Source: Mytilus trossulus (lineage: Eukaryota). Taken from it: a DNA stretch of 64,000 nt. Below are positions 1-64,000 of the stretch, piece after piece. Under the pieces are notes generated by a model. It made no database searches, was not told the DNA's origin, and worked only from the letters and a program-made list of their open reading frames with translations. Numbering within the stretch: position 1 is the first letter of the stretch; each line of letters opens with the position of its first letter. The stretch covers positions 50,261,378 to 50,325,377 of the forward strand of contig NC_086382.1 in the NCBI RefSeq assembly GCF_036588685.1, written 5' to 3'. The translations under genes were made by a program, and so were the position numbers.

Positions 1-1790
1 GATCAAGAAATAACATCCCATGGATCAAACACAAACAGAGGAAAATGCTAAAGAAAAAACAGAGACTATACAAACAAGCCAGGAAAACAAACAAATGGTC
101 AAATTATAGGTCTTTCCAAAAGGAATGCAAGAAACAACTGAGGAAAGCAGAATACGAATATGTCAACCAAAACATCTTTGAGGGACTAAACAACAATTAC
201 ACAAAGCTGTTTTGGAAATACACTAAATCCAAACGCCAGGACTCAGGAGGAATAGCACCATTAAAAAAGGGAACTACTGTCAGTGACAGTAAAGGGAAAG
301 CCGAACTCCTACTAGATCAATTCAAGTCCGTATTCACAATAACATCAGACACTAACCTACCAACAACAAGAATACGAGCTAAAATCAATATAACACCATT
401 AACGATCGACCAAAAGGGACTGGAAAAACTACTTAAAAACACAAACCCAAATAAAGCCTCCGGACCAGACAACATCCCAAACCGCATACTTAAGGAATGT
501 GCTGAACAACTAGCACCCATACTACAAATCATTATGCCATGATCGCTAGACACAGGTGAACTACCAAAAGACTGGAGAGACGCCAACATATCCATTATCT
601 TCAAAAAAGGAGACAAACACCTGGCAGAAAACTACAGACCTGTATCCCTAACATCTGTCATCAGCAAAATTCTAGAACATATCGTATGCAGGCATATTCT
701 AAAACATCTGGAAAGAAACAAAATCCTAACCAACTTAAACCACGGCTTCAGGTCAGGATACTCATATGAAACCCAGCTCATAACTACCATCAACGACTTC
801 TTACAAGAACACGACAAGGGACATCAAATCGACGTAGGCATATTAGATTTTTCAAAAGCTTTCGACACAGTACCATACAACAAATTATTACATAAATTAG
901 ATCAGTATGGAATTAAAGGAAATACACACAAATGGCTTAAGAACTTCTTAACTGCAAGATCAATGAGAACCATCGTGGAAGGCGAATCATCTGGCGAAAC
1001 AACAGTCGACTCTGGGGTCCCCCAGGGCACAGTCTTAGGACCAATCCTATTCCTGTGCCACATCAATGACCTACCAGACAGTGTAACATCATCAGTAAGA
1101 CTATTTGCTGACGACTGCCTACTATACAGAACAATTAAAAATAGCCAAGTCCAACAAAAGCTACAAACAGATTTGGAACAACTATAAATCTGGGCCAACG
1201 CCACCTTGGGCTTTCTTTGGAGGAACTTGAGGAACGTACCAGAAGCATGTAGGAAAGTAGCATACATATCCCTTGTAAGATCAACAATGGAATATGGCGC
1301 AACGATCTGGAACCCATATATGAAAGGGGATATTGACAAACTAGAACGTATCCAAAACAGAGGATTACGATTCATCAAGAAAAACTACAGGAGTCGAGAG
1401 ACAGGGTCCATAACTAATATGAGACGCCAGCTTGAAATGGAGACGCTAGAGGAAAGAAGACACAGCCTCCGTCTTATCCTGATTTACAAGGTGGTTGAGG
1501 GTCTGGTGCCGGCTCTACCAGCCGACAATTTTGTCATACCAGCAAGACCGAAACGAACAATAAAAGCCAAAACTTATTCAAACTGTGAAACTGACAATAT
1601 CATCGAACGTCAAGTTATCAATAACACCAGAGGACTTAAGGTACCAAATAGCAACAAACCACAGTACAAACATTCATTTTTTGTGGAAACAACTATTCAC
1701 TGGAACCAACTACCAGATAAAGTTGTACATGCAGGTTATGTAGAGGCATTTAAGACCGCTTTTCAAGAACATCGCCCATAACAACGGCGC
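1..1790 (+). mobile_element. 5'-truncated non-LTR retrotransposon (LINE, jockey/CR1-like RT), degenerate copy 1
   Basis: ORF 45-542 continues through 1187 as a reverse-transcriptase domain (motifs PDNIPNRILK, FADD), and a C-terminal LINE domain follows at 1206-1781. Stops in all three frames near 540-570 and a roughly 180-bp internal deletion relative to copy 2 at 1187-1195. Confidence 0.8.
45..1781 (+). pseudogene. LINE ORF2 (RT) pseudogene, interrupted by stops and frameshifts
   Basis: Three ORF segments from the six-frame track (45-542, 963-1187, 1206-1781) together form one RT protein only after frame corrections. Confidence 0.75.
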
Positions 1791-2393
1791 TCTTCTCCGC
1801 CGTGTATAAAAGCCTAAACAGGATTCTACACGTACCACTACAGATACAGACAGATCAAACAATGTCAACTCGCCCCTGTTGCCAATCGGCCCATACTATT
1901 TCGCCACCTTACAAAAAAATCGCCCCACTCTTGTTTACCTACTCGCTCTACTTTTGAAAAAGTATAAAACCAAATTGAACAATCAGTCTGACAACTCACT
2001 TATTAACGAAAAAGTTTCAAACTCCAATGAATACAGGTCTGCCAGCTCGCCCCACTTATAAAAAGATTTGCTTCCTTTAAGTATGTTAAATAACTGTTAG
2101 TTCGTATCCCGGAGTCGTATCCAGGCGTCCTGGACTGGTGTAGTGGTATGTGTCGTGGCTTGATGTGCTAAAGGTCTTGAGTTCGAATCCCACCATATAC
2201 ACTGGAGTTTTTCTACATGAAGATAGTCTCCGTATGATTAATTAAGTTTTATAGTGGATTTGACATTCCCGCTAAAATGTTCAAGAACTATTGGTGTTCT
2301 CCTGAATTGATTAGCTTTACCAATGTGTCCTTGGGCAATCTACGAAGTTATGAAAGGTATCAATCTTACAATTTGATACGCCTGAAGTGCCTG
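1791..2393 (+). repeat. LINE 3'UTR / tail with tRNA-like module, copy 1
   Basis: Non-coding tail after the ORF stop. Contains a tRNA-like stretch (tagtggtat ... gagttcgaatccc). Its last 80 bp are shared with an unrelated SINE-like repeat at 8640-8720. Confidence 0.55.
2125..2195 (+). other. tRNA-like (degenerate) module inside LINE tail
   Basis: D-loop-like TAGTGGTAT and T-loop-like GAGTTCGAATCCC, but no clean cloverleaf. Confidence 0.35.
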
Positions 2394-3290
2394 ACAGTGT
2401 AACATCATCAGTAAGACTATTTGCTGACGACTGCCTACTATACAGAACAATTAAAAATAGCCAAGTCCAACAAAAGCTACAAACAGATTTGGAACAACTA
2501 GAAATCTGGGCCGACAAATGGGGAATGCGTTTCAACGCCAAAAAGTGCTATGTCCTATCCATAAACAAAAAAGCAGACAAATTCTACACGCTGAATAAAC
2601 ACATTCTACAAGAAGTACAAGTAAATCCCTGCTTAGGACTCCAAATCTCAAACGATCTGAAATGGAGCTTCCACATAAATAACATCAGCAAGAAAGCCAA
2701 CGCCACCTTGGGCTTTCTTCGGAGGAACTTGAGGAACGTACCAGAAGCATGTAGGAAAGTAGCATACATATCCCTTGTAAGATCAACAATGGAATATGGC
2801 GCAACGATCTGGAACCCATATATGAAAGGGGATATTGACAAACTAGAACGTATCCAAAACAGAGGATTACGTTTCATCAAGAAAAAACTACAGGAGTCGA
2901 GAGACAGGGCCCATAACTAATATGAGACGCCAGCTTGAAATGGAGACGCTAGAGGAAAGAAGATATAGCCTCCGTCTTATCCTGATTTACAAGGTGGTTG
3001 AGGGTCTGGTGCCGGCTCTACCAGCCGACAATTTTGTCATACCAGCAAGACCGAAACGAACAATAAAAGCCAAAACTTATTCAAACTGTGAAACTGACAA
3101 TATCATCGAACGTCAAGTTATCAATAACACCAAAGGACTTAAGGTACCAAATAGCAACAAACCACAGTACAAACATTCATTTTTTGTGGAAACAACTATT
3201 CACTGGAACCAACTACCAGATAAAGTTGTACATGCAGGTTATGTAGAGGCATTTAAGACCGCTTTTCAAGAATATCGCCCATAACAACGG
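2394..3290 (+). pseudogene. LINE ORF2 3' portion, copy 2 (tandem duplicate of 1078-1787 but retaining the 180 bp missing from copy 1)
   Basis: ORFs 2387-2920 and 2922-3284 are near-identical to 1078-1781. A frameshift lies near 2886. Confidence 0.75.
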
Positions 3291-3960
3291 CGCTCTTCTC
3301 CACCGTGTATAAAAGCCTAAACATGATTCTACACGTACCACTACAGATTCAGACAGATCAAACAATGTCAACTCGCCCCTGTTGCCAATCGGCCCATACT
3401 ATTTCGCCACCTTACAAAAAAATCGCCCCACTCTTGTTTACCTACTCGCTCTACTTTTGAAAAAGTATAAAACCAAATTGAACAATCAGTCTGACAACTC
3501 ACTTATTAACGAAAAAGTTTCAAACTCCAATGAATACAGGTCTGCCAGCTCGCCCCACTTATAAAAAGATTTGCTTCCTTTAAGTATGTTAAATAACTGT
3601 TAGTTCGTATCCCTGAGTCGTATCCAGGCGTCCTGGACTGGTGTAGTGGTATGTGTCGTGGCTTGATGTGTTGAAGGTCTTGAGTTCGAATCCCACCATA
3701 TACACTGGAGTTTTTCTACATGAAGATAGTCTCCGTATGATTAATTAAGTTTTATAGTGGATTTGACATTCCCGCTAAAATGTTCAAGAACTATTGGTGT
3801 TCTCCTGAATTGATTAGCTTTACCAATGTGTCCTTGGGCAATCTACGAAGTTATGAAAGGTATCAATCTTACAATTTGATACGCCTGAAGTGCGTTTCGT
3901 CTACATACGACTCACCAGTGAGGCTCACATTTAAAAAGTGAAAAGTCAAACAAGTACAAA
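3291..3960 (+). repeat. LINE 3'UTR / tail with tRNA-like module, copy 2
   Basis: Near-identical to 1791-2393. The tRNA-like part lies at about 3627-3697. Confidence 0.55.
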
Positions 3961-3964
3961 GTTA

Positions 3965-4340
3965 AAGAGCATTGAGGCTTTAAAAATTCTGCCAAATATG
4001 GCTAAGGTAATCTAAGCCTGGAATTGGAATATCCTTAGTATTTCGAATAATTCACACTTTTGCAAACAGTCAATTTATACAATTGATATGCATGTCAACA
4101 TCGAAGTGCTGACTACTGAGCTGGTGATACCATCAACTCAGTTAGGTCGTCTCTCTCCAATTTTAAATAGTTGAAAAGCGCTTGTCTCTTCTCGAGTTTC
4201 TTTTCAATAGCTTCCGATCGAAAACCCTATCAAGATCAAATTCCGTAATGGTGTTCTCCTGAATTAATTGACCATACAATTGATATGCATGTCAACACCG
4301 AAGTGCTGACTACTGAACTGGTGATACCATCAAGGACAAA
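3965..4340 (+). repeat. interspersed repeat (family with core aattgatatgcatgtcaacaccgaagtgctgactactgaactggtgataccatcaa), two adjacent partial copies
   Basis: The same core recurs at 4270-4340 and 8560-8640. A related block (gttgtgccaaatatggctaaggtaatcta) lies at 3990-4040 and 9245-9300. Confidence 0.45.
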
Positions 4341-5565
4341 ACGTCTACCAGCAGTGGCATCGACATTGTACCCCATCTAGCCTTCTTTCCTTTCCTTACT
4401 GTTTCGTTCACCAGCATCTTTCTTCCTAGTCAGAGATTACTCAGATGTTCAACGGCTGTTTTGCTAGAAAATCTGGGGCCATGGGTCCTGTTGGACGTCA
4501 GAATAATCTCGGACTACTTTCTTCCGATCTCTATATTCCCATCGACCCAGTATTTGAATTGGGTTTTTCTATGTCTACAACATATGCATCTGTTCCATAC
4601 TAGTTTGCTCATACAAAATCGCTTCTTTCTCTCAAGTGGATTTCTGCAATTGTTTGGTATTCGATCCTTGTCTTTGAAATAAACAAGGGAAATTCACTCT
4701 ATTAAGATCTCAAATGCTCTAGTCTCGACAGATAAGCAGATCCTGATCCACATGTGGCATGCGTCGTGTTGTTCATGTAAGTACAAAAACGGGAAAAGAC
4801 AGTTGATACATAACCTCCGTACAGCAATATTTACGCAAATCGAATGTTCTAAAAACAGAACCATTGACCGGTGATCACAGTGTGTCTTTATGGCCTTCTC
4901 ATGTAGCTCTTCTCTGTTGCGTTGTTTGCCTCGTCCTCTGTTGGTCATTCAGAAAGAATGATATCATATGATCCATTGTTTTATTTGTACTGGTTGTAGA
5001 CAGGACCTTCTTTAAAAGAATTAAAAGAAGCTAACATTATCCATTACCTTCACTTTCCATTATTTAGATAATTTTCTCACATTGGAATAGACACTTTCCG
5101 TTTTGAATTTCCTCGGAGTTCGGTATTTTTATAATTTTACTGTTCTCTCCTAATATGTGGTGACTTAGTTGAACGCATCGATCCCATCGAACTTGAAATA
5201 AAGGATTACTCACCTAATGTTAAGTCTGCCTAATATCTTATTTTTCTACTACATCTACTTATTGACAATGAGAATTGACAATGAGGGTTTGTTATGAATA
5301 AAATTTTATGACATATGAGATGGTTTCAGTTCACAGTTGTGAATACTCATTTTTTTTTAAATCACATTTCATCAAGATGAAGTATATGTTTTATGAGTTT
5401 GAAATATCAGCTAAATTAAAGCCTTGGCAGCATTCACCTCTTTAATAAGGTGGGTTTCATTAGAGTCCAAGCGTGACGCGGGATTGTCGATTTTTAGTAA
5501 GGGCGACACGTGGAAGTCTCGGAAGCGTATTAGGGACATAGAAAAAAATAAAATTGGTAGTGACT

Positions 5566-6075
5566 TTTTTTTTTCAAAGTCAAAATTTTGGCTTTTCAAT
5601 CTCAAAATTTCGACTTTAACTCGAAATTTTAACTTTTCTTATCTTGAAATTTTAACTTTCTAAAATCTTGAAATTTCAACTTTTTTAAAACTCGAAATTT
5701 CGACTTTTTCTAAACTCGAAATTTCGACTTTTTCTTAACTCGAAATTTCAACTTCTTTTAAACTCAAAATTTTGACTTCTTTAAAACTCAAAATTTCGAC
5801 TTTTTAAACTCGAAATTTCGTCTTTTATTAAACTCGAAATTTCGACTTTTTTTAAACTCGAAATTTCGACTTTTATTAAACTCGAAATTTCAACTTCTTT
5901 TAAACTCAAAATTTTGACTTCTTTAAAACTCAAAATTTCGACTTTTTAAACTCGAAATTTTGTCTTTTATTAAACTCGAAATTTCGACTTTTTTTAAACT
6001 CGAAATTTCGACTTTTATTAAACTCGAAATTTCAACTTTTTCTAAACTCAAAATTTCTACTTTTTCCACACATTT
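5566..6075. repeat. tandem minisatellite (about 24-bp monomer, about 146-bp higher-order unit), left arm
   Basis: aaactcgaaatttcgactttt-type units, about 21 copies. Confidence 0.85.
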
Positions 6076-6181
6076 TGTCAATTTATATTCGTAATTGGTT
6101 TTGTTCTTAAATTAAGATATTGATCAGCATTTAATATTGAAGAAATCATTCGTAAAAAGAACATGCATGTTGACAGAAACA

Positions 6182-6204
6182 CCCCCCCCCCCCCCCCCCC
6201 CCCC
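6182..6204. repeat. poly(C) homopolymer of about 23 nt
   Basis: Read directly from the sequence. Confidence 0.9.
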
Positions 6205-6711
6205 ATATTTCATTTTTAAGTTTCCACGACACTGTCATAGGATCGTCAGATCTGAGGACATTTAGCATCACAGTTTCAAAGGCTTGTTTGGTATCCCAAT
6301 AGCAAGTCACTGACTTTGCCTTGTTTAAACAAAATGCCATTCATATTCAGGACGACCAATGAGTTGCTCAGTTTTCTAGTTTTGGAAGTTTGCATTCTTA
6401 TAACACAACTATTAACCCTTGTCTTTATATATTAGACTGTTGAATAAAAGTATGTCGTAATCTAGGTGTGTCGGAATAGCGGGGTGTCTTGATACATATA
6501 TCTGAAGTTCAGACTTAAAGTATGTATTCGAACGTGAAACATATTTTATTTATTCTTCGCCAAGAACAAGATTTTCTATCTAAAACAACCTCTCTAACAT
6601 GGTTTAATTTATTAAAATATGCTTATGAAGTTTGTGATGTATATGGCTCTCCGCCTTACTGATATAAATGACTGTGAATGTGGTAATCGCAAACGTATAA
6701 ATATGGGGAAA

Positions 6712-7018
6712 AGTCGAAATTTTAAGTTTAAAGAAAGTTGAAATTTCGAGTTTAAATGAAGTCAAAATTTCGAGTTTCGAAAAAGTCGAAATTTCGAGTT
6801 TAAAAGAAGTTGAAATTTCGAGTTAAGAAAAAGTCGAAATATCGAGTTTAGAGAAGCCGAAATTTCAAGTTTAAAAAAAGTCAAAATTTCGAGTTTTAAA
6901 AAAGTTGAAATTTCAAGATTTTAGAAAGTCAAAATTTCAAGATAAGAAAAGTTAAAATTTCGAGTTAAAGTTAAAATTTTGAGATTTGAAATGCCAAAAT
7001 TTTGACTTTGAAAAAAAA
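6712..7018. repeat. same minisatellite, inverted orientation, right arm
   Basis: aagtcgaaatttcgagttt-type units are the reverse complement of the 5566-6075 units. Confidence 0.85.
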
Positions 7019-7284
7019 GGTCACTACCAATTTTATTTTTTTCTATGTCCCTTATACGCTTCCGTAGAAGTCAAATTATTTTGCCGTGAAAACGTAAATG
7101 AAGTGTAGCGGGACACGGGAAATTACAAAAAAAAGAATTAGTAACGTACATAGTGTACTATAGGCGAAATATAGGAATCTGACAAAACAGTAAGCGTGAT
7201 CCGGGATCAGACCCTTTCCCCATGAAACCCCCTTAAACACTTCACTTTTTAGCTCACCTGGCCCACAGGGCCAAGTGAGCTTTT

Positions 7285-7336
7285 TCCATCACTTGGCGTC
7301 CGTCGTCCGTCGTCCGTCGTCTGTCGTCCGTCGTCC
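7285..7336. repeat. (CGTCCGT)n microsatellite
   Basis: cgtccgtcgtccgtcgtccgtcgtctgtcgtccgtcgtccgg. Confidence 0.85.
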
Positions 7337-7340
7337 GGTG

Positions 7341-8440
7341 TCGTTAACTTTTACAAAAATCTTCTCCTCTGAAACTACTAGGCCAAATTTTACCAAACTT
7401 GGCCACAATCGTCATTAGGGTATCTAGTTTAAAAAATATGTCCGGTGACCCGGCCAACCATCCAAGATGGCCGCCATGGCTAAAAATAGAACATAAGGGT
7501 AAAATGCAGTTTTTGGCTTATAACTCAAATACAAAAGCATTTAGAGCAAATCTGACATGGGGTAAAATTGTTTATCAGGTCAAGATCTATCTGCCCTGAA
7601 ATTTTCAGATAAATCAGATAACCTGTTAGTGGGTTGCTGCCCGTGAATTAGTAATTTTAAGGAAATTTTGCTGTTTTTGGATATTATCTTGAATATTATT
7701 ATAGATAGAGATAAACTGTAAACAGCAATAATGTTCAGCAAAGTAAGATTTACAAATAAGACAACATGACCGAAATGGTCAGTTGCCCCTTTAGAAGTTA
7801 TTGCCCTTTATAGTCAATTTTTAACCATTTTTCGTAAATCTTAGTAATCTTTTACTAAAATCTTCTTCTCTGAAACTACTGGGACAAATTAATCCAAACT
7901 TGGCAACAATCATCATTGGGGTATCTAGTTTAAAAAGTGTGTGGCGTGACCCGGCCAACTAACAAAGATGGCCGCCATGGCTAAAAATAGAACATAAGGG
8001 TAAAATGCAGTTTTTGGCTTATAACTCAAAAACCAAAGCTTTCAAAGCAAATCTGACATGAAGTAAAAATGTTTACAGGTCAAGATCTATCTGCCCTGAA
8101 ATTTTCAGATGAATCAGTCAACCTGTTGTTGGGTTGCTGCCCCTGAATTGGTAATTTTAATGAAATTTTGCTGTTTTTTTTTATGATCTTGAATACTATT
8201 ATAGATAGAGATAAACTGTAAAAAGCAATAAATGTCGACAAAGTAAGATCTACAAATAAGTCAACATGACCGAAATGGTCAGGAGTTATTGCCCTTTATA
8301 GTCAATTTTTAACCATTTTTCGTAAATCTTAGTAATCTTTTACAAAAATCTTCTCCTCTGAAACTACTGGGCCAAGTTCATTATAGATAAAGATAATTGT
8401 AAGCAGCAAGAATGTTCAGTAAAGTAAGATGTCCAAACAC
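7341..8440. repeat. satellite of about 500-bp units, about 2.2 tandem copies
   Basis: Units begin near 7341, 7855 and 8340 and are about 85-90 percent identical (ccaagatggccgccatggctaaaaatagaacataagggtaaaatgcag...). Confidence 0.8.
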
Positions 8441-10029
8441 ATCACCATCACCAAAATACAATTTTGTCATGAATCCATCTGTGTCCTTTGTTTAATATTC
8501 ACATAGACCAAGGTTTTTCGAAAAACTCAAAGTTTTGTAAACAGGAAATTTATAAAAATGACCAAATTATTGATATTCATGTCAACACCGAAGCCACGAA
8601 ACATCCACCAGTATCGACCCAGTGGTGTAAATAGTTGTCAAAGGTACCAGGATTATAATTTAGTACGTCAGACTCGTGTTTTGTCTACATAGGACTCATC
8701 AGTGACGCGCATATGAAAATAGTTATATGTTGAAGAGCATTGAGGATCCAAAATTCCAAAAAGTTGTGCCAACCCTGTTACTTATCGATAAAATACATTA
8801 GACAAAGAGAAAATAAACACATTAATTAATTTCATACTATAAGTACATACCTTGCAGGAGATAGCAGTCATGTTGTATGTTTTTTTTATATCTCTTTAAT
8901 TTATATTGATTACGGTAATCCATGGTTTAAAGATGCACTCGATTATGTTAAAATGTTATGTGAATCTGGTTTAAAGGTGCACTCGTTTATGTTTTTATAA
9001 TGTTATATTATTTACCACTAGTAGTACATTCTATAAAGATATTCCTTTTTCACTCATTGTCATATAAAAGAATATGAGTATTATAACATGTATGCTATTT
9101 TTTTCGGATAATACAGTGCACTTTTTTCAGCCTCCTGCTTCCCGGACAGTTGGTTTAAATGTAAACGGGAATCCACAGTTTGCATCCTGGGCAACTGAGG
9201 AAATTGTAAACAGAAAATATTTGGAATAAACAAGTATCAATTTAAAAAAAAAAAAAAGTTGTGCCAAATACGGCTAAAGTAATCTATGCCTGGTATAAGA
9301 AAATCCTTAGTTTTTCGAAAAATTCAAAGTTTTGTAAACAGGAAATTTTCGAAAATTCAACTTTAAAATGTGTTTTTATATAAAACCATCATTCACGCAA
9401 TTAACCTTCAAATTTCATGCAAGGACCGAAGCCCCTAAATTCGGCAATTAATGTGTTAAACGCAAGACTTCAGGAATGTCCGTAGAACGGACAACCTTGG
9501 TTCGGAAGTTGAATTTTGACCTGTGAACTTTACTAATACTTTTAAAATTCCCGCCATTTAAACTTCAAATCATTTCTATATTTAGAACGACAGGAAGTTG
9601 TGAAAGAAGAAACTGAGTCAAACTGAAAACTGAAACATCAACATGTAATTCTTGCCAACATTCGCAGTGTTTACCTGTTAACTATCTCATATGTTCTTAT
9701 AGCCACTTTTCCAATAATAGTTAAAAACTCTTCAGGTAAAAATTGTTGTTGGTGCCGAGTTGATTTATTTGTGCGTCGCGTAAAAAATATTATGCTACAA
9801 AAGGGGATTTCCATGTTTCACGACTCTGATCCAAATCAGCAAAAAGTGACTGACTTGTATACTATAGTCATGAGTCAATTAGATAAACATGAATTTAGAC
9901 ATGATATCAGAAGACACTAGATTATAAATACATTGTACATTACAAATGCATTAGGATCGTGATATGGTGTAGTATACTATATATTTTTATGAACAAATAA
10001 GAAAAATCATCTCCTGCTGTGAGTGATCT

Positions 10030-10520
10030 AAGTGTAGTGGGGTTGCTTCCCATTAGTACAGGTAGAACATATATAGCTAGTCTTAATCAACTGAGCTAGG
10101 GAATCGATTCTTTGGCTCAGTGGGTGAACGCACTGCGTGACTGTCACCCAGATGACAAGGGTTCGAATCTGGGTGATGACGATATGAATTTGTAGAGTAG
10201 ATCTATACGTGCTATCCGGTGACATTTGGCGCCCGACTAAAAAATCCACGATGGTTATCTGGAGTATAGCCAGGGTTTGTGCTGTTAAGAGTCATATATG
10301 AAGATATGATGACTCTTGTTGTGGGGGAATAGTGTAGGGGGATTGCTTCCCCTCAGTACAGGTAGAACATATATATTGCCAGTCTTAATCAACTGAGCTA
10401 GGGAATCGATGCTTTGGCTCAGTGGGTTAACACACTGACTTCACCTAGACGACCAGAGTTCGAATCCCGGTGATAACGATATGAATTTGTAGAGTAGATA
10501 CGTGCTCTCCGGTTACATAA
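10030..10520 (+). repeat. tandem pair of tRNA-derived SINE-like units (about 290 bp each)
   Basis: Both units contain ggctcagtgggt.aac and a gttcgaatc T-loop-like box. They lie about 400 bp upstream of PARP4-like exon 1. Confidence 0.45.
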
Positions 10521-10915
10521 GCATCACTTTATTTTAATTCAACAGATTTTCACTTTTCACCTAAAATAATGAAATATACAGTGACAATTAAAGCAAGGAT
10601 TAACGCATGCAAAAGGGGCGTAAATTAGACCTTATTCAGTTATTCTGGATAATTTGAGACCTTTAATGATTACGAGGGGCGTTAAATTAAAATGTCTTGC
10701 AAGTTGAACTTTTAACCGATTTCATAAAACACAGTGAAAAACAAACTTTTTTTACGGATGCACTTTAAATATTGGATTTTCATCGAACTATGCAGCTATC
10801 TCAGATATATATTAAGCTTACTGAACCCCAGGTCATTTTGTTTTTTGTTGTATTGCTGAAAGTTTATCAATAGAAAATAAGAAAGTAATGATATATTTCT
10901 GTTTTCAGATAAAAA

Positions 10916-11044
10916 ATGTCAATATTTAGTGATTGTCAGATAGTCCTGGACTTGACTACCAGTGTCAACTTAAAAAAAAAGACAGAAATCAGGAAAAAGA
11001 TCACTGAAAATGGAGGAATTATTTCTTACCTTGTCACCAAGAAG
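10916..11044 (+). CDS. PARP4: PARP4-like exon 1 (start codon; BRCT N-terminus MSIFSDCQIVLDLTTSVNLKKKTEIRKKITENGGIISYLVTKK)
   Basis: ATG at 10916 and a GTATGT donor at 11045. Aligns to the human PARP4 N-terminus (KKKLQTDIKENGGKFSFSL). Confidence 0.6.
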
Positions 11045-11107
11045 GTATGTACAAGGCAATAATAAATTTTGAATGAAAATTTGCTTGTTGAACAATTCAT
11101 ATGAACT

Positions 11108-11535
11108 ACTATTCAAAATTTTATTCAAAGTAATAGACCACTTTCGAGTTCATCCGTCACCGGAAAAAACTCGTCAATTATACGCGCCTTTATCATCGTC
11201 ATTTGTGCGTTTAGGGGCGTCGTCACTTCCTTCCAATGTTGAGCGAGTGGTTGGAAAACTATAATTCTATATTGTACGAATTATTCGGCAAATTGAATTC
11301 TCAAAATTGACAATCAACACTGCTGTCATTAGGGAAATGTCAGTAAGTACCTACAGAGCAACCATTATTTCTAGTTTATCCTGCACAAAGACGATCACTA
11401 AGACGCTTGATGAACGTAAATAGTGCAGGGATACAGGCGAGCCCCTCTATCTGGTAAATGACGTCATAAAGGCGTGCATAATTGACGAGTTTTTGCCGGT
11501 GACGGATGAACTCGAAAGTGGTCTATTCAAAGTAA
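11108..11535. mobile_element. MITE-like element with about 70-bp terminal inverted repeats (intron 1)
   Basis: Positions 11120-11190 are the reverse complement of 11455-11535 (aagtaatagaccactttcgagttcatccgtcaccgg...). Confidence 0.55.
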
Positions 11536-11699
11536 AAATTAGCTTCAGGTCACCCACACAATTGGTGTCCCTTTGATCATAGTTTTTGAAGAGATTTTAT
11601 TGTAAAGCAAATATCCATCAGAATTTCAGTCTTATTTAACTTTATAAAAATAATGAGATGTGGTATGATTGCCAATGAGACAACTATCCACCAAAGTTC

Positions 11700-12920
11700 A
11701 AATGAAGTGGATGTAAGCAATTATTGGTTTGTTTTTTCTAAAAAACTAGTAATTACGATGCGAAATATGTTCTTGTTACCCCCCTTTGGCCGATCATTTG
11801 ATATTCTCGCATAACTGATTTTGAATTGTGTTCACTCCACCTTTAGTTTTAAAGTGAATTCTTTTTCCTAGTCATTACATTAGAATATGTTAGAGTAATC
11901 AGATCGAAATACATGCTATTAATCATATGTAAATAATTTAGTATTTTGTATTTTGTCTTCATGTATGTCATTATTATTATTTAGTTTTTATAGGCTAGCC
12001 TAAAGGGAGTGTTTCATTCCTTAGGTGTTTGAATTTTCAAGGGAGTGTTTCATCCTTTGGATTCATCAGTGTATATATGTCTCTTTAAGGTACTCTACTT
12101 TTAGGAGAGATTTCCGTGAGTATCTCCTAAGTAGATCTAGCAGCTGAAGAAGTGTTTTATTCTTCCTGCTTGGAGTTGAACTTTCAAGAGAGTGTTACAT
12201 CTCTTGGGTTTAACCACATCTGTAACTTGTTTGGTTTTGTTTGGCGGGCTAGTTTGGCGGATATTTAATTTTTGTGGCCCGCCTTAATTTATATTATTCT
12301 AGTTTAACTGAATAAGTATTAATATTTGTATATGTATTGGTAATTGTTCTTTATATTATTGTAATTCATGTATGTAAAGATTTATGTTTTCGGCCAAATA
12401 AATTTATATTATTATTACAGTCTTTTATGAAGCCAAGAAGTAATTGGTTTGTTTTTTCTAAAAAACTAGTAATTACGATGCGAAATATGTTCTAGTTACC
12501 CCCCTTTGGCCGATCATTTGATATTCTCGCATAACTGATTTTGAATTGTGTTCACTCCACCTTTAGTTTTAAAGTGAATTCTTTTTCCTAGTCATTACAT
12601 TAGAATACGTTAGAGAAATCAGATCGAAATTTACCCACCCGCCCTCTCCTTTTTTTTTTATTTTTGTCAAATTTCTAGTTTATTTATTTTATTTTATTTT
12701 TGCATTTTATGCATCAGTAACTTATGTGGCGGATATTTAATTTTTGTGGCCCGCCTTAATTTATATTATTCTAGTTTAACTGAATAAGTATTAATATTTG
12801 TATATGTATTGGTAATTGTTCTTTATATTATTGTAATTCATGTATGTAAAGATTTATGTTTTCGGCCAAATAAATTTATATTATTATTACAGTCTTTTAT
12901 GAAGCCAAGAAGTAATTGGC
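11700..12920. repeat. tandem segmental duplication (about 700-bp unit, 1.7 copies) in intron 1
   Basis: 11700-11900 matches 12420-12640, and 12240-12440 matches 12720-12920. Confidence 0.7.
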
Positions 12921-13677
12921 ATCTGTACATGTAAGGCTTATATATGACAACAAGAAAAATCCATGCTGTTTAGTCTGCTATAAAAGTCTCCAAACATGAA
13001 AAATTAGAAAACAATTCAATTCAGCAAACACTGAATTACAGACTCTTTGATTGGTTATTAACTGCGCCCTGGTGTGTTGTTGTAGCATGCTTGCCTCAAG
13101 TGCAGGAGATTGTGGGTTTGAAACCAAGAAGTATAACACAAAAGACTTTATTATTGGGTATTTGCTTCTTTTCTGTGATGCAACCGCATTAAAAAAATAA
13201 GAACAAGGACTGGTTTACCCTGAGTAAGAATTATGTGTTAAGGGTATACTGAGATGATCTGATTAATAGGGTAAAATTAAATAAATCAAGAATTCAAAAT
13301 TGATACTTTTAGCTTGAAGAGTATTAGTTCAGGATCAAAATAAGCTAAAATTGATAGGTCATGTAGCTCTTTTCAAGATATTTGACTTATGAAATATGGC
13401 AGAAAAAGGCTGACTTGGACTTTAACATTATATATGCAATGGTATTTTTTAGGTCTCAAATCAAAAGGAAGAAAATTAAGAATCTGCTTAAATTTTGTCA
13501 AATAACCTTTTATGAGCTATTAAGTCTCATGTAAAAAAGATAGATAGGTGTTATTGGGCAAAATATTTTACCTTGTTTGTATGGAAAATCACATTCAAGG
13601 AATCTGAACATTTGACACAAATTTCAAAACCTCCCTAATGGCTACATGTCTTCCGTAGAGACTCATTATCATCTTTA

Positions 13678-14275
13678 TTGTCTAGCTTGTTATATGTTTC
13701 TGGTTTATTTACAGAGTACACATGTTGTTTGTAATGACCCAGAAAAGGCAGATATCAGTTACAAATGTAAAATGGCCACAAAGTATGGATTACCAGTAGT
13801 GTCACTTGATTATATCCATGATTGTGTAGACCAGGGGAGATTACTCAATACAGATAATTACATCCTTGTTGTCTAGTTTGTTATATGTTTCTGGTTTATT
13901 TACAGAGTACACATGTTGTATGTAATGACTCAGAAAAGGCAGATATCAGTTACAAATGTAAAATGGCCACAAAGTATGGATTACCAGTAGTGTCACTTGA
14001 TTATATCCATGAGTGTGTAGACCAGGGGAAATCACTCTGTTGTCTAGCTTGTTATATATTTCTGGTTTATTTACAGAGTACACATGTTGTATGTAATGAC
14101 CCAGAAAAGGCAGATATCAGTTACAAATGTAAAATGGCCACAAAGTATGGATTACCAGTGGTGTCACTTGATTATATCCTTGATTGTGTAGACCAGGGGA
14201 GATTACTCAATACAGATAATTACATCCTGGTTGGAAAGACAAAGTCACAAGAATTCAGCAGTGGCAAAGTACCAG
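13678..14275 (+). repeat. PARP4: tandem triplication of a unit comprising the intron 3' end (acceptor) plus the BRCT-coding exon
   Basis: Units begin at 13678, 13869 and 14039. Each has ttatttacag followed by AGTACACATGTTGT... Only copy 3 continues to a GTAAGT donor (14276). Copy 2 is truncated and copy 1 ends without a canonical donor. Confidence 0.75.
14077..14275 (+). CDS. PARP4: PARP4-like exon 2 (BRCT: STHVVCNDPEKADISYKCKMATKYGLPVVSLDYILDCVDQGRLLNTDNYILVGKTKSQEFSSGKVP); alternative upstream copies at 13715-13864 and 13906-14035
   Basis: Phase 0 in, phase 1 out. Matches human CTHIILDNADV...IREKRLLDVKNY. Confidence 0.6.
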
Positions 14276-14282
14276 GTAAGTA

Positions 14283-14810
14283 TTTATGCCCCTGCCATAG
14301 GGGAGGGGGCAATAAAATTTACCCTTGTCTGTCTGTACCTCAGTCCATACATACATGTAGGTCCCACAGTTGCTTTCCGTTCTCTAACTTTATTTTGCCT
14401 CAACCAACTGTTATGAAACTTATACACAATGCTTAATACCACCAATTACAGATCAAGTTTGAATTTTGGTGGTGTCACTTTAACTTTTCTAGAGTTACAA
14501 ATGTATGCCCCTTTACGAATGAAAACATTTCTGAATTTTTGTTTCCATTCTCTAACTTAAGTTTGCCTCAACCAAATAGTATGAAACTTTATAATACACA
14601 ATGCTTATTACATGTACAACAAAATACAGATCAAGTTTGAATTTTGGTGATGTCACTTTAACAGTTCTAGAGTTATGCCTCTTTACAAATGTTATAAAAC
14701 TTATTACTACAAACCCAGATCAATAACAAATTTGGAAAGTATCACTTTTGCCATTCTTCAGTTATGTCCCTTCATATGATATACAAGTGGGGGCATAATC
14801 TGTGTCCCAT
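14283..14810. mobile_element. non-autonomous element with termini TATGCCCC...GGGGCATA and internal tandem repeats of about 180 bp
   Basis: tatgcccctgccatagggg at 14283 and gtgggggcataatc at about 14800. Internal units at 14380-14760. Begins 8 bp after the exon-2 donor. Confidence 0.45.
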
Positions 14811-15358
14811 GGACACGTTCCCAATTTATTTATTTTTAAATTGGATAATTATTAAAAACAAAAGAAGTTTTTATCGGTATTTCTCGTTAACTTATTAACT
14901 TTTAACTTGGGTTGGCATATCTTTTATCATTTTTCTGTGACATGAAATTGTGTAACCTGATAAAAAGGTATACCAAGGAGAGTACATCAGCCTCCCTCAA
15001 TAGGAGATCACTCTGACCTACATTTAACATTTTATCTACAATCACATCTTGTAGAATAAAGTAGACTCCATGAAAATAAATGACTCTAAACTAGATTTTA
15101 TACTTCAATGACTCTATTTAGTTTTATCTCCAAAGTCATAGGTTTAAAGTTTCCTGATATTATATGAAGAATTGTTTGGTTATATATGTATAGGAATGTA
15201 GCAGTATCTGGCAAAAAGGGCACTAAATTTTACATTATAATTTATTTTGTAGACAATAAGTGACTTTTGGTTCAAGGGGAGATAAGTGCTGTTATATGTA
15301 TCTTCAGTTTTGATAAATTAATTTATTTACATAACCCTGTTACTGTATTATTTTGTAG

Positions 15359-15501
15359 CAAGCAAGTATCAAAGTAAAGATGTGACAAAGAAGAAAATCA
15401 AAATAGATCCCAAAGGTGTTAAAGTGTGGCACCCTGGTAATAAAAATTCACCTGATTACAATGAGGAGAAATATGAAGTGGCCAAGTTTGCTATGTTTCA
15501 G
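15359..15501 (+). CDS. PARP4: PARP4-like exon 3
   Basis: ASKYQSKDVTKKKIKIDPKGVKVWHPGNKNSPDYNEEKYEVAKFAMFQ. Acceptor tttgtag, donor GTAATA. Phase 1 in, phase 0 out. Confidence 0.6.
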
Positions 15502-16432
15502 GTAATACTATTTACCAATTATCACAATTTGATATTTGTATTAATTCATACATGATACATAATGATTGCAGTGAGTGCTATTAAAGCAATGTATTTTGAT
15601 TTTTTTCAGATTAAATTTCTTGTAATTTTCAATTATTTTTTAAGAGGCCTATTCTTTTTAGTTTAAAATAATGGAGAATGCAAAGGAACAATTGTTGTAT
15701 AGTTTGATCGGCCTTACTCTGTTACATTTGTATGTCAATCTGTGTTTAAGGAGGCTCCTGGGTACAAAAATTTTAGCAAAAAATTAAACCTTTACTTTTT
15801 CATTACAAATTTTATTTATTACACTATAAGTTGTTACTTTATGACATGGTACAAAAAACAACCCACAAAAATGATTTGGTTTGGCCCCAGATGACTTTAA
15901 AACTTGAAAAAGCTCCAAATTATCTCCCTTTGGTGCGAAAATGCCATTTTTTGGCCTTAAATTTGAAATATCTTGTTTAACTCATCGGTGACCTATATTT
16001 TTTATTATTGTTTTCAAATAAGCTGTACATAAACTAAATTATTGTAAAATTTAAGCGATTTTTTATATTAGGTTATTTTTTTATTTCGATATTTCCTCTT
16101 TTTCTCCTATTAGTTCAACAGAAAAAAAGGACATTAACAAAAATGTATGCTTTTTCCAGAGGCAGATTTTAGCTTAAATGAACGGTGACCCCATTTTTTT
16201 ATTTCATTTTTCTTTTAAGTATATGATAAAGTTCAGTTATGAAAAAATATAGCGAAATCCTATATTAGAAAAAAAAAATCATTTATACCCAGGAGCCCCC
16301 TTAAGGGCTGGAAGTTTTTTAAAGTGTTTTAAAGAACTATAAAATAGTACCATTCTTTTTCTATTTATTAGAAACCTTTTTGTTTTATCATCCAAAATAA
16401 AATGAAGGTTCTATGAAGATTTTATATTTCAG

Positions 16433-16567
16433 AAATATGACAAGTTAAAAGAGACCACGCTGTTTTATAATTTGGAGATACATGTAGCTGAGCCGGTGGA
16501 TTTGAACAGATCAGACTGTTATAGATTCAGGATATATTCACACTATGGTTCTACACAGGACATACAG
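16433..16567 (+). CDS. PARP4: PARP4-like exon 4
   Basis: KYDKLKETTLFYNLEIHVAEPVDLNRSDCYRFRIYSHYGSTQDIQ. Acceptor tatttcag, donor GTAATG. Confidence 0.6.
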
Positions 16568-16864
16568 GTAATGCTGCACATAAATTATCAATCAATAATA
16601 ATACATTTCTTGTATTTTAAATATAATCAAAAGCATTCATCTGTTTCATAGTGGATCACAAGACCAGGTAGAGTGAGTTTTACTTTTGCACTTTAATTGT
16701 ACTAAATGTATTTAAAGATAGGGATTTTGCATTTTCAGAAAGGTATTACACTGTTGAATAGCACTTAAGATTGTATGAAAGTCATGGAAAAAGGCAATTT
16801 AAATTTTCAAAACCAAAGTAATAATCTTAAAGATGAAGTGGACAGAAAATTCACAGATTCAGTC

Positions 16865-17150
16865 TTTTTTACCTGTCCTAAGTCAGGAATCTGATGTACA
16901 GTAGTTGTCGTTTGTTTATGAAATATATACGTGTTTCTCATTTCTCGTTTTTTATAAAGATTAGACAATTGGTTTTCCTGTTTGAATGGTTTTACACTAG
17001 TAATTTTGGGACCCTTTACAGCTTGTTGTTTGGTGTGAGCCAAGGCTCTGTGTTGAAGGCCATACATTGACCTATAATGGTTTACTTTTTTAAATTGTTA
17101 TTTGCATGGAGAGTTGTCTCATTGGCACTCACACAGCATCTTCCTATATC
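16865..17150 (-). mobile_element. SINE family A copy (core gatgtggtatgattgccaatgagacaactctcc), minus orientation
   Basis: Reverse complement of the core at 17100-17140. Confidence 0.6.
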
Positions 17151-17220
17151 TATTTTTGTTATTTTTAGGAAGTTGGCAGTCAACAAAGTAACCTACCTAA
17201 TAATAAATTTTTATTTCCAG

Positions 17221-17373
17221 GAAGCTGTTGTGGAATATCGCTATATCATTACATCAGATGATGCTCTACATGTGTATGCTTATCTGTATACTGAACAGTC
17301 AAGACCTCCACGTAATATGAATGTCATTTATCAGCCAATGATGAGAAATATTGGATCTAGAAAATTTCAAAAG
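17221..17373 (+). CDS. PARP4: PARP4-like exon 5
   Basis: EAVVEYRYIITSDDALHVYAYLYTEQSRPPRNMNVIYQPMMRNIGSRKFQK. Phase 0 at both ends. Confidence 0.55.
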
Positions 17374-20300
17374 GTATATCATTTTGTTAAACAGATAATT
17401 GTATCATTAATAAAGTAAATTTTGATTTAAATAAATATATAGAAGTTTAACTTTTAAATCTTGAGAAGGACATAAGAAAGTGATGAATTCAAAGATAATG
17501 ATGCATGTTCACACAGTAATATGTGTGTGAAGAATTATTGAAATCTGTGGATGATGCTTTGATAATAAAATAAATGCTTTAAAGGGAAACTTCGCAAAAA
17601 ATCAAAAATTGATATTATGTCCATTCTGTATAAAAATGCTCAAATTTATAAATATTAAAGTTTTATTCCGCTAGATAAGAGATCACCATCGATTTTAAAT
17701 TTTGAGTATCAGTTCTCTGCCTTCCGCCATTTTGTTATCTTGTCCAAATAAAAATCCCGATATGTCTATAAACCACAAAGACACAAAACTACAGTAACCG
17801 ATGTAGTCTTTATTACGTGATGATATCTTGTCAATCGTACGATTGTTTTATCTGACTAACTAACTTGATACGGAAAATGTTCTTATTTTTTTAATAACCA
17901 TATAGTCTGTTATTTTTAAACTGTTAATATTGGAATTAGTTAAAAAGTCAAAGTTCAAATCATAAATAAGTGTTCCGTGAAAATTGTTTTCGAAAATCTA
18001 ATTCGTTCATAATTCTTTAAAGTAATATACTTTATTCAAATAAATTAGGATCTTCGCTCCACTGGTCACCCGCATGGCTTAAGGTATTACTCCCAAAGGT
18101 ATTGTGAGGGGTGTAAGGTGACACGTCCAGGTATTCAAGCGATTTCCTGTCGGGCTTGCAAGTTCATGCATCGTTTCACTTCTGTAGGTATTGATCAGTG
18201 TACACGGCCGATAACTTATAACTTTCCATTTTGAACTATCAGGTGCATTTATAATATACATCTCTGTCTTGCGTGTCCGAAAGTGATGTAATATACTAGT
18301 CATTACTTAACTCATACGCTTGTTTATAAATAAAATTTCTATTGTAAAGAATATTATTTAAAAAAAAAAAAATGATACAAAAAAAAAAAAAAAATGGAGA
18401 TATACAAATATACGCATTTTTTCCAAGGGTTAATTTGGGAAAATCAGAGACATATAATTGTATTATATGTCTCTGGGAAAATGTAATATTTACTCGTTGT
18501 CAATAGTAATGGACATAGTTGGATCATTCCAGAAATGTTGATAAAAAAAATGTGCGCACTTGTCGACGATTCGTTTATACGCCCGGATAGAAAGTTACGG
18601 AACTACAGCGCAATTTAAAATGTATACATGTATACATTGAAAGAAACATACCTTTTGTGCAAATTGGGGTAAAAGTTTTGTAAATAGACTAGTCCACGTA
18701 TACCAACAGTATGTAATCATCCAATTCGATAGACTATCATATACCAAAAGAAGAAGAAGAAGAGGACCAATTTGATTTAAATACAGGTCGATCTATAACT
18801 TGCTTTGGTTCATCGAAGTTATGAACATAGTAAAATCACAGATTTATATATCAATTAGATTGTTCTCGAATAATAGATTGTTCTCGAATAAAGAAAGAAA
18901 TTTGTCATCACCATAATTGTTCCGACATATGCACCTGGACGTACACTAATAATCCCCGAAGGATGTGAATATTTTCTAGGAAAGCTATTGAGTATTAAAG
19001 TTTCAAATCATTTTCGGGATTTATTTTCTTTCTTGATATTCAATGACAGCAAATTTAAAGAATAAACTGCTTGTCAGATATTTGTCCGCTTTAGGGGTAT
19101 TCTTGCCAGTTGAACAGACTTATAATTACATTCAAAAATAGGGAAAGATGACATTAAATTCGTTGTCTTTTGTTTTTAAACATCTTTGGTCAAATAGTTA
19201 TTAAGTATTATACGTTGTGAGACGAAGACTATTTTAATAAGGACGTCCCCGATTATGATTAAATTTGGTTGACCTTTTTCACACTTGATAAAAAAATATC
19301 TATTCGTAATTTTTCGATTCCTTTCCAAGAAGACCTTAAATTTGCTGTCAATTTTTTAAAACTTCTCAAGTAGAAAAATATTTTTTCTTTATTCGTTCAT
19401 ATTATATTCTACTTCGGTAGAGTTATCTTCAGTGAGTTCCAGTTATTAATTTATACGTGGCTTTTAAAAAGTCTAAATCTAAGTGTTCTCATTCATTTAT
19501 TTGCCTAATAAAGACAAATAAAAATACTTTGGTAAAGCTATTTATAATTTCTAAGTACTCCTTTTTATTAGACATCAATCAAGGACAAAAGGTGTAAATC
19601 ATTTTGATCGGACATATGATTTAAGTTTCCCTCTTTAACCGAAAATTGTGTATTTCTTAGTAAATTAACTTATTTAGATTCAAATAAATAATAGCACAAA
19701 ACATAATTAAATAATTCCACGGCGATCAATTTTTATTTGTCACCAACTTGAATATATATTTTAAATATGTATATTGAATGCTCCCTTGTCTTATAATTCA
19801 CTGATCCGAATAGACAGTCACACCTGGCAAAGTGTGCCCGAGAGGCGTGGTTAAATACCGAAGTGCAAATAACAATTTACCTTTCAACAAGCCATCTACG
19901 AGTATTGCCACAGAACCGTGAATACACACATCCTATCAACCAAGTCATAGCAGAGATAGTAAAAGGTCGATAAGAGTACACCAACATATTGTCTTTACAG
20001 ATTATTGTTCTTTACTTTGTTCACCTTATCAGTCCGAAAATATATTAATTAAAAATAAATTTATAACTTTTTGTGTTGTCTACAAAAATAATTCGAATAT
20101 ATACGTTTAACATAGAAAATTTATCTCATGAATATGTACAATTGAATGTCTGTGCGTTTTATCTTCTTATTATCGGATGGTTATTTAGATAAAGCATAAG
20201 TCATCGGCGCGCTTACGATTACGTTAAAATATGATTAAAAACCAAGACTTTTAATGATTGTATTTTAAATCCCGGCATGCAAAAACCAGGAGAAAACGTC

Positions 20301-20731
20301 ACGACCTACAGGAAGTAGTTAATATTTTTTCATTAAATATTGAATTTCTCCTTTATTACTGCACATATAGCGATAAAACTTTGTGAATATATATATTATG
20401 TCATAATGAACATATTTAAACCATAAGTAAAAAATCGTGAATTTTCCCTTTAATGACCATCATATACATTGAGTTTCAGAGGTATGGCCTTTTCATTGTT
20501 ATATTTGTGTTTTAGGTAATTATATCTTTTCACCAAAACACAATTTGCTTTTGGAATATACAAATCTATGAATACAAATTTAGTTGTTTTAAGCTAGTTT
20601 CATTTTAGATTTTTTTTATTGATTTTATGCCTTTTATATCAAAGAATTTCATGAAGTTTGAAGGTTCACACTTGAAGTTTGACATGATAACTACCGGGTA
20701 AGTCTGATTGCATTAAATGTAAATTTTGTAG

Positions 20732-20869
20732 ATGGTAGAAGAATATGGAATGGATACTCGTCCCTTATCTCCTTCTGTCGTAGAGTTGATGGAACATATC
20801 TGGAAAGAGGCTACAGGTGAAATTGAAGAAGTTATCAGTTCACCCTTACAGAGCCTCAAACTAGAACAG
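20732..20869 (+). CDS. PARP4: PARP4-like exon 6
   Basis: MVEEYGMDTRPLSPSVVELMEHIWKEATGEIEEVISSPLQSLKLEQ. Human counterpart is SQEVSDLVEMIWAEALGHLEHML. Donor GTAAGT. Confidence 0.65.
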
Positions 20870-20885
20870 GTAAGTATATTTAAAA

Positions 20886-21072
20886 AAGAAGATGTGGTAT
20901 GAATACCATTGAGACAATGTCTCACAAGCAACTAAATAACACAAAAAATTAATAACTACAGGTCACTGTTTGGCCTTCAACAATGAGAAAAGCTTAAATA
21001 CATAGTCAGCTACAAAAGGCCCTGAAATGACAAATATAAAACAATTCAAACAAAAAAACACAAAAACAGCCT
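20886..21072 (+). mobile_element. SINE family A copy
   Basis: aagaagatgtggtatgaataccattgagacaatgtctc. Starts 17 bp after the exon-6 donor. Confidence 0.6.
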
Positions 21073-21326
21073 AATGTATGTACAAAAAAAATGGTTCATT
21101 TAAACTATCATTATGTCAGATCCATAAAAATTATTACTAAAAAATCACATAAATTTCAAAATTCATTTATTTGACCTATTTTATCAAATTTTATCCTAAC
21201 TTTGAGTGAATTATATAAATTCATACACTGACACAGACTTATTCACTGCTCAATTACTTTAACTTTTAGTATTCAAGATCTGTATTTTATTTGTATATGC
21301 TATTTAAGTTTTTGTTACCATTTTAG

Positions 21327-21494
21327 ATAGAGAAAGCAGAAGCTATTTTATTAAAATGTAAAAATTGCGGTGACAACCAACAGAGAACAGGTCTAGTCGA
21401 TGAATTCTACAGCTGTTTGCCACATAGGAGAAAACATACACCATCAGACACAGAACTTAAAGCTTGGCTTTCTCAGAAACAAGATATATGTCAG
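21327..21494 (+). CDS. PARP4: PARP4-like exon 7
   Basis: IEKAEAILLKCKNCGDNQQRTGLVDEFYSCLPHRRKHTPSDTELKAWLSQKQDICQ. Human counterpart is AEGILLLVKAALKNGE...FYRLIPHK...KADLCQ. Confidence 0.7.
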
Positions 21495-21589
21495 GTAATG
21501 GTCGCATTTGACTGGTTAATATAAAAGAAACACTTTCTACAAAGTAATTACTATTAAAAAAAGATTGGTAGGTATCTATTTTTAATTGT

Positions 21590-22400
21590 TTATTTTTTTT
21601 CTGACTCACCTATTGCACCTAGGGGCATTATGTTTTTTGGTCTGTGCATCTATTAGTTCTTCCATCCTTCTGTCTGTTTGTCTGTCTTTGCCACTTCAGT
21701 TTAAAGTTCTTGGACAGGGTAGTTTTTGATGTAACTGAAGTCCAATCAACTTCAAAATTAGTACATGTTCTTTATGATATGATGTTATTTTAATGCCAAA
21801 TAAGAGTTTTTACCTCAATTTAGAGGTCCACTGAACATAGAAAATGATAGTGTGAGTGGGGCATACATGTACTATGGAGATATTCATGTTTTATGACAGT
21901 TTCCTTGATAGCTTACATTATGGTTTTGGTTTTGCTTATTTTTATGCCCCACCTACGATAGTAGAGGGGCATTATGTTTTCTGGTCTGTGCCTCCGTTCG
22001 TCCCTTGGTCCGTTCGTTCGTCCTGCTTCAGGTTAAAGTTTTCGGTCGAGGTAGTTTTTGATGAAGTTGAAGTCCAATCAACTTGAACCTTAATACACAT
22101 GTTCCCTATGATATGATCTTTCTAATTTTAATGTCAAATTAAAGTATTGACCCCAATTTCATGGTCCACTGAACAAAGAAAAAGATAGTGTGAAGCTCAG
22201 GTTAAAGTTTTTAATCAAGGTAGTTTTTGATGAAGTTGAAGTCCAATCAATTTGAAACTTAGTACACATGTTAACTATGATATAATCTTTCTAATTTTAA
22301 TGCCAAATTAAAGTATTGACCCCAATTTCAGGGTCCAGTGAACATGTAAAATGATAGTGCGAGTGGGGCATCCGTGTACTATGGACACATTCTGTTCAAC
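21590..22400. repeat. composite repeat (family B: ggggcattatg...gtccgttcgttcgtcc...cttcaggttaaagtt...gtttttgatgaagttgaagtccaatcaactt...ccactgaacatagaaaatgatagtg), about 2.7 tandem units of about 300 bp
   Basis: Internal repetition visible at 21630, 21950 and 22200. Contains the hairpin terminus ttatgccccacctacgatagtagaggggcattatg. Confidence 0.6.
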
Positions 22401-22429
22401 TTTATTGTTTACATCCTTTTCATTAAGTC

Positions 22430-22830
22430 TCGTGTGCAATATCTAATAAGCATATGACATTTCCATATTATTGCATAATAATTACATTAGATGTAAGTTT
22501 CATTATAATACGTTATTCTGATTGGCTAACATGTTATTCCGTAAACAATTGCATCAGACAATAACATTTATCATGCATGATGACACGAGGTCCCACAAAA
22601 AAGTGCACAGGTGAATTAAATAAAACTGGATAAAAATCGTGTTTTCATGATTTTAGCTAAAAAAAATGTAATTATTAGTATTGAATACTTCTTTTTGAAA
22701 CTTTATAGGGTTGTAAAAGCGTTGACCGTGCGTACATTTTTAGAATGAAGCGCTTCCGCGCTTCATACAAAATGTACTTCGGTCAACGCTTTTACCACCC
22801 AATAAATTTACAAAAAGAGGCATTCAATTC
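22430..22830 (-). mobile_element. MITE family C copy (palindromic core ggttgtaaaagcgttgaccg ... gaagcgcttccgcgcttc ... cggtcaacgcttttac)
   Basis: Other copies at 24935-25320 (minus), 43355-43680 (plus) and 60975-61340 (plus). Confidence 0.65.
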
Positions 22831-22925
22831 TTAATTACTTGTCTCAAGATTCATACTTTGCACTCTATAAGTATAGATCATCGGGTTTTCTGCACATTGA
22901 TATCGTAAATATCAGCCGTAAGCCA

Positions 22926-23185
22926 CAAGGCCTAAATTAATATATTGTTTGTTTCCCCAATCCCAACCCTGCCAAGCAAGGTGTGGGTAGGTAGGTAGGG
23001 AAATCATTTTTTTTTTTCCAAAAAGCCTGAATAGTATCATAGTATTGGACGATGCTGCAAGCCGAAAAATCTGAAATGAATAAAATAATTTTCGACTTAG
23101 TTTTGACAATAAAGTTTTATGAGTAGCACCGTTTTTGAAAGGTTGTTCAGGATTGGGGAAACAAACAATATTTTATTTTAGGCCC
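22926..23185. mobile_element. MITE of about 260 bp with about 35-bp TIRs
   Basis: ggcctaaattaatatattgtttgtttccccaatcc at 22926 is the reverse complement of ggattggggaaacaaacaatattttattttaggcc at 23150-23185. Confidence 0.55.
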
Positions 23186-23708
23186 AATGTGAACCTTGTT
23201 GGTGAGTGAGCTCAGGCAATGAGCAAAAAAGCTTCACATTGTGTGATATTTTACGTATCTGTTTGAAGAAAACATGATTATCAGTTTATCCTTCTTTTAC
23301 TGTTTTTTCCCCCTCCCTAAAACAGTTTTACACTTGACAAAAGGAAGCTTGATAATGTCTCCTCTCTCATTGTGACGTTGCTGATAACTATTTGTCAGAC
23401 ATTGTGATGTTGCTAATAATGTCTGCTCTTTTCTCAAAGCCATGATACAAGAAATATGGAGCGACTAAGGAGGGTGATATATGCATAGGGAAAGAGGATA
23501 AATTAACATACAGCATAGCAGCATTGGAATATCAAGCAATTGAAACATTTTGTGAGAACTAATTAAAGTAAATTTACTAATTATTTTGGTTATATAAATA
23601 AGTATCTGTAAATCTGTCAGATTTTTCACATCTTAAGTTAGGGCTATGTAGATTAAACAATTGAACATATAGCTAGGCTAAACTTTAATTTAATTTGACA
23701 TATTTCAG

Positions 23709-23873
23709 ATGATTAAAGATATGGTAGCTGTGAGTGAGTCTACAAACTGGTCGACCAGAAGTAGTACGGAGGCCAAGTATAAAGCATTACGATGTAGACT
23801 GGATGGTTTAGAGATTACAGATACAGAATATAAACAGATCAAGGAACACATTATACAGTCTCTAAAACAGTTG
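23709..23873 (+). CDS. PARP4: PARP4-like exon 8
   Basis: MIKDMVAVSESTNWSTRSSTEAKYKALRCRLDGLEITDTEYKQIKEHIIQSLKQL. Human counterpart is LIRDMVNVCETN...LAKYRALRCKIEHVEQNTEEF. The donor is taken as TTG|gtatta and is uncertain by a few nt. Confidence 0.6.
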
Positions 23874-24450
23874 GTATTATACTTGACATATTTGTGATTC
23901 AGTTATTCAGGTGTAAAATTTATTGAATTAGTGACTTGAAATTAAAAAATTACTTTGTGTGTTTATAATTTCAATTTTGACATGATTTGAGATTAATTAT
24001 GGCAATTTCTGAATAAAGCTGCATACAGATATAATTAAATTAGTTAAAGGGCTTTTTTACTTCAGGAAAACTTTATAAAATATAGATTGACATATTTTAA
24101 AAGTAAATGAAGAGATGATAAAACCATTAACAAAAGAGGGACAAAAGATACCAAAGGGACAGTCAAACTCGTAAATCTAAAACAAACTGACAACGTCATG
24201 GCTAAAAATGAAAAAGACAAACAGAAAAACAATAGTACACATGACACAACATAGAAAACTAAAGAATAAACAACATGAACCCCACCAAAAACTAGGGATG
24301 ATCTCAGGTGCTCAGGAATTAACAATTTACACAGTTGCATTATTTCTTACATGCACTACTGGATAAGGAATTATTATTTGTCAGAAAACAGTTTAGTGAA
24401 CCTTTTTATTTTATAGTACTAACAATCACATTATTTTCAGAAATGACCAG

Positions 24451-24578
24451 CTTATAGTAGAAAATATATTCTGTGTTCATCGACAAGTAGAAGAAGACAA
24501 TTTTAGGAAAGATTTGAGACCTCAGAAGTTGTTGTTTCATGCCTCAAAAGTACAGAACTTTGTAGGAATATTATCTAG
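24451..24578 (+). CDS. PARP4: PARP4-like exon 9 (PARP catalytic: ...KLLFHASKVQNFVGILS)
   Basis: Contains the catalytic His motif (human LLHGSPVQNIVGILCRG). Acceptor chosen at accag|CTT to keep phase 0; alternative acceptors exist 7-10 nt upstream. Confidence 0.6.
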
Positions 24579-24934
24579 GTGAGAACATACATATCAGAAT
24601 AGAATGTTGATTTGCATTTTCTTAAAAGCATGTACATTTTTGTAATGAAATTGAGAATGGGAATTTTTTAAAGAGACAGCAACCTTACCAAAGAGCAGAA
24701 AACATCCTAAGGTCCACCAATGGGTGTTCAATCATGCAAAAAACTAAAACTGGAAGGGGCTTTTGCTGGACCCTAAACACAAATGTGTACTAGTTTAGTG
24801 AAAATTGACGTTACACTATAACTAGGACTATTTTCAATAGATAACAGTACATTAAAGAAGTTTTTGATATGCATGGAGTAAAAAAATTAAAAAAATATAA
24901 CAGTAAGCTCATGAATATTGACCAACTAGATGAT

Positions 24935-25320
24935 CTTTCATGTTAATTATATATAATTACATTAGATGTATGTTCATTATAATACGTTATTCTGATTGGC
25001 TAACTACACATCACATGTTATTCCGTAAGCAATTGCATCAGACAATAAAATTTATCATTCATGATGACACGAGGTCCCACAATAAAGTACACAGGTGAAT
25101 TAAATAAAACTTGATAAAAACCATGTTTTCATGATCCTAGCTAAAAAATGTAATTATAAGTATTGAATGCTTCATTTTGTAACTTAATAGGGTTGTAAAA
25201 GGGTTGACCGTGCATACATTTTTAGAAGCGCTTCCGCGCTTCATACAAAATGTACTTCGGTCAACACTTTAACACCCAAATAAATTTACAAAAAGATGCA
25301 TTCAGTTCTTAAATAATAAG
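24935..25320 (-). mobile_element. MITE family C copy
   Basis: Near-identical to 22430-22830. Confidence 0.65.
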
Positions 25321-25384
25321 AAAAAACACATAACATGATATGCCTCAATACTCAATTACTCAATATACTGTGGGTATTATTAGT

Positions 25385-25520
25385 TATCTTGGTGTAATCA
25401 GGGGTGTACGGAATTTTACACCGTTGTTGAAAATTTATACACCCTGAGGCGCAGCCGAATGGGTGTATGAATTTTCAATAACGGTGTTAAGTTCTGTACA
25501 CCCCTGATTACACCAAGATA
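25385..25520. repeat. near-perfect 136-bp palindrome (hairpin / mini-MITE)
   Basis: tatcttggtgtaatcaggggtgtac ... gtacacccctgattacaccaagata with 25-bp perfect termini and complementary inner arms. Confidence 0.7.
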
Positions 25521-26220
25521 ACGAATTTATCTCTTATGAGCAATATTCCTTTACTCATTTTGAAACCAGGATGTAAAATTGTAAAAATGGTAATGAAAAA
25601 TTTCCAGCGTAATATTTTTTCAATGTCCATGCTGCTGCACATTGTCAAATACTTTTTTACTTTATTTTTTGGAAAAAATTCAGAAAATTTTGGTGTTTTA
25701 AGTTTACAAAAAAAAAAAATTTTCAAATTATTATTCATTTTCTTAATTTTCTTTATTTTTCTTTATTTTGGCAAATTTTTTGGGCAAAATTTCATTTTAT
25801 TTTTAAATTTGGCAAAATTTTATTTATCCCTGGGTGAACTAGGGTGGGGTGTTATTTACGACGGGGTAGTCAACCAATCAGATTGCAGTATTTTTGCTGC
25901 ATAAGAAATAAGATTTTTTATTGCTTGATGATCAATTGTATTTTTATGAATTTTTAATTCATGGCTTTAGCAAAGACTTCATACCAGCAATTAAATTTTC
26001 ATTAAAAATTTGAAATTGTAGTTTATTTAAACCAATGAAATCTGTAAAATTATTTTATCCCACAATAGAAAATTATTCCACAGTAGTTACAGAAAAAGAA
26101 ATTATATTAGATAAGATAACAAAATGTTTACAAATATAAAAGGAGACACCAATTTCTCATTAAACCTGCTCTTTAAAACACTGAAGGAAATTTTACTTTA
26201 AATGTAAATATTTTTTGCAG

Positions 26221-26319
26221 AGGATTAATGCTGCCTAAAGTTGTAGTGGACGATTTTGGGGGAACAAGAACAGATGCAGGAATGCTGGGAAATGGTGTCT
26301 ACTTTGCCAGTTCTGCTAG
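26221..26319 (+). CDS. PARP4: PARP4-like exon 10 (RGLMLPKVVVDDFGGTRTDAGMLGNGVYFASSAR)
   Basis: Contains the catalytic Tyr motif GNGVYFAS (human GSGIYFSD). Phase 2 in, phase 2 out. Confidence 0.7.
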
Positions 26320-26728
26320 GTAAGTAAATGTAATTCTGTTTAGATAGACGTGTAAATGCTACTTTGACTGCTATATATATTTAAGGTAAGATACATGTGA
26401 ATAGAAATAGTGGAATTTCAGAAACTATTGCATGCATTTAAAATTGTCATTTTTTAAGATCTATTAACCAAAATGTGTGACTGATAATTCAATTTCAGCT
26501 TATATCAGAACATGCAAGTTCTTATTAATGCAATACTCATCCAGTCCCATTATTCACATTTATAAAACCCTTGCATCAATTTACTTAGAGATTGAAACAT
26601 AAATGTTTGGAAATGCAACTTACTTTTATTTTTCAAAAGTGCAAAGTGCTAATTGTATAATTGGGTGCCAAAAAAGTTGATGATATCAAAATACATAATT
26701 AACAACACCTGGTACCTTTATATTGCAG

Positions 26729-26912
26729 TACCAGTATACAGTACTCAGACCAAAGTAAATGTAAGGGAACCAGGATGATGCTAGTCAGTAATGTTGCCCT
26801 TGGCAACTGTAAAGATTTCACAGAATACCACAAAGATCTACAGGGGCCTCCAGAGGGGTATGATAGCTGTCATGGTGTAGCGTCATCAGAAGAGCAACCA
26901 TCAGAATTCAAG
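26729..26912 (+). CDS. PARP4: PARP4-like exon 11 (TSIQYSDQSKCKGTRMMLVSNVALGNCKDF...PPEGYDSCHGVASSEEQPSEFK)
   Basis: Human counterpart is SIKYSHPGETDGTRLLLICDVALGKCMDL...APPGYDSVHGVS. Confidence 0.7.
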
Positions 26913-27739
26913 GTATAAAATCAGAGGCAAATGCACCTTCTATGTTGTGATGAAATTGAAAATAACTATCCTAATGTTTTGGGTGGTTTTTATACCCCCG
27001 CTTTACCCGCTTTAAAAAAGGGGGTATACTGTTTTACCTCTGTCTGTCTGTCCGTCAGTCCGTCCGTCAGTCCGTCCATCAGTCCGTCCATCAGTCCGTC
27101 CGTCAGTCAGTCCGTCCCATGAAACTTTCGTCACATTTTTCTCAGGAACTTACAATATAAGGATTTCTGAAATTTGGTTTCAGGGTTTATCTAAGTCACC
27201 TATACCGTGTGATGCGTTTTCAGATTGATCACTTGACAACTTCCTGTTTACCGAACACTTGTATGATTTTATACATGATAGCCAAGTTGAAAATTTTCGT
27301 CACATTTTTCTCAGGAACTACAATACAAGGATTTCTGAAATTTGGTTTCAGGGTTTATCTAAGTCAGGTATACCGTGTGATGCATTTTCAGATTCATCAC
27401 TTGACAACTTCCTGTTTACCGAACACTTGCATATTTTTACACTATTAATATTATCCACTTGCGGTGGGGGTATCATCAGTGAGTAGTAGCTCACAGTTTA
27501 CTTGTTATTATTGATCTTTTGCATTAGGATATACTCCAAAAAACTTTTCCTTTCTTTTAAGAATATGAATAAATTCACCACTTTTGACTTATTAAAAATC
27601 TAAGCAAGGTAAATAATTCTTTGCAGTTAATCCAGTTTCAGCTAATTTTGAAATAGAAGGTACAATGTCCAATGAATGTTAAGCAGGGGTTCTGATCCCG
27701 AATCCCACTTACTGTTTTGTAAGATTCCCTGTATCCCAC

Positions 27740-29029
27740 TTGCACTACATGTATGTAAGTAACCAATTCTCTTTTTGTCGAGCCTTCGACTTTAGTCGAA
27801 AAAGCGAGACTAAGCGATCCTACTTTCCGTCGGCGTCTGCGGCGGCGGCGGCGTCAACAAATATTCACTCTGTGGTTAAAGTTTTTTATACGACCGCTTC
27901 AAAATTTTCGTCGTATATTGCTATCACGTTGGCGTCGTCGTCTGTGCGTCGTTGTCGTCGTCGTCGTCGTCGTCGTCCGAAAATACTTTTAGTTTTCGCA
28001 CTCTAACTTTAGTAAAAGTGAATAGAAATCTATGAAATTTTAACACAAGGTTTATGACCATAAAAGGAAGGTTGGTATTGATTTTGGGAGTTTTGGTCCC
28101 AACATTTTAGGAATTAGGGGCCAAAAAGGGCCCAAATAAGCATTTTCTTGGTTTTCGCACTATAACTTTAGTTTAAGTTAATAGAAATCTATGAAATTTT
28201 GACACAAAGTTGATGACCACAAAAGAAAGGTTGGGATTGATTTTGGGAGTTTTGGTTTTAACAGTTTAGGAATTAGGGGCCAGAAAAGGGCCCAAATAAG
28301 CATTATTCTTGGTTTTCGCACAATAACTTTAGTTTAAGTAAATAGAAATCAATGAAATTTAAATATAATGTTTATGACCACAAAAGGAAGATTGGTATTG
28401 ATTTTGGGAGTTTAGATCCAAACAGTTTAGGAATTAGGGGCCAAAAAGGGACCCAAATAAGCATTTTTCTTGGTTTTCGCACCATAACGATAGTATAAGT
28501 AAATAGAAATCTATGAAATTTAAACACAAGGTTAATGACCATAAAAGGAAAGTTGGTATTGATTTTGGGAGTTTTGGTCCCAACAGTTTAGGAAAAAGGG
28601 GCCCAAAGGGTCCAAAATTAAACTTTGTTTGATTTCATCAAAATTGAATAATTGGGGTTCTTTGATATGCCGAATCTAACTGTGTATGTAGATTCTTAAC
28701 TTTTGGTCCCGTTTTCAAATTGGTCTACATTAAGGTCCAAAGGGTCCAAAATTAAACTTAGTTTGATTTTAACAAAAATTGAATCCTTGGAGTTCTTTGA
28801 TATGCTGAATCTAAAAATGTACTTAGATTTTTGATTATTGGCCCAGTTTTCAAGTTGGCCCAAATCGGGGTCCAAAATTTAACTTTTTTGATTTCATCAA
28901 AAATTGAATAAATGGGGTTCTTTGATATGCCAAATCTAACTGTGTATGTAGATTCTTCATTTTTATACGACCGCAAATTTTGAAAAAATTTTCGTCGTAT
29001 ATTGCTATCACGTTGGCGTCGTCGTCGTT

Positions 29030-29062
<33 letters not shown>

Positions 29063-32000
29063 CGAATACTTTTAGTTTTCGCACTCTAACTTTAGTAAAA
29101 GTGAATAGAAATCTATGAAATTTTAACACAAGGTTTATGACCATAAAAGGAAGGCTGGTATTGATTTTGGGAGTTTTGGTCCCAATATTTTAGGAATTAG
29201 GGGCCAAAAAGGGCCCAAATAAGCATTTTCTTGGTTTTCGCACTATAACTTTAGTTTAAGTTAATAGAAATCTATGAAATTTTGACACAAGGTTTATGAC
29301 CACAAAAGCAAGGTTGGGATTGATTTTGGGAGTTTTGGTTTCAACAGTTTAGGAATTAGGGGCCAAAAAAGGGCCCAAATAAGCATTATTCTTGGTTTTC
29401 GTACAATAACTTTAGTTAAAGTAAATAGAAATCAATGAAATTTAAACACAATGTTTATGACCGCTAAAGGAAGGTTGGTATTGATTTTGGGAGTTTCGGT
29501 CCTAACAGTTTAGGAATTAGGGGCCAAAAAGGGACCCAAATAAGCATTTTTCTTGGTTTTTCGCACCATAGCGTTAGTATAAGTAAATAGAAATCTATGA
29601 AATTTAAACACAAGGTTTATGACTATAAAAGGAAGGTTGGTATTGATTTTGGGAGTTTGGGTCCCAACAGTTAAGGAAAAAGGGGCCCAAAGGGTCCAAA
29701 ATTAAACTTTGTTTGATTTCATGAAAATTGAATAATTGGGGTTCTTTAATATGCCGAATCTAACTGTGTATGTAGATTCTTAATTTTTGGTCCTGTTTTC
29801 AAATTGGTCTACATTAAGGTCCAAAGGGTCCAAAATTAAACTTAGTTTGATTTTAACAAAAATCAAATTCTTGGGCCTCTTTGATATTCTGAATCTAAAC
29901 ATGTACTTAGATTTTTGATTATGGGCCCAGTTTTCAAGTTGGTCCAAATCAGGATCTAAAATTATTATATCAAGTCTTTTCAATTGCACAGTATTGTGCA
30001 ATGGCAAGAAATATCTAATTTCACAATATTGTGAAATAGCAAATTTTTTTTTAATTAAGAGTTATCTTTCTTTGTCCAGTAAAGTAAGCAAGAAATATCT
30101 GCAAGATTTTTTTTTAATTGGAGTTATCTTTCTTTGTCCAGAATCAACTTAAATCTTTGTTATATACAATATACAATGTATATTCACTTTTTACTACCAA
30201 CTGATAAATTTAAATAATCTTTACCATTCAGTGATAACAAGCAGTTTTTTTACATCTTAATATTTTATGATGTATTTAAATGAGTAGTAATTGTTGCAAA
30301 CTTCATTAGAATATTTTAATTGAAATTAGTTTTGGAATAAGGGAGAGGGGGATGTGATTAAAAAATTGGGTTCAAATTTTTCTCATTTGAAATTTCATAA
30401 ATAAAAAGAAAATTTCTTCAAACATTTTTTTGAGAGGATTAATATTCAACAGCATAGTGAATTGCTCTAAGAGAAAACAAAAAAATTAAGTTCATTTGAA
30501 TACATTCATTCTGTGTCAGAAACCTATGCTGTGTCAACTATTTAATCACAATCCAAATTTAGAGCGGAATCCAGCTTGAATGTTGTGTCCATACTTGCCC
30601 CAACTGTTCAGGGTTCAACCTCTGCGGTCGTATAAAGCTACGCCCTGCGGAGCATCTGGTTGGTCCTGTTTTCAAATTGGCCTACATTAAGGTCCAAAGA
30701 GTCCAAAATTAAACTAAGTTTGATTTTAACAAAAATTAAATTCTTGGGCCTCTTTGATATGCTGAATCTAAACATGTACTTAGATTTTTGATTATGGGCC
30801 CAGTTTTCAAGTTGGTCCAAATCAGGATCTAAAATTATTATATTAAGTATTGTGGAATAGCAAGTCTTTTCAATTGCACAGTATTGTGCAATGGCAAGAA
30901 ATATCTAATTTCACAATATTGTGAAATAGCAAATTTTTTTTTAATTAGAGTTATCTTTCTTTGTCCAAAATAGTAAGCAAGAAATATCTTATTGCAAGAA
31001 TTTTTTTTAATTGGAGTTATCTTTCTTTGTCCAGAATCAACTTAAATCTTTGTTATATACAATATACAATGTATATTCACCTTTTACTACCAACTGATAA
31101 ATTTAAATAATCTTTACCATTCAGTGATAACAAGCAGTTTTTTTACATTTTATTTACAGTTTATTTTATGATGTATTTAAATGAGTAGTTATTGTTGCAA
31201 ACTCCATTAGAATATTTTAATTGAGATTAGTTTTGGAATAAGGGAAAGGGGGATGTGATTAAAAAATTGGGTTCAATTTTTCTCATTTGAAATTTCATAA
31301 ATAAAAAGAAAATTTCTTCAAAAATTATTTTGAGAGGATTAATATTGAACAGCATAGTGAATTGCTCTAAGAGAAAACAAAAAAATTTAAGTTCATTAGA
31401 ACACATTCATTCTGTGTCAGAAACCTATGCTGTGTCAACTATTTAATCACAATCCAAATTAAGAGCTGAATCCAGCTTGAATGTTGTGTCCATACTTGCC
31501 CCAACCGTTCAGGGTTCAACCTCTGCCGTCGTATAAAGCTACGCCCTGCAAAGCATCTGGTTGAAATTTTAATAACTTTCTTAAACTATAATGGATTTCT
31601 ACCAAACTTGGACAGAAGCTTGTTTATGATCTTAAGATAGTATCCAGAAGTGAATTTTGTAAAAATAAAATTCAAATTTTTCCAAATTTTACTTATAAAT
31701 GGACTTAGTTTTTCTACGGGGAAACATTACATTCACTCTGTGGTTAAAGTTTTTAGAATTTTAATAACTTTCTTAAACTATCCTGGGTTTGTACCAAACT
31801 TGGACAGAAGCTTGTTTATGATCATAAGATAGTAACCAGAAGTAAATTTTGTAAAATAATAAATCCATTTTTTCCATATTTTACTTTTAAATGGACTTAG
31901 TTTTTCTGCGGGGAAACATTACATTCACCCTGTGGTCAATGGTGGTTAAAGTTTTTAAAATTTTAATAACTTTCTTAAACTATCCTGGGTTTGTACCAAA

Positions 32001-32250
32001 CTTGGACAGAAGCTTGTTTATGATCATAAGATAGTATCCAGAAGTGAATTTTGTAAAAAAATAAATCCATTTTTCCGTATTTTTCTTTTAAATGAACTTA
32101 AATTTTCTTCCAGTTAACCATACATACATGTACAGTCTGCAGTTGTTTTTAAAACATTTATTAGATTCATAAACTATCCTGGATTTTAACCAAACTTAGA
32201 CAGAAGCTTCTTAAAATCAGAAGATTGTATCAAGAGGAATATTTTTATTG
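27740..32250. repeat. nested repeat/TE cluster: (GCG/CGT)n microsatellites, TTTTATACGACCGC-type termini, 180-bp tandem arrays (28010-28620, 29120-29700), a 650-bp direct duplication (29950-30660 vs 30840-31560), and a 190-bp tandem array (31560-32250)
   Basis: Read directly: 27880-28965 is similar to 28965-29950; ttttatacgaccgc at 27880 and 28965 versus the inverted gcggtcgtataaag at 30625 and 31523. Confidence 0.6.
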
Positions 32251-32515
32251 ATTTTTTTCCGTATTTTTGTTGAACCTGCGATTTACAGCAAAAGTAGGCG
32301 AGACACCGGGTTCCGGGGAACCCTTACAACTTTTTTTTGTAATTTCCCGTGTCCCACTAGACTTTATTTCCAGTTTTCATGGCACAATAATTTGACTTTC
32401 AGGTGTCATGCTTATAACAAATCAGCCAATGCCGAGTCACACTTAGACCCCAATGAAGTATATAACTTTCTATTTAGAATTAGCTGTAGAATAAATAATT
32501 TGTCTTTAAATACAG

Positions 32516-32660
32516 GATGATGAGTTTGTGATTTACGAAACTGACCAACAGATGACACAATACTTGGTAGAGTTCTCTGTCAGGGGAGATAACAAGAAGA
32601 CAATGAACATAGAGGAATTGTCAGACGAAATAGAGGAAGACACAGAAGTAGAAGACAAAA
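32516..32660 (+). CDS. PARP4: PARP4-like exon 12 (DDEFVIYETDQQMTQYLVEFSVRGD...; catalytic Glu)
   Basis: Human counterpart is DDEFVVYKTNQVKMKYIIKFSMPGD. Donor A|gtaaac gives phase 1. Confidence 0.65.
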
Positions 32661-33178
32661 GTAAACCAGTTCAAATAATTATAATATTAAGAAAAACTAT
32701 GCAGGAAATCAGGTTTCAAGGCCATATTTGAACACAGTATTATTTATAAAATTGATAGCCAATGAGATAACTCTCCAACAGTGATCAAATGACATAGAAG
32801 TTAAAAACTATAGATCACTGTACTACCATCAGCTGGTAAAACTTTGTCAAACTTGGGAAATCTTTTAAACATTTATCACTTTGTAAATTGCTTTGGAGGA
32901 TTGTATCAGGTTTTAACTTTTTTCTTACAGTCTAAAATAAGTACAATCCTGTAAAAAATAATGTTAATATTTCTGAATGTTTTATTTTTTCAAATATGAC
33001 AACTATTGCACCTATGCTAACTTATTTGGATCTTTTGATAAATATCTTCATAGCTGGCATGTGCTCTTGATATTATTAGCTGCAAAACAGCATAGATAGT
33101 TTTTATTTTGATTGGCAATCAGGTTTTTCCTAAAAATATGTTTCCTTGGCTAAATATTCATATTGTTTTGTATTTCAG

Positions 33179-33312
33179 TTGATTTAAAAGATGTATCTGG
33201 AATAAGGAATCCCATGGACAAAGTAGAGCCAGGATTGGTATCTACTTCAGGAGAATCATGTGTTCTTAAATCAGTCCATATCAGAGCTCAGCTTATGGAC
33301 TTGGCCTCAAAG
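33179..33312 (+). CDS. PARP4: PARP4-like exon 13
   Basis: IDLKDVSGIRNPMDKVEPGLVSTSGESCVLKSVHIRAQLMDLASK. Phase 1 in, phase 0 out. Donor GTATGA. Confidence 0.55.
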
Positions 33313-33851
33313 GTATGATTATAATGAAAACTGGTCATAGCAAAAATCATTTCATAGTTGATATGTTTTTAAAACAAAAGCTTCATCAGATAGATGGGTA
33401 TCGACTTAAAATATTGATCTCAAGTAGTTTCAAAAAGACAAAGAAAATATTCAGTTTTGTAAGCCTCCTAATCAAGTTAATCTTCACATGCTGCAGGGAT
33501 AGGAATGGGTTAAATATCTTTGAAAAAATTAGACACAATAGATCTGATACTACAACAACATATTATTTTTAGTTGTCACAAAAATACCTCACCAACCTTG
33601 TCTCTACTTTACAAACATATTATATCTTTTTCTTACATCATTTTATATTATACATCAAGTGGACTATCACCATCAAATGGTACAAGCTGGTTATAATAGT
33701 CCAAGGTGGATACTGATGTTGTCTTAAAAGCCTTGTGAAACTAAACCTATAAAAAGACAACTGCAAATTATATTATCTTGAAGACGCAACTGTTAGTTGC
33801 CAAAAAGCATTCCTTTCAAAAATTATGGGTGTTGTCTTTTATTATATAGAT

Positions 33852-34110
33852 ATAGGAAGATGTGGTATGAGTGCCAATGAGACAACTCTCCATCCAAATA
33901 ACAATTTAAAAAAGTAAACCATTATAGGTCAAGGTACGGCCTTTAACACAGAGCCTTGACTCAAACCGTACAACAAGCTATAAAGGTCCCCAAAAATTAC
34001 TAGTGTAAAACCATTCAAACAGGAAAACCAAAGGTTTATCTATATAAAAAAAAAACAAGAAAAGAGGGACATGTATAAATAATATAAACAAACCACAACT
34101 ACTGTACGGG
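33852..34110 (+). mobile_element. SINE family A copy
   Basis: tataggaagatgtggtatgagtgccaatgagacaactctccatcc. Ends about 33 bp before the exon-14 acceptor. Confidence 0.65.
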
Positions 34111-34142
34111 TACATCAGATTCCTGTTATTTTAAACTGTTAG

Positions 34143-34367
34143 GTTGTAGTACTCCAAGAATACCACAACACCAGTACCTCTACTCTAGAAGCTAAGTATG
34201 TATTCCCATTGGATGATATGGCTGCTGTTTGTGGATTTGAAGCTTTTATAAACGGTAAACATATCGTAGGAGAAGTAAAGGAGAAGGAGACGGCTCACAA
34301 GGAATACAAGAAGGCAATAAGTGAAGGACATGGAGCCTATCTCATGGATCAGGATGAAGAAACTCCT
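34143..34367 (+). CDS. PARP4: PARP4-like exon 14 (VIT domain: EAKYVFPLDDMAAVCGFEAFINGKHIVGEVKEKETAHKEYKKAISEGHGAYLMDQDEETP)
   Basis: Near-identical to human EAKYIFPLDDKAAVCGFEAFINGKHIVGEIKEKEEAQQEYLEAVTQGHGAYLMSQD. Confidence 0.85.
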
Positions 34368-34437
34368 GTAAATAAATTCTAATGTATCAATGATTCTGAC
34401 TGGGCTCTTAATATCAAAATTATGATAAGGAAAAAAA

Positions 34438-34630
34438 AAGAAGATGTGGTATGATTGCCAAAGAGACAATTCTCAACAAAAAAACAAATGACAAAAAATT
34501 TAACCACTGTAGGTCACCATATGGCCTTAATCAATGAGTAAATCCAATACCACATAGTCACCTGTAAAAGGCCCAGAAATTACAAATGAAAATTAATGTC
34601 CTCATATATAAACAAAATAATGAATGAACA
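34438..34630 (+). mobile_element. SINE family A copy
   Basis: aagaagatgtggtatgattgccaaagagacaattctc. Lies 70 bp after the exon-14 donor. Confidence 0.6.
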
Positions 34631-35250
34631 CTGTTATGATCTCTTCTTTTTGTTTGTGGTTTTTATTAAACGCAGCAAAAGAAAGTTAAATGAAAATTTA
34701 AAAAAATTAAAAATAAAATAAATTATAACCTTAAGTGAGGTGTTGAATACAAAAAAAATATATTTGTCTATGCAAAATTGGTTATGACTTAATAGATATT
34801 ATACTCTATTCAGGACTTGCATGATATCTCTTATAAATATGGAAATTTAAACCATCCATGTTACTTAGAAATATATGTATTAAAATTGAGTTGGTCTGAG
34901 GTAAATTGATAGTTGCCATTGTCAATTGATGATTGCAGCTTTAAAATACAATACAGTTATTACAAACTTTAAAATTCAGCTCTGTGTCATTTTGTGTGTA
35001 TGTATGTTGTGTGGTTTTTTTTGCTTCCTATTTTTTTCTTTTTTTATATAAAGAAAAGTTTTGGGCTGTAATAAAATTATCAAACTCAATAAATTTAAAA
35101 AAAAGATTGTTGATTATTTTTTCCATGGATACCACTGGCTTTGAATTACAAATATTAGTTAGACAAGGCTATTAGTATGTATGTTTTTCTGATTGTAATA
35201 CATTTGTTGATGGTTCTGTTTAAAGGTTATAATAAGGAATTTCTTTTTAG

Positions 35251-35406
35251 GATGTATTTACAGTCAGTGTGGGTAATCTACCACCAGGGTGTGTGGCCCT
35301 CATCAAGATAACTTATGTATCAGAATTACAAGTAGAGGGAGAATTGATTAACTTTACAATTCCTGGATCTGTGGCTCCTTGGAAACAGGGACCCAGTAAT
35401 ACTGAG
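35251..35406 (+). CDS. PARP4: PARP4-like exon 15 (DVFTVSVGNLPPGCVALIKITYVSELQVEGELINFTIPGSVAPWKQGPSNTE)
   Basis: Human counterpart is DVFTVSVGNLPPKAKVLIKITYITEL...ATVAPWQQD. Confidence 0.8.
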
Positions 35407-35692
35407 GTAAGGGAGGTAATCTACCACCAGGGTGTGTAGCCCTCATCAAGATAACTTATGTATCAGAATTACAAGTAGAGGGAGAATTGATTAACTTTAC
35501 AATTCCTGGATCTGTGGCTCCTTGGAAAGAGGGACCCAGTAATACTGAGGTAAGGGAGGTAATCTACCACCAGGGTGTGTAGCCCTCATCAAGATAACTT
35601 ATGTATCAGAATTACAAGTAGAAGGAGAATTAATTAACTTCACAATTCCTGGATCTGTGGCTCCTTGGAAACAGGGACCCAGTAATACTGAG
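35407..35692 (+). repeat. PARP4: two extra tandem copies (143 bp each) of [first 8 nt of intron + last 135 nt of exon 15]
   Basis: gtaaggga + GGTAATCTACC...ACTGAG repeated at 35407 and 35550. The copies differ from the exon at a synonymous GTG-to-GTA site. The 143-nt length would shift the frame if the downstream donors were used. Confidence 0.8.
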
Positions 35693-36943
35693 GTAAGGGA
35701 GGTATTCTATAATATGGGGCTCTCATTATGGGTCTGATCCAGGATCCTGTTTATTGTTTTGTCAGATTAAAGAAGCCCACTTATCATTGTAATAAGTCAA
35801 TGGAGATAATTGGGACAACACCTCAAAATGAGGAACTCAAAAGTCATGTGTAAAGAAAAATCTCTGTGTAGTGAAATTGGACATGTTTCTATTTTTTTCA
35901 AATGACTGAGCTTAACCATTTGTGGTGATTAGGAAAGTAAAGAAACAAAGAATAAATTTGTAAAAACTATGGAGCTATTGAATATGTTCAAAGTATTAAA
36001 ATTTTCAAAGAACTTATTGTGTTAAAAAGGGGATACTTTACCACAAGGAGCCGCATCAAAAAGGATGTTCGGAGAATGCTAATTTACGAAAAAAGTAATC
36101 TCACTTCGTACCTTGAAAATTTAACCACATATGTTAAAATGTCACAAAAAAAGCTATCCTACATATCCAAGTTTACGATATGGATTAAGCTACAGGAAAA
36201 AACGTTACCATTACCGCCTATGAAAAAACAATAAAAGATATTGACCCAATTGCAAATAGACTGAGACAATGTGTTTGTCCCTAGATATGTTTTGTGCCAA
36301 AAATACAAGTCGTTCAATCTACAGTTCAAATGCTTGTTACAGGGAGAATGAGAAGGATAGACAATTAATACATAGAGAATAATACATGGCAAAATCCGTA
36401 TTATATGTTGTATCATCCCGAGACATCAATATCAGCCCAAGGGCCTTTAGGCCCGAGGGATGATATTGGTTGAGGGTGATACGGCATGTGATATGGATTT
36501 TGCCATGTATTATACGCTTTATCATATATTTCAACAGAAGAGTATTATATTATATGAACTGTTATCTGATCCATAGCACTGGGTTACCTTCAGTTCTGCA
36601 TTTGTCTTGTTTCAAAGCCTTAAAATAACTGCTCAATTATTTATACGAAGCACCTGGATTTTGCCATGTATTATCCTTACAATCTGTTGTTTTAAAAATA
36701 TTTTGTTTATTATTGTATTTATTTGAGTATTTTGTATTTTTTATACATGTATAGTTGCATTCAGTGTACCAAAAAATATGTTGTGAAAACTTATGTTCAT
36801 GACGTCACATACAATATTAAACTTGACGTTCGTGACGTTACATACCAAACAATGACGTCATTAAAAAAATTGACCTATTTTAAGGATTTTTTTCTTAAGC
36901 CAAAAATAAACAAAAACTGACTTCATGTAAAAAAAAAAAAAAA

Positions 36944-37020
36944 AAAAGGTATGCCATACGGGGTATGCGATACGGATTTAGCTATGCGATACAGGTATGC
37001 GATACAGGGTAAGTGATACA
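36944..37020. repeat. (GGTATGCGATACAG)n-like minisatellite
   Basis: ggtatgccatacggggtatgcgatacgg...gctatgcgatacaggtatgcgatacagggtaagtgatacag. Confidence 0.7.
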
Positions 37021-37363
37021 GACTGGAAAAACGAACCTTTATTAGATATACAAAATAGCTGTATTTTGTACTAAATATATGATAACGGAGTATATATAAC
37101 TGCTTGATTTCTTGGTTCTGTTTGTCAGTAGAGAAGCAGAAAGCCTATAAAACTGATGTAAAAGAGATAACTTAGAGTAAAGGGAGAGAAATATTAATGA
37201 CTTTATTATAATCTCTTATGAAAAAGGAAATCTGCATCCAAGAATAAATTGGAATAGTTTAAAGTTGCAAGAGTACCCATGAATTTCTGTATTCTTGGAC
37301 CTGGTAATGTTTTTTGTTGTACCAAATAAAAAAGAGTAATGTGAACGATTACTATATTTTCAG

Positions 37364-37456
37364 AGTTCAGAAGACAGTTGTAGTATACAAGTCTCCGTAC
37401 AGATGCCATTTGACATCAGAACTATAACATGCCCAACACATCAAATTAGAAAAAAG
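37364..37456 (+). CDS. PARP4: PARP4-like exon 16
   Basis: SSEDSCSIQVSVQMPFDIRTITCPTHQIRKK. Human counterpart is SFSLTMSIEMPYVIEFIFSDTHELKQKRT. Confidence 0.6.
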
Positions 37457-37467
37457 GTATGTATAAA

Positions 37468-37650
37468 AAAGAAGATGTGTTATGATTGCCAATGAGACAA
37501 CTCTCCACAAGAAACCAAAATGACACAGAAATTAACAGCTATAGGTCACCGTACGGTCTTCAAGAATGAGCAAAGTCCATACTGCATAGTCCGCTATAAA
37601 AGGCCCCGAAATGACAATGTAAAACAATTCAAACCAGAAAACTAACAGCC
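37468..37650 (+). mobile_element. SINE family A copy
   Basis: aagaagatgtgttatgattgccaatgagacaactctcc. Begins 12 bp after the exon-16 donor. Confidence 0.6.
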
Positions 37651-37765
37651 TTATTTCTGGACATGGCATATAGTATTGACTTTTGTTTAGTTTTATTATC
37701 TATTTTGTCAGGTTGCTGTCACCCCCACTGCGTAATTCACATAACAATGCATTTTATAATTGTAG

Positions 37766-37900
37766 AAAACAGCCACTAGTTGTATCATTGAGATGATTGG
37801 ACAGAAAATATCTGATGGATTTCAATTACTGATAGGACTTGCTGAAATACATGTTCCGAGGATGTGGGTTGAGGTGGATAGTGAAGGGACACAGACTGAG
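37766..37900 (+). CDS. PARP4: PARP4-like exon 17
   Basis: KTATSCIIEMIGQKISDGFQLLIGLAEIHVPRMWVEVDSEGTQTE. Human counterpart is DCKAVISTMEGSSLDSSGFSLHIGLSAAYLPRMWVEKHPEKESE. Confidence 0.75.
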
Positions 37901-38287
37901 GTACGTGTAAATATCATTTGAAAAAAAATAACCATATTATTTACAAAACTAGTATATCAGTTATTGGCTATGCTTCTGGGAGAAACAAAACTTTTTATGC
38001 TACTATACATTTATATGCTTTTAGTAATACAAAGTTAAAACAGCCACCAGTAAATTTGACTAATTATTAGGGTTTAACTTGCTAAAATGAGTAGTCATTA
38101 TTGTGAAATGCATTCATTCTCATTTTTCTCAAAAAAATTATCATTGAATATATATATAACTCTTAGTGCTGGTACTACAACTATAATGAAGTTAAAATAT
38201 TGTTATCTTTCCATTATTTTCAATATGCCCTTTGACCTTACAATACAGTTTACAGAAACTTAAAATCACACAATATTATTTTTTTAG

Positions 38288-38474
38288 GCAGCCATGTTGA
38301 CATTTTATCCAGAATTTGAAGCAGCAGAAGACAACGAAACAGAGATAATACTTGTCCTCGACCTTTCAAATTCAATGAAGGGGAAAGCTTTGTTGGAAGC
38401 GAAGAAAATTTTACTGCTGACATTAAACCACTTGACAGCTCATAGTTTGTTTAACATTGTAGTTTTTGGCACAA
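38288..38474 (+). CDS. PARP4: PARP4-like exon 18 (vWA domain start: ILVLDLSNSMKGKALLEAKKILLLTLNHLTAHSLFNIVVFGT)
   Basis: Human counterpart is VIICLDCSSSMEGVTFLQAKQIALHALSLVGEKQKVNIIQFGTG. MIDAS-like DxSxS motif. Confidence 0.75.
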
Positions 38475-38579
38475 GTAAGTTCTGAACCATATATTTTATG
38501 CTGTATTTACAGGCTTAGTTAACTGAAAGAAACCTCACTAGCTTGAAGTTAAACCTTTGCTCAAAGACAAATCCCTCTA

Positions 38580-39110
38580 TTGGTTATGCGCATATACCAG
38601 CGCAACAGTACTATGCCGTCAGTGTTTTATGACGTCGTGGTTTCCGCGAACTCGAAACGTTAATGAGAGTTATTCCTCTTTGAGCCGATGGAGAGAGTGA
38701 CAAACGTTTTGATAAGTAGATTTTCCGAGAAGAAAATGAAAATTGTTTTTATATAATAGACATGTTCCAGAATTTGATTTATAGATTAATTATGTGAATT
38801 AAGTGTATCTGAAACAAACAACAAAACAGCAAATGATAAAATATATGAATAAAAAGAGAGGTAACTATACAGCAAACTAACAACTGTCAAGAAATGAAAC
38901 AAAAATCTAGATACTCGATAACAAGATGGAGGAGGATATGACCTTTATCGGGACTATGGGATCGGGTGTTTTAAGCTCGGGATTTTGGGATCCGGGAATC
39001 CTTTTTAACTTTACTTTGTTTAAACTCGGGACCTCGGGATTTCGTTTTTTTAAGTCCGGGATTTCAGGATTGGCCAATCATATTATAATATAAAACTAAT
39101 TTCCATAATT
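38580..39110. other. CpG-containing island-like block with periodic CGGGAT(T/C)T repeats and a CCAAT box, inside an intron
   Basis: tcgggactatgggatcgggtg...ctcgggattttgggatccgggaat...ctcgggacctcgggatttcg...gtccgggatttcaggattggccaatca. Confidence 0.35.
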
Positions 39111-39589
39111 TCCTACGTGAATGGATTGATCTGTTCTATAGAGACAATCTCTTCGGTAGCCTAGGTTTTAAATTGTATTTATATTTCCACAAATCATTAA
39201 GAAAGTACGAAAATCATCAATCATGTCATCAAAATTCAATGTATCTATAGAATTAGAAACCTTACGTACCTATATGGCAAATTTCACATACGTCATTTTG
39301 AATGTGTAAGGCGATAACATTTTTACACGAATATAATATTCAGATTTCTGATAAGCACCAACAAATCAGTTACCCAATGACGCATACGTGTAAAATAAAA
39401 GAAAAGTTAACATTTACGCTTCTAACATTGTAGGTTTTTGTATTTGACCACTCCTGAGTATGATCCGATTTGCCGAATTTTAAATTTATGTACTAGGTGC
39501 GCAATTGTTTTTTAAAAAAACAACATAATCCTGCCTGTGTTTAAAAGTTGTCTGAATGAAGAATTAAAGAGAAATGCATATGAAACAAG

Positions 39590-40015
39590 AATGTGTCCAA
39601 AGTACATGGATGCCCAACTCACACTATCATTTTCCATGTTCAATAGACAGTGATATTGGGTAAAATAATCTAATTTGGTATTAAAATTAGAAAGATCATG
39701 TCATAAGCAACATGTTTACTAAGTTTCAAGTTGATTGGACTTCAGCTTCATAAAAAAACTACCTTGACCAAAAACTTTAACCTGAAACTTGCACTTTCAT
39801 TTTCAATGTTCAGTGGACCTTGAAATTGGGGTCAAAAGTCAAATTTGGTCTTAAAATTAGAAAGATCATATCATAAGCAACAAGAACTTCAAAAACTACC
39901 TTGACTAAAAACTTAAACCTGAAGCGGGACAGACTGACGGAAGGAGGAACGGACGCACAGACCAGAAAACATAATGCCCCTCTAATAGTCTATCGTAGGT
40001 GGGGCATAAAAAAAG
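39590..40015 (-). repeat. repeat family B copy, inverted orientation
   Basis: Positions 39960-40010 (cataatgcccctctaatagtctatcgtaggtggggcataaa) are the reverse complement of the 21935 terminus, and the ccactgaacatagaaaatgatagtg block appears in reverse complement. Confidence 0.6.
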
Positions 40016-41085
40016 CAATATTTGTTTTGAGAAAAAAAGTCAGACTAGGTTCCATTCATTATCATGATATGACAACTGTATGAGTATACTTAGACTGAGT
40101 TTCTAGCAACATGACGGAATATTTTGATATGAAAGATGTCTATGGATGAATGATCAAAACAGTAGTATGTTAAATAGACCCCGTTAACACTTGCACTAAA
40201 TTGAATCGATCTTTTAAGAGCATCTCTCATTTACTATTTTTTTAGAATTTGTGATTTTAAATTAAGTATACATTGCAATCCTAAAATAATCAGTCATTTC
40301 GTTAAAAAAAACCTCGTAGTAAATAGAATAACGGGAAGGAAATATTTGGTTCATTAGATGTGTTTCTGCATTTATTAATTATCTTTTTTTATTAATATGT
40401 CATAAGTCCTTTTAAAAACAAAGAAATTCCAGAATAATTTTACTTATAACTGTCATTTTGTTTGAAGATGAGGAATTTACAGAAAATAATATAAAAAAAT
40501 AATAATGAATAAATACAATTGAAAAGATAGTTTTTAAAATGTGCACCGATTAACACACGTATATTTAGCGAATACGGAACGAATAAGTAACGGTATCAGT
40601 CGAGCACTGAAACGGGTCCTGTCCAAGGTCAGGAGCTTGTAATTAAGTAGTTGTCGTTTGTTTAAGTATTACATGTTTGTTTTTCATGTATTTATTTTTT
40701 GTTCATAAATTAAGCCTTTATTTTCTCGTTTTTCATTTGTCATTTCTGGACCTTTTATAGGTTTATATGAGATTTGCTCATTGTAGAAGGCCGTACGATG
40801 ACCTTTTATAAATAGTTCCTGTGTCAATTGGTCTCTTGTGGAAATTTGTATTATTTGATATCATATCTTTATCTTTCAGGAAAATGACAAAAAAAACTAC
40901 GTATACATTTTTTTTTAATCTTCATGTTCTCTCAAAATCATTTGAGTATACGGATGAAACTTTGAAATCAGTTACTTATAAGAATATATTAAACTGACCA
41001 TGCGCAGTTTTATTTTCATATCTACATAAAACATTTTGAATTGTAGATCGATTTATCTAAGCGTTTAAACTTAAAAAAAGATCAG

Positions 41086-41252
41086 GTTGCGTTCAATATC
41101 GTAGCGGCTACATAGGGCTACGTAGATTTATGACTATTGAACATGTAGCTAGTCTAGCTGCTACATTATTGATTGCAGCTAGCCTAGCTACTCGTTCATA
41201 AGATCAAAATCTATGTAGAACTACGTAGCCTTTACGATATTGAATGCAACCC
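41086..41252. repeat. long imperfect palindrome of about 167 bp (hairpin / MITE)
   Basis: ggttgcgttcaatatcgtagcggctacatagggctacgtag ... ctacgtagcctttacgatattgaatgcaacc. Confidence 0.6.
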
Positions 41253-42667
41253 GGTCCATAAAAAAATCAATCTTTTTAAAACTACATTTGGAAGTGGTAT
41301 TTTTAAGTCCGATCTTTCTGAGTCATATTTGCAATATCGGCTCCTCGATCTTTATTGTTAGGGGTCTTAGATTTCTCTTGATTTTAAGTTATTATCATCA
41401 AAATAAAAAGGAACAACATTCTTAACCTCGAAATTAGAATTCATGATATCGAAAGCAAAGGTCTGTCCTGTCTTTTAGATATACTTTGACTGAACTATGA
41501 AATAATATAACAAATGTATTCACTATTTTAAGAAGAATTTCTGTTCAACACATAAACACTATAAATAAGTTGAATAGAAATGTTGTTCATAGAAGCATAA
41601 TCCATTCGCGTGTACATTTGTTCAACGCATTGTTATTCCAACCACCGCATTTATATTACGTGTCTGTGAAACTGACTGAAAACTAAGTACTATCACGTGT
41701 AAATTAATATGCATTAATAGTAGTTGAAAACAAACAAACAACATAACAGCAAATAACGAGAACTGCGTTGTCCGTAATTTGTATAGGAATAACGCCCAAA
41801 ACCGGCGGAACGGCTTTCGACGTTATGTTAGAATTTGCGCAATGTATTCCCGCCATTTTAAATTGTTAAGCCTTTTATAGAAATATCTCTTTTTCCATTC
41901 CGGTGACCCCATCGTTTTATTTCATGATTTTATCTAGAAATAAACAATGCATATTCTGTTGAATACTCATCGAGAAATTATTGGTCAATTTTTTTAAAAC
42001 ATCATTCTTTTATAGTTATTTCACAATAAATAAAGGCGGGAAAATTATTATAGCAACTTATCGCTATTATTTTCCCCTCAGAAATTGGTAATATTATTAA
42101 AATAGTTTGTATTAACAACTTGGTTAACAGAACAAACAAGTTTTATGGGAAACTAACTTTTAAAAAAAATATTGCACTGCTATTGACTAGAGGTCTCGAT
42201 TATCAAATTCCATGAAAAAGACGGCGTTCTAAATCGAAAACGAGGTCAGTGACCCCATTTTTTTATCTGCTTATTTTGAAGCTTTTACCTAACCTAAAGT
42301 AAATATAAAATATAAAGAAGATATTATTGGTTGATCTGAATAGAAGGATTTGTCTTTAATAATTCAGAACAATAAACATATGTTTATGTTTTGAAAATTT
42401 AACTGTAAAAGCAAGTATTATAGGATATAAATAGTATACTGTTTCATTAATTATATCAAATTACTGAATAGGATAAAACTTTAATCATGCCAAGTATTTC
42501 TTTATTTGAAACAAAGATAAATTCTGCACAATTTTTTGGGAAAGTGCAAATTTAACAAAGACTAATGGGGGAAAATCAATGGTAGTATTGCACATGAATC
42601 AGTATCTGACAGTATTTTGTTGTCATGCATTTGCTATCTCATATGACATTACTTTTGTATTACCTAG

Positions 42668-42741
42668 GTTATAAAGAATTATTCCCAACCAGCCAAATCA
42701 AATCAAAAAGTACTCTGAAGGTTGCAGAACAGTTTGTTCAG
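42668..42741 (+). CDS. PARP4: PARP4-like exon 19
   Basis: (S)YKELFPTSQIKSKSTLKVAEQFVQ. Human counterpart is GYKELFSYPKHITSNTMAAEFIMS. Phase 1 in, phase 0 out. Confidence 0.7.
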
Positions 42742-42990
42742 GTATTGCACTTTACTAGCTGTTAGTTTTTATATTCTTCACATTTATTGTTCACAATTGT
42801 TGAATTAATTTATAAAGTATTGTATAATAATATAATAAGTTGATTTGAGAGCAAAATTATAATTTCTTGATGAAAAATAAAAGTAAACAGTCATGTCTTT
42901 TGATTTGTATAATATTCTACATAAAATTATGAATGATTTCAGGAAGTCTTGATGAGATATCATAATTGAATATCTATTATACTTTTACAG

Positions 42991-43178
42991 GGAATACATG
43001 CTAGTATGGGTAGCACAGAGGTATATCGTCCCCTCCACAGTTTCTTCCTCCTAAAACCGGAGAACTCCTTGAGAAATGTCTTTATATTATCTGACGGCCA
43101 TATTAACAATGAGGAGACAACTCTTAAAGCTGTTCATGACAACTGTCAGCACACTAGGATCTTTACATTCGGTGTCAG
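42991..43178 (+). CDS. PARP4: PARP4-like exon 20 (vWA: ...LRNVFILSDGHINNEETTLKAVHDNCQHTRIFTFGV)
   Basis: Human counterpart is SRNILLVSDGHLQDESLTLQLVKRSRPHTRLFACGIG. Confidence 0.8.
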
Positions 43179-43354
43179 GTAAGCAAATGTTAAAATTTTG
43201 GTTGGTGTATTTGTCAATTTATTCAAATATTACAAGACAGAGTAATTTTTATTTTTAAAATATTCAGGATGGAACCATTAATTTGACATGGCTATGAACA
43301 CTGCTCTGAAGCAGACCTTACACATTATTTTGTCTTTTTTCCAGCTGGTGTCTA

Positions 43355-43680
43355 GTTTTTATTTAAGAATTGAATGCTTCTTTTTGTAAATTTATTGGGG
43401 TGTAAAAGCGTTGAACGAATTACATTTTGTATGAAGCGCGGAAGCGCTTCATTCTAAAAATGTATGCACGCATTGCACGGTCAACGCTTTTACAACCCTA
43501 TAAAGTTAAATTTTTAAATTCACCTGTGCACTTTATTATGGGACCTTGTGTCACCATGAATGAAATGTTATTGTCTCATGCAACTGCTTACGAAATAACA
43601 TGTGATGTGCAATTAGCCAATCAGAATAACGTATTATAATGAAACATACATCTAATGTAATTATTCTATCTTATTAATAC
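43355..43680 (+). mobile_element. MITE family C copy
   Basis: tattgaatgcttctttttgtaaatttattggggtgtaaaagcgttgaacg...gaagcgcttcattc...gtcaacgcttttacaaccc. Confidence 0.65.
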
Positions 43681-43978
43681 TGTATTGTTAGCAGAGAAGC
43701 AGCCAAATACAAAATTTAAAGTTTTTGTTTTGACTCTGATAACAAGCAAACCCATACCCTGCCACACACAATGTGAGTAAGATACCACATAAATACCATT
43801 GCAGTTGTGTTTTGTCGAGAGAAAAAACAACACTAGTATCTTGTACTGATATGCCACAAATAATAAAATAGATTGGAAGTACCTGTACTAATTTGATAAT
43901 TATTAAGGTATCAGGACAAAAGGTAGTGTGCTGTGTGAGTACTGATGTAAATGAAAACATGGTTTACTTATATTTCAG

Positions 43979-44078
43979 TTCTATTGCTAACAAACATGTA
44001 TTAAAGGCTATGTCCAGACTTGGAGCAGGTTCCTTTGAATATTTTGATTCTCATGCAAAATCAAAGTGGGAAAGTAAG
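43979..44078 (+). CDS. PARP4: PARP4-like exon 21
   Basis: (S)SIANKHVLKAMSRLGAGSFEYFDSHAKSKWESK. Human counterpart is STANRHVLRILSQCGAGVFEYFNAKSKHSWRKQ. Confidence 0.8.
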
Positions 44079-44352
44079 GTAAGATGTGATATACAGATAG
44101 ATGCATATTTTTTTTTAAAGTTTATAGGAATAAGTTACAATAAGCAAAGAACAGCATTACTTTATATATTTGTAAGTACATGTTTTTGTAATTTTATATT
44201 ATATTGTTGTTTCAGTAAGGTTTCTTTGTGACTGTTTTTATTTCATGATAGCATATATATGTTATGGTAAATTCTATGTTTCACTATTATTTTTCTTAGT
44301 TCAGATAGGAGGAAGTGTGTTGCTGATACAGTAAATGTTTTGAAAATTTTAA

Positions 44353-46457
44353 TGCCCGTGTCACACTGTCCCGATTTTTATATACGATGGACACCCGAAT
44401 GTGAAAATTGTAAGCTCGTACGAAGTTAGTCCCGATCTCGTTAAAATACCAAAAAGTGACCGAAGCAAGAACGATGAAGAACGAAGTCTATACGATGGTG
44501 CCGAAATTATATACGATAGCAAAAGATGGACATACGAAGGTTAACCGAAGACGGTTATTTAAGCTTCATATCTCAGCCGAAGCCTACAAGTTGGATCACG
44601 AAGGCTACACGATGGATTACGTAGGCTACACGATGGATTACGATGATGGCGCGATGGCCATACGATGTCTAAAATGTGTTCTACCTGTTATGAACTTTTT
44701 ATGATACGAACAGAATAACGACAACATATCGTTTCTGTACAAGTCCGCCATGCATGGCGGGAAATCGATCTTTTTATCTTATTCTTATGAAAGTTAGTTT
44801 ATTATCCCCCTCGCCTACTTCATGTAAGTTGCGTGTAGATAAAATGTTATGGACACTCTAGAACCAAAACGTCAAAACTTGGTATGGTGTTACTCGTTAA
44901 GAATATCTTAAGCGCTTTTGACTTTAAAGTTCAAAGGTCAAGGTCACAGTGGCAGTTGTAATACAAGGCAATATCACCCTTGTGGACACTCTAAAACCAA
45001 TATGCTTCAAAAGATTTTAACCACATTTGGTATATTGTTCCTCCTTGTATTAAATGATCTGACATTTTTTACGTTCAATGCCAAAGGTGAAGGTCATGCA
45101 GATGGACTTGTTTTTTCTCCTTGAAATAACATAATACACAGGAAATTGGTTGCTCAATTTTTTACCTGCTGGTTCTAAAGACACTATTTAGATATTTCCA
45201 GTTACATTGTACTCAATGTTTTGGTTGATTTCTAAAAAAATAGTTTATGTATCAAATATGCATATTCAATTTACCATTTTCTGCATGTGTCATATACACA
45301 TATAGTGTCCATATTTGTCCCCAATATGTTACATACGAGGGGATGCCACGCTCGGCATTGTCTTGTTTTAACTGTAAAATGTGTAGACTAGTCTGAATAA
45401 TCACCCATAATTAAGCCCATGTTTACTGATCTATCTTAAAGTTAAGGTAATGGGTTCGGTGATCCCTTTTATTCTAAAAGAGCTCTTTCCAGGAGAATAT
45501 CATAATAACATAGACAAAATAAAGGATGTGGGGAAAGCAACAAATGCGGCAAAATATGACATATAGAAAACAAGATGGTTATGGAGTAAACATTCGTGTG
45601 ACAACAACTCAGACGATACATAAAAAAATCAGAATAATGAAGAAAAAGTTGGTTTCCCTATATACGTGTACCTTCAGTGTTGGTGTACGAGGCGCGTTTA
45701 TGATTTTCATTATGTTACTTGATATATTTATATGAAAAATTTACAAAAAATAATATTTGACTTGTAAAGGTAAATCCTTAGCCTGTAATAGCTGCTCTTC
45801 TTGTTCCATTTGAATTAATAGAAACAACGCTGTCGCCTTTCTTGATCTCATAGAATCATATGATAGGAGCTCCATGTTGTGTGAACGTCTTTCTTAACTG
45901 TTGTATTAGACTGACCAGTGCATATCGCGCATGGCACTTTTAATGTATTTTAGCGCTAAAATTAACTTAGATTTTGCTAGATTTATTGCCGTCGTAGATT
46001 CATCTTGTCGCCTTCGTACATTTATTCGATGGCAACACGACGGTATTACGAGGTATTCACGTAGTCGTGTTGCCATCATACGACCTTCGGGTAGCTTCGT
46101 GATTCATTCGTGTAGACATCGTAATGTCAAAACTGCCCGATGGAAACGATGGAAACACGAATGCAATACGATGTTCAAAGATGCATTCCCGGTGACATTA
46201 CGATGGGAAGGATGGTGATACGAACTCAATACGAACCCTCAACATCGGACGCACCTTCGGGGATTTTTTAACATGTTAAAAAATTTAGAACCCTTCCCGA
46301 AGTTGTCCCCGAAGGCTAGAAAAAGTGGCCGATGGTTCTACGAAGGTTAAAGATGGCACTACGAATAGCCCGATATGGATACGATCAGTCCCGATTTTGA
46401 AAATTTCCATAATCGTGTTGCCATCGGCATAAAAATTGGGACAGTGTGACGCGGGCA
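44353..46457. mobile_element. non-autonomous DNA transposon of about 2.1 kb with about 27-bp TIRs and flanking TAA direct repeats (PIF/Harbinger-like)
   Basis: TGCCCGTGTCACACTGTCCCGATTTT at 44353 and its reverse complement at 46431-46457. TAA at 44350-44352 and again at 46458-46460. No long intact ORF inside; the internal ORFs of 68-95 aa are low complexity. Confidence 0.55.
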
Positions 46458-46566
46458 TAACAAATAACATTTTACTGCTTAATATATATGTGATGTCATT
46501 GTACATCTTTAAACGTTATGTTGATCATTTGATATATCACGGGGCTAATTAATTCTTTGTTTACAG

Positions 46567-46731
46567 GTGAAATCCCAAATTCAGAAGACCTCTCAACCAG
46601 TGCTGACCTCTGTATCAGTTGCTTGGCAACAGTTTGATAATCCTCCTCCAGTTCAAGCGCCACAACAAATCACAGCTCTGTTTAATGGCTCCAGACTTGT
46701 GGTATATGGATTTGTTAGCAATTGTAAAATG
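46567..46731 (+). CDS. PARP4: PARP4-like exon 22
   Basis: VKSQIQKTSQPVLTSVSVAWQQFDNPPPVQAPQQITALFNGSRLVVYGFVSNCKM. Human counterpart is SVSVKWQQLNPDVPEALQAPAQVPSLFLNDRLLVYGFIPHC. Confidence 0.8.
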
Positions 46732-46999
46732 GTAATTGATTATGTAGGACAATTGTTGATTAGGCAAAGTGGAATTTCTCATCTTCAAGGAAATTGACAA
46801 TTGTACAATTTATTTTGAAGTATAAAAACGATAAATAACTGATAAAAAAATAAATCAGTATTTTAGGACCTGATTTATTGTCCTCTCAGTAACTTATGTG
46901 GTAAACCTCACCAGATTGTTAAGCCATTTTGAGAGTTTTAAATGTCATTGTATTTAAATGAATTGAAATTTATATAGATAACCAAGAATTCAATAGATA

Positions 47000-47253
47000 T
47001 AAGAAGATGTGATATGAGTGCCAATGAGACAACTCTCCATCAAAGTCACAATTTGTAGAGTTAACCAATATAGGGCAAAGTACAGCCTACAACACTTACC
47101 TTGGCTCACACCAAACAACAAGCTGTAAAGGGCTCCAAAAATGGCTAGTGTAAAACCATTCAAACAGGAAAACCACAAGTTTAATCTATATAAAAATCAA
47201 GAAATGAGAAACATTCATAAACCACATCAACAAACAACAATCACTAATCATCA
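47000..47253 (+). mobile_element. SINE family A copy
   Basis: aagaagatgtgatatgagtgccaatgagacaactctccatc. Confidence 0.6.
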
Positions 47254-47413
47254 GGTTTCTGGCTAAGGAAATTTTTGCAAACAAATGCAACAGCTTTAAA
47301 TTTTAAATAGGAGCCAACCTTCCCCTTAACCTGAAACAATAGTGTTACATCCCAACATATAAAGTCACACTATACAATATCAATTGAAATGGCTTTAATT
47401 TTGTATATTATAG

Positions 47414-47494
47414 GCTACATTGAAGGCAGAAATAGGTGGGCAACAAATATCAACAGTAGTATATACATCAGAATTAAGTTTGACGAAAGGAAAG
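47414..47494 (+). CDS. PARP4: PARP4-like exon 23
   Basis: ATLKAEIGGQQISTVVYTSELSLTKGK. Human counterpart is ATLCALIQEKEFRTMVSTTELQKTTGT. Confidence 0.65.
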
Positions 47495-48504
47495 GTAAAA
47501 ATTAAATAACAATTTTGAAATTTACAAGGTGCTACATATGTGTTTTACAATAGTAGGTATGAGAGCAGAGTTATCATCCTTTGCTTTTCTTTTTCTACAA
47601 ATATAGTCTCTAGTGTGGACAGTGTATAACTTGCAATGTTTTTTTAGACTTTTTATAATTTAGATAAATTATTTACATTGTTATAAATCAAATATGAGTA
47701 TATGAGTCAAATGTAGGAACATGAATTTAACAGCTAGTGCCCCTTCAATTCTTGAATACTATATTCATATGTATATTGGTAGATATAGTTATACTTAAAT
47801 GACCAGATAATGTTAAAATAAGTTCTGAAGAAAATTTAAAAGCGTAATTTCAAAAGTGTTAAAAGCAATGTTTCTGATACAAATCACTATATTAAGGGGG
47901 CTTGCGGGTCTAAATCATTTTTTTTTTTTATTTAATATAAGTTTTCAATAATTTTTTCTATAAATGAACTTTATCTTATATCTAAGAGAAAAATAAAATA
48001 AAAAAGAGGGGTCACCGATCATTTACGCTCACAAAATGCCTTCGAAAGAAGCATACATTTTTGTAAAGGTACTTTTTTTTTTGTTGAACTAATAAGAGAA
48101 AAAGAGGTAATATCAAAATAAAAAAAACATCCTAATTACAGAAATCGCTTAAATTTTACAATTATTTAGTTTATGTATAGCTTATTTGAAAACAATAATA
48201 ATAAATATAGGTCACTGATGAGCAAAAAAAAATATTTTAGTTTTAATGCCAAAATATAGCATTATTCACCAAAGGGAGATAATTTGGAGCTTTTTCAATA
48301 ATACAAACATTTTAAAAGTCATCTGGGGCCAAACAGAATCGATTTTTTGGGTAAATTTTTGTATCCTATCATAAAGTAGTAACTAATAGTGTAATGAATA
48401 GAATTTGTTATGAAAAAACAAATGTTAAATTTTTTGCCGAAATTTTTGTACCCGCGAGCCTCCTTAAATCATCAAATATGAAAGTGTACCTTTAACATTG
48501 ACAG

Positions 48505-48585
48505 GTTCTTCACTGCTTGACTGCTAAAGCTGTGATCAGAGACTGGGAAGATGGAGTACTCTCCCCTGACAGTATTGACCATCAG
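48505..48585 (+). CDS. PARP4: PARP4-like exon 24
   Basis: VLHCLTAKAVIRDWEDGVLSPDSIDHQ. Human counterpart is IHKLAARALIRDYEDGILHENETSHE. Confidence 0.7.
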
Positions 48586-48725
48586 GTAAATATATACTTT
48601 ATAATAGAGACTGGAAAGATGGAGTACTCTCCCCTGATAGTATTGACCATCAGGTAAATATATACTTTATAATAGAGACTGGGAAGATGCAGTACTCTCC
48701 CCTGATAGTATTGACCATTATGTAT
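48586..48725 (+). repeat. PARP4: two extra tandem copies (69 bp each) of [first 24 nt of intron + last 45 nt of exon 24]
   Basis: gtaaatatatactttataatagag + ACTGG.AAGATG.AGTACTCTCCCCTGA.AGTATTGACCAT repeated. The copies carry a synonymous GAC-to-GAT change. Confidence 0.75.
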
Positions 48726-49215
48726 GCTTTATAATAGAGCTGACCCTACATGCAATAGATATTATCACTTCTAACTTTCATCACACTTAGTAAAATGATA
48801 AATACAGGGTATCTTAGATAAAAGTATTAAAAAGGGTACAGATTTGACATACAAAAAATTCTGAGAAACTTCATGACTGATCTTAGTGCAAAAACATCAT
48901 GGCTAAACGTGATGTCATACAAATGAAAACTTACAAAATGAAGGTTATTATGTTACCTCTACGATTCAAATTTAATTTGAATAAAATTACATTGAAACAA
49001 AGAAATCGAGGTAGGTGTTGTTTTACTTTCGATAATTTTGTAGTAATAGAACATTTGTTGATCAAATCAAATAAAAAAACTTAGTTACGCCTGGTCAACT
49101 GTGGATTTGACGGTAAACTGTTAGCCAATGAAAAAAATCATTACATACTTATCGCATTAGAAATGTACTTCATCTGGACTATTTCTTCAACTTGCATTCA
49201 ATTTCTATATTTTAG

Positions 49216-49317
49216 TTAAAGAAGATGAATATGAAAGACTATATAATAGAACTGAGTAAGAAATATTCCATTGTTACACAGCTGACAAGTTTTATTGCTG
49301 TAGAGAAAAGAGAAAAG
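49216..49317 (+). CDS. PARP4: PARP4-like exon 25
   Basis: LKKMNMKDYIIELSKKYSIVTQLTSFIAVEKREK. Human counterpart is LKSLIIKLSKENSLITQFTSFVAVEKRDE. Confidence 0.75.
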
Positions 49318-50149
49318 GTAATACTGAAATTTTGTGTATAAAAAAAACAGACAAAATTTTTCCGTAGTCATCTCAAAGTCTTGTTGCTGATTGCTTGAAT
49401 TACCTATTTATGAATCTCCCAGTAAAATAACATATCTTACACAAAAGTGATAGACCACATAAAACATGTTATTCTATTTACAAATATGCACACTGTTTAA
49501 AAAAAATATACCTAATACTTTTGTTCTTTTATTAATGTTAAGGTGAACTTAGGTGAAAATAAAAAAAATCAAGAATTAAAAATTGATACTTTAAGTCAAA
49601 TGAGTCTACCTTAAGAAACAAAATCAGCTTAAAATATTGATAGGTTAAGGAGATCCTTTTCAAGATATTTGATTTATAAAAAATGGGGTAAATGGTTACC
49701 TTATATTTGCATTGGTATTAGTTGGGTTTCAAATCAAAAGAAAAGAAATCAAGAATTTGCTAAAACTTTGGTAAATCATGGCTTTCATGAGCTATAAAGT
49801 CCTATATGAAAAGAAAAATGGGCGTAATGGGGCAAAATATGTTACCCTGCATATTAAAAAACAAGGAACATCTGACATCTTTTCCTAAACTGCACCCAAG
49901 TACATCCTTAATGTAAAATTAAAATAAAACTTGATGAAATGTTATGTTCAGGCCTGTAGCCAGGAATTTCCAAAGATGGTGTTATTTTGACTCACTAACT
50001 CGACTTTAACAGTCACAATTCAAACAGAACGTTGACTTTAACAGTGCTTATTTGTTTTCAAGGGGGTAGGTTGTACGAACCTATGAACCCCCTGGCTATG
50101 GGTATGATGTTAACATCTTTATATTGTGGATCATTAACTGATTATGATT

Positions 50150-50600
50150 AATTTTTATGCCCCACCTACGATAGTAGAGGGGCATTATGTTTTCTGGTCT
50201 GTGCCTCCGTTCGTTTGTTATCTGTCCAATCACTTTTGGTCAAGGTAGTTTTTGAAGAAGTTGAAGTCCAATCAACTTGAAACTTAGTACACATGTTCCC
50301 CATGATATGATCTTTCTAATTTTAATGCCAAATTATAGCTTTGACCCCAATTTTATGGTCCACTGAACATAGACAATGATAGTGCGAAGTTCAGGTTAAA
50401 GTTTTTGGTCAAGGTAGTTTTTGATGATGTTAAGGTTACATCAACTTGAAACTTGAAACTCAGTACACATGTTCCCTATGATATGGTCTTTCTAATTTTA
50501 ATTCCAAATTAGTTTTGACCCCAATTACACGGTCCACTGAACATAGAAAATGATAGTGCAAGTGGGTGATCCGTGTACTATGGACACATTCATGTTTTAG
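50150..50600 (+). repeat. repeat family B copy
   Basis: tttatgccccacctacgatagtagaggggcattatgttttctggtctgtgcctccgttcg ... gtccactgaacatagaaaatgatagtgcaagtgggtgatccgtgtactatggacacattc. Confidence 0.65.
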
Positions 50601-51019
50601 AAATGATATAAAATCTGTCTTCTGCAATTGATGTATCCAACCTGAGTCACTGTCATTATATCTAACAGATATTTTTTAAAAAGATTCAACTATTTCTAAA
50701 ACTTGGGAATATGTATGTGGCTTCTCAAAATCCTGAAGAGATCTAATATATTGAAAAATTTTAGAATGATTTTTTTTATTGTGATGGATTTTTGATTAAT
50801 TGACAAAATTGGAAGATTAATTATTTAAATTTTTAAATACAAATAAAACAAGCAAAATTTGAAAAAGAAGTTTTCATTTTTGCAAAGCTTATACTGTTGC
50901 AATTTTCTCAATATTAAAAACATCACAAATTATATCTGAATTTACTGTTTTAAAAGCAACACATTTATGAAGGCTGTCTTGATTATATACACAAACATTT
51001 TAAAAGCCTCTACTTGTTT

Positions 51020-54000
51020 GTTAAAGATTGTTTATTAAACATTTGTAGGATGAGGTAATATTGTCAGAGGGATCATTTATATTAGAGTTAGTTGATAGTT
51101 TGTTAGAGATTGTTTATTAAACATTTGTAGGATGAGGAAGTATCGTCAGAGGGATCATTTATATCAGAGTTAGTTGATAGTTTGTTAGAGATTGTTTATT
51201 AAACATTTGTAGGATGAGGTAGTATCGTCAGAGGGATCATTTATATCAGAGTTAGTTGATAGTTTGTTAGAGATTGTTTATTAAACATTTGTAGGATGAG
51301 GTAGTATCGTCAGATGGACCTTTTATATCAGAGTTAGTTGATAGTTTGTTAGAGATTGTTTATTAAACATTTGTAGGATGAGGAAGTATCATCAGATGGA
51401 CCTTTTATATCAGAGTTAGTTGATAGTTTGTTAGAGATTGTTTATTAAACATTTGTAGGATGAGGAAGTATCATCAGATGGACCTTTTTTATCAGAGTTA
51501 GTTGATAGTTTGTTAGAGATTGTTTATTAAACATTTGTAGGATGAGGTAGTATCGTCAGAGGGATCATTTATATCAGAGTTAGTTGATAGTTTGTTAGAG
51601 ATTGTTTATTAAACATTTGTAGGATGAGGAAGTATCATCAGATGGACCTTTTATATCAGAGTTAGTTGATAGTTTGTTAGAGATTGTTTATTAAACATTT
51701 GTAGGATGAGGTAGTATCATCAGAGGGATCATTTATATCAGAGTTAGTTGATAGTTTGTTAGAGATTGTTTATTAAACATTTGTAGGATGAGGTAGAATC
51801 GTCAGATGGACCTTTTATATCAGAGTTAGTTGATAGTTTGTTAGAGATTGTTTATTAAACATTTGTAGGATGAGGAAGTATCATCAGATGGACCTTTTAT
51901 ATCAGAGTTAGTTGATAGTTTGTTAGAGATTGTTTATTAAACATTTGTAGGATGAGGTAGTATCATCAGATGGACCTTTTATATCAGAGTTAGTTGATAG
52001 TTTGTTAGAGATTGTTTATTAAACATTTGTAGGATGAGGTAGAATCGTCAGATGGACCTTTTATATCAGAGTTAGTTGATAGTTTGTTAGAGATTGTTTA
52101 TTAAACATTTGTAGGATGAGGAAGTATCATCAGATGGACCTTTTATATCAGAGTTAGTTGATAGTTTGTTAGAGATTGTTTATTAAACATTTGTAGGATG
52201 AGGTAGTATCGTCAGAGGGATCATTTATATCAGAGTTAGTTGATAGTTTGTTAGAGATTGTTTATTAAACATTTGTAGGATGAGGTAGAATCGTCAGATG
52301 GACCTTTTATATCAGAGTTAGTTGATAGTTTGTTAGAGATTGTTTATTAAACATTTGTAGGATGAGGAAGTATCATCAGATGGACCTTTTATATCAGAGT
52401 TAGTTGATAGTTTGTTAGAGATTGTTTATTAAACATTTGTAGGATGAGGTAGTATCGTCAGAGGGATCATTTATATCAGAGTTAGTTGATAGTTTGTTAG
52501 AGATTGTTTATTAAACATTTGTAGGATGAGGTAGAATCGTCAGATGGACCTTTTATATCAGAGTTAGTTGATAGTTTGTTAGAGATTGTTTATTAAACAT
52601 TTGTAGGATGAGGAAGTATCATCAGATGGACCTTTTATATCAGAGTTAGTTGATAGTTTGTTAGAGATTGTTTATTAAACATTTGTAGGATGAGGTAGTA
52701 TCGTCAGAGGGATCATTTATATCAGAGTTAGTTGATAGTTTGTTAGAGATTGTTTATTAAACATTTGTAGGATGAGGTAGAATCGTCAGATGGACCTTTT
52801 ATATCAGAGTTAGTTGATAGTTTGTTAGAGATTGTTTATTAAACATTTGTAGGATGAGGAAGTATCATCAGATGGACCTTTTATATCAGAGTTAGTTGAT
52901 AGTTTGTTAGAGATTGTTTATTAAACATTTGTAGGATGAGGTAGAATCGTCAGATGGACCTTTTATATCAGAGTTAGTTGATAGTTTGTTAGAGATTGTT
53001 TATTAAACATTTGTAGGATGAGGAAGTATCATCAGATGGACCTTTTATATCAGAGTTAGTTGATAGTTTGTTAGAGATTGTTTATTAAACATTTGTAGGA
53101 TGAGGTAGTATCGTCAGAGGGATCATTTATATCAGAGTTAGTTGATAGTTTGTTAGAGATTGTTTATTAAACATTTGTAGGATGAGGAAGTATCATCAGA
53201 TGGACCTTTTATATCAGAGTTAGTTGATAGTTTGTTAGAGATTGTTTATTAAACATTTGTAGGATGAGGAAGTATCATCAGATGGACCTTTTATATCAGA
53301 GTTAGTTGATAGTTTGTTAGAGATTGTTTATTAAACATTTGTAGGATGAGGTAGTATCGTCAGAGGGATCATTTATATCAGAGTTAGTTGATAGTTTGTT
53401 AGAGATTGTTTATTAAACATTTGTAGGATGAGGTAGAATCGTCAGATGGACCTTTTATATCAGAGTTAGTTGATAGTTTGTTAGAGATTGTTTATTAAAC
53501 ATTTGTAGGATGAGGAAGTATCGTCAGATGGACCTTTTATATCAGAGTTAGTTGATAGTTTGTTAGAGATTGTTTATTAAACATTTGTAGGATGAGGAAG
53601 TATCATCAGATGGACCTTTTATATCAGAGTTAGTTGATAGTTTGTTAGAGATTGTTTATTAAACATTTGTAGGATGAGGTAGTATCGTCAGAGGGATCAT
53701 TTATATCAGAGTTAGTTGATAGTTTGTTAGAGATTGTTTATTAAACATTTGTAGGATGAGGAAGTATCATCAGATGGACCTTTTATATCAGAGTTAGTTG
53801 ATAGTTTGTTAGAGATTGTTTATTAAACATTTGTAGGATGAGGAAGTATCATCAGATGGACCTTTTATATCAGAGTTAGTTGATAGTTTGTTAGAGATTG
53901 TTTATTAAACATTTGTAGGATGAGGAAGTATCGTCAGATGGACCTTTTATATCAGAGTTAGTTGATAGTTTGTTAGAGATTGTTTATTAAACATTTGTAG
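51020..54000 (+). repeat. PARP4: tandem array of about 38 copies of a 78-bp unit, where each unit is the intron 3' end (ttgttagagattgtttattaaacatttgtag) plus the first 47 nt of exon 26 (GATGAGGAAGTATCATCAGATGGACCTTTTATATCAGAGTTAGTTGATAG)
   Basis: Read directly. At least three unit variants (GAGGAAGTATCATCAGATGGACC, GAGGTAGTATCGTCAGAGGGATC, GAGGTAGAATCGTCAGATGGACC) alternate in a higher-order pattern. The last unit runs straight into the authentic exon 26. Confidence 0.9.
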
Positions 54001-54097
54001 GATGAGGAAGTATCGTCAGATGGACCTTTTATATCAGAGTTAGTTGATAGAGAAGATGTGGACTTCCTTAACTACCTCAACTGGGAGGGAGAGACAG
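54001..54097 (+). CDS. PARP4: PARP4-like exon 26
   Basis: DEEVSSDGPFISELVDREDVDFLNYLNWEGET(G). Human counterpart is PFPDIPKVSELIAKEDVDFLPYMSWQGEPQ. Donor GTAAGT. Phase 1 out. Confidence 0.75.
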
Positions 54098-55127
54098 GTA
54101 AGTAATCAATAGACTTTTCTCATAATACCCACTTTTGACTTCAGATTTTTTTTTCTGTCAAAAGGTACCTATTATGTGGTAAACATCTTAGTACTCAGAC
54201 AAGTCAAGAAAGAGCAACAAGAAGAAGTAAAATCAAACATCTAATTGGTTCAATTTTTGGGAAAAGTTTTCTGTTTCCCATAATTTGTCCTATAAAGAAA
54301 AAGTAAAACTAAATTTCCCCTTAAATTGTAAAGATTGTAAGCTTGGCTTCTTTAACTGAAAGTTGCTCCTACTTGTCAGAGTACCAGGATGTCCAACTAC
54401 AGATAAGTTAACCTGTCTAAAAAAACAAACTACGGAGTCAAAAGTTGGTAATATGAAAATAGTCTTATGTTCTAAAAATTCATCTGCTTACCAAAGAAGT
54501 ATTTTTTGCCATAATTTGTAGATGTTTATATTTAACCTTCTGTGTGATCCTAACATATTTTGGAGTTTTGTGACTGTAACACCTTGTGGAGGAATCTCTT
54601 CTGAGACGATTTCACAGAAAGCTCTCACATGCATATCAGTCAACTGACCCGTATTCTGCGGGTGTGACCCGAGATTTTCACAATTATGAAGGATCACCCG
54701 GGACACCCGCCGGGTCATTCAAATAACCCGGGAATTCCGAAAATGACCCGATTTCACCCGTTTTTCTTAGCTTTGAGATTGATTTCATAAGTAATATATT
54801 CCTTTGAAATACCGGAATATTCGTAATTCTTCCATGAACAGGAAGTTCATTTAGCTATACAAACTGTCAAATTAAGTGACCCATTAAGGGTATGGCTTCA
54901 CTTGACAGCTTTGGTGTCAAACAAACTGTTAATTAACACCAATTACCTTAGCTTTAGGTCGTAAATAAATTGTAAACATATTTCAAATAGACGTCTAGAG
55001 TTACTTCCCCTTATTTGTCACCATTCAAAATTATTCCTTATATTTACGTTTTGTGGGTGAAAAAGATTAAATCATTAATAAATATAAAATTCAAATACAT
55101 ATTGAAAACTAAATTTTTATTTATATA

Positions 55128-55245
55128 GATATAGGAAGATGTGGTGTGAGTGCCAATGAGACAACTCTCCATCCAAATAACAATTTAAAAATTAAACCAT
55201 TATAGGTTAAAGTACGGCCTTCAACACGGAGCCTTGTACCTTTAT
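55128..55245 (+). mobile_element. SINE family A copy (3'-truncated)
   Basis: tataggaagatgtggtgtgagtgccaatgagacaactctccatcc. Confidence 0.55.
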
Positions 55246-56107
55246 ACAATTTTAAAAAAAAAGTTGAAAATTATTTTTTACATTTATACCTTCTTTAACT
55301 ATATTACTATATTTTTTCTTCTATAATCAAAAATGGTATGTTAAAAGGCTACATAGCCAGCAATTTCAAACATTTATAAATCACTTTTGAACAATTTTAA
55401 TTCTTTATTTGGATGAATACAAATAGTAATGAACATAAGACTGTTACACAGAATTATAAAAATCTTTAAAAGTGCAATGAAGTAATAATTAATAGGATTT
55501 AAAATGACTTAACCAAGTGAACATGCATTGATGTTGTGGTATCTTTGATATACTTTACAAGAAAATGTACCATAAATACTGAAATTCAGCTCGAAAAAGT
55601 TCGTACGCGTTATGACCTGAGATTTGATTCTTCAATGCAGGTCATGACCTGCATTTTCATCATCACAGGTTGACAGGTATGCACATGTGTTACTATTGTT
55701 ACTGTCATTATATTCTAAAATATAAAAGTGAGGAAACCTTGACAATATTTTGAAGCTTATGACAATAACACCCTGTGAATGCAGCTACTATGAGACCATT
55801 TTATAAATTTCTCATACTTGGTAAGATTGGTTCTTATTGTATATAGTTGATTAATTGATTGTTGGTGTTTAACTCCTCTTTGTAGTGCCACTTTAAGGCA
55901 ATTACATAGCGGCCAGTTTTTAATGGTGACGGAAGCCCAGTGAAAACAACTAACCTTCGTTTGGAAAACCGACAATTCCTGTCAAGATTGGAGTCAAGTG
56001 TACCTATACCAGCAGGGTTTCAAAACTCACAACTTCAATTTTATAATTTCATGCATCAAAGGTGTTCAAAGGAAATTTTATGAGCCTCCATGAATTTATT
56101 ATTTAAG

Positions 56108-56230
56108 GAAGTGTCTATAGTAGTAGCAATGAGGAAGAAAGCACTAGTGAGGATGAAAGTCTAAGTAGTGGAGGATTTGTAAAAGGAGTTCAAAGAGGAG
56201 CAGTGGATGGGGAAGATCTTATTACTTCAG
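56108..56230 (+). CDS. candidate exon 27 (acidic/Ser-rich linker: SVYSSSNEEESTSEDESLSSGGFVKGVQRGAVDGEDLITS)
   Basis: Acceptor atttaag and donor G|gtaaaa. No in-frame ATG. The preceding in-frame genomic codon is TAA, so this must be an internal exon. Phase-compatible with both exon 26 and exon 28. Confidence 0.45.
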
Positions 56231-57948
56231 GTAAAATAGAGGCATTTGTGCTATAGGAGATTAAGATTAAGACAAAAAAGTCAAGTTTTGAAAATACTAA
56301 AGAACTGAAGATCATTTTGAAAAAATATGGTTAGTTAATGTGATTAATGAAGGGAGAGGTATATTTTGAGGCTCTTGATCATAAATATAATAGGACAATT
56401 CTGTTTTTGATAACCTTTTGACTCCAAAGCTTATGTGAATGATCTTCATCACTTTGGTATTGGTCATCCTCTGCCTTAAGCTATTTTTGGGCTGGCAAAT
56501 TTAACAAAAAGCATAGATTTAAAAATAAGGAGACGTGGTATGATTGCCAATGAGACATCTATCCAACAAAGTTCAAATAAGTGGATGCATGACACCAGTT
56601 GTAATCTGTTCAGATTGACCAGTTTGCAAATTTTTCTTCTCTGAAACTAAATTGTGAAATGAATTTGAAATTTCTTAGGATTGATGATTCTAAGACCCTC
56701 CACAACTGTCCTCATTTTATGTCAATTTAGTGGCAGATATGACATCATCTTGATACATTGCTACCATTTGAAAACAATTAATAAAAAGCAGAGGCAGATT
56801 TAGGGCCCTTTAGTGGAAACATTTTGGTTGGTTATATAGGGAATCACCGAAGCGTGATTGGAGCGGGCCCCCTCATAGGCAGCCAGTGAGCCCCCACTTA
56901 GGAAAATTTCTGGATCCGCCACTGAAAAGCATCATTAAACTGTTTAAATCATGACTAAAACTGTGATCACTTTGATAGTAAAACACTTTGATTTTCACCG
57001 TAGCACTAATATTGAAAAAACTTTTTTGCTGAAGCACAATGGGATTAGGATATTTAAAATGCCAAAATCATATAACTCTTACCTTGACCCTTGACCCATA
57101 TGATAGATATTTGAGTTCAGGGCATAATTGCATGTTCTTTGAAAACTTAGAATAACCAAAAATAAGTCAAACTTAGTGCGCAGATGCATTATGGGAAGGC
57201 GATTTTTCAGTGACATTTTTGTCATTGTGGCATTTACCTTTGACCCCCAAAAAGTTTTTGAACTTTACATTTGCTATCAGCAAAAATGGTAGTTGAATAT
57301 CCAATAAATATCAAATGATCATATAAAATGAATGACTGACTAGACGAACAAGCCAGAAGTTAATATTTATGTACAGTGGTTGAGGGGCTGGTTCCCCCTA
57401 TATTGAACCAGACGAATTCCTCAAAAAAGCATGTCCAAAGAGAACCATAACTGCCTAGAGATTTGAAGAATACCACACAACAAATATTGTGGAAAAGCAA
57501 GTAAAGAATAACTCTAAGTGTTTTGACATTTCACCAAGCAAAACACCACAATACTCAAACTCAATCTTTGTAAAGACAATGATCGTGTGGAATCAGCTAG
57601 ATGTCACTGTAGTGCTTGCATCAAGTGTAGAGAGCTTCAAATCTGCTCTCATGCCCCATCAATGAATTGGTGTCACTCTCTCAAACCATTGTATGAAAGC
57701 AAGTATTGGTACAGACAACGTATTCATACAGGTACAGATGACTGAAAGCAAAAAATCGCAAAATGACATTGTCTCAATACGCAATTTCACTGCAACACCT
57801 AGAATACATGTGCAGGTATTAGTCTGAAACTATATGTTGGAAAAGCTCTAACTGTAATTGGGTAAATGTCTCATTGATGTTTACCACACATTTGGTTTTG
57901 TTTATGTATATTTTTGATTTTGATATTTAATAATATGTATATTTTCAG

Positions 57949-58092
57949 AACTGAAAGAAGCTTTCCATTTATTTTCTGAAGATGATGGGCATACAATTTC
58001 TACAAAAGATGTTGGGCCTCTCATGAAGGCTTTGGGTCAAAATCCAACAGAAGCAGAACTACAAATCATAATAAATGATCTTGACTTTGATG
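57949..58092 (+). CDS. calmodulin-like exon (EF-hands 1-2: [49 protein letters not shown])
   Basis: Aligns to calmodulin [49 protein letters not shown]. Acceptor attttcag, donor G|gtaatc. Confidence 0.7.
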
Positions 58093-58196
58093 GTAATCTA
58101 TTCCAAGCATAATTTGTATCAATGAAAAATAATCTATAAGATATAGATAGAAATTTATAAATTATGTCTGCAAGCAAGCTAATTTTAAGTGGTATA

Positions 58197-58575
58197 AACT
58201 AGTGTTGTCGGTTAACCGTCGTAAGGACCAAATACCGAATACCAAAAACGCTAAGCGGTTAACCGGGCGGGTTTTTTTTCTTCAAATTTTTAGATTTGAA
58301 ATAAATGTATTGAAATCATTAATTAATATATAATAAACGCCATAGTAGTTACAGAGTATGGGATTATTAAAAGTCAAACTTCCGCAGGAATCCTCACAGA
58401 CAACGCTTTATAATGTCAAAGGACAAACTTTAGTTCATGGTATATAATATTAAAACGTACATTTAAAAGTTGCAACAGATAAGGCCGTCAAACATTAACT
58501 TAAACTACTGGTTAACCGGTTAATCGGTCGAACGATACTTCGAGTAACCGGTTAGGCAAAACTGTACAATTTGAC
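58197..58575. mobile_element. MITE-like element with about 12-bp TIRs (ACTAGTGTTGTC ... GACAACACTAGT)
   Basis: Both termini are flanked by ATAA(ACT). Confidence 0.4.
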
Positions 58576-59645
58576 AACACTAGTATAAACTGTACTCAAC
58601 TGAAATAAAAACTTGTTTTTGTTTGCTAAAAAATTATCATGTATTGTTTTCAGTGTAATGCCATTGTTAAAAGATACTTACATATATAAAGGACAAGGTA
58701 CGATAAGGCCCAACTTTCTGGTTTTATACAAATATTGTAATTATTATTGACTTTGTAGGTGTTCAGTACAACTAATTTTTAGTTTTTTAGTGCCTGCCCG
58801 AACGTGACCCAGGATTTTTTTTATTCCAATGTCATGAGAACTGTTTTTGCTGTCTAAATCGCCATAATTTTCTCTTGGTCACGTAGGCACACACTATTAA
58901 ATTTTAAGAAACAATGGCCGAAAAACGTTATTTTCCTTCTTTTGGATTTTTTATGCCCTTTTACCCTCCTCACCTCACCCATTTTCTGAAATTGATGGTT
59001 TTGAAGTTCATCCAAACAAACTTCAAACCTAAGGGAATATTTTAACGTGATAAGAAGCTTTCCAAAACAAAATTTGAAAATGAGAAAATAGGGGGGCCAA
59101 AAACCAGCCTTATAGTACCTTGTCCTATATATAATATGAGGCAGGCATTACCTGTAAATGGGGACGAAGTCTGTATGAATTATATTTTTGTAACTTAAAT
59201 ATTTGTTAAAAAAAGAAACGGAAATATACCGTCATGTTTCCGATATTGGTTCTGTCGTTAGGGAGTTTAGTTGTGACGTTATTTAAGTTATGACGTCATA
59301 TGCAATGTAAACAAAGAAACACTATCATCAGGTAACGTTTTTTCATTAAAAATGAAATTGATATTGCGTTTCTTCCTTTTTATAATAGATTGGTAAATAT
59401 ATATTTTACTTAAAGATTCATACAAACAAAACCGGAAAAAGGAAGTACATTGTAGATTTCTGCGCAAGTCCGGGATTTCAAAACATGACATAAAAAAAAT
59501 TGAATGATTTTGAGTTCATTAGTACAATGAAAAATTCGGGAAATTTTCCCGATTTTTTTTTTTATATTGAAATTTCTACTGTTATTGGGGACTTCGTCAC
59601 CATATAAAAAAATATATAAATTTAGATTTTAAATTTGTATTTTAG

Positions 59646-59953
59646 ATAGAGGTACAGTTGACTTTCCAGGATTTTACACATTAATGACACATAAAATGAA
59701 AGATACTGATGCAGAAGAAGAAATAATGGAAGCATTCAAAGTATTTGACAAAGATGGTAAAGGATCTATCAGCATGTCAGATTTAAGACATGTGATGACA
59801 AACTTAGGGGAGAAATTAACAGACGAGGAGATTGAAGAAATGATGAGAGAAGCTGATGTGGACAGTACTGACCAACAGATTGATTATTTTGCCTTTGTAA
59901 AGAGGATGATGGACGAGGAAAAATGTGAACCAGTTCAGCCTTCGGGTAATTAA
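59646..59953 (+). CDS. calmodulin-like terminal exon (EF-hands 2-4, stop TAA at 59951)
   Basis: [84 protein letters not shown]... Calmodulin counterpart is [76 protein letters not shown]. Confidence 0.8.
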
Positions 59954-60071
59954 AGTGTCCTGTATATTTATCTTTCAAATATAAACTGATTAATAGTATA
60001 GTATAGTTATAGATGAAAAAAAAATGCTAAATTCAGGTTGTTTGGTTTCATTTAAGTCATAAGAAACCTCA

Positions 60072-60077
60072 AATAAA
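60072..60077 (+). promoter_or_regulatory. candidate polyadenylation signal AATAAA about 120 nt after the stop codon
   Basis: Hexamer match only. Confidence 0.3.
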
Positions 60078-60685
60078 CAAAAATATGCATATGTTTTTTT
60101 ATAACTAAATAGATAGTTTTCATTATACAACTTATGTACATGTACTTTTTTCTGAGGAAAATTCTTTAATTTGTCCACATTTAGAAGAAGTTTTCTTATT
60201 TTTCATTGCTTCCAGGAAGCAATTCGCTGACATAATTTCCGTATGCATAGTGACCTGAGCGTAACCCTCCTCGTTAAAATCCGGTGATCGCAATATGCAT
60301 GGATCTGTCATTAAAATAAACAATTATCTGATTGTACATGTTAAACACATGCTCAATACCTATGCTTTTTGTTATTTGTTTACTATAAGGTGACAATAGG
60401 TAAACTTCGTCTTCAAAATACGGTATTTAATGAGCAGCCATATTTGTTAAATCATAACAGACAGGAAGAGAGAAAAAAATGACGATTAAATGATATATTT
60501 GCGTAAAAAATGATAAATTCCTGCCCAGTCTGGACTAAGTTTAAGATATATACTTGCATTGGTTCAAGAATTGGATAACATTATTTTTCACCACTCACTC
60601 GTTTCTTATGACTTTAATGATCATTGATATGCAGATAAATTTCAAACATTTATATGAATAGAAAATGATCTACTGTTAATTTCAG

Positions 60686-60874
60686 AACAAGACACAAGAT
60701 CCAAATCCAGCCAAATAAAGAACAAAGGTGGTTTTAAAACTCCTGCAGCACAAGAAACTGTGGAAAACTTAAAGGAAAAAGAAGTCATGTTAGGGAAAAA
60801 ACAAGATTTCCTTGAAAAGAAGGTGGACAAGGAACTGAAGTTGGCAAAAGAAAATGCTGCCACAAACAAAACAG
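60686..60874 (+). CDS. CHMP4: CHMP4/Snf7-like (ESCRT-III) internal exon
   Basis: ...KNKGGFKTPAAQETVENLKEKEVMLGKKQDFLEKKVDKELKLAKENAATNKT. CHMP4B counterpart is GGPTPQEAIQRLRDTEEMLSKKQEFLEKKIEQELTAAKKHGTKNKR. The start codon lies upstream and was not found; the in-frame upstream genomic codon is TGA. Confidence 0.7.
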
Positions 60875-60974
60875 GTAATTATTGCAAGTAATCTTAAAAA
60901 TTGGAGTTATCTTCTTATGTAAACAATTGTAGTTGATTCAGCTACAACCAATGCTTATACAATGCAATATTTAA

Positions 60975-61340
60975 TTTTACTTAAGAATTGAATGCATCTT
61001 TTTGTAAATTTATTGGAGTGTAAAAGCCTGGACTGAAGTACATTTTGTATGAAGCACGGAAGTGCTTCATTTTTAAAAATGTGTGTACGGTCAACACTTT
61101 TATAACCCTATAAAGTTACAAAAAGAAGCATTCAATACTTATAATTACATTTTTTAGCTAGGATAATGAAACACGATTTTTATCAAGTTTTTATTTAATT
61201 CACCTGTGTACTTTATTATGGGACCTCGTGTCATTATGAATAGTTTTATTGTGTAATGTAATTGCTTATGGAATAACACGTGCTGTGCAGTTAGCCAATC
61301 AAAATTAACGTATTATAATGAAACATACATCTAATGTAAT
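60975..61340 (+). mobile_element. MITE family C copy (in a CHMP4 intron)
   Basis: aagaattgaatgcatctttttgtaaatttattggagtgtaaaagcctggactg...gaagtgcttcatt...ggtcaacacttttataaccc. Confidence 0.6.
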
Positions 61341-61878
61341 TATTTTCCATTGATAAGTTGAATCAATCTACCATTCAGTACTGATAATTATTTAAATTTA
61401 CTGTTTTGCCTAATACCTGTATGTTGAATACTTTTAAAATTGTTAGATATAACCTTTAATTAGTAGATATGAAGCTTCATCAGTATTTGAAAACATTGAT
61501 CCAAGAAATTTTGAATGTAGCACTGCAGTAAAAAGTGTGCAGTGCTGTTACTTTAAAGATCCCATAGGACAACAAAACAGAAACCTTCAATAAAAAAAAA
61601 TGGCTATTTTAATGCTAGCACCTAGAAATCACTAGTTAAAAACTGTCTGCACACAGTTTTTTGATGATCAATGATTGCTCCTTGGATCCTGTTTTGATTC
61701 AAGTGTCACTCATGAGTCTTTTGTAGACCAAACACATGATCAGTGTACACAGTTTTAATCCTGGTATTGTGAGTTTATTATATTTAATGGCAATATGATT
61801 GAATGAATATTCCATTTAAATCTTCATCTTTGTGTGCATTAACATGGAAATTTATAGTGAGTTTTCACCTATCAATAG

Positions 61879-62056
61879 TTGCTCTGCAAGCTTTAAAGAG
61901 AAAAAAGAGGTATGAAAAACAGTTACAGCAAGTGGATGGAACACTAACAACTATGGAATTTCAGCGAGAGGCATTGGAGCAGGCAACAACTAACAAAGAA
62001 GTTTTGAGTTGTTTGGGTGGGGCTACTAAAGCCTTAAAGATGATCGAGCAACACGG
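61879..62056 (+). CDS. CHMP4: CHMP4/Snf7-like exon
   Basis: (V)ALQALKRKKRYEKQLQQVDGTLTTMEFQREALEQATTNKEVLSCLGGATKALKMIEQH. CHMP4B counterpart is AALQALKRKKRYEKQLAQIDGTLSTIEFQREALENANTNTEVLKNMGYAAKAMKAAH. Confidence 0.85.
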
Positions 62057-62918
62057 GTAAGAATCCAAACATGCATTAAATGTTTAATATCTCATATTTT
62101 TTAATTCTTTACTAAAGAATCCAATTTGATTTTCTTCATCCGACTTCAACAATGAACAAAACCCTTACTATTTAGTAGCTTTAACAATTAAGGAAAACAA
62201 ATGTGTAGGACAGCTATCAAAGCAACCCAATAACATGCTCCCACCTTTATATACAAAATGTGGTAGGTTATACAGATTTGTGAGCACTTATTCTCACCTT
62301 ACCTTGGACAGAAGTGTAACAGCACAACATAAGAACAAACTATGGTATTCAATTTACATAGAACAGAAAACAACGAATAAATATACTAAAGAAACAAAGT
62401 ACAGATCTAAGATGACTGGCAGCTTGTGAAGGTCTATGTATGATCTTAGTTAAAAAGTTTTCCCTTCAGACTTCATTCTTTATTAGCACTGAAGCAATTT
62501 TTCAAAGATTTTATGCTTATATTTAAGGATTTATTTGTAAAGGTATGTAAAATAATTCTCGATGGATTTAACTTGATGTCATTTCTCATCTAGAAGACTG
62601 TTTATCTTTATTTTGCTTTATTTATAGCATTACAGCTGACTGTGATAGGTTTCCCAAAACACAAAAACAGATCTATTACTGACTTATATTAAGTTTTATG
62701 TATTTCATTCAATTCAAAATAAATCTCTAATATTTTAGTAACCTTTCCTAAAGTATTTGCTGTGACAATACAATTTTTCATGGAAAAGCATGGACGATTT
62801 CATTTTTTTTTTTAAAAGGATGAAATTCTCTGAGAGGAAGAAATCATTCTGCCACAAAGTTGACTATTTTTTTTTCTTCCTCATATAACATATATGTAGT
62901 TTTTATGTTTTTTTCCAG

Positions 62919-63003
62919 GGATATTGTTCATGTTCATGATCTATTGTCTGATGAAATATGTGATGCTATTTCTTCTAATTATTTTGGATTGACAGCAGAT
63001 GAG
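62919..63003 (+). CDS. CHMP4: CHMP4/Snf7-like exon
   Basis: (G)DIVHVHDLLSDEICDAISSNYFGLTADE. CHMP4B counterpart is DNMDIDKVDELMQDIADQQELAEEISTAISKPVGFGEEFDEDE. Phase 2 in, phase 0 out. Confidence 0.55.
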
Positions 63004-63439
63004 GTTAGTATTGTCATGAAAATGCATGATATATTTGCCACTGGAAATTAAAACAACTTACACTCAACAGTATATATGCATATCAGAAACACAAGGGTGA
63101 TCTGATAACTGTTAGAAAATAAAGGGGATCTGGGATATACATCAGTTAGACAGCAACAAAAACAATCAAAGAATTGACTACAATCAAGTTTTTTCTGGTA
63201 TATTCTTGATTGAGGTCTGAGAGTTTATTCACATTTCTCAAACATTTAAATAAAAATCTAGTTCATGTTCAACCAACAATTGTCAAACAATATCTTGGTA
63301 TTTATTAAGGAATTCCATGTATTTTTATTGAAAAGGTTATGTAAGATCACTATATATATCTATATGATTGTCCCTTTCAACAGCTGAAAATGAAATGCAG
63401 GTCGTGTTCTACATTGAGGAAGAAAAAGTCCAGTCAAAA

Positions 63440-64000
63440 TATGAGGTATTTTGTGTTTTGATATGTTCATCCCTTCATCTGTCAGTTTGTTTGTTCGTCC
63501 ACTCTTCTTTCTGTTCCACTTCAGGTTAAAGTTCCTGGTTAAAATTGAGGAAGTTTTTGATGAAGTAAAAATGTTCATGTACTATGAACACATTTTTATA
63601 CGACTGCCAAAAAAATTGCATTTGTATAATGGTATGATGTCGTCTGCATCGTTGTCTGAGTCGTCGTCTGCGTCCTTGTTCTAAGAAACATTTGGTGTGC
63701 GGACAATAACTTTAGTTAAAGTAAATGGATCACTATGAAATTTTACAAAAAGGTTCAATACCTCAAAAGGAAGGTTGGGATTGATTTTGGATAGGATGAT
63801 TCCTACTGTTTTGGAATTAGGGGCCCAAAAGGAGCCCAAAAAAAAACATTTTTCGACTTTCAGGATATCAACTTTTGTATAATCATTGTAAAATTTTTCT
63901 CATTTGAGATTTCAGAAATTAAAAGAATTTTTCTACAAATATTTTTTTTGATGGGATTAATATTCAACAGCATAGTGTATTGCTCAATAGCAAAAAAAAA
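63440..64000. repeat. family-B-like segment plus a copy of the TTTATACGAC / (CGTCGT)n / ggacaataactttagttaaagtaaatgg element also seen at 28965-29120 and 30300-30480
   Basis: 63590-63760 parallels 28960-29120, and 63860-63990 parallels 30360-30480. Confidence 0.5.

Follow-up and report, generated by a model that had tools for sequence, protein, structure and literature searches.

[quoted passage not shown] A TSD of 8-10 bp has been described for Tetris of D. virilis, and it has been pointed out that the foldback shape may have independent origins in different lineages (PMC4079207). A passage of that same paper, citing Marzo et al. 2013, places extra transposase-binding sites of Galileo in the tandem repeats within its long TIRs. 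The IS3EU/GingerRoot transposons, for their part, have TA...TA termini (PMC10045372, PMC6839031); GingerRoot shows a 6-bp TSD, TA...TA ends, TIRs of 100-150 bp and homologues in Crassostrea gigas (PMC6839031), and bivalve members of IS3EU include IS3EU-1/3/4/6_CGi and IS3EU-1_CVi (PMC6839031; Kojima 2023, PMC10045372). Subterminal arrays with palindromic cores are not described for IS3EU/GingerRoot in either PMC6839031 or PMC10045372, and the words "subterminal" and "tandem repeat" are absent from the former. A large bivalve survey made use of 17 superfamily profiles, IS3EU not being among them, and its MITEs are unclassified (PMC10294476).

Here we analyze an element with long inverted arms located in the window, i.e. 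the whole 64,000-nt stretch of Mytilus trossulus DNA under study. The results indicate that it is probably (probability of about 0.78) a non-autonomous, internally deleted IS3EU/GingerRoot DNA transposon that has a foldback-like shape and would have been mobilized in trans.

Inverted Arms, Terminal Blocks and Centre of the Element

The first-pass annotation had placed a foldback-type element at positions 5500-7085. The existence of the element was confirmed, and its limits were redrawn to 5519-7066 (plus strand, 1548 bp) on the basis of the TSD and of the end of the homology to an empty-site paralogue, both of which are presented below; its sequence follows the pattern 5'-T(A)CGGAAGCG...CGCTTCCGTA-3'. 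Self-alignment of the plus strand against the minus strand, the check that had been proposed with the annotation, delimited complementary segments of the arms at 5519-5875 and 6709-7066. The ungapped inverted repeat 5520-5730/6854-7064 covers 211 nt that are 90% complementary, and the gapped alignment of 5519-5875 with the reverse complement of 6709-7066 yielded 323 matches as opposed to 31 mismatches and 7 gap positions, identity amounting to 93.9% in the outer 212 nt and to 83% further inwards. Thus, the arms are mutually reverse-complementary, as first claimed, over about 357 nt at 89.5% identity. The left arm, at 557 nt, is longer than the right one, at 358 nt, so that its inner ~200 nt are left without a unique partner.

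In agreement with the annotation, each arm carries a 45-nt terminal block, and the sequences at 5520-5564 and 7020-7064 (minus strand) are identical at 44 of 45 positions. This block is present in just two copies within the window, with 0 copies expected from shuffles. The tip of the left block (5519-5564, plus strand) reads T-CGGAAGCGTATTAGGGACAT and is one base short, the A of the terminal TA being absent (T-CGG instead of TACGG), and that of the right block (7020-7066) reads TACGGAAGCGTATAAGGGACAT on the minus strand. The strong hairpin potential anticipated for this structure was also borne out, since the segment 5543-7041, taken as single-stranded DNA, forms a single extended stem (MFE, -367 kcal/mol), a value that stands without a shuffle control because the segment exceeds 1000 nt.

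The arms enclose a unique non-coding centre (6076-6708) with a GC content of 35% and a longest ORF of 64 aa, whose length is 633 bp rather than the 650 bp initially given. The C23 homopolymer annotated at 6182-6204 (plus strand) was found at exactly these positions by direct reading of the sequence; it has no counterpart in L001, the small relative described below, no link of the tract to the working of the element was seen, and no function is suggested for it. No meaningful match to the centre was obtained in the remainder of the window, in the IS3EU loci that were fetched or among IS3EU proteins. The element as a whole likewise lacks similarity to transposases, and searches for transposase remnants within the centre and for IS3EU genes elsewhere in the window returned noise only (best E = 0.018). 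No ORF longer than 84 aa is present in 4500-8500, an Rfam scan of the window gave no match, and no matches were obtained when translations of the arms and the centre were used as bait for spurious ORFs on other copies in a collection of 5.8 billion proteins.

Insertion Site and Length of the Target-site Duplication

The element is bordered by two identical 6-bp copies of GAAGTC, at 5513-5518 on the left and at 7067-7072 on the right. Elements resembling the tandem-repeat MITE/Helentron-derived type adjoin the insertion (7236-7340) and are found elsewhere in the window as well. Collinear alignment of the flanks revealed a paralogous empty site at 32330-32457 (minus strand), which is an uninterrupted copy of a ~128-nt dispersed repeat. 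The left flank (5456-5518) aligned with 32457-32394 at a score of 46 (shuffles, 19.4 +/- 2.4, maximum 31), and the right flank (7068-7135) matched 32398-32330 with an identity of 89.9% in an alignment of 69 positions. When the joined flanks were compared with the paralogue at 32330-32457, no gap was observed at the junction, and the two flanks overlap in the paralogue exactly at the TSD site (AAAGTC, 32399-32394, minus strand). The empty-site paralogue and the TSD together demonstrate that the element is an insertion.

These data also bear on the view that the structure is not mobile at all and represents either a minisatellite that was duplicated locally in inverted orientation or a foldback structure created artefactually during assembly. 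Palindromes and a C23 homopolymer are error-prone in assemblies, and there is one copy only within the window. However, arms that are unequal and only ~90% identical, sharp boundaries, a perfect TSD, a collinear empty-site paralogue and the recurrence of the termini and monomers in independent data sets all argue against such an origin, which we regard as extremely improbable.

Taken alone, the junctions in the window permit TSD readings of 6-8 bp. The duplication is nevertheless a perfect one of 6 bp, because in each of the ten termini that were aligned the TA corresponding to 7065-7066 belongs to the conserved tip. The longer readings would be those of a foldback-like element derived from the P superfamily (Galileo-like) or from hAT, in which the TSD would be read as 7 bp (GGAAGTC/AGAAGTC, 6/7) or 8 bp (TGGAAGTC/TAGAAGTC, 7/8), and a passage of PMC3573991 does describe the Galileo TIRs as long and internally repetitive, with transposase-binding sites. 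This derivation is improbable in view of the perfect 6-bp duplication that the conserved TA imposes: the 7-bp reading costs the conserved terminal A, a complete relative (L011, see below) has a 6-bp TSD that is proven by ORF restoration, and neither the THAP-containing P transposase of Galileo nor any other THAP, P or hAT gene was found beside any of the related termini. Readings of 8 bp (hAT, P, Merlin) and 9 bp (FB) were likewise dropped in view of the relatives and of the TA conserved at the termini.

Monomer Arrays and Decay of the Window Copy

The tandem 24-bp monomers that had been annotated in both arms were recovered. TRF detected the 24-nt monomer AACTCGAAATTTCGACTTTTTTTA in 18.9 copies at 5618-6065 and in 10.8 copies at 6709-6966, and the left-arm array (5576-6075, plus strand), made of the core ACTCGAAATTTCGAC and a T-rich spacer, contains ~19-21 copies and the right-arm array (6709-7008, minus strand), with the same monomer inverted, ~11-13 copies. 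Nineteen cores of the left arm differ from the consensus by 3 substitutions at most, the outermost decayed monomer beginning at ~5576, and eleven cores lie on the minus strand in the right arm. All 34 matches to the 16-nt core in the window fall within the element, with 0.02 expected. A higher-order unit of ~146 bp had also been attributed to each arm. The actual period determined by TRF is 142 bp (93% matches) and is restricted to the left arm, where a six-monomer unit composed of five 24-nt monomers and one of 22 nt is repeated 2.9 times at 5647-6056 (plus strand). The two full copies of this unit, 5738-5879 and 5880-6021, are identical at 141 of 142 positions.

Most core substitutions (29/38) are changes of CpG to TpG or CpA, and core positions outside CpG hardly vary in the window copy, the variation lying in the spacers. 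This CpG decay and the lack of an ORF indicate that the copy is old and inactive; it is, therefore, an old, inactive, non-coding transposon insertion in a mollusc genome. A LINE ORF of the window has relatives in Pinctada (65%), Mytilus (55%) and Littorina (48%), and matches at 94-98% were obtained from anonymous aquatic metagenomes only, in keeping with a molluscan, probably bivalve, host.

Relatives Carrying the Terminal Tip

A mini-element of ~300 bp on a metagenome contig (L001) carries the tip TACGGAAGCGTATTAGGG at both ends. L001 has perfect 25-nt termini (TTACGGAAGCGTATTAGGGCCACGA), both of them ending in TA, together with arrays in inverted orientation that are built from a 21-nt monomer whose 15-nt core is identical to that of the window element; its TSD, ATTTT(T), is of 5-6 bp, a perfect 6 bp being obtained only when one T of the T-run is counted as flank and 5 bp otherwise. 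Among the relatives, the same monomer was found only in L001 and in a decayed solo array at L011:7211-7330.

A profile built from 15 published IS3EU cores retrieved 4851 relatives, from which eight loci were fetched and six were searched with a controlled test. The tip was present on the transposase strand in four of the six, i.e. L008 from Mytilus coruscus, L007 from Dreissena polymorpha, L010 and L012, always 0.5-2.5 kb upstream of an rva_4 transposase gene and followed after 39-46 nt by a 9-23-copy array of ~21-nt monomers (20-22 nt) with a palindromic core. These tips are diverged (3-6 mismatches to the 22-nt consensus), and the four observed matches of tip plus array compare with 0.155 by shuffles (at <=4 mismatches, three compared with 0.005). 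The left tip of the window element could be aligned to L001 termini as well as to those of five IS3EU loci (alignment A3); of the five IS3EU loci with a diverged tip upstream of the transposase, four have arrays and the fifth has short 12-nt repeats. The array cores of independent IS3EU lineages are 12-14-nt palindromes (GGCGTTATAACGCC, GTCCTACGTAGGAC, CGGTATATACCG and TCGAAATTTCGA). A complete relative was found at L011:9365-17891, with 137-nt TIRs, the tip TACGGTGCTTTAGAAGGGACAT, TA at both ends and an rva_4 transposase gene (E = 4.7e-23). It is flanked by the TSD CTATTA/CAATTA, and when the element and one of the TSD copies are removed from the sequence, the gene that it interrupts regains its reading frame. 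As to a DNA-binding domain, the sole hint was a sub-threshold match to HTH_21 (E = 0.023).

The elements at L007, L008, L010 and L012 are represented by one end each, no right end being found within 10 kb. The tip motif was absent from L009, a Pinctada locus of the other IS3EU subgroup, and a looser scan (<=7 mismatches, without shuffle control) found no tip in L013 or in L014, the latter being a 5'-truncated copy of the L010 family in which no boundary was found. Among the relatives, no transposase-bearing copy had the window element's own monomer (ACTCGAAATTTCGAC). A 24-mer from the terminal block, probably too specific a query, found nothing in the metagenome and prokaryote genome collections, and no match was obtained with a pattern of tip plus first monomer in the genome collection or with a two-monomer pattern among viral contigs. 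Three viral-contig matches to a 17-mer of the tip were discarded as chance, since they lie in GC-rich phage coding sequence and show neither monomers nor a second end.

On the basis of the terminal motif, the tip-spacer-array layout and the TSD, the window element probably belongs to IS3EU/GingerRoot, its link to the transposase being an indirect one. Its right end is ...CGCTTCCGTA (7066) and its left end T-CGGAAGCG, without the A, in accordance with 5'-TA...TA-3'; the TSD GAAGTC is of 6 bp (6/6); and the TIRs are long, ~357 nt being paired at 89.5%, their length beyond that described for GingerRoot being due to the monomer arrays. At the sequence level, the tip and the tip-spacer-array layout are common to the window element and to transposase-bearing IS3EU elements. 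The window element is also non-coding with TIRs and a TSD, as MITEs are, but its 1548 bp exceed their size (<~800 bp), to which L001 (~300 bp) conforms.

The assignment to IS3EU/GingerRoot changes the family, not the shape, that the first-pass annotation had proposed in calling this a "classic Foldback (FB)" architecture. Inverted arms made of short tandem repeats, long and with a non-coding middle of the variable or absent kind, fit that description well. In contrast, a Foldback-lineage element of the Drosophila FB, Tetris or Tm1 type, mobilized by a Mutator/Phantom-type transposase, should have a TSD of 8-10 bp like that of Tetris, and here it is 6 bp (the longest window-only reading, 8 bp, matches at 7/8); the ends are TA...TA, and the related termini flank IS3EU-type (rva_4) transposase genes rather than a MULE/Phantom partner. 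Given also that separate lineages may have acquired the foldback shape on their own (PMC4079207), membership in the classic Foldback lineage is highly improbable.

Discussion

We propose that a DDE transposase of the IS3EU type, with an integrase-like core (rva_4/rve) and a gene at another place in the genome, acted in trans on the window element. This enzyme would have recognized the conserved ~22-nt tip, TACGGAAGCGTATTAGGG(A/C)CA, at each end, and it probably also bound the palindromic 12-15-nt sites (ACTCGAAATTTCGAC) that recur every 24 nt in both arms. The monomer cores are thus putative transposase-binding sites, and we infer that their large number would help the two ends to pair. The element would then have been cut out and integrated via a 6-bp staggered cut that gave rise to the GAAGTC duplication. 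Decay after insertion would have proceeded by deamination of methylated CpG, with the arms drifting to ~90% identity, and the left arm would have been lengthened recently by the tandem duplication of the 142-bp six-monomer block.

That last event could be taken to mean that the element, although derived from IS3EU, has arrays that bind no protein and are passive, slippage-prone sequence expanding within the TIRs with no role in transposition. The 142-bp block was duplicated very recently, long after the decay of the copy (141/142 identical), and therefore the arrays can grow without selection for transposition. Nevertheless, independent IS3EU lineages keep the 39-46-nt spacer and palindromic arrays of 20-22-nt period despite having different cores, and in the window copy the non-CpG core positions have stayed nearly invariant while the spacers vary. 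We judge passive arrays unlikely.

More tentatively, at odds that we set slightly below even, an entire clade of IS3EU/GingerRoot transposons in animals may share a modular end structure that is undescribed in the literature searched. Such an end may begin with a tip of ~22 nt that is conserved (TACGGAAGC.T.TTAGGG.CA), continue with some 40 nt of A-rich spacer, and then carry monomers in tandem, 10-25 in number, that recur every ~21 nt (two helical turns) and each contain a 12-14-nt palindromic core. The occurrence of lineage-specific cores (TCGAAATTTCGA, GGCGTTATAACGCC, GTCCTACGTAGGAC, CGGTATATACCG and AATTTG-N6-CAAATT) beside a constant tip would mean that a dimeric DNA-binding domain co-evolves with its own arrays. 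If this is true, each lineage has its own recognition code, which limits cross-mobilization, the foldback-shaped non-autonomous elements are deletion products of such transposons, and IS3EU joins Mutator and P as a superfamily that yields foldback-type elements. The pairing of a tip that is conserved with palindromic arrays that are specific to each lineage also constitutes a directly testable model of end recognition by an integrase-like transposase.

The element is of an ordinary kind, and its architecture is undescribed for IS3EU/GingerRoot in the literature searched. Bivalve elements of this sort usually remain annotated as unclassified "MITE" or satellite-like repeats, and they can be assigned to IS3EU/GingerRoot in a simple way, by the combination of tip motif and 6-bp TSD. 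Moreover, a nearly perfect 1.5-kb hairpin with continuing array duplication (141/142) might plausibly seed minisatellites or satellites and give rise to rearrangements.

When compared with known systems, the window element resembles IS3EU/GingerRoot in its TA...TA termini, its 6-bp TSD, its long TIRs and the tip of rva_4/rve-type elements. It differs in that the window copy has no transposase and in that its arms, of 358-557 nt compared with TIRs of 100-150 bp, are made almost entirely of 24-nt monomers, the monomer period being 20-22 nt in the IS3EU relatives. With FB, Tetris, Tm1 (Meloidogyne) and Galileo it shares inverted arms of tandem repeats, a variable non-coding middle and unequal arms, and as in foldback-type elements the arms grow via repeat amplification; it departs from them in its 6-bp TSD, in its termini and in its presumed transposase, which would be an integrase-like IS3EU enzyme and not a MULE or P one. 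Elements of the pearl/DTC84/Cg170 type contain, next to a microsatellite, a single central array whose repeats measure ~150-190 bp, and they are not known to possess long TIRs. These tandem-repeat MITEs and Helentron-derived elements of bivalves (pearl, DTC84 and the carriers of Cg170; PMC7492417) are similar to the window element in the kind of host genome, in being non-autonomous and in carrying tandem repeats, whereas the 24-nt monomers of the latter form two inverted arms and are accompanied by TA...TA ends and a TSD.

Structure and age of the element

The element at 5519-7066 is an AT-rich insertion of 1548 bp (29% GC) with two inverted arms. Self-alignment upheld the inverted arms proposed in the first-pass annotation, with a gapped pairing of a left stretch of about 357 nt (5519-5875) and 7066-6709 at 89.5% identity, reaching 93.9% in the outer 212 nt and 83% in the inner part, and an ungapped pairing of 5520-5730 with 6854-7064 (211 nt, 90% complementarity). 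Each arm opens, as had also been claimed, with a 45-nt terminal block that agrees between the arms at 44 of 45 positions and has no further copies in the window, where chance would give none. The 24-nt monomer AACTCGAAATTTCGACTTTTTTTA is repeated 18.9 times in the left array and 10.8 times in the right one. Its 16-nt core matches the window 34 times, always within the element (34/34; 0.02 expected), and holds a perfect 12-nt palindrome, TCGAAATTTCGA, so that each arm can fold on itself. The predicted single-stranded DNA fold of 5543-7041 is a single long stem with a minimum free energy of -367 kcal/mol. The centre (6076-6708, 633 bp) contains the C23 tract exactly where first annotated, at 6182-6204, and its ORFs are all of 64 aa or fewer.

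The left arm is 557 nt long and the right arm 358 nt, and most of this gap is due to the recent duplication of a higher-order unit. This unit had been put at about 146 bp; it measures 142 bp (five 24-nt monomers and one 22-nt monomer) and is confined to the left arm, where its full copies at 5738-5879 and 5880-6021 are identical at 141 of 142 positions. Judged by this near identity, and with the arms only about 90% alike, the duplication came long after the insertion and is much younger than it; the array is thus still unstable. Across the 30 monomer cores, positions 2, 3, 6, 8-11 and 15 are invariant, and of 38 substitutions 29 turn C into T or G into A at the two CpGs. Such changes are the signature of methylated-CpG deamination, and the copy is therefore old. 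With this CpG decay, an arm divergence of about 10% and no coding capacity, it is inactive.

Insertion site and target-site duplication

A BLAST search of the window with both flanks placed the right flank, from 7068 on, in a dispersed repeat that recurs on the minus strand at 32330-32398, and the left flank (5456-5518) aligns with the adjoining 32457-32394 at a score of 46, compared with 19.4 +/- 2.4 in 300 shuffles (maximum 31). In a sensitive alignment the two flank matches overlap at ...AAGTC, and the flanks joined with one duplication copy removed align to the paralogue without a gap at the junction. The segment 32330-32457 is thus a paralogous empty site and, since the flanks are collinear on this uninterrupted stretch, the intervening segment was inserted. 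The target-site duplication, GAAGTC, lies at 5513-5518 and 7067-7072 and reads AAAGTC in the paralogue. The junctions in the window alone also permit a duplication of 7 bp (6/7 matching) or 8 bp (7/8); relatives of the element show the TA at 7065-7066 to be part of it, and the duplication is therefore a perfect 6 bp. The insertion bears the footprint of a 6-bp staggered cut.

The dispersed repeat unit itself, of about 128 nt (5456-5518 plus 7067-7135, and 32330-32457 on the minus strand), ends in ...GGGAAATTACAAAAAAAAG; the element sits in one copy, the second is uninterrupted, and the unit may be the tail of a SINE or the terminus of a different element.

Link to IS3EU/GingerRoot transposases

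No transposase was found in the element or elsewhere in the 64-kb window. GingerRoot elements, for which fish, coral and Crassostrea gigas homologues are described, have a 6-bp target-site duplication, 5'-TA...TA-3' ends and terminal inverted repeats (TIRs) of 100-150 bp (PMC6839031), and the TA...TA ends and 6-bp duplication of the window element agree with this published IS3EU/GingerRoot signature. A profile built from 15 catalytic cores published for IS3EU/GingerRoot, of which five are oyster sequences (PMC10045372, supplement), retrieved 4851 relatives carrying the Pfam integrase-core family rva_4. Genomic surroundings were fetched for eight of these, and six loci were taken through a controlled test for the tip, the conserved terminal motif of about 22 nt.

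Four of the six tested loci carried a version of the tip, upstream of the transposase gene and on its strand, 39-46 nt ahead of an array of about 21-nt monomers with a palindromic core. These were the loci of Mytilus coruscus (L008; tip TACGGAAGCCTTTTAGGGCCAT, array 9.4 x 21 nt, core AATTTGATATAACAAATT) and Dreissena polymorpha (L007; tip TACGAAAGCCTATTAGTACCAC, array about 15 x about 21 nt, core GGCGTTATAACGCC), together with L010 (tip TACGGAAGCACATTTAGGACAT, array 22.9 x 21 nt, core CGGTATATACCG) and L012 (tip TACGGAAGCTTCCTAGGGCCAC, array 20 x 21 nt, core GTCCTACGTAGGAC). Shuffling predicted 0.155 tip matches in the six loci, compared with the four observed, and 0.005 matches with at most four mismatches, compared with three. 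Of the five loci that support the link, four showed one element end only. Aligned, the ten termini share the pattern TACGGAAGC.T.TTAGGG.CA, with A-rich sequence behind it. The tip motif was absent from the Pinctada locus (L009), which belongs to the other IS3EU subgroup, and L013 and L014 yielded no usable element end.

A further locus, L011, contains a complete element of 8527 bp (9365-17891) with 137-nt TIRs of 95% identity, the tip TACGGTGCTTTAGAAGGGACAT, TA...TA ends, a CTATTA/CAATTA target-site duplication and a gene for an rva_4 transposase (E = 4.7e-23). It is nested in the catalytic core of a second IS3EU transposase gene (L011:9040-9411 and beyond 17892), and removal of the element with one duplication copy restores the reading frame of the host gene (...AKYYLDSIRQVGGIPRTIRSDDGT...). 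Two kilobases away, outside its bounds, L011:7211-7330 holds six 20-nt monomers in a solo array with CpG decay; the last of them is identical to the window monomer, AACTCGAAATTTCGACTT.

Scans of metagenome and prokaryote genome collections with the element's own terminal block gave no matches, nor did a protein-bait search of a 5.8-billion-protein collection with translations of the arms and centre. A two-monomer pattern retrieved one metagenome contig (VAPL010305480.1) with a miniature of about 300 bp of the same design, flanked by a 5-6-bp duplication, ATTTT(T). Its termini are a perfect 25 nt, TTACGGAAGCGTATTAGGGCCACGA, and its inverted arrays repeat a 21-nt monomer 4.2 and 3.5 times. The 15-nt core of this monomer, ACTCGAAATTTCGAC, is identical to that of the window element, with a spacer of 6 nt compared with 9 nt. 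The miniature and the window element agree in the monomer core and in the tip, (T)ACGGAAGCGTATTAGGG, and differ in the remaining terminal block, in how long the spacer is and in the centre (about 85 nt and unrelated in the miniature). This pattern would be expected of cis-acting sites.

Other features of the window and of related loci

A GC-rich hairpin, AGCTCACCTGGCCCACAGGGCCAAGTGAGCT, followed by (CGTCCGT)n, lies at 7236-7340, with a near-identical hairpin in Mytilus coruscus (L008:20701-20740), and (GTCC)n microsatellites adjoin 135-168-bp tandem repeats at 27042-29944; these features look like pearl/Helentron-type non-autonomous elements of bivalves. Two partial, partly duplicated LINE-type retrotransposon copies (RVT_1) occupy 1-3300; their closest named relatives are from Pinctada imbricata, Mytilus edulis and Littorina saxatilis, and matches of 94-98% occur only in aquatic metagenomes. 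Tandem repeats include an 82-bp x 37 array at 51016-54050 (96% matches) whose GC skew is very strong, reaching 0.55, a 171-191-bp duplication of a BRCT-domain exon at 13665-14436, with a 183-aa ORF containing the BRCT segment twice, and a 143-bp x 3.1 repeat at 35272-35709 (97% matches), coding-like by eye, which may be a duplicated exon. At 46059-46531, several IS3EU proteins gave weak, unconvincing tblastn matches on both strands (best E = 0.018), which could be a very degraded integrase remnant or noise. In the Pinctada imbricata locus (L009:3172-3935 and 9025-9276), the IS3EU gene of the other subgroup adjoins 63-nt tandem repeats, with a 31-nt inverted partner 5 kb off, and repeat-built ends may be common in IS3EU outside the clade examined here.

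Proposed mechanism and comparison with known systems

The tip and arrays are cis elements common to the window element and the transposase-bearing IS3EU elements. The tips would be recognised by an IS3EU transposase supplied in trans, the palindromic cores might be bound as a dimer by the transposase or an accessory domain, and the many sites in both arms, spaced by about two helical turns, could aid pairing of the ends. Among the relatives, a DNA-binding domain is hinted at only by an HTH_21 match below threshold. The window element has three of the four IS3EU/GingerRoot characters, and the termini of the relatives speak only indirectly for the fourth, the transposase.

That the tip-spacer-array architecture is clade-wide in IS3EU/GingerRoot is a tentative generalisation from these loci, at slightly less than even odds. 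The design is not described for IS3EU in the literature examined: PMC6839031 mentions no subterminal or tandem repeats, PMC8268682 only lists two oyster satellite DNAs as IS3EU-like, and PMC10294476 does not cover IS3EU. Repbase consensus sequences may already show it. Within that literature, the nearest precedent for binding-site arrays in arms is Galileo, whose tandem repeats within long TIRs hold extra THAP-binding sites (PMC4079207). The element had been called a classic Foldback; the foldback-like shape holds and is shared with the Mutator-type FB lineage, but the family assignment does not, since the length of the target-site duplication and the associated transposase differ from those of FB, and on the same two counts the element also departs from the P-type Galileo.

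What the first reader, a model, noticed from the sequence alone, without database searches (positions are those of the whole stretch)
10916..59953. Roughly 49-kb, 29-exon gene encoding a PARP4 (vault PARP)-like protein with consistent splice phases
Exon-by-exon translation gives BRCT, a PARP catalytic domain with the H-Y-E triad (LLFHAS, GNGVYFAS, DDEFVIY), VIT and vWA. Several blocks are 60-80 percent identical to human PARP4, for example AKYVFPLDDMAAVCGFEAFINGKHIVGE and DVFTVSVGNLPP. All 28 junctions use GT-AG with compatible phases. For a hand-built model that is strong internal evidence. PARP4 is the only PARP with this domain order, so an invertebrate orthologue with conserved architecture is worth confirming.
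Basis: partly seen in the sequence, partly recalled or inferred. Interest (0 to 1): 0.6.

Follow-up and report, generated by a model that had tools for sequence, protein, structure and literature searches.

The report
Mussel PARP4 gene, cut short
This is a real mussel (Mytilus) copy of the vault-associated enzyme PARP4, already in public databases, but the proposed 29-exon model probably stops too early, because the reading frame continues through calmodulin-like and Snf7-like exons and runs off the end of the window.

Summary
A 29-exon, GT-AG, open 1394-codon model at 10916-59953 can be rebuilt exactly. It encodes BRCT, PARP (H-Y-E), VIT and vWA, and human PARP4 is its best solved relative. 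Exons 1-26 are 100% identical to RefSeq XP_063404518.1 (PARP4-like, Mytilus trossulus), so the core gene is already annotated.

The 3' end is the weak part. Homology to structured human PARP4 stops at the end of exon 26. Exon 27 encodes an acidic linker. That donor joins Snf7-like exons at 60686-63003, and the ORF is still open there.

A RefSeq M. galloprovincialis model (XP_076077943.1, 3045 aa, 53 exons) continues through SNARE-like and Hsp70-like modules to the vault-binding domain. On that model the window holds only about 32 of 53 exons. The tail exons keep frame, length and splice sites across three species, yet evolve fast (dN/dS about 0.8, against 0.09 for the core). No transcript data could be reached, so how the tail is joined remains inferred. 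A conserved mini-exon at 54380-54411 probably gives a short isoform.

The parts
10916..11044 (+). Coding exon 1 (aa 1-43), start ATG, first half of BRCT
   Evidence: Exact match to P0001. An in-frame stop lies 6 nt upstream of the ATG.
14077..14275 (+). Exon 2 (aa 44-109), second half of BRCT. It is the third and only complete copy in a 3-copy tandem array.
15359..15501 (+). Exon 3 (aa 110-157)
16433..16567 (+). Exon 4 (aa 158-202)
17221..17373 (+). Exon 5 (aa 203-253)
20732..20869 (+). Exon 6 (aa 254-299), start of the helical regulatory region
   Evidence: PARP_reg gives a weak hit at 269-373.
21327..21494 (+). Exon 7 (aa 300-355), helical regulatory region
23709..23869 (+). Exon 8 (aa 356-408), end of the helical region and start of the ART domain
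24441..24578 (+). Exon 9 (aa 409-454), ART domain; catalytic His in LLFHAS
26221..26319 (+). Exon 10 (aa 455-487), ART domain; catalytic Tyr in GNGVYFAS
26729..26912 (+). Exon 11 (aa 488-549), ART domain
32516..32660 (+). Exon 12 (aa 550-597), end of ART; catalytic Glu in DDEFVIY
33179..33312 (+). Exon 13 (aa 598-642), start of VIT
34143..34367 (+). Exon 14 (aa 643-717), VIT core
35251..35406 (+). Exon 15 (aa 718-769), end of VIT. It is the first copy in a 143-bp x3 array, and only this copy is in frame.
37364..37456 (+). Exon 16 (aa 770-800), ITIH-like region
37766..37900 (+). Exon 17 (aa 801-845), ITIH-like region
38288..38474 (+). Exon 18 (aa 846-907), start of vWA
42668..42741 (+). Exon 19 (aa 908-932), vWA
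42991..43178 (+). Exon 20 (aa 933-994), vWA
43979..44078 (+). Exon 21 (aa 995-1028), end of vWA
46567..46731 (+). Exon 22 (aa 1029-1083), ITIH-like region
47414..47494 (+). Exon 23 (aa 1084-1110)
48505..48585 (+). Exon 24 (aa 1111-1137). Its 3' part and donor are repeated in a 68-bp x2.7 array.
49216..49317 (+). Exon 25 (aa 1138-1171)
51016..54050 (+). Tandem array, 82 bp x 37 copies. Each unit holds the acceptor and first ~50 nt of exon 26, and only the last copy continues into the full exon.
   Evidence: Absent from the orthologous loci.
54001..54097 (+). Exon 26 (aa 1172-1203), last exon homologous to structured human PARP4 (up to human residue 1214). Donor is phase 1.
54380..54411 (+). Alternative short terminal exon (EYQDVQLQIS, stop TAA) used by RefSeq XP_063404518.1. 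It would give a 1213-aa isoform lacking the tail.
   Evidence: An 85-nt block around it is 85/85 identical in M. galloprovincialis (P about 0.006).
56108..56230 (+). Exon 27 (41 aa, acidic and Ser-rich linker), phase 1-1
   Evidence: Used in the M. edulis and M. galloprovincialis models.
57949..58092 (+). Exon 28, calmodulin-like module part 1 (EF-hands 1-2), phase 1-1. It has no start codon of its own before EF-hand 1.
59646..59945 (+). Exon 29 up to its internal donor (GTAATT), calmodulin-like module part 2 (EF-hands 3-4), phase 1-1.
   Evidence: Donor and stop are conserved in L002 and L003.
60686..60874 (+). Exon 30, Snf7/CHMP4-like module, phase 1-1. It has no start codon of its own.
   Evidence: Snf7 Pfam hit, E 5e-26.
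61879..62056 (+). Exon 31, Snf7-like module
62919..63003 (+). Exon 32, Snf7-like module. Donor is GTTAGT and the frame stays open. The next exon is not found in the window.

Best explanation
The window holds the 5' two-thirds of a Mytilus PARP4 (vault PARP) gene, most likely from M. trossulus.

Shown:
- Exons 1-26 (10916-54097) encode the canonical PARP4 core: BRCT, a PARP1-like helical and ART catalytic domain with an intact H-Y-E triad, then the ITIH-like VIT-vWA region.
- The exons after exon 26 are conserved in three species and stay in frame.

Inferred:
- After exon 26 the gene enters a tail made mostly of phase-1, frame-neutral cassette exons. The tail sits where human PARP4 has its disordered, positively selected linker.
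- In this window the tail comprises an acidic linker exon (27), a calmodulin-like module that has probably lost canonical Ca2+ binding (28-29) and the start of a Snf7/CHMP4-like module (30-32).
- By comparison with the M. galloprovincialis orthologue, it continues beyond the window through SNARE-like, coiled-coil and two Hsp70 substrate-binding-domain-like modules to the MVP-interacting domain, which tethers PARP4 inside vault particles.
- Alternative 3' ends then decide whether the enzyme carries the tail and the vault anchor. The choices are the mini-exon at 54380, the stop after exon 29, or continuation through the 59945 donor.
- The enzyme itself presumably ADP-ribosylates targets in or near vaults, as in vertebrates.
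For: Core identity:
- Exons 1-26 match RefSeq PARP4-like XP_063404518.1 at 1203/1203 residues.
- The best solved relatives are human PARP4 chains: E 8e-71 for the catalytic region with H, Y and E in register, and E 1e-161 for VIT-vWA, ending exactly at the end of exon 26.
- The Pfam architecture is BRCT-PARP-VIT-vWA.

Tail belongs to the same reading frame:
- Exons 1-32 give 1543 codons with no stop, and skipping exon 27 or the calmodulin cassette also keeps the frame.
- RefSeq XP_076077943.1 (3045 aa) strings all these exons together, and I resolved it into 53 GT-AG exons on its own locus.
- Its C-terminus matches only human PARP4 residues 1575-1636, inside the MVPID (E 3.7e-4).
- All 32 window exons are conserved in M. 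edulis and M. galloprovincialis, with AG/GT intact at 61 of the 62 junction checks. The one exception, the exon 26 donor in L002, fell in an alignment gap.
- In M. galloprovincialis (L003), tail exons 27-31 have lengths identical to the window and exon 32 differs by one in-frame 6-nt insertion, whereas the flanking introns carry 12-16 indel events per kb. One in-frame indel was seen in 1019 nt where about 12 were expected (P about 6e-5). In M. edulis (L002), exon 30 also shows a 2-nt insertion.
- Intron phases: 13 of 19 tail introns are phase 1, against 3 of 25 in the core (P 3e-4).
- Neither the calmodulin-like nor the Snf7-like module has a start codon of its own. The RefSeq 'CHMP4c-like' model has to start at a Met inside EF-hand 1.

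Context:
- Appended 14-3-3, actin and ubiquitin domains are documented in PARP4-clade proteins (PMC4245714) and are seen here in other molluscs and cnidarians.
- MVP is abundant in mussel gill (PMC5302490).
Against: - No transcript evidence could be obtained.
- RefSeq for M. trossulus itself splits the locus into PARP4-like (1213 aa, ending at 54411) and 'CHMP4c-like' (EF-hand + Snf7 + SNARE, 376 aa).
- Tail dN/dS is about 0.8, and about 1.2 for the Snf7-like part. That could mean weak functional constraint on the modules themselves.
- My Pfam copy did not detect PF26156 on the M. galloprovincialis C-terminus, and the MVPID match to human PARP4 is modest.
- The M. edulis copy of exon 30 shows a 2-nt insertion. 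This may be an assembly error or a real frameshift.
Confidence: 0.7

Rival explanations
1. Two or more separate genes. PARP4 ends at the mini-exon at 54380-54411 (1213 aa), as in RefSeq M. trossulus. The EF-hand, Snf7 and SNARE exons form an independent downstream gene ('CHMP4c-like'). On this view the long fused models, and the reader's exons 27-29, are gene-prediction chimeras of neighbouring same-strand genes.
For: - RefSeq XP_063404518.1 and XP_063404519.1 are annotated as adjacent separate genes in the same species.
- The mini terminal exon is strongly conserved.
- The older M. edulis and M. galloprovincialis models disagree with each other, which is typical of merged predictions.
- Phase compatibility alone is weak evidence.
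Against: - XP_063404519.1 starts at an internal Met that cuts off EF-hand 1. The 25 codons upstream in the same exon are clearly calmodulin-homologous but have no ATG.
- Exon 27 is conserved, in frame and without indels, yet belongs to no other gene.
- Phase-1 boundaries are enriched across the tail.
- The vault-binding domain lies downstream of these modules on the same strand in a single RefSeq ORF.
- Pinctada joins PARP4 to a calmodulin-like module at the same position in the calmodulin sequence (E[FL]KEAF).
Confidence: 0.2
2. The reader's model is exactly right as the main product: a 1394-aa PARP4 with a C-terminal calmodulin-like domain that ends at the TAA at 59951-59953. Exon 29 is the normal terminal exon, and the Snf7 exons belong to another gene.
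For: The M. edulis model CAG2205447 (P0036) has this same tail. The stop codon two codons after the donor is conserved in three species. Polyadenylation-like hexamers occur from 60072 onward.
Against: The GTAATT donor at 59946 is conserved too. It is used in two RefSeq models and one M. edulis model. The Snf7 exon at 60686 starts in phase 1 with no ATG. This product would lack the MVP-interacting domain that defines vault association.
Confidence: 0.1

Closest known systems
Human PARP4 (vault PARP, clade 5 PARP)
   Same: Same order of BRCT, PARP1-like helical and ART catalytic domain with H-Y-E, then VIT-vWA (ITIH-like). The window product aligns end to end with human residues about 252-570 and 609-1214. 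The orthologous long model ends in a domain matching the human MVPID.
   Different: Where human PARP4 has a roughly 350-residue disordered linker (PMC10450202), the mussel gene has a chain of recognisable modules: calmodulin-like and Snf7-like in this window, then SNARE-like and two Hsp70-SBD-like modules in the orthologue. On the long model the protein would be about 3000 aa rather than 1724.
RefSeq XP_063404518.1 / XP_063404519.1 (M. trossulus) and XP_076077943.1 (M. galloprovincialis)
   Same: The window encodes the first 1203 residues of XP_063404518.1 and the first 274 residues of XP_063404519.1 without any difference. It shares 85-97% identity, segment by segment, with XP_076077943.1.
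   Different: It matches the tail of M. edulis CAG2205447 rather than any RefSeq model.
Clade-5 PARP4-like proteins with appended 14-3-3, actin or ubiquitin domains (Perina et al. 2014, PMC4245714)
   Same: Extra modules derived from abundant cytosolic proteins are placed after VIT-vWA. I saw actin N-terminal fragments in Pinctada, Saccostrea, Nematostella, Rhopilema and a Mytilus paralogue, 14-3-3 in that paralogue, and ubiquitin in Mercenaria and Gigantopelta.
   Different: Calmodulin-like, Snf7-like, SNARE-like and Hsp70-SBD-like modules were not among those reported. I found no paper describing them in PARP4.
Calmodulin
   Same: 65% identity over 136 residues and a four-EF-hand layout.
   Different: It lacks the first ~11 residues and a start codon. 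All four loops have lost the position-12 glutamate (E to D, G, D, F/A). It is embedded in frame in a larger ORF and evolves at dN/dS about 0.5.

Membership tests
PARP4 (vault PARP, clade 5) | ART catalytic domain with the H-Y-E triad, closest to PARP4 among PARPs | tested here: met
   Human PARP4 8sx1 at E 8e-71, against PARP2 at 5e-24 and PARP1 at about 1e-15. H, Y and E are aligned. Pfam PARP, E 8e-31.
PARP4 (vault PARP, clade 5) | N-terminal BRCT domain | tested here: met
   Pfam BRCT, E 3e-12, residues 2-81.
PARP4 (vault PARP, clade 5) | VIT + vWA (ITIH-like region) following the catalytic domain | tested here: met
   VIT E 1e-36 and VWA_3 E 9e-20. The region aligns to human PARP4 609-1214 at E 1e-161.
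PARP4 (vault PARP, clade 5) | PARP1-like WGR and helical (HD) domains before the ART | tested here: inconclusive
   PARP_reg gives only a sub-threshold hit (22.8 bits, cut-off 26.8). However, the HD region aligns with human PARP4 252-390. WGR was not tested separately.
PARP4 (vault PARP, clade 5) | C-terminal MVP-interacting domain (MVPID) | tested here: inconclusive
   Not present in the window. In the M. galloprovincialis orthologue the C-terminus matches only human PARP4 1575-1636 (E 3.7e-4), and precomputed Pfam lists PF26156 for the orthologous models. My own Pfam scan found nothing. Whether it is joined to these exons in M. trossulus is unproven.
PARP4 (vault PARP, clade 5) | Physical association with vault particles; ADP-ribosyltransferase activity | not testable with these tools
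   Context only: MVP is abundant in the M. edulis gill proteome (PMC5302490).
Calmodulin (for exons 28-29) | Four canonical Ca2+-binding EF-hand loops, free-standing ~149-aa protein | tested here: not met
   The position-12 Glu is replaced in all four loops. There is no start codon and the first helix is absent. It is calmodulin-like, not calmodulin.
CHMP4 / Snf7 ESCRT-III (for exons 30-32) | Snf7 domain in a free-standing ~220-aa protein with its own N-terminus | tested here: inconclusive
   The Snf7 domain is detected (E 5e-26, profile positions 2-157 of 171). However, the first exon begins in phase 1 with no ATG, and the module evolves at dN/dS about 0.8-1.2.

The most novel reading that the evidence does not exclude
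The folded modules strung between the ITIH-like region and the vault anchor are not decayed passengers. They are functional baits or adaptors. In Mytilus they are calmodulin-like, Snf7-like, SNARE-like and Hsp70-SBD-like. In other invertebrates they are actin, 14-3-3 and ubiquitin fragments. On this reading they are copies of host proteins that pathogens or stress pathways commonly engage, displayed on a vault-tethered ADP-ribosyltransferase, swapped in and out as phase-1 cassettes, and evolving fast. That would be the invertebrate counterpart of the positively selected linker in primate PARP4.
Probability: 0.12. Interest if true: 0.7.

Novelty: new member of a known kind. Interest (0 to 1): 0.3.

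Why it matters
A mollusc PARP4 orthologue with conserved architecture is expected, and this one is already in RefSeq.

The practical value is a warning about annotation. The same exons are joined in at least four different ways across public Mytilus annotations. The vault-binding end of the protein may be separated from the enzyme core by modules that annotators name as independent genes ('CHMP4c-like', 'sulfhydryl light chain').

If the long form is real, mussel PARP4 would show that the linker between enzyme and vault anchor is a site of repeated domain capture. In primates that same linker is fast-evolving and has been linked to host-virus conflict. This gives a concrete handle on what PARP4 and vaults interact with, which is still an open question.

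Tried and rejected
- A homology search with the whole tail was swamped by calmodulins. It gave only one useful hit, P0093.
- A junction-focused search returned only P0093 and no RNA-derived ORFs.
- Exact look-ups of P0001, P0017 and P0093 found no contig.
- L001, the first M. edulis locus fetched, proved a poor comparator. It has many 1-4 bp indels in the core exons and lacks exon 26, so its dN/dS values were discarded in favour of L002 and L003.
- A Pfam scan of the M. galloprovincialis C-terminus for the MVP-ID family found nothing. A PDB sequence search was used instead.
- I considered that the tail exons might be dead sequence picked up by gene predictors. I rejected this because of identical exon lengths, intact splice sites and the strong indel deficit relative to introns.
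- I considered that the exon-overlapping tandem arrays might provide mutually exclusive exons. I rejected this because extra copies are out of frame or lack a splice site, and the arrays are absent from sister species.
- I looked for a vault RNA or other known RNA gene. There were no Rfam hits.


Full report
**What was checked first**

Joining the obvious exon cores and searching the protein database gave 45 hits. The top hit is RefSeq 'protein mono-ADP-ribosyltransferase PARP4-like [Mytilus trossulus]' (P0001, XP_063404518.1, 1213 aa). It is followed by PARP4 proteins from other molluscs, hemichordates, lancelets, cnidarians and vertebrates. The window is therefore mussel DNA.

An exact protein-to-genome walk showed that exons 1-25 reproduce P0001 residue for residue with GT-AG at every junction. 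Exon 26 does the same. Given 1203/1203 identity to this protein and 274/274 to its RefSeq neighbour, the source is most likely M. trossulus itself.

Adding three further exons (56108-56230, 57949-58092, 59646-59953) gives exactly 29 exons over 10916-59953. All 28 junctions are AG...GT, and the frame is uninterrupted for 1394 codons.

| Domain (Pfam) | Residues |
|---|---|
| BRCT | 2-92 |
| PARP catalytic | 394-570 |
| VIT | 616-739 |
| vWA | 864-1014 |

Against solved structures, the catalytic region is closest to human PARP4 (8sx1, E 8e-71; PARP2 is next at 5e-24). His, Tyr and Glu of the triad are in register. The VIT-vWA region aligns to human PARP4 residues 609-1214 at E 1e-161. The quoted blocks are about 93% and 100% identical. 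The PARP4 assignment is secure.

**Where the model is weak: the 3' end**

Homology to the structured part of human PARP4 stops at '...EDVDFLxYxxWxGE' (human residue 1214), which is precisely the end of exon 26.

- Exon 27 encodes a 41-residue acidic, serine-rich stretch.
It is 65% identical to calmodulin, but the position-12 glutamate is replaced in all four loops. It also lacks the first helix and any start codon.

The exon 26 donor is phase 1, and several acceptors fit it.

- A mini-exon at 54380-54411 (EYQDVQLQIS, then stop) is the end used by RefSeq in M. trossulus.
- Exon 27 at 56108 also fits, and its own phase-1 donor fits either exon 28 or a Snf7-like exon at 60686.
Through that donor the frame runs into 60686-60874, 61879-62056 and 62919-63003.
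- Exons 1-32 together make 1543 codons without a stop, still open where the window ends.

**Public models disagree**

The same exons are joined in at least four ways.

| Model | Species | Joining |
|---|---|---|
| XP_063404518.1 | M. trossulus | Core plus mini-exon |
| XP_063404519.1 ('CHMP4c-like') | M. trossulus | Internal Met of exon 28, exon 29, Snf7, SNARE |
| CAG2256489 | M. edulis | Core, exon 27, calmodulin-like, Snf7 |
| VDI59028 | M. galloprovincialis | Exon 27 straight to Snf7, then on to the C-terminus |
| XP_076077943.1 (3045 aa) | M. galloprovincialis | Everything |

I fetched the locus of XP_076077943.1 (L003) and resolved it into 53 GT-AG coding exons over 66.9 kb. Its order is: core, exon 27, calmodulin-like, Snf7-like, SNARE-like, acidic and coiled-coil regions, two Hsp70 substrate-binding-domain-like exons, an S/P/Q-rich linker, then a C-terminal domain. 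The only PDB match of that C-terminal domain is human PARP4 1575-1636, inside the MVP-interacting domain (E 3.7e-4). Only residues up to about 1545 of the 3045 map into this window.

**Are the tail exons real coding exons of this gene?**

I compared the window with the intact orthologous loci of M. edulis (L002) and M. galloprovincialis (L003).

- All 32 exons are present. AG/GT is intact at 61 of the 62 junction checks; the exception is the exon 26 donor in L002, which fell in an alignment gap.
- In L003, tail exons 27-31 are exactly the same length as in the window, and exon 32 differs by a single in-frame 6-nt insertion. The surrounding introns differ several-fold in length and carry 12-16 indel events per aligned kb. 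One in-frame indel in 1019 nt, where about 12 are expected, has P about 6e-5. L002 additionally shows a 2-nt insertion in exon 30.
- Of the 19 tail introns, 13 are phase 1, against 3 of 25 in the core (P 3e-4). This is the pattern of frame-neutral cassettes, and it explains why every published combination stays in frame.
- Neither the calmodulin-like nor the Snf7-like module has a start codon of its own. The 'CHMP4c-like' RefSeq model has to begin inside EF-hand 1.
- The Pinctada model joins PARP4 to a calmodulin-like module at the same point in calmodulin.

These points favour one transcription unit with alternative ends over accidental merging of neighbouring genes. They remain inference, because I could not reach any transcript data.

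**The tail evolves differently from the core**

| Region (window vs M. galloprovincialis) | dN/dS | Detail |
|---|---|---|
| Core | 0.09 | 114 synonymous, 42 non-synonymous changes; dS 0.17 |
| Tail, exons 27-31 | 0.83 | 9 synonymous, 31 non-synonymous; dS 0.05 |
| Calmodulin-like | ~0.45 | |
| Snf7-like | ~1.2 | |

The core-tail contrast is significant (Fisher P 7e-9). Protein identity falls from 96.6% in the core to 85% in the Snf7-like part. The reading frame is therefore protected, but the sequence is only weakly constrained, or is being driven to change.

This is the same position at which human PARP4 has a disordered linker carrying the positively selected sites (PMC10450202).

**Alternative short end**

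The block around the 54380 mini-exon is 85/85 identical in M. galloprovincialis, within an intron that diverges by about 6% (P about 0.006). The short isoform without tail and vault anchor is therefore probably genuine as well.

**Comparison with what is known**

[quoted passage not shown] Clade-5 proteins with appended 14-3-3, actin and ubiquitin-related domains were described in 2014 (PMC4245714).
- I saw the same kinds of module here: an actin N-terminal fragment in Pinctada, Saccostrea, Nematostella, Rhopilema and a Mytilus paralogue; 14-3-3 in that paralogue; ubiquitin in Mercenaria and Gigantopelta.
- I found no paper describing calmodulin-like, Snf7-like, SNARE-like or Hsp70-like modules in PARP4.
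- Major vault protein is abundant in mussel gill (PMC5302490), so a vault-tethered PARP4 is plausible in this animal.

**Verdict**

The finding is a correct identification of an already annotated gene, with an incomplete 3' end. The core needs no further confirmation. The modestly interesting part is the cassette-built, fast-evolving tail and the annotation disagreement around it. Settling that needs long-read cDNA.

Noticed in passing
window 13665-14233, 35272-35709, 48538-48718, 51016-54050: Four tandem arrays each start or end inside an exon of the PARP4 gene: 191 bp x3, 143 bp x3, 68 bp x2.7 and 82 bp x37. They duplicate splice sites together with partial exons. The 82-bp array creates 37 copies of the exon 26 acceptor. 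None is present at the orthologous M. edulis or M. galloprovincialis loci, so they are specific to this genome or assembly. M. galloprovincialis has a different 80-bp x2 array at its exon 11 acceptor (L003 14448-14607).
   Followed up: partly
window 543-1184 and 2354-2917 (broader region 1-3560): Two partial copies of a non-LTR retrotransposon reverse transcriptase lie head to tail upstream of the gene (Pfam RVT_1, E 7e-27 and 4e-5), with near-identical flanking ORFs.
   Followed up: partly
window 27992-29944 and 31564-32108 (intron 11); L002 15907-18130: Satellite-like arrays of 161, 135 and 192 bp fill much of the 5.6-kb intron 11. The same 161/135-bp repeat family sits in a different intron of the M. 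edulis orthologue, so it is a mobile or dispersed repeat.
   Followed up: no
window exons and introns 1-25 versus 26-31, compared with L003: Neutral divergence from M. galloprovincialis is about half to a third as large in the tail region as in the core (intron divergence 0.058 vs 0.104; dS 0.05 vs 0.17). This could reflect introgression, a sweep, or non-orthologous haplotypes in one part of the gene.
   Followed up: no
L001 (M. edulis CAJPWZ010001022.1, 3459991-3501072): This is a second M. edulis copy of the locus. It has many 1-4 bp indels inside the core exons and no exon 26, but intact-looking tail exons. It is either a decaying duplicate or an error-rich assembly region. It lies on the same contig as the PARP4 paralogue P0003.
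   Followed up: partly
proteins P0175 and P0003 (Mytilus paralogue); P0004, P0005, P0012, P0008, P0026, P0030: Other invertebrate PARP4 models carry fragments rather than whole domains after vWA: actin profile positions ~3-65 of 410, and 14-3-3 positions 133-223 of 223. Ubiquitin is full length. The actin fragment shares derived residues between Pinctada and Saccostrea, so it is an old resident of the gene and not contamination.
   Followed up: partly
window 54340-54440: The sequence around the mini terminal exon is invariant across three Mytilus species, unlike the rest of intron 26. This suggests a functional alternative 3' end.
   Followed up: partly
window 27759-29189: Long (GAC/GTC)n-type simple repeats read as poly-Arg, poly-Asp or poly-Val in different frames. 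They lie inside intron 11 and are not coding.
   Followed up: no

Follow-up and report, generated by a model that had tools for sequence, protein, structure and literature searches.

The PARP4-like gene and its junction arrays

The window, by which we mean the whole 64,000-nt stretch of Mytilus trossulus DNA analysed here, contains a PARP4-like gene (paralogue 'B') of 27 coding exons according to an independently built gene model (Table 1). The RefSeq model replaces the final exon of the window model with an alternative one that starts at 54380; with that exon, and with one donor corrected, the window exons translate exactly into XP_063404518.1 (P0019). The Pfam domains follow the expected order of BRCT (E = 2.5e-12), PARP (1.4e-29), VIT (1e-36) and VWA_3 (8e-20), and residues 1–1213 of the protein align collinearly and at full length with residues 3–1217 of human PARP4 (chain 11jf_P; E = 1.3e-242). 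The C-terminal MVP-interaction domain of PARP4 is not present in the 1253- or 1213-residue product of the window. In the Mytilus galloprovincialis and Mytilus edulis models the PARP4_MVP-ID is located downstream of calmodulin-like and Snf7-like genes, and the corresponding place lies beyond the window. A second, complete PARP4 paralogue (A) is found nearby, the two being arranged in tandem.

Table 1. Coordinates of the gene, its four junction arrays and the functional copies of the array-bearing exons (window numbering)
Feature	Coordinates	Strand	Details
PARP4-like gene, paralogue 'B', Mytilus trossulus	10916..56256	+	27 coding exons; independently built gene model
Array 1, acceptor type	13665..14233	+	TRF: period 191/171, 3.1 copies
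Exon 2, functional copy (BRCT second half)	14077..14275	+	199 nt
Exon 15, functional copy (VIT domain)	35251..35406	+	
Array 2, donor type	35272..35709	+	TRF: period 143, 3.1 copies, 97% match
Exon 24, functional copy	48505..48585	+	
Array 3, donor type	48538..48739	+	TRF: 48538-48718, period 68, 2.7 copies
Array 4, acceptor type, minisatellite	51016..54050	+	TRF: period 82, 37.0 copies, 96% match, 0% indels
Exon 26, functional copy	54001..54097	+	

Four tandem arrays are embedded in this gene, with 3, 3, 3 and 37 copies, and every unit crosses one splice junction. A first-pass annotation made from the sequence alone had placed four such arrays here, each over a junction, and had numbered three of the exons 15, 24 and 26; TRF and the independent model agree with it on all of these points. 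The array 1 unit is composed of ~45 nt of intron 3' end and 146 nt from the start of exon 2, so the annotation was right about the intron end and the three copies but had included the entire 199-nt BRCT exon. The copies lie at roughly 13677–13868, 13869–14039 and 14040–14233, the middle one lacking 20 nt, and their acceptors are positioned directly before 13715, 13906 and 14077.

The unit of array 2 consists of 135 nt from the 3' end of exon 15 followed by 8 nt of intron (gtaaggga), exactly as first described. The three copies (35272–35414, 35415–35557 and 35558–35700) place donors after 35406, 35549 and 35692, and an extra 9 nt past the third copy reach into the GGTATTCTA direct repeat. Divergence between copies is 1.4–3.5%. 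Five of the differences are at would-be synonymous sites, the only kind that the first-pass annotation had noted, and one is non-synonymous; the related view that the copies are not trivial stutters is supported. Polarisation with outgroups shows that two of the five synonymous changes occurred on the branch leading to the functional exon, one of the two being shared with copy 2, and that the history of this array was stepwise.

The array 3 unit joins 48 nt of the 3' end of exon 24 to 20 nt of intron, or equally 44 nt to 24 nt given an AGAG overlap at the border, rather than the 45 and 24 nt first proposed for its three copies (48538–48605, 48606–48673 and 48674–48735). One decoy donor, after 48653, is intact and the third donor is degraded (CATTATGTATGC). 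The intron tail of copy 3 belongs to a different haplotype class from those of copies 1 and 2. Array 4 is a large acceptor array, as recognized at first pass, with 37 units and 49 nt of exon per unit instead of about 38 and 47. Each unit is exactly 82 nt long, with 33 nt of intron 3' end (...tttgtag) preceding the 5' end of exon 26. Thirty-six units are decoys, and the last (53968–54049) is functional and continues into the remainder of exon 26. Variant unit types recur in a C-A-B higher-order pattern, and the first units are the most similar to the single-copy state seen in M. galloprovincialis and M. edulis.

None of the units duplicates a whole exon with both splice sites; each contains one junction and 49–146 nt of an 81–199-nt exon. 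A search for the four units across the window found no copies elsewhere, and in ~420 kb of related loci there were no further copies except the homologous exon of the paralogue. The units are local, unique gene sequence and are not transposon-borne. Unit composition, borders, inter-copy divergence (1.4–14%) and distribution among assemblies all differ between the arrays, in keeping with the earlier claim of four independent events.

Splice-site use and variation among Mytilus haplotypes

The most direct consequence of this arrangement is a series of decoy splice sites. Apart from the degraded third donor of array 3, every unit carries an intact acceptor or donor whose immediate surroundings are identical. 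The mRNA annotated in RefSeq uses the sole frame-keeping site of each array (for example, the last acceptor of array 1 and the first donor of array 2), and the single model listed there has no array-derived exon or sequence; splice-site use is judged here from that one annotation. In computed translations, all decoys but one would lead to a premature stop if used. The copy-1 acceptor of array 1 leads to a stop, the decoy donors of array 2 would add 143 or 286 nt and that of array 3 would add 68 nt, each with a frameshift, and any upstream acceptor in array 4 leads to a TAA stop inside the next unit. The exception is the copy-2 acceptor of array 1, which would extend the coding sequence by 171 nt, in frame and open (57 aa). 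Both the creation of decoy donors and acceptors and the frameshift from mis-splicing of the 143-nt unit had been anticipated in the first-pass annotation.

We compared the four sites in five assemblies or haplotypes from three Mytilus species at the PARP4-like orthologue. In the order window/L003/L007/L008/L009, copy numbers are 3/2/1/1/1 for array 2 and 3/3/1/1/1 for array 3, and, with the expanded state known from one M. trossulus assembly, 3/-/1/1/1 for array 1 and 37/absent/1/1/1 for array 4. A comparison with orthologous loci had been proposed at first pass; three of the sequences (L007, L008 and L009) are single-copy at all four sites, and arrays 2 and 3 recur in L003 (M. edulis). Copy number therefore varies across haplotypes at all four sites, in the manner of a VNTR. 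In L003, array 3 has the same borders as in the window and shares with it a GAT variant and the gtaaatatatac tail. Both L003 arrays are decayed, with small deletions and a SINE inserted within the array 2 decoy. Two further arrays are each private to one M. galloprovincialis haplotype: a 38-copy donor array at exon 7 in L007 and a 2-copy acceptor array at exon 11 in L009. Six different junctions of the gene thus carry arrays over the five sequenced haplotypes.

These comparisons bear on whether the arrays could be produced, in a genome of high heterozygosity, by false expansion or the stitching of haplotypes, an alternative raised at first pass. Arrays 1 and 4 occur in one assembly only, with single-copy orthologues in three others, and the divergence between array 2 copies falls in the allelic range. 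Against this, an independent assembly from M. edulis contains arrays 2 and 3 with identical borders and in a decayed state, stitching of haplotypes would give two copies and not 3 or 37, the borders sit on pre-existing direct repeats, and comparable private arrays are present in two further assemblies from other groups. The M. edulis recurrence rejects an artefact for arrays 2 and 3, and the perfect 82-nt register of array 4 and its variant structure, in which the oldest-looking units match the outgroup state, make one unlikely there. As an account of the arrays as a whole, we regard assembly error as very improbable.

A further possibility is that the arrays are tolerated in a decaying paralogue, or that they form a selected regulatory device in which decoys throttle expression via nonsense-mediated decay or array 1 supplies a 57-aa BRCT insertion isoform. 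The complete second paralogue nearby, the open, in-frame 171 nt of array 1 copy 2 and the premature stops from all other decoys are compatible with one or other version, and the gene copy in L003 lacks exons 1–7 and exon 26 and contains many small indels. However, comparison with three orthologues gives a dN/dS of 0.10 (dS = 0.155), none of the 27 exons is disrupted in the window, L008 or L009, and the coding sequences of the latter two have no gaps or stops. Judged from these measures, the gene is functional and selectively constrained. Even in L003 dN/dS is 0.12, and on that basis its indels look like poor polishing. Most haplotypes do not have the arrays, which are hence not conserved features, and the RefSeq model ignores them. 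Pseudogene decay is rejected by the dN/dS of 0.10, and the wider proposal of decay or regulation has little chance of being correct.

Clustering at splice junctions

Random placement of duplications of the same sizes in the gene indicates that ~9–18% should straddle a junction. Among the unique short-unit arrays of the window all four do so (p = 2.6e-4); p becomes 0.0022 when two unique intronic arrays are added and 0.087 when transposon-borne arrays are also counted (4 of 13), these window values being nominal only, as the gene was picked because of its arrays. When all haplotypes and the paralogue are pooled, 6 of the 21 unique arrays lie across a junction where 1.8 would be expected (p = 0.006). 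All of these p-values vary with the choice of arrays set aside as transposon-borne. In the replication set without the window there are 2 junction arrays against 1.07 expected (p = 0.29), and in the other B haplotypes 2 against 0.57 (p = 0.10). The first-pass proposal of a locus-specific process is therefore not borne out, as the enrichment falls short of significance outside the data by which the gene was chosen.

An excess of this kind would be expected if splice junctions, or exons acting as islands of homology, were true hotspots of tandem duplication in Mytilus. Divergent haplotypes and the tandem PARP4 paralogues lose similarity at exon borders, so that recombination or repair between them could pair only within exons and abort a few nt into the intron; repair synthesis running into non-homologous intron might then re-anneal out of register. 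Exon-rich, junction-spanning duplications would arise in this way and later act as splice-site VNTRs. Besides the six affected junctions and the nominal excess, which has p = 2.6e-4 to 0.006 across the window and pooled sets, several features point in this direction. Exon sequence makes up most of the units, averaging a fraction of 0.77 (p = 0.008 relative to a uniform expectation), and their intron tails are short, at 8–45 nt; in the window, unit length amounts to 84–96% of that of the exon. The locus is also a site of active exchange confined to exons: the two paralogues match in mosaic fashion, at 72–99% identity depending on the exon, and the match ends 0–9 nt from exon borders. The tail of array 3 copy 3 is of another haplotype class.

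Other observations oppose an exon- or junction-centred process. In paralogue A, 14–15 tandem arrays are present per species in the two species compared, and none straddles a junction; exon overlap is confined to a pair of repeats within the final exon of L004. The decoy intron tails are of the gene's own type and not of the paralogue type, and the array-bearing exons show no preference for gene-converted exons. Together with the dependence of the p-values on array choice and the weak excess once the window is set aside, these observations leave such a process an unlikely source of the arrays, and true hotspots at Mytilus junctions or exons similarly doubtful.

Origin of the arrays and comparison with known systems

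The borders of arrays 1–3 coincide with direct repeats that are already visible in single-copy alleles, in agreement with replication slippage and subsequent unequal exchange. For array 2, a perfect 9/9-nt direct repeat (GGTAATCTA) occurs twice, 143 nt apart, in single-copy L009. Array 1 is bordered by an imperfect repeat of ~15 nt (ATTATCATCTTTGTTG / ATTATATCCTGGTTG; ~13/16 nt in L009) and array 3 by AGAG(A)CTG (4–8 nt in L009). The border homology of array 4 is 1 nt only, and direct-repeat slippage thus does not explain how it started. DNA folding is unremarkable for the four ancestral junction windows (z = -0.24, -1.24, 0.01 and -1.41; ranks 23, 7, 27 and 6 among 52 junctions), and the units of arrays 1–4 (z = +0.59, -0.13, -1.55 and -2.31) form small stems of at most 6 bp. 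Of the mechanisms named at first pass, replication slippage with unequal crossing-over remains the best, and splice-site-proximal hairpins receive no support from folding.

Given the arrays, borders, annotated splice sites, copy-number variation, flanking repeats and purifying selection observed directly, we favour, with a probability of roughly 0.7, the reading that these tandem duplications in a constrained PARP4-like gene are genuine, arose independently of one another, vary in copy number and have an ordinary slippage-type origin. In each case a 68–191-nt segment that by chance held one splice junction would have been duplicated, in arrays 1–3 probably by slipped-strand or microhomology-mediated mispairing between the short, imperfect flanking repeats. 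Unequal sister-chromatid or allelic exchange may then have shifted copy number up or down, to 37 at exon 26; the 82-nt units without indels, the higher-order blocks and the ancestral-type units at the far end of array 4 are typical of unequal exchange. Survival of the arrays would depend on the one-site, part-exon unit, which should leave one complete exon at the array edge (first donor or last acceptor), so that normal mRNA is still possible. Whole-exon or within-exon duplications would mostly be purged by selection. Mytilus introns are rich in tandem arrays (those of the paralogue include 53 nt x 81 and 32 nt x 14), and the occurrence of four arrays in one gene probably reflects the extreme end of a high local tandem-duplication background, picked up by a scan that seeks oddities; no mechanism aimed at junctions has to be invoked. 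On this slippage-type reading the arrays are splice-junction VNTRs that leave the protein intact, a known kind of duplication requiring no special new process.

The arrays resemble a potato case in which splice signals derive from segment duplication. There, as here, the segment duplicated head to tail takes in a portion of an exon together with the neighbouring end of the intron, authentic splice signals are inherited, and the frame can be preserved by splicing. In the Mytilus gene, however, the annotated mRNA ignores the decoys and use of a new intron or exon is not known; the arrays affect several junctions within a single gene, and two of them reach 37–38 copies rather than 2. Tandem repeats tied to splicing variation are reportedly catalogued in human as spl-TRs.

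Bivalve satellite-bearing transposable elements carry arrays of ~160-nt units beside a microsatellite. They have similar periods (135–192 nt) and are abundant in the same introns, but their units are dispersed over the window and related loci, whereas the junction-array units are unique gene sequence. Tandem exon duplication, as in mutually exclusive exons, likewise involves local tandem copying of exon sequence, but no unit here has both splice sites, so none is usable as an alternative cassette exon. Gene loci with minisatellites or VNTRs are similar in their units (68–191 nt here), in their range of 1 to 37 copies by haplotype and in their higher-order structure, all consistent with slippage and unequal exchange. 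Intronic VNTRs typically exert their effects via spacing or binding motifs. In the Mytilus arrays, by contrast, each unit combines a complete splice site with part of a coding exon, making every copy a potential decoy.

Organization of the gene and its junction arrays

The window consists of AT-rich, eukaryotic DNA and contains a PARP4-like gene that was modelled from open frames, splice signals and homology. The encoded protein has BRCT, PARP, VIT and VWA domains, and its residues 1–1213 are collinear with residues 3–1217 of human PARP4 (E = 1.3e-242). Searching with the entire protein retrieves ‘PARP4-like [Mytilus trossulus]’ (XP_063404518.1; 99% identity). This entry is the exact translation of the window exons once one donor is shifted to 23869 and an alternative last exon at 54380 is used, which identifies the window as the RefSeq locus of M. 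trossulus. About 14 residues of human PARP4 are missing between exons 15 and 16; because the RefSeq model also lacks them, the gap is a lineage feature and not a missed micro-exon.

The first-pass annotation described four tandem duplications in this gene, each straddling an exon–intron junction. All four arrays are reported by TRF and hold up when read individually, and the exon numbers 15, 24 and 26 assigned to three of them are correct in the 27-exon model. The middle copy of array 1 is 171 nt long and lacks 20 nt. Unit variants of array 4 recur along its length and include a C-A-B higher-order pattern. The units of the four arrays have no further copy anywhere in the window, and the absence of dispersed copies rules out a transposon origin for them.

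Coordinates of the gene, its junction arrays and other features
Sequence	Position	Feature	Details	Basis
Window	10916 to ~56256	PARP4-like gene	27 exons, + strand	Gene model
Window	13665–14233	Array 1, exon 2 acceptor	3 copies; ~45 nt of intron 3′ end + first 146 nt of 199-nt exon 2	TRF + reading
Window	35272–35709	Array 2, exon 15 donor	3 copies; 135 nt of exon 15 3′ end + gtaaggga	TRF + reading
Window	48538–48739	Array 3, exon 24 donor	3 copies; 48 nt of exon 24 3′ end + 20 nt of intron; third donor degraded	TRF + reading
Window	51016–54050	Array 4, exon 26 acceptor	37 units of exactly 82 nt (33 intron + 49 exon); 0 indels	TRF + reading
L007	7568–11454	Exon 7 array	38 copies of a 100-nt unit; 78 nt of exon 7 3′ end + 22 nt of intron	
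L009	19448–19607	Exon 11 array	2 copies of an 80-nt unit, 97% identity; 12 nt of intron 3′ end + 68 nt of exon 11	
L003	14548–14902	tRNA-like SINE	~355 nt, splitting the array 2 decoy	
Window	35406–37364	Exon 15–16 interval	~14 human PARP4 residues missing	
Window	1–4000	Reverse-transcriptase (LINE-like) ORF	Two tandem partial copies, upstream of the gene	
Window	5618–6065; 6709–6966	24-nt unit	Two arrays in inverted orientation	
Window	11715–12919	Intron 1	Interleaved duplications, entirely intronic: 11715–11910 / 12435–12630, 97%; 12255–12447 / 12727–12919, 100%	
Window	26900–32500	Intron 11	Transposon-type module cluster	
Window	~57.9–60.0 kb	Calmodulin-like gene	Downstream, same strand; within 57900–63200 and beyond	
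Window	~60.6–63 kb	Snf7/CHMP4-like gene	Downstream, same strand; within 57900–63200 and beyond	

Other repeats also occur in and around the gene. In the modules of the intron 11 cluster, 161-nt and 135-nt repeats come after a microsatellite, either (CGT)n or (GTCC)n, and the cluster itself has been duplicated, at periods of 1077 nt (94%) and 873 nt (93%). The same modules are present in L003, L004, L007 and L008. An Rfam search gave no matches. Downstream, the calmodulin-like and Snf7/CHMP4-like genes are fused with PARP4 in the M. galloprovincialis and M. edulis models, where the MVP-interaction domain of PARP4 is encoded further downstream. These two genes may lie inside a longer PARP4 transcription unit; alternatively, the models may have merged separate genes in error.

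Copy number and constraint across Mytilus assemblies

We compared the gene, which is paralogue B of a tandem pair, in M. galloprovincialis ‘Lola’ (L006/L007), an M. galloprovincialis chromosome assembly (L009) and two M. edulis contigs (L008 and L003). Comparison of orthologous loci had been proposed as a check in the first-pass annotation. L007, L008 and L009 are single-copy at all four array sites, and arrays 2 and 3 recur in L003. Array 3 has three copies in L003 with the same borders as in the window, and the two sequences have in common a GAT decoy variant (a decoy being an extra array copy with a splice site) and a gtaaatatatac tail. Array 2 has two copies in L003, with its decoy interrupted by a SINE. 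This recurrence shows that arrays 2 and 3 are not artefacts of the window assembly and that their copy number is polymorphic across the Mytilus complex. Among the sequences compared, arrays 1 and 4 are seen in the window only. Three features speak for array 4 being a real minisatellite: its register is perfect, its variants are structured, and its first units are the closest to the single-copy state of the outgroup. An assembly artefact, the alternative raised for the arrays at first, is unlikely, and our results support the arrays as real, independent events.

No second M. trossulus data set came to light: JGI metagenomes contain no exact match to the novel junctions between repeats in arrays 4 and 2, and the members of a Logan cluster proved to be fragments from the C-terminal part of the fused model of M. 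galloprovincialis. L001 and L002 were rejected as orthologues from another genus; they more likely represent the paralogue and were left out of dating.

Two further junction arrays are found in other haplotypes. The exon 7 array of ‘Lola’ lies at the point where the deposited M. galloprovincialis annotation breaks the gene into two models; the window, L008 and L009 each have one copy of its unit. In L009 the exon 11 unit is duplicated, and every other sequence has it once. A 21-nt ‘array’ at the exon 9 acceptor of L009 was judged to be a weak 10-nt direct repeat and was left uncounted.

The gene is constrained, with dN/dS = 0.10 (dS ~0.155) relative to L009, L008 and L007, and 27/27 exons are intact in L008 and L009; these values rule out relaxed constraint or a pseudogene. 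L003 lacks exons 1–7 and exon 26 and has many 1–2-nt gaps in its exons. Despite these gaps its dN/dS is 0.12, so L003 probably suffers from poor polishing or haplotype damage and not from long-term decay.

Duplication mechanism and association with junctions

Single-copy alleles already contain short direct repeats, in register, at the borders of the future arrays. For array 2, GGTAATCTA occurs twice, 143 nt apart, with a perfect 9/9 match in L009. The array 1 borders carry ATTATCATCTTTGTTG and ATTATATCCTGGTTG, 191 nt apart, and those of array 3 carry AGAG(A)CTG. Border homology at array 4 is limited to 1 nt, and direct repeats of the kind expected for a microhomology-mediated origin are therefore found at three of the four arrays. 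Outgroup polarization shows that array 2 grew in two steps. The end of the exon was duplicated, and the functional copy (the one used by the annotated mRNA) acquired a synonymous change; a second duplication of the functional copy came next, after which the functional exon and copy 2 each gained one more change. This history explains why most differences between copies look synonymous. Border repeats and stepwise growth are the pattern expected if slippage or microhomology-mediated duplication was followed by unequal exchange, and they support the slippage or unequal exchange invoked in the first-pass annotation.

Hairpins close to the splice sites had been suggested as the trigger. The four junction windows have folding z-scores of –0.24, –1.24, 0.01 and –1.41, ranking 23, 7, 27 and 6 of 52, and the units fold no better than shuffled sequences except for weak stems in array 4. 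None of the 52 junction windows, folded in their ancestral form, and none of the four units stands out, and this idea is not borne out.

A process specific to this locus had also been proposed. In our null model, a duplication of each unit length is placed randomly in the collapsed gene, and placements hitting exon interiors or whole exons are discarded; the junction probability per random event is then 0.09–0.18. The outcome varies with the arrays counted, including whether transposon-borne arrays (those for which dispersed copies exist) are admitted. Because the gene was picked for its arrays, we examined sequences outside the original choice.

Junction-spanning arrays observed and expected under random placement
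Set	Junction arrays	Expected	p
Window, four unique short-unit arrays	4/4	0.53	2.6e-4
Window, with two unique intronic arrays added	4/6	0.74	0.0022
Window, every array including transposon-borne	4/13	1.77	0.087
Replication set, window excluded	2/15	1.07	0.29
Other B haplotypes only	2/9	0.57	0.10
Pooled, window included	6/21	1.8	0.006

Outside the window, the excess (2 versus 1.07 expected, p = 0.29) does not show a locus-specific process. In paralogue A (L004/L005), which has 85% protein identity and lies upstream on the same M. edulis contig, none of the 14–15 tandem arrays in each of two species straddles a junction, and just two repeats overlap an exon, both within the last exon of L004. We interpret junction-spanning duplications as a side effect to be expected where local duplication is frequent, and the four arrays of the window haplotype as an ascertained extreme. 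The counts still leave room for a true junction excess of two- to four-fold; a real bias would matter more, and is not established here.

Some features centre on the exons. Units of the six junction arrays (window, L007 and L009) are mostly exonic (mean fraction 0.77, p = 0.008 versus uniform), and in the four window arrays unit length is 84–96% of exon length (191/199, 143/156, 68/81 and 82/97). The tandem paralogues form a mosaic of 72–99% nucleotide identity per exon, with 99.4% in exon 8, 95–97% in exons 2, 4, 9, 11, 13 and 22 and 72–75% in exons 3, 5 and 12, and similarity ends within 0–9 nt of every exon border. This pattern suggests recent gene conversion confined to exons. Converted exons show no clear association with the arrays. 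The paralogue is ruled out as the direct source of the decoys, because their variants and intron tails are of gene B's own type and paralogue similarity stops at the exon borders. Together, the exon-rich units, the match in length and the mosaic keep alive the rather improbable idea that exons act as homology islands seeding out-of-register repair.

Decoy splice sites and related systems

In arrays 1 and 4 it is the last acceptor that corresponds to the RefSeq protein, and in arrays 2 and 3 it is the first donor. Locally, the sequence around a decoy site is the same as around the functional site. Splicing at a decoy is predicted to introduce a premature stop in every case but one: the exception is copy 2 of array 1, whose acceptor would add 57 residues in frame. 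Genome annotation receives two practical warnings here, as naive gene finding runs through arrays 1 and 2 and the M. galloprovincialis gene model is broken in two by the exon 7 array. If the arrays are as assembled, natural alleles carry 1, 2, 3, 37 or 38 identical authentic 3′ or 5′ splice sites in a gene on which purifying selection remains strong. They would offer a ready test of how the spliceosome chooses among many identical sites and of the load of unproductive splicing that a gene can carry, as well as raw material for ‘intron gain by tandem duplication’ at several junctions together.

By their defining features the arrays are tandem duplications and VNTRs, and they can be placed among genic VNTRs in general. 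They differ from tandem exon duplications in that no array unit contains both splice sites. The nearest known kind, which arrays 1–4 resemble, is internal tandem duplication across an exon–intron boundary; it has been discussed as a route of intron gain, with the potato RdRp case as an example of inherited splice signals. Relative to that kind, the gene is somewhat unusual in the number of junctions affected and in the presence of two arrays of ~37 splice-site copies in a constrained gene.

Follow-up and report, generated by a model that had tools for sequence, protein, structure and literature searches.

The 64-kb window (the whole stretch of DNA analysed, 64,000 nucleotides) carries on its plus strand a PARP4-like gene whose domains follow the order BRCT, PARP catalytic, VIT and VWA_3, the last a weak match. 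One intron of this gene (positions 44079–46566; 2.49 kb) contains an element bounded by terminal inverted repeats (TIRs) at positions 44353–46457, which is 2,105 bp long and accounts for 85% of the intron (Table 1). Because the element lies between two exons that are both colinear with VIT/vWA PARP4-like homologues, our analysis bears out the placement in a PARP4 intron that had been proposed in a preliminary description of this DNA. The concatenated PARP4 exons have no near-identical protein match; their best named hit is Crassostrea gigas, at 85% and confined to the VIT exon. For a LINE RT ORF in the window, the matches are Pinctada imbricata (81%, over half of the query) and Mytilus edulis (54%). 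Look-ups of exact ORFs gave no match, and the host genome is bivalve-like.

Table 1 Features of the element and of its host intron, in window coordinates
Feature	Position	Strand	Remarks
Upstream host exon (…SIANKHVLKAMSRLGAGSFEYFDSHAKSKWESK), end of vWA region	43979–44078	+	Colinear by tblastn with P0121, P0122 and P0123; donor GT at 44079
Left target-site duplication copy, TAA	44350–44352	.	Read from the sequence; same TAA beside copies at other loci
Left TIR, TGCCCGTGTCACACTGTCCCGATTTTTAT, 29 nt	44353–44381	+	Core TCACACTGTCCCGA at 44361–44374
Left subterminal arm, MADF-gene side of the ancestral autonomous element	44382–44670	+	GATGG-N(2-5)-ACGA motifs; tandem array
Second conserved box near the TIR, GATGGACACCCGA (family consensus GATGGnnACACGA)	44386–44398	+	Candidate MADF/Myb-like or transposase site
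Internal-deletion junction	44670–44671	.	L011 homology stops here; transposase ORF lies beyond it in L011
Non-coding interior, homologous to the upstream region of the mussel-type transposase gene	44671–46000	-	L011 match 87–90%
Right subterminal arm, transposase side	46001–46428	-	8 GATGG-N(2-5)-ACGA motifs; conserved with autonomous elements in other species
Right TIR, reverse complement TGCCCGCGTCACACTGTCCCAATTTTTAT	46429–46457	-	Inverted-repeat match
Right target-site duplication copy, TAA	46458–46460	.	Read from the sequence
Downstream host exon (VKSQIQKTSQPVLTSVSVAWQQFDNPPPVQ…SNCKM)	46567–46731	+	Acceptor AG at 46565–46566; in frame with the upstream exon
Expected pre-insertion intron sequence, …TTTTGAAAATTT-TAA-CAAATAACATTT…			One TAA in place of the element

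The two TIRs match at 27 of 29 positions, and a TAA trinucleotide adjoins each of them. The preliminary description had reported a TIR of 26–27 bp flanked by TAA at this place; both TAA copies are present, and its 26-mer aligns without mismatches at 44353–44378 on the plus strand and with two mismatches at 46432–46457 on the minus strand, which we refine to a repeat of 29 nt. No TIR match appeared in 100 dinucleotide shuffles. The inverted-repeat arms at 44347–44381 and 46429–46463 are 89% complementary, and beyond the 29-nt TIR a weaker similarity reaches 57 nt at 81%. Given a TAA frequency of 0.029 in the window, one element would have TAA at both flanks by chance with a probability of ~9 × 10^-4. 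The corresponding joint probability for five complete elements (the window copy and L002, L003, L004 and L010, described below) is ~5 × 10^-16, and L014 is a sixth such element. We rejected a TA (Tc1/mariner) or TTAA (piggyBac) duplication, as neither fits the TAA-TGCCC and GGGCA-TAA flanks symmetrically. No further copy was found within the 64-kb window.

The interior of the element lacks coding capacity. Its longest stop-free stretch is 102 aa, a Pfam scan of its ORFs returned no family above threshold, and tblastn of the transposase and MADF peptides of the related locus L001 against the window gave nothing at E < 0.8. The lack of a transposase-sized ORF and the non-autonomous state that had been claimed for the element are therefore both upheld, and the latter is explained by an internal deletion. 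Neither a tRNA gene nor an Rfam family at gathering score was found in the element; a mir-7940 match of 20.6 bits, far short of the gathering score of 80, was discarded as noise. The two internal direct repeats described earlier also exist, one being a tandem array of the 21-bp unit CGAAGGCTACACGATGGATTA at 44578–44643 in the left arm and the other a degenerate duplication (TTATGGACACTCTAGAACCAA and TTGTGGACACTCTAAAACCAA) at 44847–44867 and 44980–45000, spaced 133 bp apart. A perfect 22-nt palindrome lies in the right arm at 46263–46284. The motif GATGG-N(2-5)-ACGA occurs 11 times across the two arms, against an expected 0.06 copies and a single occurrence in 118 kb of background, and the clam and sea cucumber elements share its pattern of orientations.

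To find other copies, we scanned the terminal 20-mer through public metagenome contigs. Three full-length copies were recovered at other loci (L002, L003 and L005), with lengths of 1,983–2,088 bp; they are 96.3–96.6% identical to the window copy and 99.5–99.9% identical to one another, and the interior at 44671–46000 is 96% conserved in all three. A shorter relative of 896 bp (L004) and a number of single ends were also obtained. The preliminary description had staked its reading on the flanking trinucleotides and TIR conservation of other copies. TAA stands on both sides of the window copy, L002, L003, L004, a 6.4-kb element of the Manila clam (L010) and a 5.3-kb element of a sea cucumber (L014), that is, of every complete copy but L005, whose left flank is TTA and whose right flank is TAA. 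These flanks still conform to TWA, and they may stem from a short-read assembly that fused near-identical repeats into a chimera. TAA also adjoins the single ends at L001, L006 and L011.

Conservation at the termini is bipartite, with a TIR core and a second box maintained over all 15 aligned ends. Positions 9–20 of the TIR, TCACACTGTCCC, are invariant in 14 of the 15, and positions 21–22 (GA) nearly so. A box of the GATGGnnACACGA type occupies alignment positions 34–46 in 15 of 15 ends, including those of fish and sea cucumber, and is degenerate in two. The window copy departs from most other ends at position 7 of its left TIR (T in place of C), and at position 21 of its right TIR it has A where the other 14 aligned ends have G. 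Loci L007 and L013, with one TIR 20-mer match each in viral contigs and bacterial or archaeal genomes, were judged to be chance matches because their surroundings have ~60% GC and they have neither a TAA flank nor the second box.

The autonomous relatives predicted in the preliminary description, encoding a DDE transposase and a Myb-like protein, do exist. Locus L001 has an identical 20-nt terminus next to TAA and a transposase ORF of 409 aa, which matches DDE_Tnp_4 with an E value of 5.5 × 10^-28 (98 bits against a cut-off of 24.8) and Plant_tran with 38.8 bits. This protein shows the typical ALDGKH, VGDNAF and VENAFG motifs and has 6,249 homologues of the HARBI1/ALP1 type. The transposase gene accompanies the same termini in L008, L009, L010, L012, L014 and L015. 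Among these relatives, the clam and sea cucumber elements share the terminus of the window copy, and the ends of a blue mussel copy and of Antarctic fish elements are related to it, with flanks of the TAA or TTA type; these relatives encode a DDE_Tnp_4 transposase together with a MADF (Myb/SANT-like) protein. With its GT-AG intron removed, the MADF ORF of L001 scores a marginal 23.9 bits against the MADF_DNA_bdg cut-off of 22, and a MADF match was obtained in five of five homologues (L001, L006, L009, L010 and L014; best E value 4.4 × 10^-6). A profile search of the PDB with the MADF ORF gave no match.

Homology to these relatives extends into both arms. The first 83 positions of the element (44353–44435) align at 72% identity with the clam element at its MADF-side end (L010, 46541–46459), and the right arm can be aligned over 300–476 bp with L008 (70% over 476 bp), the clam L010 (70% over 444 bp), L012 (69%) and the fish L009 (68%). 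In a Mytilus edulis locus, L011, positions 8099–9796 correspond to the window read from 46457 to 44671 (1,796 bp, 87–90% identity). The transposase ORF of L011 (9855–11083) starts ~59 bp past the end of this homology. Because the gene follows directly on the homologous stretch, we take the window element to be an internal-deletion derivative that has lost both genes, with the left deletion breakpoint inferred from the right breakpoint only. What it retains are both termini, 318 bp on the MADF side and ~1.79 kb on the transposase side, the latter with the complete upstream region of the transposase gene. The transposase region of L011 contains eight stops, none of the mussel-type copies found was both intact and autonomous, and the MADF-side end of a mussel-type autonomous element was not found within 18.7 kb of L011.

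We therefore classify the element as a non-autonomous PIF/Harbinger transposon derived by internal deletion from a mussel-type autonomous Harbinger, with a probability of roughly 0.93. It is an ordinary remnant of a cut-and-paste transposon and belongs to a thoroughly familiar class. The features of the superfamily that we observed are a TWA target-site duplication, conserved TIRs, a DDE_Tnp_4 gene and a MADF gene in the relatives, and continuity with a transposase-bearing element. At 2,105 bp, the element exceeds the size of Tourist-like MITEs (roughly <800 bp), to which the 896-bp relative is closer.

Duplications of ~3 bp are also made by other TIR superfamilies, such as CACTA/EnSpm-Chapaev, Academ and Zator, and if the element belonged to one of them, its likeness to Harbinger would be superficial. 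A 3-bp duplication by itself is indeed not unique to PIF/Harbinger, and nothing encoded in the window copy would assign it to a superfamily. Elements encoding DDE_Tnp_4 and MADF proteins, however, carry this same terminus and homologous arms, the window sequence is contiguous with a DDE_Tnp_4-type transposase gene in L011, and the duplication is specifically TAA or TTA in all copies, all of which makes another superfamily very unlikely. TIRs of CACTA/EnSpm elements start with CACTA or CACTG, and their autonomous members carry a transposase of the Transposase_21/24 type; we rejected membership in this group, since the TIR of the present element starts with TGCCCG and its autonomous relatives encode DDE_Tnp_4. 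Lower still is the probability, which we regard as negligible, that the inverted repeat and its TAA flanks arose by chance or belong to an intron structure such as a long hairpin, and do not mark a mobile element at all. Although a single copy in the 64-kb window would agree with such an origin, the shuffles never yield the TIR, and the full-length copies at 96% identity, set in unrelated flanks in other contigs, refute it.

The element might instead be kept for the host, if the upstream region of the transposase gene, which lies antisense to PARP4, now acted as an intronic promoter, regulatory element or exon. This region is retained in its entirety on the minus strand of the window, and the element is rich in CpG (observed/expected 1.22 versus 0.62 for the window), a richness that we attribute to the CG-containing subterminal motifs. 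Such a co-option is nevertheless improbable, because the 3.3% of private substitutions show no sign of constraint and the sequence is common to ordinary dispersed copies.

Going by what is established for the superfamily as a whole, the window copy would have moved by cut-and-paste. An autonomous family member would have provided the DDE_Tnp_4 transposase and the MADF/Myb-like protein in trans. By analogy, the MADF protein may bind the repeated subterminal GATGG-N(2-5)-ACGA motifs and then recruit the transposase, which would cut at the TIRs and insert the element at TAA, the repair of the staggered cuts doubling the 3 bp. The window copy itself is probably an older insertion and possibly immobile. 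It carries ~3.3% private substitutions, one of them at a TIR site that other ends conserve, and shows the derived state at 55 of 58 polarised differences. CpG transitions make up 6 of 69 private changes, too few for CpG decay to serve as a mark of age or methylation.

Harbinger termini commonly start with GG(G/C)C…, unlike the TGCCCG… of the present element. The rice element mPing is 430 bp long, and the element described here, at 2.1 kb and with ~1.8 kb of one arm kept, is far longer than mPing or Tourist MITEs and resides in a bivalve-like animal rather than in rice. Like mPing, it has short TIRs and a TAA/TTA duplication and goes back to an autonomous element with two genes that underwent internal deletion. 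The mobilisation in trans of mPing, a non-autonomous PIF/Harbinger element derived from Ping, depends on the transposase as well as on the ORF1/Myb-like protein (PMC2836001, PMC4055405). In zebrafish Harbinger3_DR/Harbinger3N_DR (Sinzelle et al. 2008, as summarised in PMC9710019), a Myb-like protein binds a short, repeated subterminal motif and brings the transposase to the ends. The 12–13-nt GATGG-N(2-5)-ACGA motif, repeated in the arms of the present element, could be a putative binding site of the same kind, although the zebrafish motif differs from it in sequence. On the same model (PMC9710019), the GATGGnnACACGA box is a candidate binding site for a MADF/Myb-like protein or for the transposase. 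By abundance, PIF-Harbinger ranks among the top five DDE superfamilies in bivalve genomes, where 58 consensus sequences of autonomous elements have been curated (PMC10294476). Harbinger-Snek and related marine Harbingers form a lineage that is patchily distributed over fish, bivalves and echinoderms (Galbraith et al. 2021, PMC8437027). The present family is probably a different one. S. purpuratus contributes a single transposase to the homologues (P0076), which shares 53% identity with that of L001 and need not be the Snek-like element.

The element is probably of little consequence for the genome, and it calls for routine annotation as a DNA/PIF-Harbinger non-autonomous repeat. Its consensus termini and deletion structure can be used for masking and for classifying the family. 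The bipartite terminus, together with the GATGG…ACGA repeats, offers a concrete candidate site for how animal Harbinger MADF proteins may recognise transposon ends.

The sole side result of mild interest is a candidate horizontal transfer of the sister lineage among fish, clam and sea cucumber. The fishes concerned are the Antarctic notothenioids Gymnodraco, Pogonophryne and Pseudochaenichthys, and across these fishes, the Manila clam and the sea cucumber the transposase genes are 87–92% identical at the nucleotide level. On balance, these sequence comparisons lead us to favour a fairly recent horizontal movement of the lineage that combines TGCCCGCGTCACACTGTCCCGA with GATGGnnACACGA, and very recent activity of the 2.1-kb mussel-type family, whose copies are 99.5–99.9% identical. 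Such near-identity of the sister lineage across phyla may represent a further case of Harbinger spread among marine animals (PMC8437027). At third codon positions, fish and clam are 80% identical, compared with 44.5% for the mussel-type lineage, which we regard as vertically diverged.

Read directly, the 44350-46460 segment opens with ...tttTAA followed by TGCCCGTGTCACACTGTCCCGATTTTTAT and closes with ATAAAAATTGGGACAGTGTGACGCGGGCA followed by TAAcaa..., delimiting an element proper of 2105 bp. The two arms are 89% complementary across 35 nt by a repeat finder, and the terminal inverted repeat (TIR) is best described as 29 nt with 27/29 matching, with fainter similarity reaching 57 nt at 81%. 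The 26-mer singled out in the preliminary description occurs at exactly two places in the window, one per strand, with zero and two mismatches, and matches in 0/100 dinucleotide-preserving shuffles. That description had also reported TAA on both flanks, short internal repeats and the lack of a transposase-sized open reading frame (ORF), all of which our reading bears out: the repeats comprise a tandem array and two 21-mers, no open stretch exceeds 102 aa, and none of the element's ORFs matches Pfam above threshold. The right arm carries a perfect 22-nt palindrome, TTTTTTAACATGTTAAAAAA (46263-46284), which is kept in L002, L003 and L005.

Features of the window element, its host intron and related copies, with counts of the motif GATGG-N(2-5)-ACGA (TSD, target-site duplication)
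Feature	Location	Strand	Description	Motif count
Upstream exon	43979-44078	+	donor AAG/GTAAGA, phase 0	
Left TSD	44350-44352		TAA	
Window element	44353-46457			11 (shuffle expectation 0.06)
Tandem array	44578-44643		21-bp unit	
Two 21-mers	inside window element		spacing 133 bp	
Right TSD	46458-46460		TAA	
Downstream exon	46567-46731	+	acceptor tttacag/GTG, phase 0	
Rest of window				0
L001			single end, flank TAA	
L002			complete, 2088 bp, flanks TAA/TAA	14
L003			complete, 2059 bp, flanks TAA/TAA	
L004	1157-2052		complete, 896 bp, flanks TAA/TAA	
L005			complete, 1983 bp, flanks TTA/TAA	
L006			single end, flank TAA	
L010, Ruditapes philippinarum	40158-46541		complete two-gene type, 6384 bp, TAA/TAA, family termini	4
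L014, Apostichopus japonicus	7349-12623		complete two-gene type, 5275 bp, TAA/TAA, family termini	5
Non-element background, 118 kb				1

The host gene has the PARP4 domain order, since BRCT (13.6-14.4 kb), PARP catalytic (26.7 kb), VIT (34.1 kb; E 2e-25) and VWA_3 (43.0 kb; a weak match) follow one another on the + strand of the window, whose GC content is 32.6%. tblastn with VIT/vWA PARP4-like homologs gives colinear exon matches at 42985-43173, 43974-44096, 46564-46728 and 47414-47494; the closest named PARP4 protein match is from Crassostrea gigas, at 85% over the VIT exon only. Taken with the LINE matches described further below, this suggests a host genome of bivalve-like type. With the splice sites read, these exons on either side confirm the claimed insertion in a PARP4-like intron, which measures 2488 nt and is made up to 85% (2108 nt) of the element plus one TSD copy.

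There is no second copy within the 64-kb window. Six loci that share the TIR terminus (L001-L006) came from a TGCCCGYGTCACACTGTCCC scan of public metagenome contigs. Three of these (L002, L003 and L005) are full-length siblings with mutually unrelated flanking sequences; across the full length of the window copy, their identity to it is 96.3-96.6%, and among themselves it is 99.5-99.9%. This near-identity at unrelated loci indicates that the whole 2.1 kb, interior included, is a single repeated unit that appears to have been recently mobile. The flanks of the six loci argue that the TAA of the window copy is not coincidental; the exceptional pair of L005 still conforms to TWA and may have arisen if short reads from near-identical repeats were assembled into a chimera. 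When differences are polarized against the Mytilus edulis copy, 55 of the 58 that allow it prove to be private to the window copy, which suggests that it is probably an older insertion, ~3.3% diverged from the family master. TIR position 21 bears a private G-to-A change where 14 other aligned ends have G, and the copy may no longer be a good transposition substrate. Its 69 private substitutions against the L002/L003/L005 consensus are unusually transversion-rich (transition:transversion ~0.5, 23:46), and only 6 of them are CpG transitions.

We aligned 15 ends from the window, mussel, clam, sea-cucumber-type and fish elements and unassigned contigs. A nearly invariant block, TCACACTGTCCCGA at positions 9-22, establishes TIR conservation among copies, and a second box, GATGGnnACACGA at positions 34-46, is common to all of them. 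All 11 GATGG-N(2-5)-ACGA motifs of the window element are confined to its two arms. Their orientation is alike in all the longer elements, with TIR-proximal copies inverted and further copies in both arms nearly all unidirectional, so the element ends are asymmetric. In zebrafish Harbinger3_DR, as summarized in PMC9710019, a 9-bp subterminal motif is bound by the Myb-like protein, which carries the transposase into the nucleus and to the element ends; by analogy, the motifs are likely candidate binding sites for the MADF protein of this family. L004 is a MITE-like relative with the family TIR and second box, and its arms match the L006 type, which bears a MADF-like ORF. We rejected L007 (viral contig) and L013 (bacterial MAG) as family members; both are chance 20-mers in ~60% GC DNA without a TAA flank or second box.

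Autonomous relatives with this TIR that encode a DDE transposase and a protein of the Myb-like type, as the preliminary description anticipated, are represented by L001 and by the complete clam and sea cucumber elements. The L001 terminus has an identical 20 nt and then TAA, and the locus encodes two proteins. Its 409-aa ORF matches DDE_Tnp_4 (98 bits, E 5.5e-28) and also Plant_tran, displays ALDGKH, VGDNAF and VENAFG, which are typical PIF transposase motifs, and has 6249 homologs, HARBI1/ALP1-like proteins. ORF1 lies on the strand opposite the transposase and contains a canonical in-frame GT-AG intron; with the intron removed it matches MADF_DNA_bdg at 23.9 bits (Pfam gathering score 22), and MADF is matched by five of five homologs (L001, L006, L009, L010 and L014; best E 4.4e-6). 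In the fish Gymnodraco acuticeps (L009, 2990-4540), two Harbinger ends in the same orientation, at 2992 and 3891 with 900 bp between them, occur along with inverted end fragments, which suggests nested or tandem insertions of family members.

The origin of the window element is visible in M. edulis (L011), where TAA is followed by TGCCCGCGTCACACTGTCCCGATTTTTA at position 8099 and the next 1.7 kb aligns with window 46457 to 44671 at 87-90%. About 59 bp beyond the aligned stretch lies a degenerate transposase ORF (9855-11083), reading inward, with 8 stops and 74% nucleotide identity to L001. Over its last 300-476 bp, the window right arm shares 68-70% identity with the transposase-side ends of L008, L009, L010 and L012, and over its first 83 bp the left arm shares 72% identity with the MADF-side end of L010. 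Together, this continuity and these homologies indicate that a left arm from the MADF-gene side (44353-44670) is joined to 44671-46457, which is the transposase side together with the entire stretch upstream of the transposase gene (window minus strand), and that all between has been deleted. Such a structure points to a classical deletion derivative, and tblastn found no remnant of the transposase or MADF protein in the window, in keeping with the non-autonomous status first proposed.

The element carries all testable defining features of PIF/Harbinger, and its original assignment there stands on the TAA TSD, the conserved TIR and relatives encoding DDE_Tnp_4 and MADF; its size sets it apart from a Tourist MITE. 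Bivalves have abundant PIF-Harbinger elements, for which 58 autonomous consensus sequences have been curated (PMC10294476), and non-autonomous derivatives retaining the TSD and the motifs of the termini are a routine finding (PMC8437027, PMC2836001). The analysis shows the structure and TSD of the element, its place in a family, its loss of coding capacity and its derivation by deletion. For its movement, we propose that an autonomous relative would have supplied transposase and MADF protein in trans, that DDE-mediated cut-and-paste would have excised the element and inserted it anew at a TAA of the PARP4 intron, and that gap repair there would have duplicated this TAA. The insertion has no evident effect on PARP4; the transposase-upstream region that it retains might have antisense promoter activity.

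The L001-type transposase has counterparts with protein identities of 91-92% in three genera of notothenioid fish, 89% in Ruditapes and 79% in Apostichopus. Within this sister lineage with family termini (L001, L008, L009, L010, L012, L014 and L015, the last from the fish Pogonophryne albipinna), transposase genes from fish, clam and sea cucumber and from unassigned contigs share 87-97% nucleotide identity. The fish and clam genes are 89% identical at the nucleotide level and 80% identical at third codon positions, versus 44.5% for mussel-type and clam. This near-identity fits possible horizontal transposon transfer between marine animals, a process previously suggested for related Harbingers (PMC8437027), and leaves the verdict on the window element unchanged.

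Other repeats occur in the window. At 35272-35709, a 143-bp unit (x3.1, 97% identity) includes PARP4 coding sequence, and three tblastn matches to the same homolog residues each fall in a different frame. Since a 143-bp unit does not preserve the reading frame, the repeat is either an assembly artefact or a disruptive tandem duplication. A 191-bp unit at 13665-14233 (x3.1, 86% matches) includes a BRCT-domain exon, giving three near-identical tandem BRCT peptide copies. At 27992-29944, a 161-bp satellite forms two blocks of ~3.9 copies that alternate with a 135-bp repeat, and adjoining ORFs of low complexity encode runs of poly-Arg and poly-Asp. A large minisatellite (51016-54050; 82 bp x37, 96% identity) lies downstream of the vWA exons and is crossed by no long ORF. 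Farther along the + strand, downstream of PARP4, translations alone point to a putative EF-hand/calmodulin-like terminal exon (59633-59950) and exons resembling Snf7/CHMP4 (60658-62057). Positions 3-3281 hold two adjoining LINE-like copies of a reverse transcriptase, in part duplicated and interrupted by internal stops; the best named relatives of the LINE ORF are from Pinctada imbricata (81% across half of the query) and M. edulis (54%).

Follow-up and report, generated by a model that had tools for sequence, protein, structure and literature searches.

A tandem array of 36 decoy splice acceptors upstream of a conserved exon in a molluscan PARP4-like gene

Results

The intron that precedes roughly the 26th exon of a molluscan PARP4-like (vault PARP) gene, lying on the plus strand, ends in a tandem array of 37 splice acceptors: the real one and 36 decoys. 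By analogy with known systems, we consider it fairly likely that the array is a near-neutral intronic minisatellite of the kind called mirages, the last acceptor being chosen through exon definition. Coordinates throughout are those of the window, the whole 64-kb stretch of DNA that was analyzed (Table 1).

Anatomy of the array

TRF delimited the array at 51016–54050, with a period of 82, 37.0 copies, 96% matches, 0% indels, and a score of 5517. A 30-nt probe spanning the acceptor matched 37 times with 0 mismatches, against 0 matches expected from 100 shuffles, and had no match outside the array within the 64-kb window. An array of units combining a splice acceptor with an exon start, as claimed for this place in an earlier note on the sequence, is thereby confirmed, and it cannot be due to chance. 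The unit length of 78 bp and the copy number of approximately 38 given in the same note needed correction: the unit measures 82 bp, the spacing is exact in 36 of 36 intervals with the register unbroken over 3 kb, and the acceptors number 37.

Each unit consists of a 33-nt intron tail, GTTTGTTAGAGATTGTTTATTAAACATTTGTAG, which ends in ttgtag, and a 49-nt exon head, and the decoy exon starts fall at 51049 + 82n (n = 0 to 35). At its 5′ edge, the array passes directly into unique intron sequence, and at its 3′ edge into unique exon sequence; only the last copy runs on into REDVDFLNYLNWEGET, as had been noticed earlier. As only this copy is joined to the remainder of the exon, the other 36 are intronic, sequence-identical pseudo-acceptors. 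The array accounts for 2,985 nt at the 3′ end of the 4,683-nt intron, and the sequence of units 2–37 is identical both over the >100 nt that precede the AG and over the 49 nt that follow it. Candidate branch-point adenines, identified from the yUnAy consensus only, lie 10–15 nt 5′ of the AG at 53999–54000, and the last-unit tail holds a 13-nt near-palindrome, TGTTTATTAAACA.

The longest open reading frame in the array has at most 36 aa on either strand, and the longest one with a start codon has 29 aa. No Rfam family was found for the array, nor was any unusual RNA structure detected in it (z = −0.54). The 82-bp unit gave 0 hits in the rest of the 64-kb window and, over this stretch, lacks the character of a dispersed satellite or of a repeat carried by a transposable element (TE).

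Table 1. Features of the PARP4-like gene and of the array, in window coordinates
Feature	Coordinates	Strand	Details
Acceptor-type boundary repeat	13665..14233	+	Intron tail and BRCT-exon head, 191/171 bp x3; exon starts 13715, 13906, 14077 (real)
Donor-type boundary repeat	35272..35709	+	VIT-domain exon body and donor GAG|gtaagg, 143 bp x3.1; donors 35407 (real), 35550, 35693
Donor-type boundary repeat	48538..48718	+	Last 48 nt of exon 24 and 20 nt of intron, 68 bp x2.7; third copy degenerate
Upstream exon (~exon 25)	49217..49317	+	...KYSIVTQLTSFIAVEKREK, ends in phase 0; donor AAG|gtaata at 49318, score 1.3
Intron, 4,683 nt	49318..54000	+	Also has a dispersed-repeat fragment at ~50.15-50.6 kb
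36 decoy units, 82 bp each	51016..53967	+	33-nt tail with acceptor ttgtag and 49-nt head GATGAGG...GTTGATA
Edge unit 1, adjoins unique intron	51016..51097	+	The most diverged unit, with 8 differences relative to the real copy
Higher-order repeat zone, units 13-26	52000..53147	+	C-A-B order, 246-bp (3-unit) period
Last-unit intron tail, presumed authentic acceptor	53968..54000	+	AG at 53999-54000
Authentic exon (~exon 26), 97 nt	54001..54097	+	DEEVSSDGPFISELVDREDVDFLNYLNWEGET; aligns to Lingula, Saccostrea, and P0125
Donor of the authentic exon, CAG|gtaagt	54098..54103	+	Score 8.8, the highest of the gene's 19 scored donors

Variants and exchange between units

Four unit variants are recurrent (A 13 times, B 8 times, C 7 times, and D, the type of the real exon, 3 times) and six are singletons, their order along units 1–37 being EFBGAHBAICAJCABCABCABCACABAABCDABAADD. 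The earlier note had listed three variants in the order A, B, A, C, whereas units 13–26 follow a C-A-B order, and its unit consensus had missed two commonly variable positions, head 8 (A/T) and head 11 (T/A). Its suggestion that a higher-order structure implies amplification after the variants had diverged is borne out. Within units 13–37, the identity is 0.981 at lag 3 versus 0.960 at lag 1, with peaks at lag 3 and lag 6; these units comprise the four recurrent variants only, and the singletons are all confined to units 1–12. Four-gamete violations were found between head sites 8, 15, and 21. As in mirages, the units have evolved in concert, an edge unit, here unit 1, being excluded from homogenization. 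The three-unit higher-order repeat, the diverged edge unit, and the exchange between units show that the array has grown by unequal exchange.

The tail is invariant in 36 of the 37 units and the head variable (P ~0.03), the sole tail substitution being TAAAG in place of TAGAG in unit 1. We rejected this invariance as a sign of constraint: head sites 21, 25, and 27 are fully linked and the pattern thus reflects only ~4–5 independent events. Also rejected was a TAGAGA microhomology at the duplication junction, the similar 10-mers being 74 bp apart rather than 82 bp. The homology at the true junction is only 1 nt, a G.

Host gene and origin of the repeated exon

The VIT domain of the host gene is 86% identical to the PARP4 matches of Crassostrea gigas and Solemya velum, and the best relatives found with the VIT/vWA query show 80–86% identity. 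We mapped 25 exons, spanning 14077 to 54097, and at least one more lies upstream, so that the label exon 26 used in the earlier note is roughly right. The exon preceding the array is 78% identical to the PARP4-like protein P0006 of Lingula (tblastn). The first 49 nt of the authentic exon are the repeated head and the last 48 nt are unique and purine-rich (~62%, counted by hand), and no acceptor among the 37 has a strong donor downstream of it other than the CAG|gtaagt of this exon at 54098. Elsewhere, the gene is conserved and intact, and this speaks against a crippling defect.

The authentic exon aligns to DEDMSSEGPRIEAILAEEDVDILPYIGWKE of Lingula and DEVIPEDAPDVWDLLENEDVDQLKYLSWEGEE of Saccostrea, and also to P0125. 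Following ...EKREK, Lingula has DEDMSSEGPRIEAIL..., Saccostrea DEVIPEDAPDVWDLL..., and P0125 DEAAVVDD...; the orthologues have a single DE... start. As the head peptide is conserved in both an oyster (Saccostrea) and a brachiopod (Lingula), the repeat derives from the exon, and within the 64-kb window it has its source locally in the gene's own exon boundary. The intron position is common to the oyster, while Lingula is represented by a protein model only. The orthologous intron of Saccostrea is 494 nt long and free of the repeat, and L004 has no intron at the position that carries the array here; by these comparisons, the array is lineage-specific. A search for transcripts that join exon 25 to exon 26 yielded a single spliced contig, L001, from a relative with 87–89% nucleotide identity. 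In L001, exon 25 is followed by another exon, one without an equivalent in the 64-kb window, and the contig is thus silent on the choice of acceptor in the array.

Splice-site strength and the outcome of decoy use

We scored a curated list of 19 donors and 18 acceptors with a crude generic weight matrix rather than a trained model; 3 of the 21 acceptors, whose coordinates were off by 1–2 nt, were left out. The array acceptor scores 0.5, compared with a median of 1.3 for the gene (range −3.4 to 5.1). The "perfect" 3′ splice site of the earlier note is thus of ordinary strength for the gene, although every decoy is indeed identical to the real acceptor. Within the unit there is no usable donor: the best GT scores 0.2, and none reaches the weakest of the real donors (1.1 to 8.8). 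An escape through an internal gttag acting as micro-donor, which the note had envisaged, fails on two counts, as AGA|gttagt scores −1.9, below all real donors, and the resulting 38-nt exon shifts the frame into a stop.

The claim that use of an upstream acceptor leads to premature termination stands for every decoy: all 36 run into an in-frame TAA after 23 codons, giving ...ELVDSLLEIVY-stop. Joined to the true donor, the nearest decoys would define exons of 179, 261, and 343 nt. These sizes fit exon definition and competition from the last few decoys is thus plausible.

Other repeats across exon boundaries

Three further repeats in the same gene span an exon boundary, one of the acceptor type and two of the donor type (Table 1). 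The donors of the repeat at 48538–48718 are CAG|gtaaat at 48586 (real) and at 48654. In the relative, genomic contig L002 carries at least five units of 94 bp at the exon-24 boundary, with a junction different from that of the 48538–48718 repeat, and the transcript-like contig L001 contains the end of exon 24 once, even though L002 repeats this exon end with its donor at least five times. Of the six locus-unique tandem arrays in the gene, four straddle a splice junction. The arrays of 169, 161, and 135 bp in its introns are dispersed or TE-borne, unlike the 82-bp unit.

These repeats might tentatively be taken to reflect a process associated with splice junctions, mutational or driven by conversion, that also operates outside cephalochordates, rather than random accidents that happened to survive. 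Were this so, mirages would count among the general, recurrent features of certain invertebrate genomes.

Discussion

The reading that we favor starts from the duplication, head to tail, of an 82-bp piece in which 33 nt from the 3′ end of the intron are followed by the 49 nt that open the exon. Later unequal exchange or replication slippage, in which a three-unit block was also amplified, would have brought the array to 37 copies. Splicing would normally go to the last acceptor, the most likely choice given that it alone is followed by the purine-rich remainder of the exon and by a consensus donor 97 nt downstream; under exon definition, the true donor would be paired with the acceptor closest to it on the 5′ side. 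Decoys used now and then would give rise to the stop-containing RNA, which nonsense-mediated decay would probably remove, and the array would be a neutral or mildly costly by-product rather than a designed regulator. On the side against silent decoys, cotranscriptional "first come, first served" splicing would favor the upstream decoys, as these are transcribed up to 3 kb earlier, and the purine-rich GATGAGGAAG at the beginning of the decoy head could act as an enhancer.

The earlier note had seen in the array a striking regulatory or pathological configuration. In such a scenario, the 36 pseudo-acceptors would take a substantial share of exon 25 splicing and lead to degraded RNA or a truncated PARP4 ending in ELVDSLLEIVY, with the array length tuning or crippling the output. 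Much about the decoys fits this: they are identical to the real acceptor, 33 nt before and 49 nt after it included, the polymerase reaches them first, those closest to the exon give exons of acceptable size with the true donor, and every one of them brings a premature stop. The invariant tail next to the variable head could even hint at constraint on the acceptor module, but the asymmetry stems from the few independent events counted above. The decoys also lack a donor of their own, the rest of the gene shows no sign of being crippled, and all tested natural analogues splice normally (PMC1557585, PMC3087553, PMC3902484), with indirect support from L001 and L002 at the exon-24 donor of the relative. 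We consider this scenario unlikely; a regulatory or pathological role is unsupported, and the known analogues argue against it.

It is very unlikely that the array is an assembly artifact, one or a few true copies having been inflated or misassembled into 3 kb. Tandem arrays are error-prone in assemblies, PMC3087553 describes the BflGb6 mirage as aberrantly assembled in the draft genome, and our data come from a single haplotype. The array is, however, internally ordered, with a three-unit period, singletons restricted to one end, and a diverged edge unit, and its 82-bp register is perfect and without indels over 3 kb. Moreover, the gene harbors three smaller boundary repeats, and the separate assembly of the relative shows an independent one.

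Still less probable is a coding role for the units, either as a Dscam-like cluster of alternative exons or as in-frame micro-exons that add Asp-Glu (GATGAG) or Asp-Glu-Glu (GATGAGGAA) before the exon. The frame would indeed be kept by a 6-nt micro-exon GATGAG|gtag, present in 19 T-type units, and by a 9-nt one, GATGAGGAA|gtat, in A-type units, and no head variant has a stop in the exon frame. The second splice site is nevertheless too weak in both cases, GAG|gtagta scoring 0.2 and GAA|gtatca −4.8 when the real donors score at least 1.1. The 82-nt unit is also not a multiple of 3 and has stops in all frames, the 49-nt head alone shifts the frame into a stop, and a single DE... start is found in the orthologues. 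Least credible of all is that a pre-existing satellite or transposon-borne repeat entered the intron and became the source of a new exon start: dispersed and TE-borne satellites abound in bivalve genomes and the other arrays in the introns of this gene are of that nature, but the head peptide (in oyster and brachiopod) and the intron position (in oyster) predate the array, the unit is absent elsewhere in the 64-kb window, and the two ends of the array adjoin unique intron and unique exon.

The class of mirages has been described before, in amphioxus and, as the human F7 VNTR, in a vertebrate, and is rarely reported: mirages were named about two decades ago and have been documented mainly in amphioxus, plus the donor VNTR of human F7. 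New here are the mollusc host, the size of the array, and three additional repeats that span boundaries of the gene. With four of them in a single mollusc gene, one comprising 37 acceptors, the range of mirages widens to a further phylum and to far longer arrays. As the upstream context and the 49 nt that follow are common to the 37 acceptors, the choice among them would be set by sequence further downstream. The array is thus a natural test bed for 3′ splice-site choice, as F7 is for donors, and acceptor choice in it would be a direct test of exon definition versus scanning or first-come-first-served models. It is also an annotation trap, where gene predictors may settle on a decoy and report a protein cut short. 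With appreciable use of the decoys, the length of the array would act as an inherited control on the expression of PARP4 (vault PARP).

Comparison with known systems

According to PMC3087553 and PMC3902484, mirage minisatellites occur at the amphioxus loci for Adh3 (Canestro, Gonzalez-Duarte & Albalat 2002, Nucleic Acids Res 30:2871, as cited there), the globins BflGb6 and BflGb9, PGBD5, TnC, presenilin, and retinol dehydrogenase. The same papers state that splice sites are duplicated without aberrant mRNA, that copy number differs between haplotypes, that edge units escape homogenization, and that splicing of the acceptor-type BflGb6 mirage is undisturbed by RT-PCR. The array resembles these in its head-to-tail unit, whose 82 bp fall within the minisatellite sizes reported (10 to ~160 bp), and which combines intronic and exonic sequence with the splice signal of a real exon, an exon verified here through homologous PARP4 sequences of Lingula and Saccostrea. 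Concerted evolution that bypasses edge units is likewise shared, and so is the occurrence of repeats at 5′ or 3′ boundaries and at more than one boundary per gene (two repeats in PGBD5). The layout of BflGb6 is likewise of the acceptor type, an intron 3′ end joined to the 5′ part of an exon. Unlike in amphioxus, the host is a mollusc rather than a cephalochordate, and one gene has four repeats. The known acceptor-type mirages such as BflGb6 have 3–6 units, compared with 37 units and a three-unit higher-order repeat here, so that undisturbed splicing, expected by analogy, is an extrapolation stretched six-fold or more when set against 36 decoys.

In Rogers' model, discussed in PMC3087553, a tandem duplication that covers an AG|GT proto-splice site gives rise to a new intron. 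The array shares with it the duplicated splice signals and, by prediction, an unchanged mRNA, as the extra copies would be removed with the intron, but there is no new intron here, an existing one having been lengthened by 3 kb. Intron gain by this route was reportedly described by Hellsten and colleagues in Nat Commun in 2011. Dscam-type exon clusters and recursive splice sites similarly place many tandem acceptors upstream of a constitutive exon. Unlike the mutually exclusive exons of the former, the units are not complete exons, as they have no real donor and break the frame. Recursive splicing differs in its AG|GT juxtaposition, which is missing at the unit junction tag|GATGAG, the nearest GT being 6 nt downstream and present in the 19 T-type units only.

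For duplicated 3′ splice sites, our literature search found nothing specific, and early experiments with duplicated acceptors gave conflicting results, as summarized in the discussion of PMC1557585. The closest human case is the 37-bp VNTR in intron 7 of F7, in which the first unit spans the exon 7 donor and the pseudo-donors of IVS7 are identical, functional but silent (Borensztajn et al. 2006, PMC1557585). There too, a minisatellite made from an exon boundary has created a row of identical splice sites; in F7, the copy joined to the exon body is the one used, and the other copies mostly break the frame. F7 repeats the donor, in 5–9 copies with the authentic one most upstream, whereas the array repeats the acceptor, in 37 copies with the authentic one most downstream. 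The selection rule of F7, 5′ to 3′ scanning to the first donor, cannot simply be carried over to acceptors. Direct counterparts of F7 are the two repeats of the donor type (35.3 kb and 48.5 kb), which repeat the 5′ splice site and have the authentic copy most upstream.

Structure of the Array and Its Host Gene

The intron before exon 26 of the PARP4-like gene ends in a tandem array that repeats the intron–exon boundary itself. Tandem Repeats Finder placed it at 51016-54050 with a period of 82, 37.0 copies, 96% matches, no indels and a score of 5517, by far the largest tandem array of the window. Cutting at TTGTAG/GATGAGG gave 37 sites, with 36 of 36 intervals exactly 82 bp long, and a 30-nt probe spanning the acceptor matched 37 times with 0 mismatches, with 0 matches elsewhere in the window and 0 in 100 shuffles. 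Each unit consists of a 33-nt intron tail, GTTTGTTAGAGATTGTTTATTAAACATTTGTAG, and an exon head of 49 nt, GATGAGG...GTTGATA; 36 units have the same tail, and the first alone differs by TAAAG for TAGAG. Tandem-repeat finding and the variant map thus showed the array to be real and the structural interpretation of the earlier note to be right, once the unit length of 78 bp was corrected to 82 bp and the count of ~38 to 37, that is, 36 decoys and the real site. Only the last copy extends, as had been claimed, into the rest of the exon, REDVDFLNYLNWEGET, and the donor CAG/gtaagt at 54098.

No open frame longer than 36 codons was found in the array on either strand, no Rfam family matched it, and its RNA folding was no better than that of shuffled sequence (z = -0.54). 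The strongly positive GC skew over the array (+0.29 at 50-52 kb and +0.55 at 52-54 kb; flanks ~0) is a simple consequence of unit composition. In every unit, positions -20 to -8 relative to the acceptor (51029-51041, then each 82 bp) also form a 13-nt near-palindrome, TGTTTATTAAACA, which covers what is likely the branch-point region, and the motif is therefore multiplied 37-fold by the array. Its halves may resemble forkhead-type binding cores.

The window is eukaryotic, with ~31% G+C, introns and LINE-like fragments, and its plus strand encodes BRCT, PARP catalytic, VIT and vWA segments from ~13.6 kb to at least 54.1 kb. Among named relatives, the best matches are PARP4-like proteins from Crassostrea gigas and Solemya velum, with 86% identity in the VIT domain, which places the host among the bivalves or other molluscs. 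A Lingula PARP4-like protein aligns exon by exon with 37.8-54.1 kb. As 25 exons were mapped from 14077 to 54097, with at least one further upstream, the number 26 given to the exon is reasonable. The intron holding the array is 4,683 nt long, of which the array makes up the final 2,985 nt. Upstream of the gene (1-3400) are two neighbouring, incomplete LINE-like reverse-transcriptase copies, and a divergent calmodulin-like EF-hand gene and a CHMP4/Snf7-like gene follow downstream on the same strand (57900-59950; 60650-63050).

Exons flanking the array and further boundary repeats of the PARP4-like gene (window coordinates)
Feature	Position	Strand	Unit and copies	Details
Boundary repeat	13665-14233		191/171 bp x3	intron tail + BRCT-exon head; exon starts 13715, 13906, 14077 (real)
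Boundary repeat	35272-35709		143 bp x3.1	VIT exon body + GAG/gtaagg; donors 35407 (real), 35550, 35693
Boundary repeat	48538-48718		68 bp x2.7	exon-24 end + CAG/gtaaat; donors 48586 (real), 48654; third copy degenerate
Exon before array	49217-49317	+		...SFIAVEKREK, phase 0 end, donor AAG/gtaata
Exon after array	54001-54097	+		Lingula PARP4-like mapping

Growth and Origin of the Array

Ten head columns vary among the units. Four variants recur (A in 13 units, B in 8, C in 7 and D, the type of the real exon, in 3) and six are singletons, in the order EFBGAHBAICAJCABCABCABCACABAABCDABAADD. Interunit identity peaks at lags 3 and 6, which defines a higher-order repeat of 246 bp; within units 13-37, identity is 0.981 at lag 3 versus 0.960 at lag 1. 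The higher-order structure that the earlier note described is thus present, but its order is C-A-B and not A, B, A, C. The singletons are confined to units 1-12, and divergence is greatest in the outermost unit, which has 8 differences. At head sites 8, 15 and 21, all four allele combinations are present, implying that segments were exchanged between units. The founding junction has 1 shared nucleotide (exon ...GTTGATA[G]AGAAG versus intron ...CTACTT[G]TTTGTTA). Such a variant pattern is typical of an array that has grown by unequal exchange or slippage and whose edges escape homogenisation. The excess of variable columns in the exon-derived head (10 of 11; binomial P = 0.03) is a weak signal and is given little weight, because just four or five of the events are independent.

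Comparison with orthologues indicates that the exon head predates the array. After ...EKREK, the sequence continues as DEEVSSDGPFISELVDREDVDFLNYLNWEGET in this window, DEDMSSEGPRIEAILAEEDVDILPYIGWKE in Lingula, DEVIPEDAPDVWDLLENEDVDQLKYLSWEGEE in Saccostrea cucullata and DEAAVVDD... in P0125, from a further relative. The Saccostrea intron has matching position and phase, is 494 nt long and carries no tandem repeat, and in another comparison sequence (L004) the corresponding exons are contiguous, with no intron. Because the orthologues share the exon head and these two lack the repeat or the intron altogether, the array is an amplification, specific to this lineage, of a boundary that already existed. 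A satellite later turned into an exon is ruled out by an exon head older than the array. The oyster exon (L003, 5391-5399) begins GATGAGGTG (Asp-Glu-Val) and resembles decoys B and C, which have T at head position 8 (GATGAGGTA), unlike the real copy at 54001-54009, which has GATGAGGAA (Asp-Glu-Glu). On the basis of this single site, an older exon allele may survive in the decoys.

Consequences of Decoy Use and Choice of Acceptor

We applied a generic weight matrix to a curated set of splice sites from the gene (18 acceptors and 19 donors). The array acceptor, previously called perfect, turned out to be ordinary, scoring 0.5 against a median of 1.3 for the acceptors of the gene (n = 18; range -3.4 to 5.1). 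The premature termination foreseen for upstream acceptors was borne out: read in the phase of exon 25, any of the 36 runs through 16 head codons into SLLEIVY and TAA. Escape through an internal gttag as a micro-donor found no such support. Real donors (n = 19) score 1.1 to 8.8, the maximum being the donor of the true exon, whereas AGA/gttagt scores -1.9; the unit-end ATA/gtttgt scores -5.7, and the best GT within a unit, GAG/gtagta or GAG/gtagaa, scores 0.2 and is confined to the 19 units whose head has T at position 8. Use of gttagt (a 38-nt exon) or gtttgt (49 nt) followed by the real acceptor causes a frameshift that ends in a stop, and only hypothetical micro-exons of 6 or 9 nt would stay in frame.

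All 37 acceptors share 49 nt downstream, and units 2-37 share more than 100 nt upstream. The sole feature distinguishing the last acceptor lies further downstream, in the purine-rich exon remainder and the consensus donor 97 nt away, and for this reason exon definition appears to be the best-supported model for acceptor choice. The strong donor and its exon would recruit the nearest upstream acceptor, the decoys would be silent because they have no donor, and rare decoy use would result in a premature stop and probably decay. Substantial use of the decoys in splicing seems unlikely to us, with three reasons for caution: the nearest decoys would give exons of tolerable size (179-343 nt), transcription reaches upstream decoys earlier, and early experiments with duplicated acceptors gave mutually conflicting results, according to the discussion in PMC1557585. 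The regulatory or pathological reading of the earlier note is unsupported. By analogy with known cases, we consider it probable that the array is a silent mirage, a minisatellite formed by tandem duplication of a segment straddling an intron–exon boundary. The array is valuable as a natural model for 3' splice-site choice.

Boundary Repeats Elsewhere in the Gene and in a Relative

Three further repeats of the gene straddle splice junctions. In the BRCT repeat, the middle copy of 171 nt is 57 codons long and stop-free, and acceptor 13906, if used, would give an in-frame partial BRCT duplication; the first copy (13715) reads into TAG. Decoy donors 35550 and 35693 cause a frameshift and introduce in-frame stops, and decoy donor 48654 adds 68 nt, not divisible by three. 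The gene contains 13 tandem arrays with a period of at least 20 bp, 7 of which recur in related form at other places in the window and are therefore transposon-borne or segmental. A splice junction is straddled by four of the six locus-unique arrays (permutation P = 0.002, versus P = 0.10 for all 13 arrays; 50 junctions in 40.5 kb of gene, 8.6% exonic). As the arrays were divided into unique and dispersed ones post hoc, with the data already seen, this enrichment is suggestive, not proven.

Among the other repeats, a large intronic block at 27000-32200 contains transposon-like or segmental repeats, also present at 21.7, 22.0-22.4, 39.6-39.8 and 50.2-50.6 kb. Satellites of 161 bp and 135 bp occur in two copies each, with 97-99% identity and (GTCC)n and (CGT)n runs nearby, and a 169-bp family is spread across four or more of the gene's introns.

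In a genomic contig of a relative (ENA ERZ27229325 k141_180878), exon 25 has 87% nucleotide identity and the introns do not align. At the orthologous exon-24 donor (positions 1-453), it holds at least 5 units of 94 bp, whose junction differs from that of the 68-bp unit of the window. Since the junctions differ and the flanking introns do not align, the two arrays either arose independently or reflect long-running turnover. The relative's spliced contig (ENA ERZ27229307 k141_1964) has the exon-24 end once; at 377-505, it continues from exon 25 into an exon encoding EEERNGDVRQTPWAKVDKTVLSKRVSPPPSKEEDHSAMLSACK, with no counterpart anywhere in the window, which may represent a lineage-specific or alternative exon, a paralogue or a contig chimera. 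As a side result, the four boundary repeats of this gene and an apparently independent one in a relative raise the question of why they cluster at splice junctions.

Comparison with Known Systems

Mirages were reported in 2002, as cited in PMC3087553. In amphioxus, the mirage of globin BflGb6 repeats the 3' intron end together with the 5' portion of exon 2 in 3-6 units, varying among haplotypes, and that of BflGb9 repeats a 3' exon boundary (PMC3087553); further cases are known from PGBD5, TnC and other loci (PMC3087553, PMC3902484). They evolve in concert, edge units excluded, are perhaps general in cephalochordates, and have a generating mechanism described as unclear (PMC3087553, PMC3902484). 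In intron 7 of human F7, a 37-bp minisatellite, with its first unit lying across the donor, gives rise to 5-9 identical pseudo-donors that are functional yet silent, the most upstream donor being always chosen (PMC1557585); its direct counterparts here are the two donor-type repeats, in the VIT exon and at the end of exon 24. Our literature search of a limited library found no report of mirage-type repeats in molluscs. The array has every structural property of a mirage and is an unusually large case of a known, rarely documented repeat type in a new phylum.
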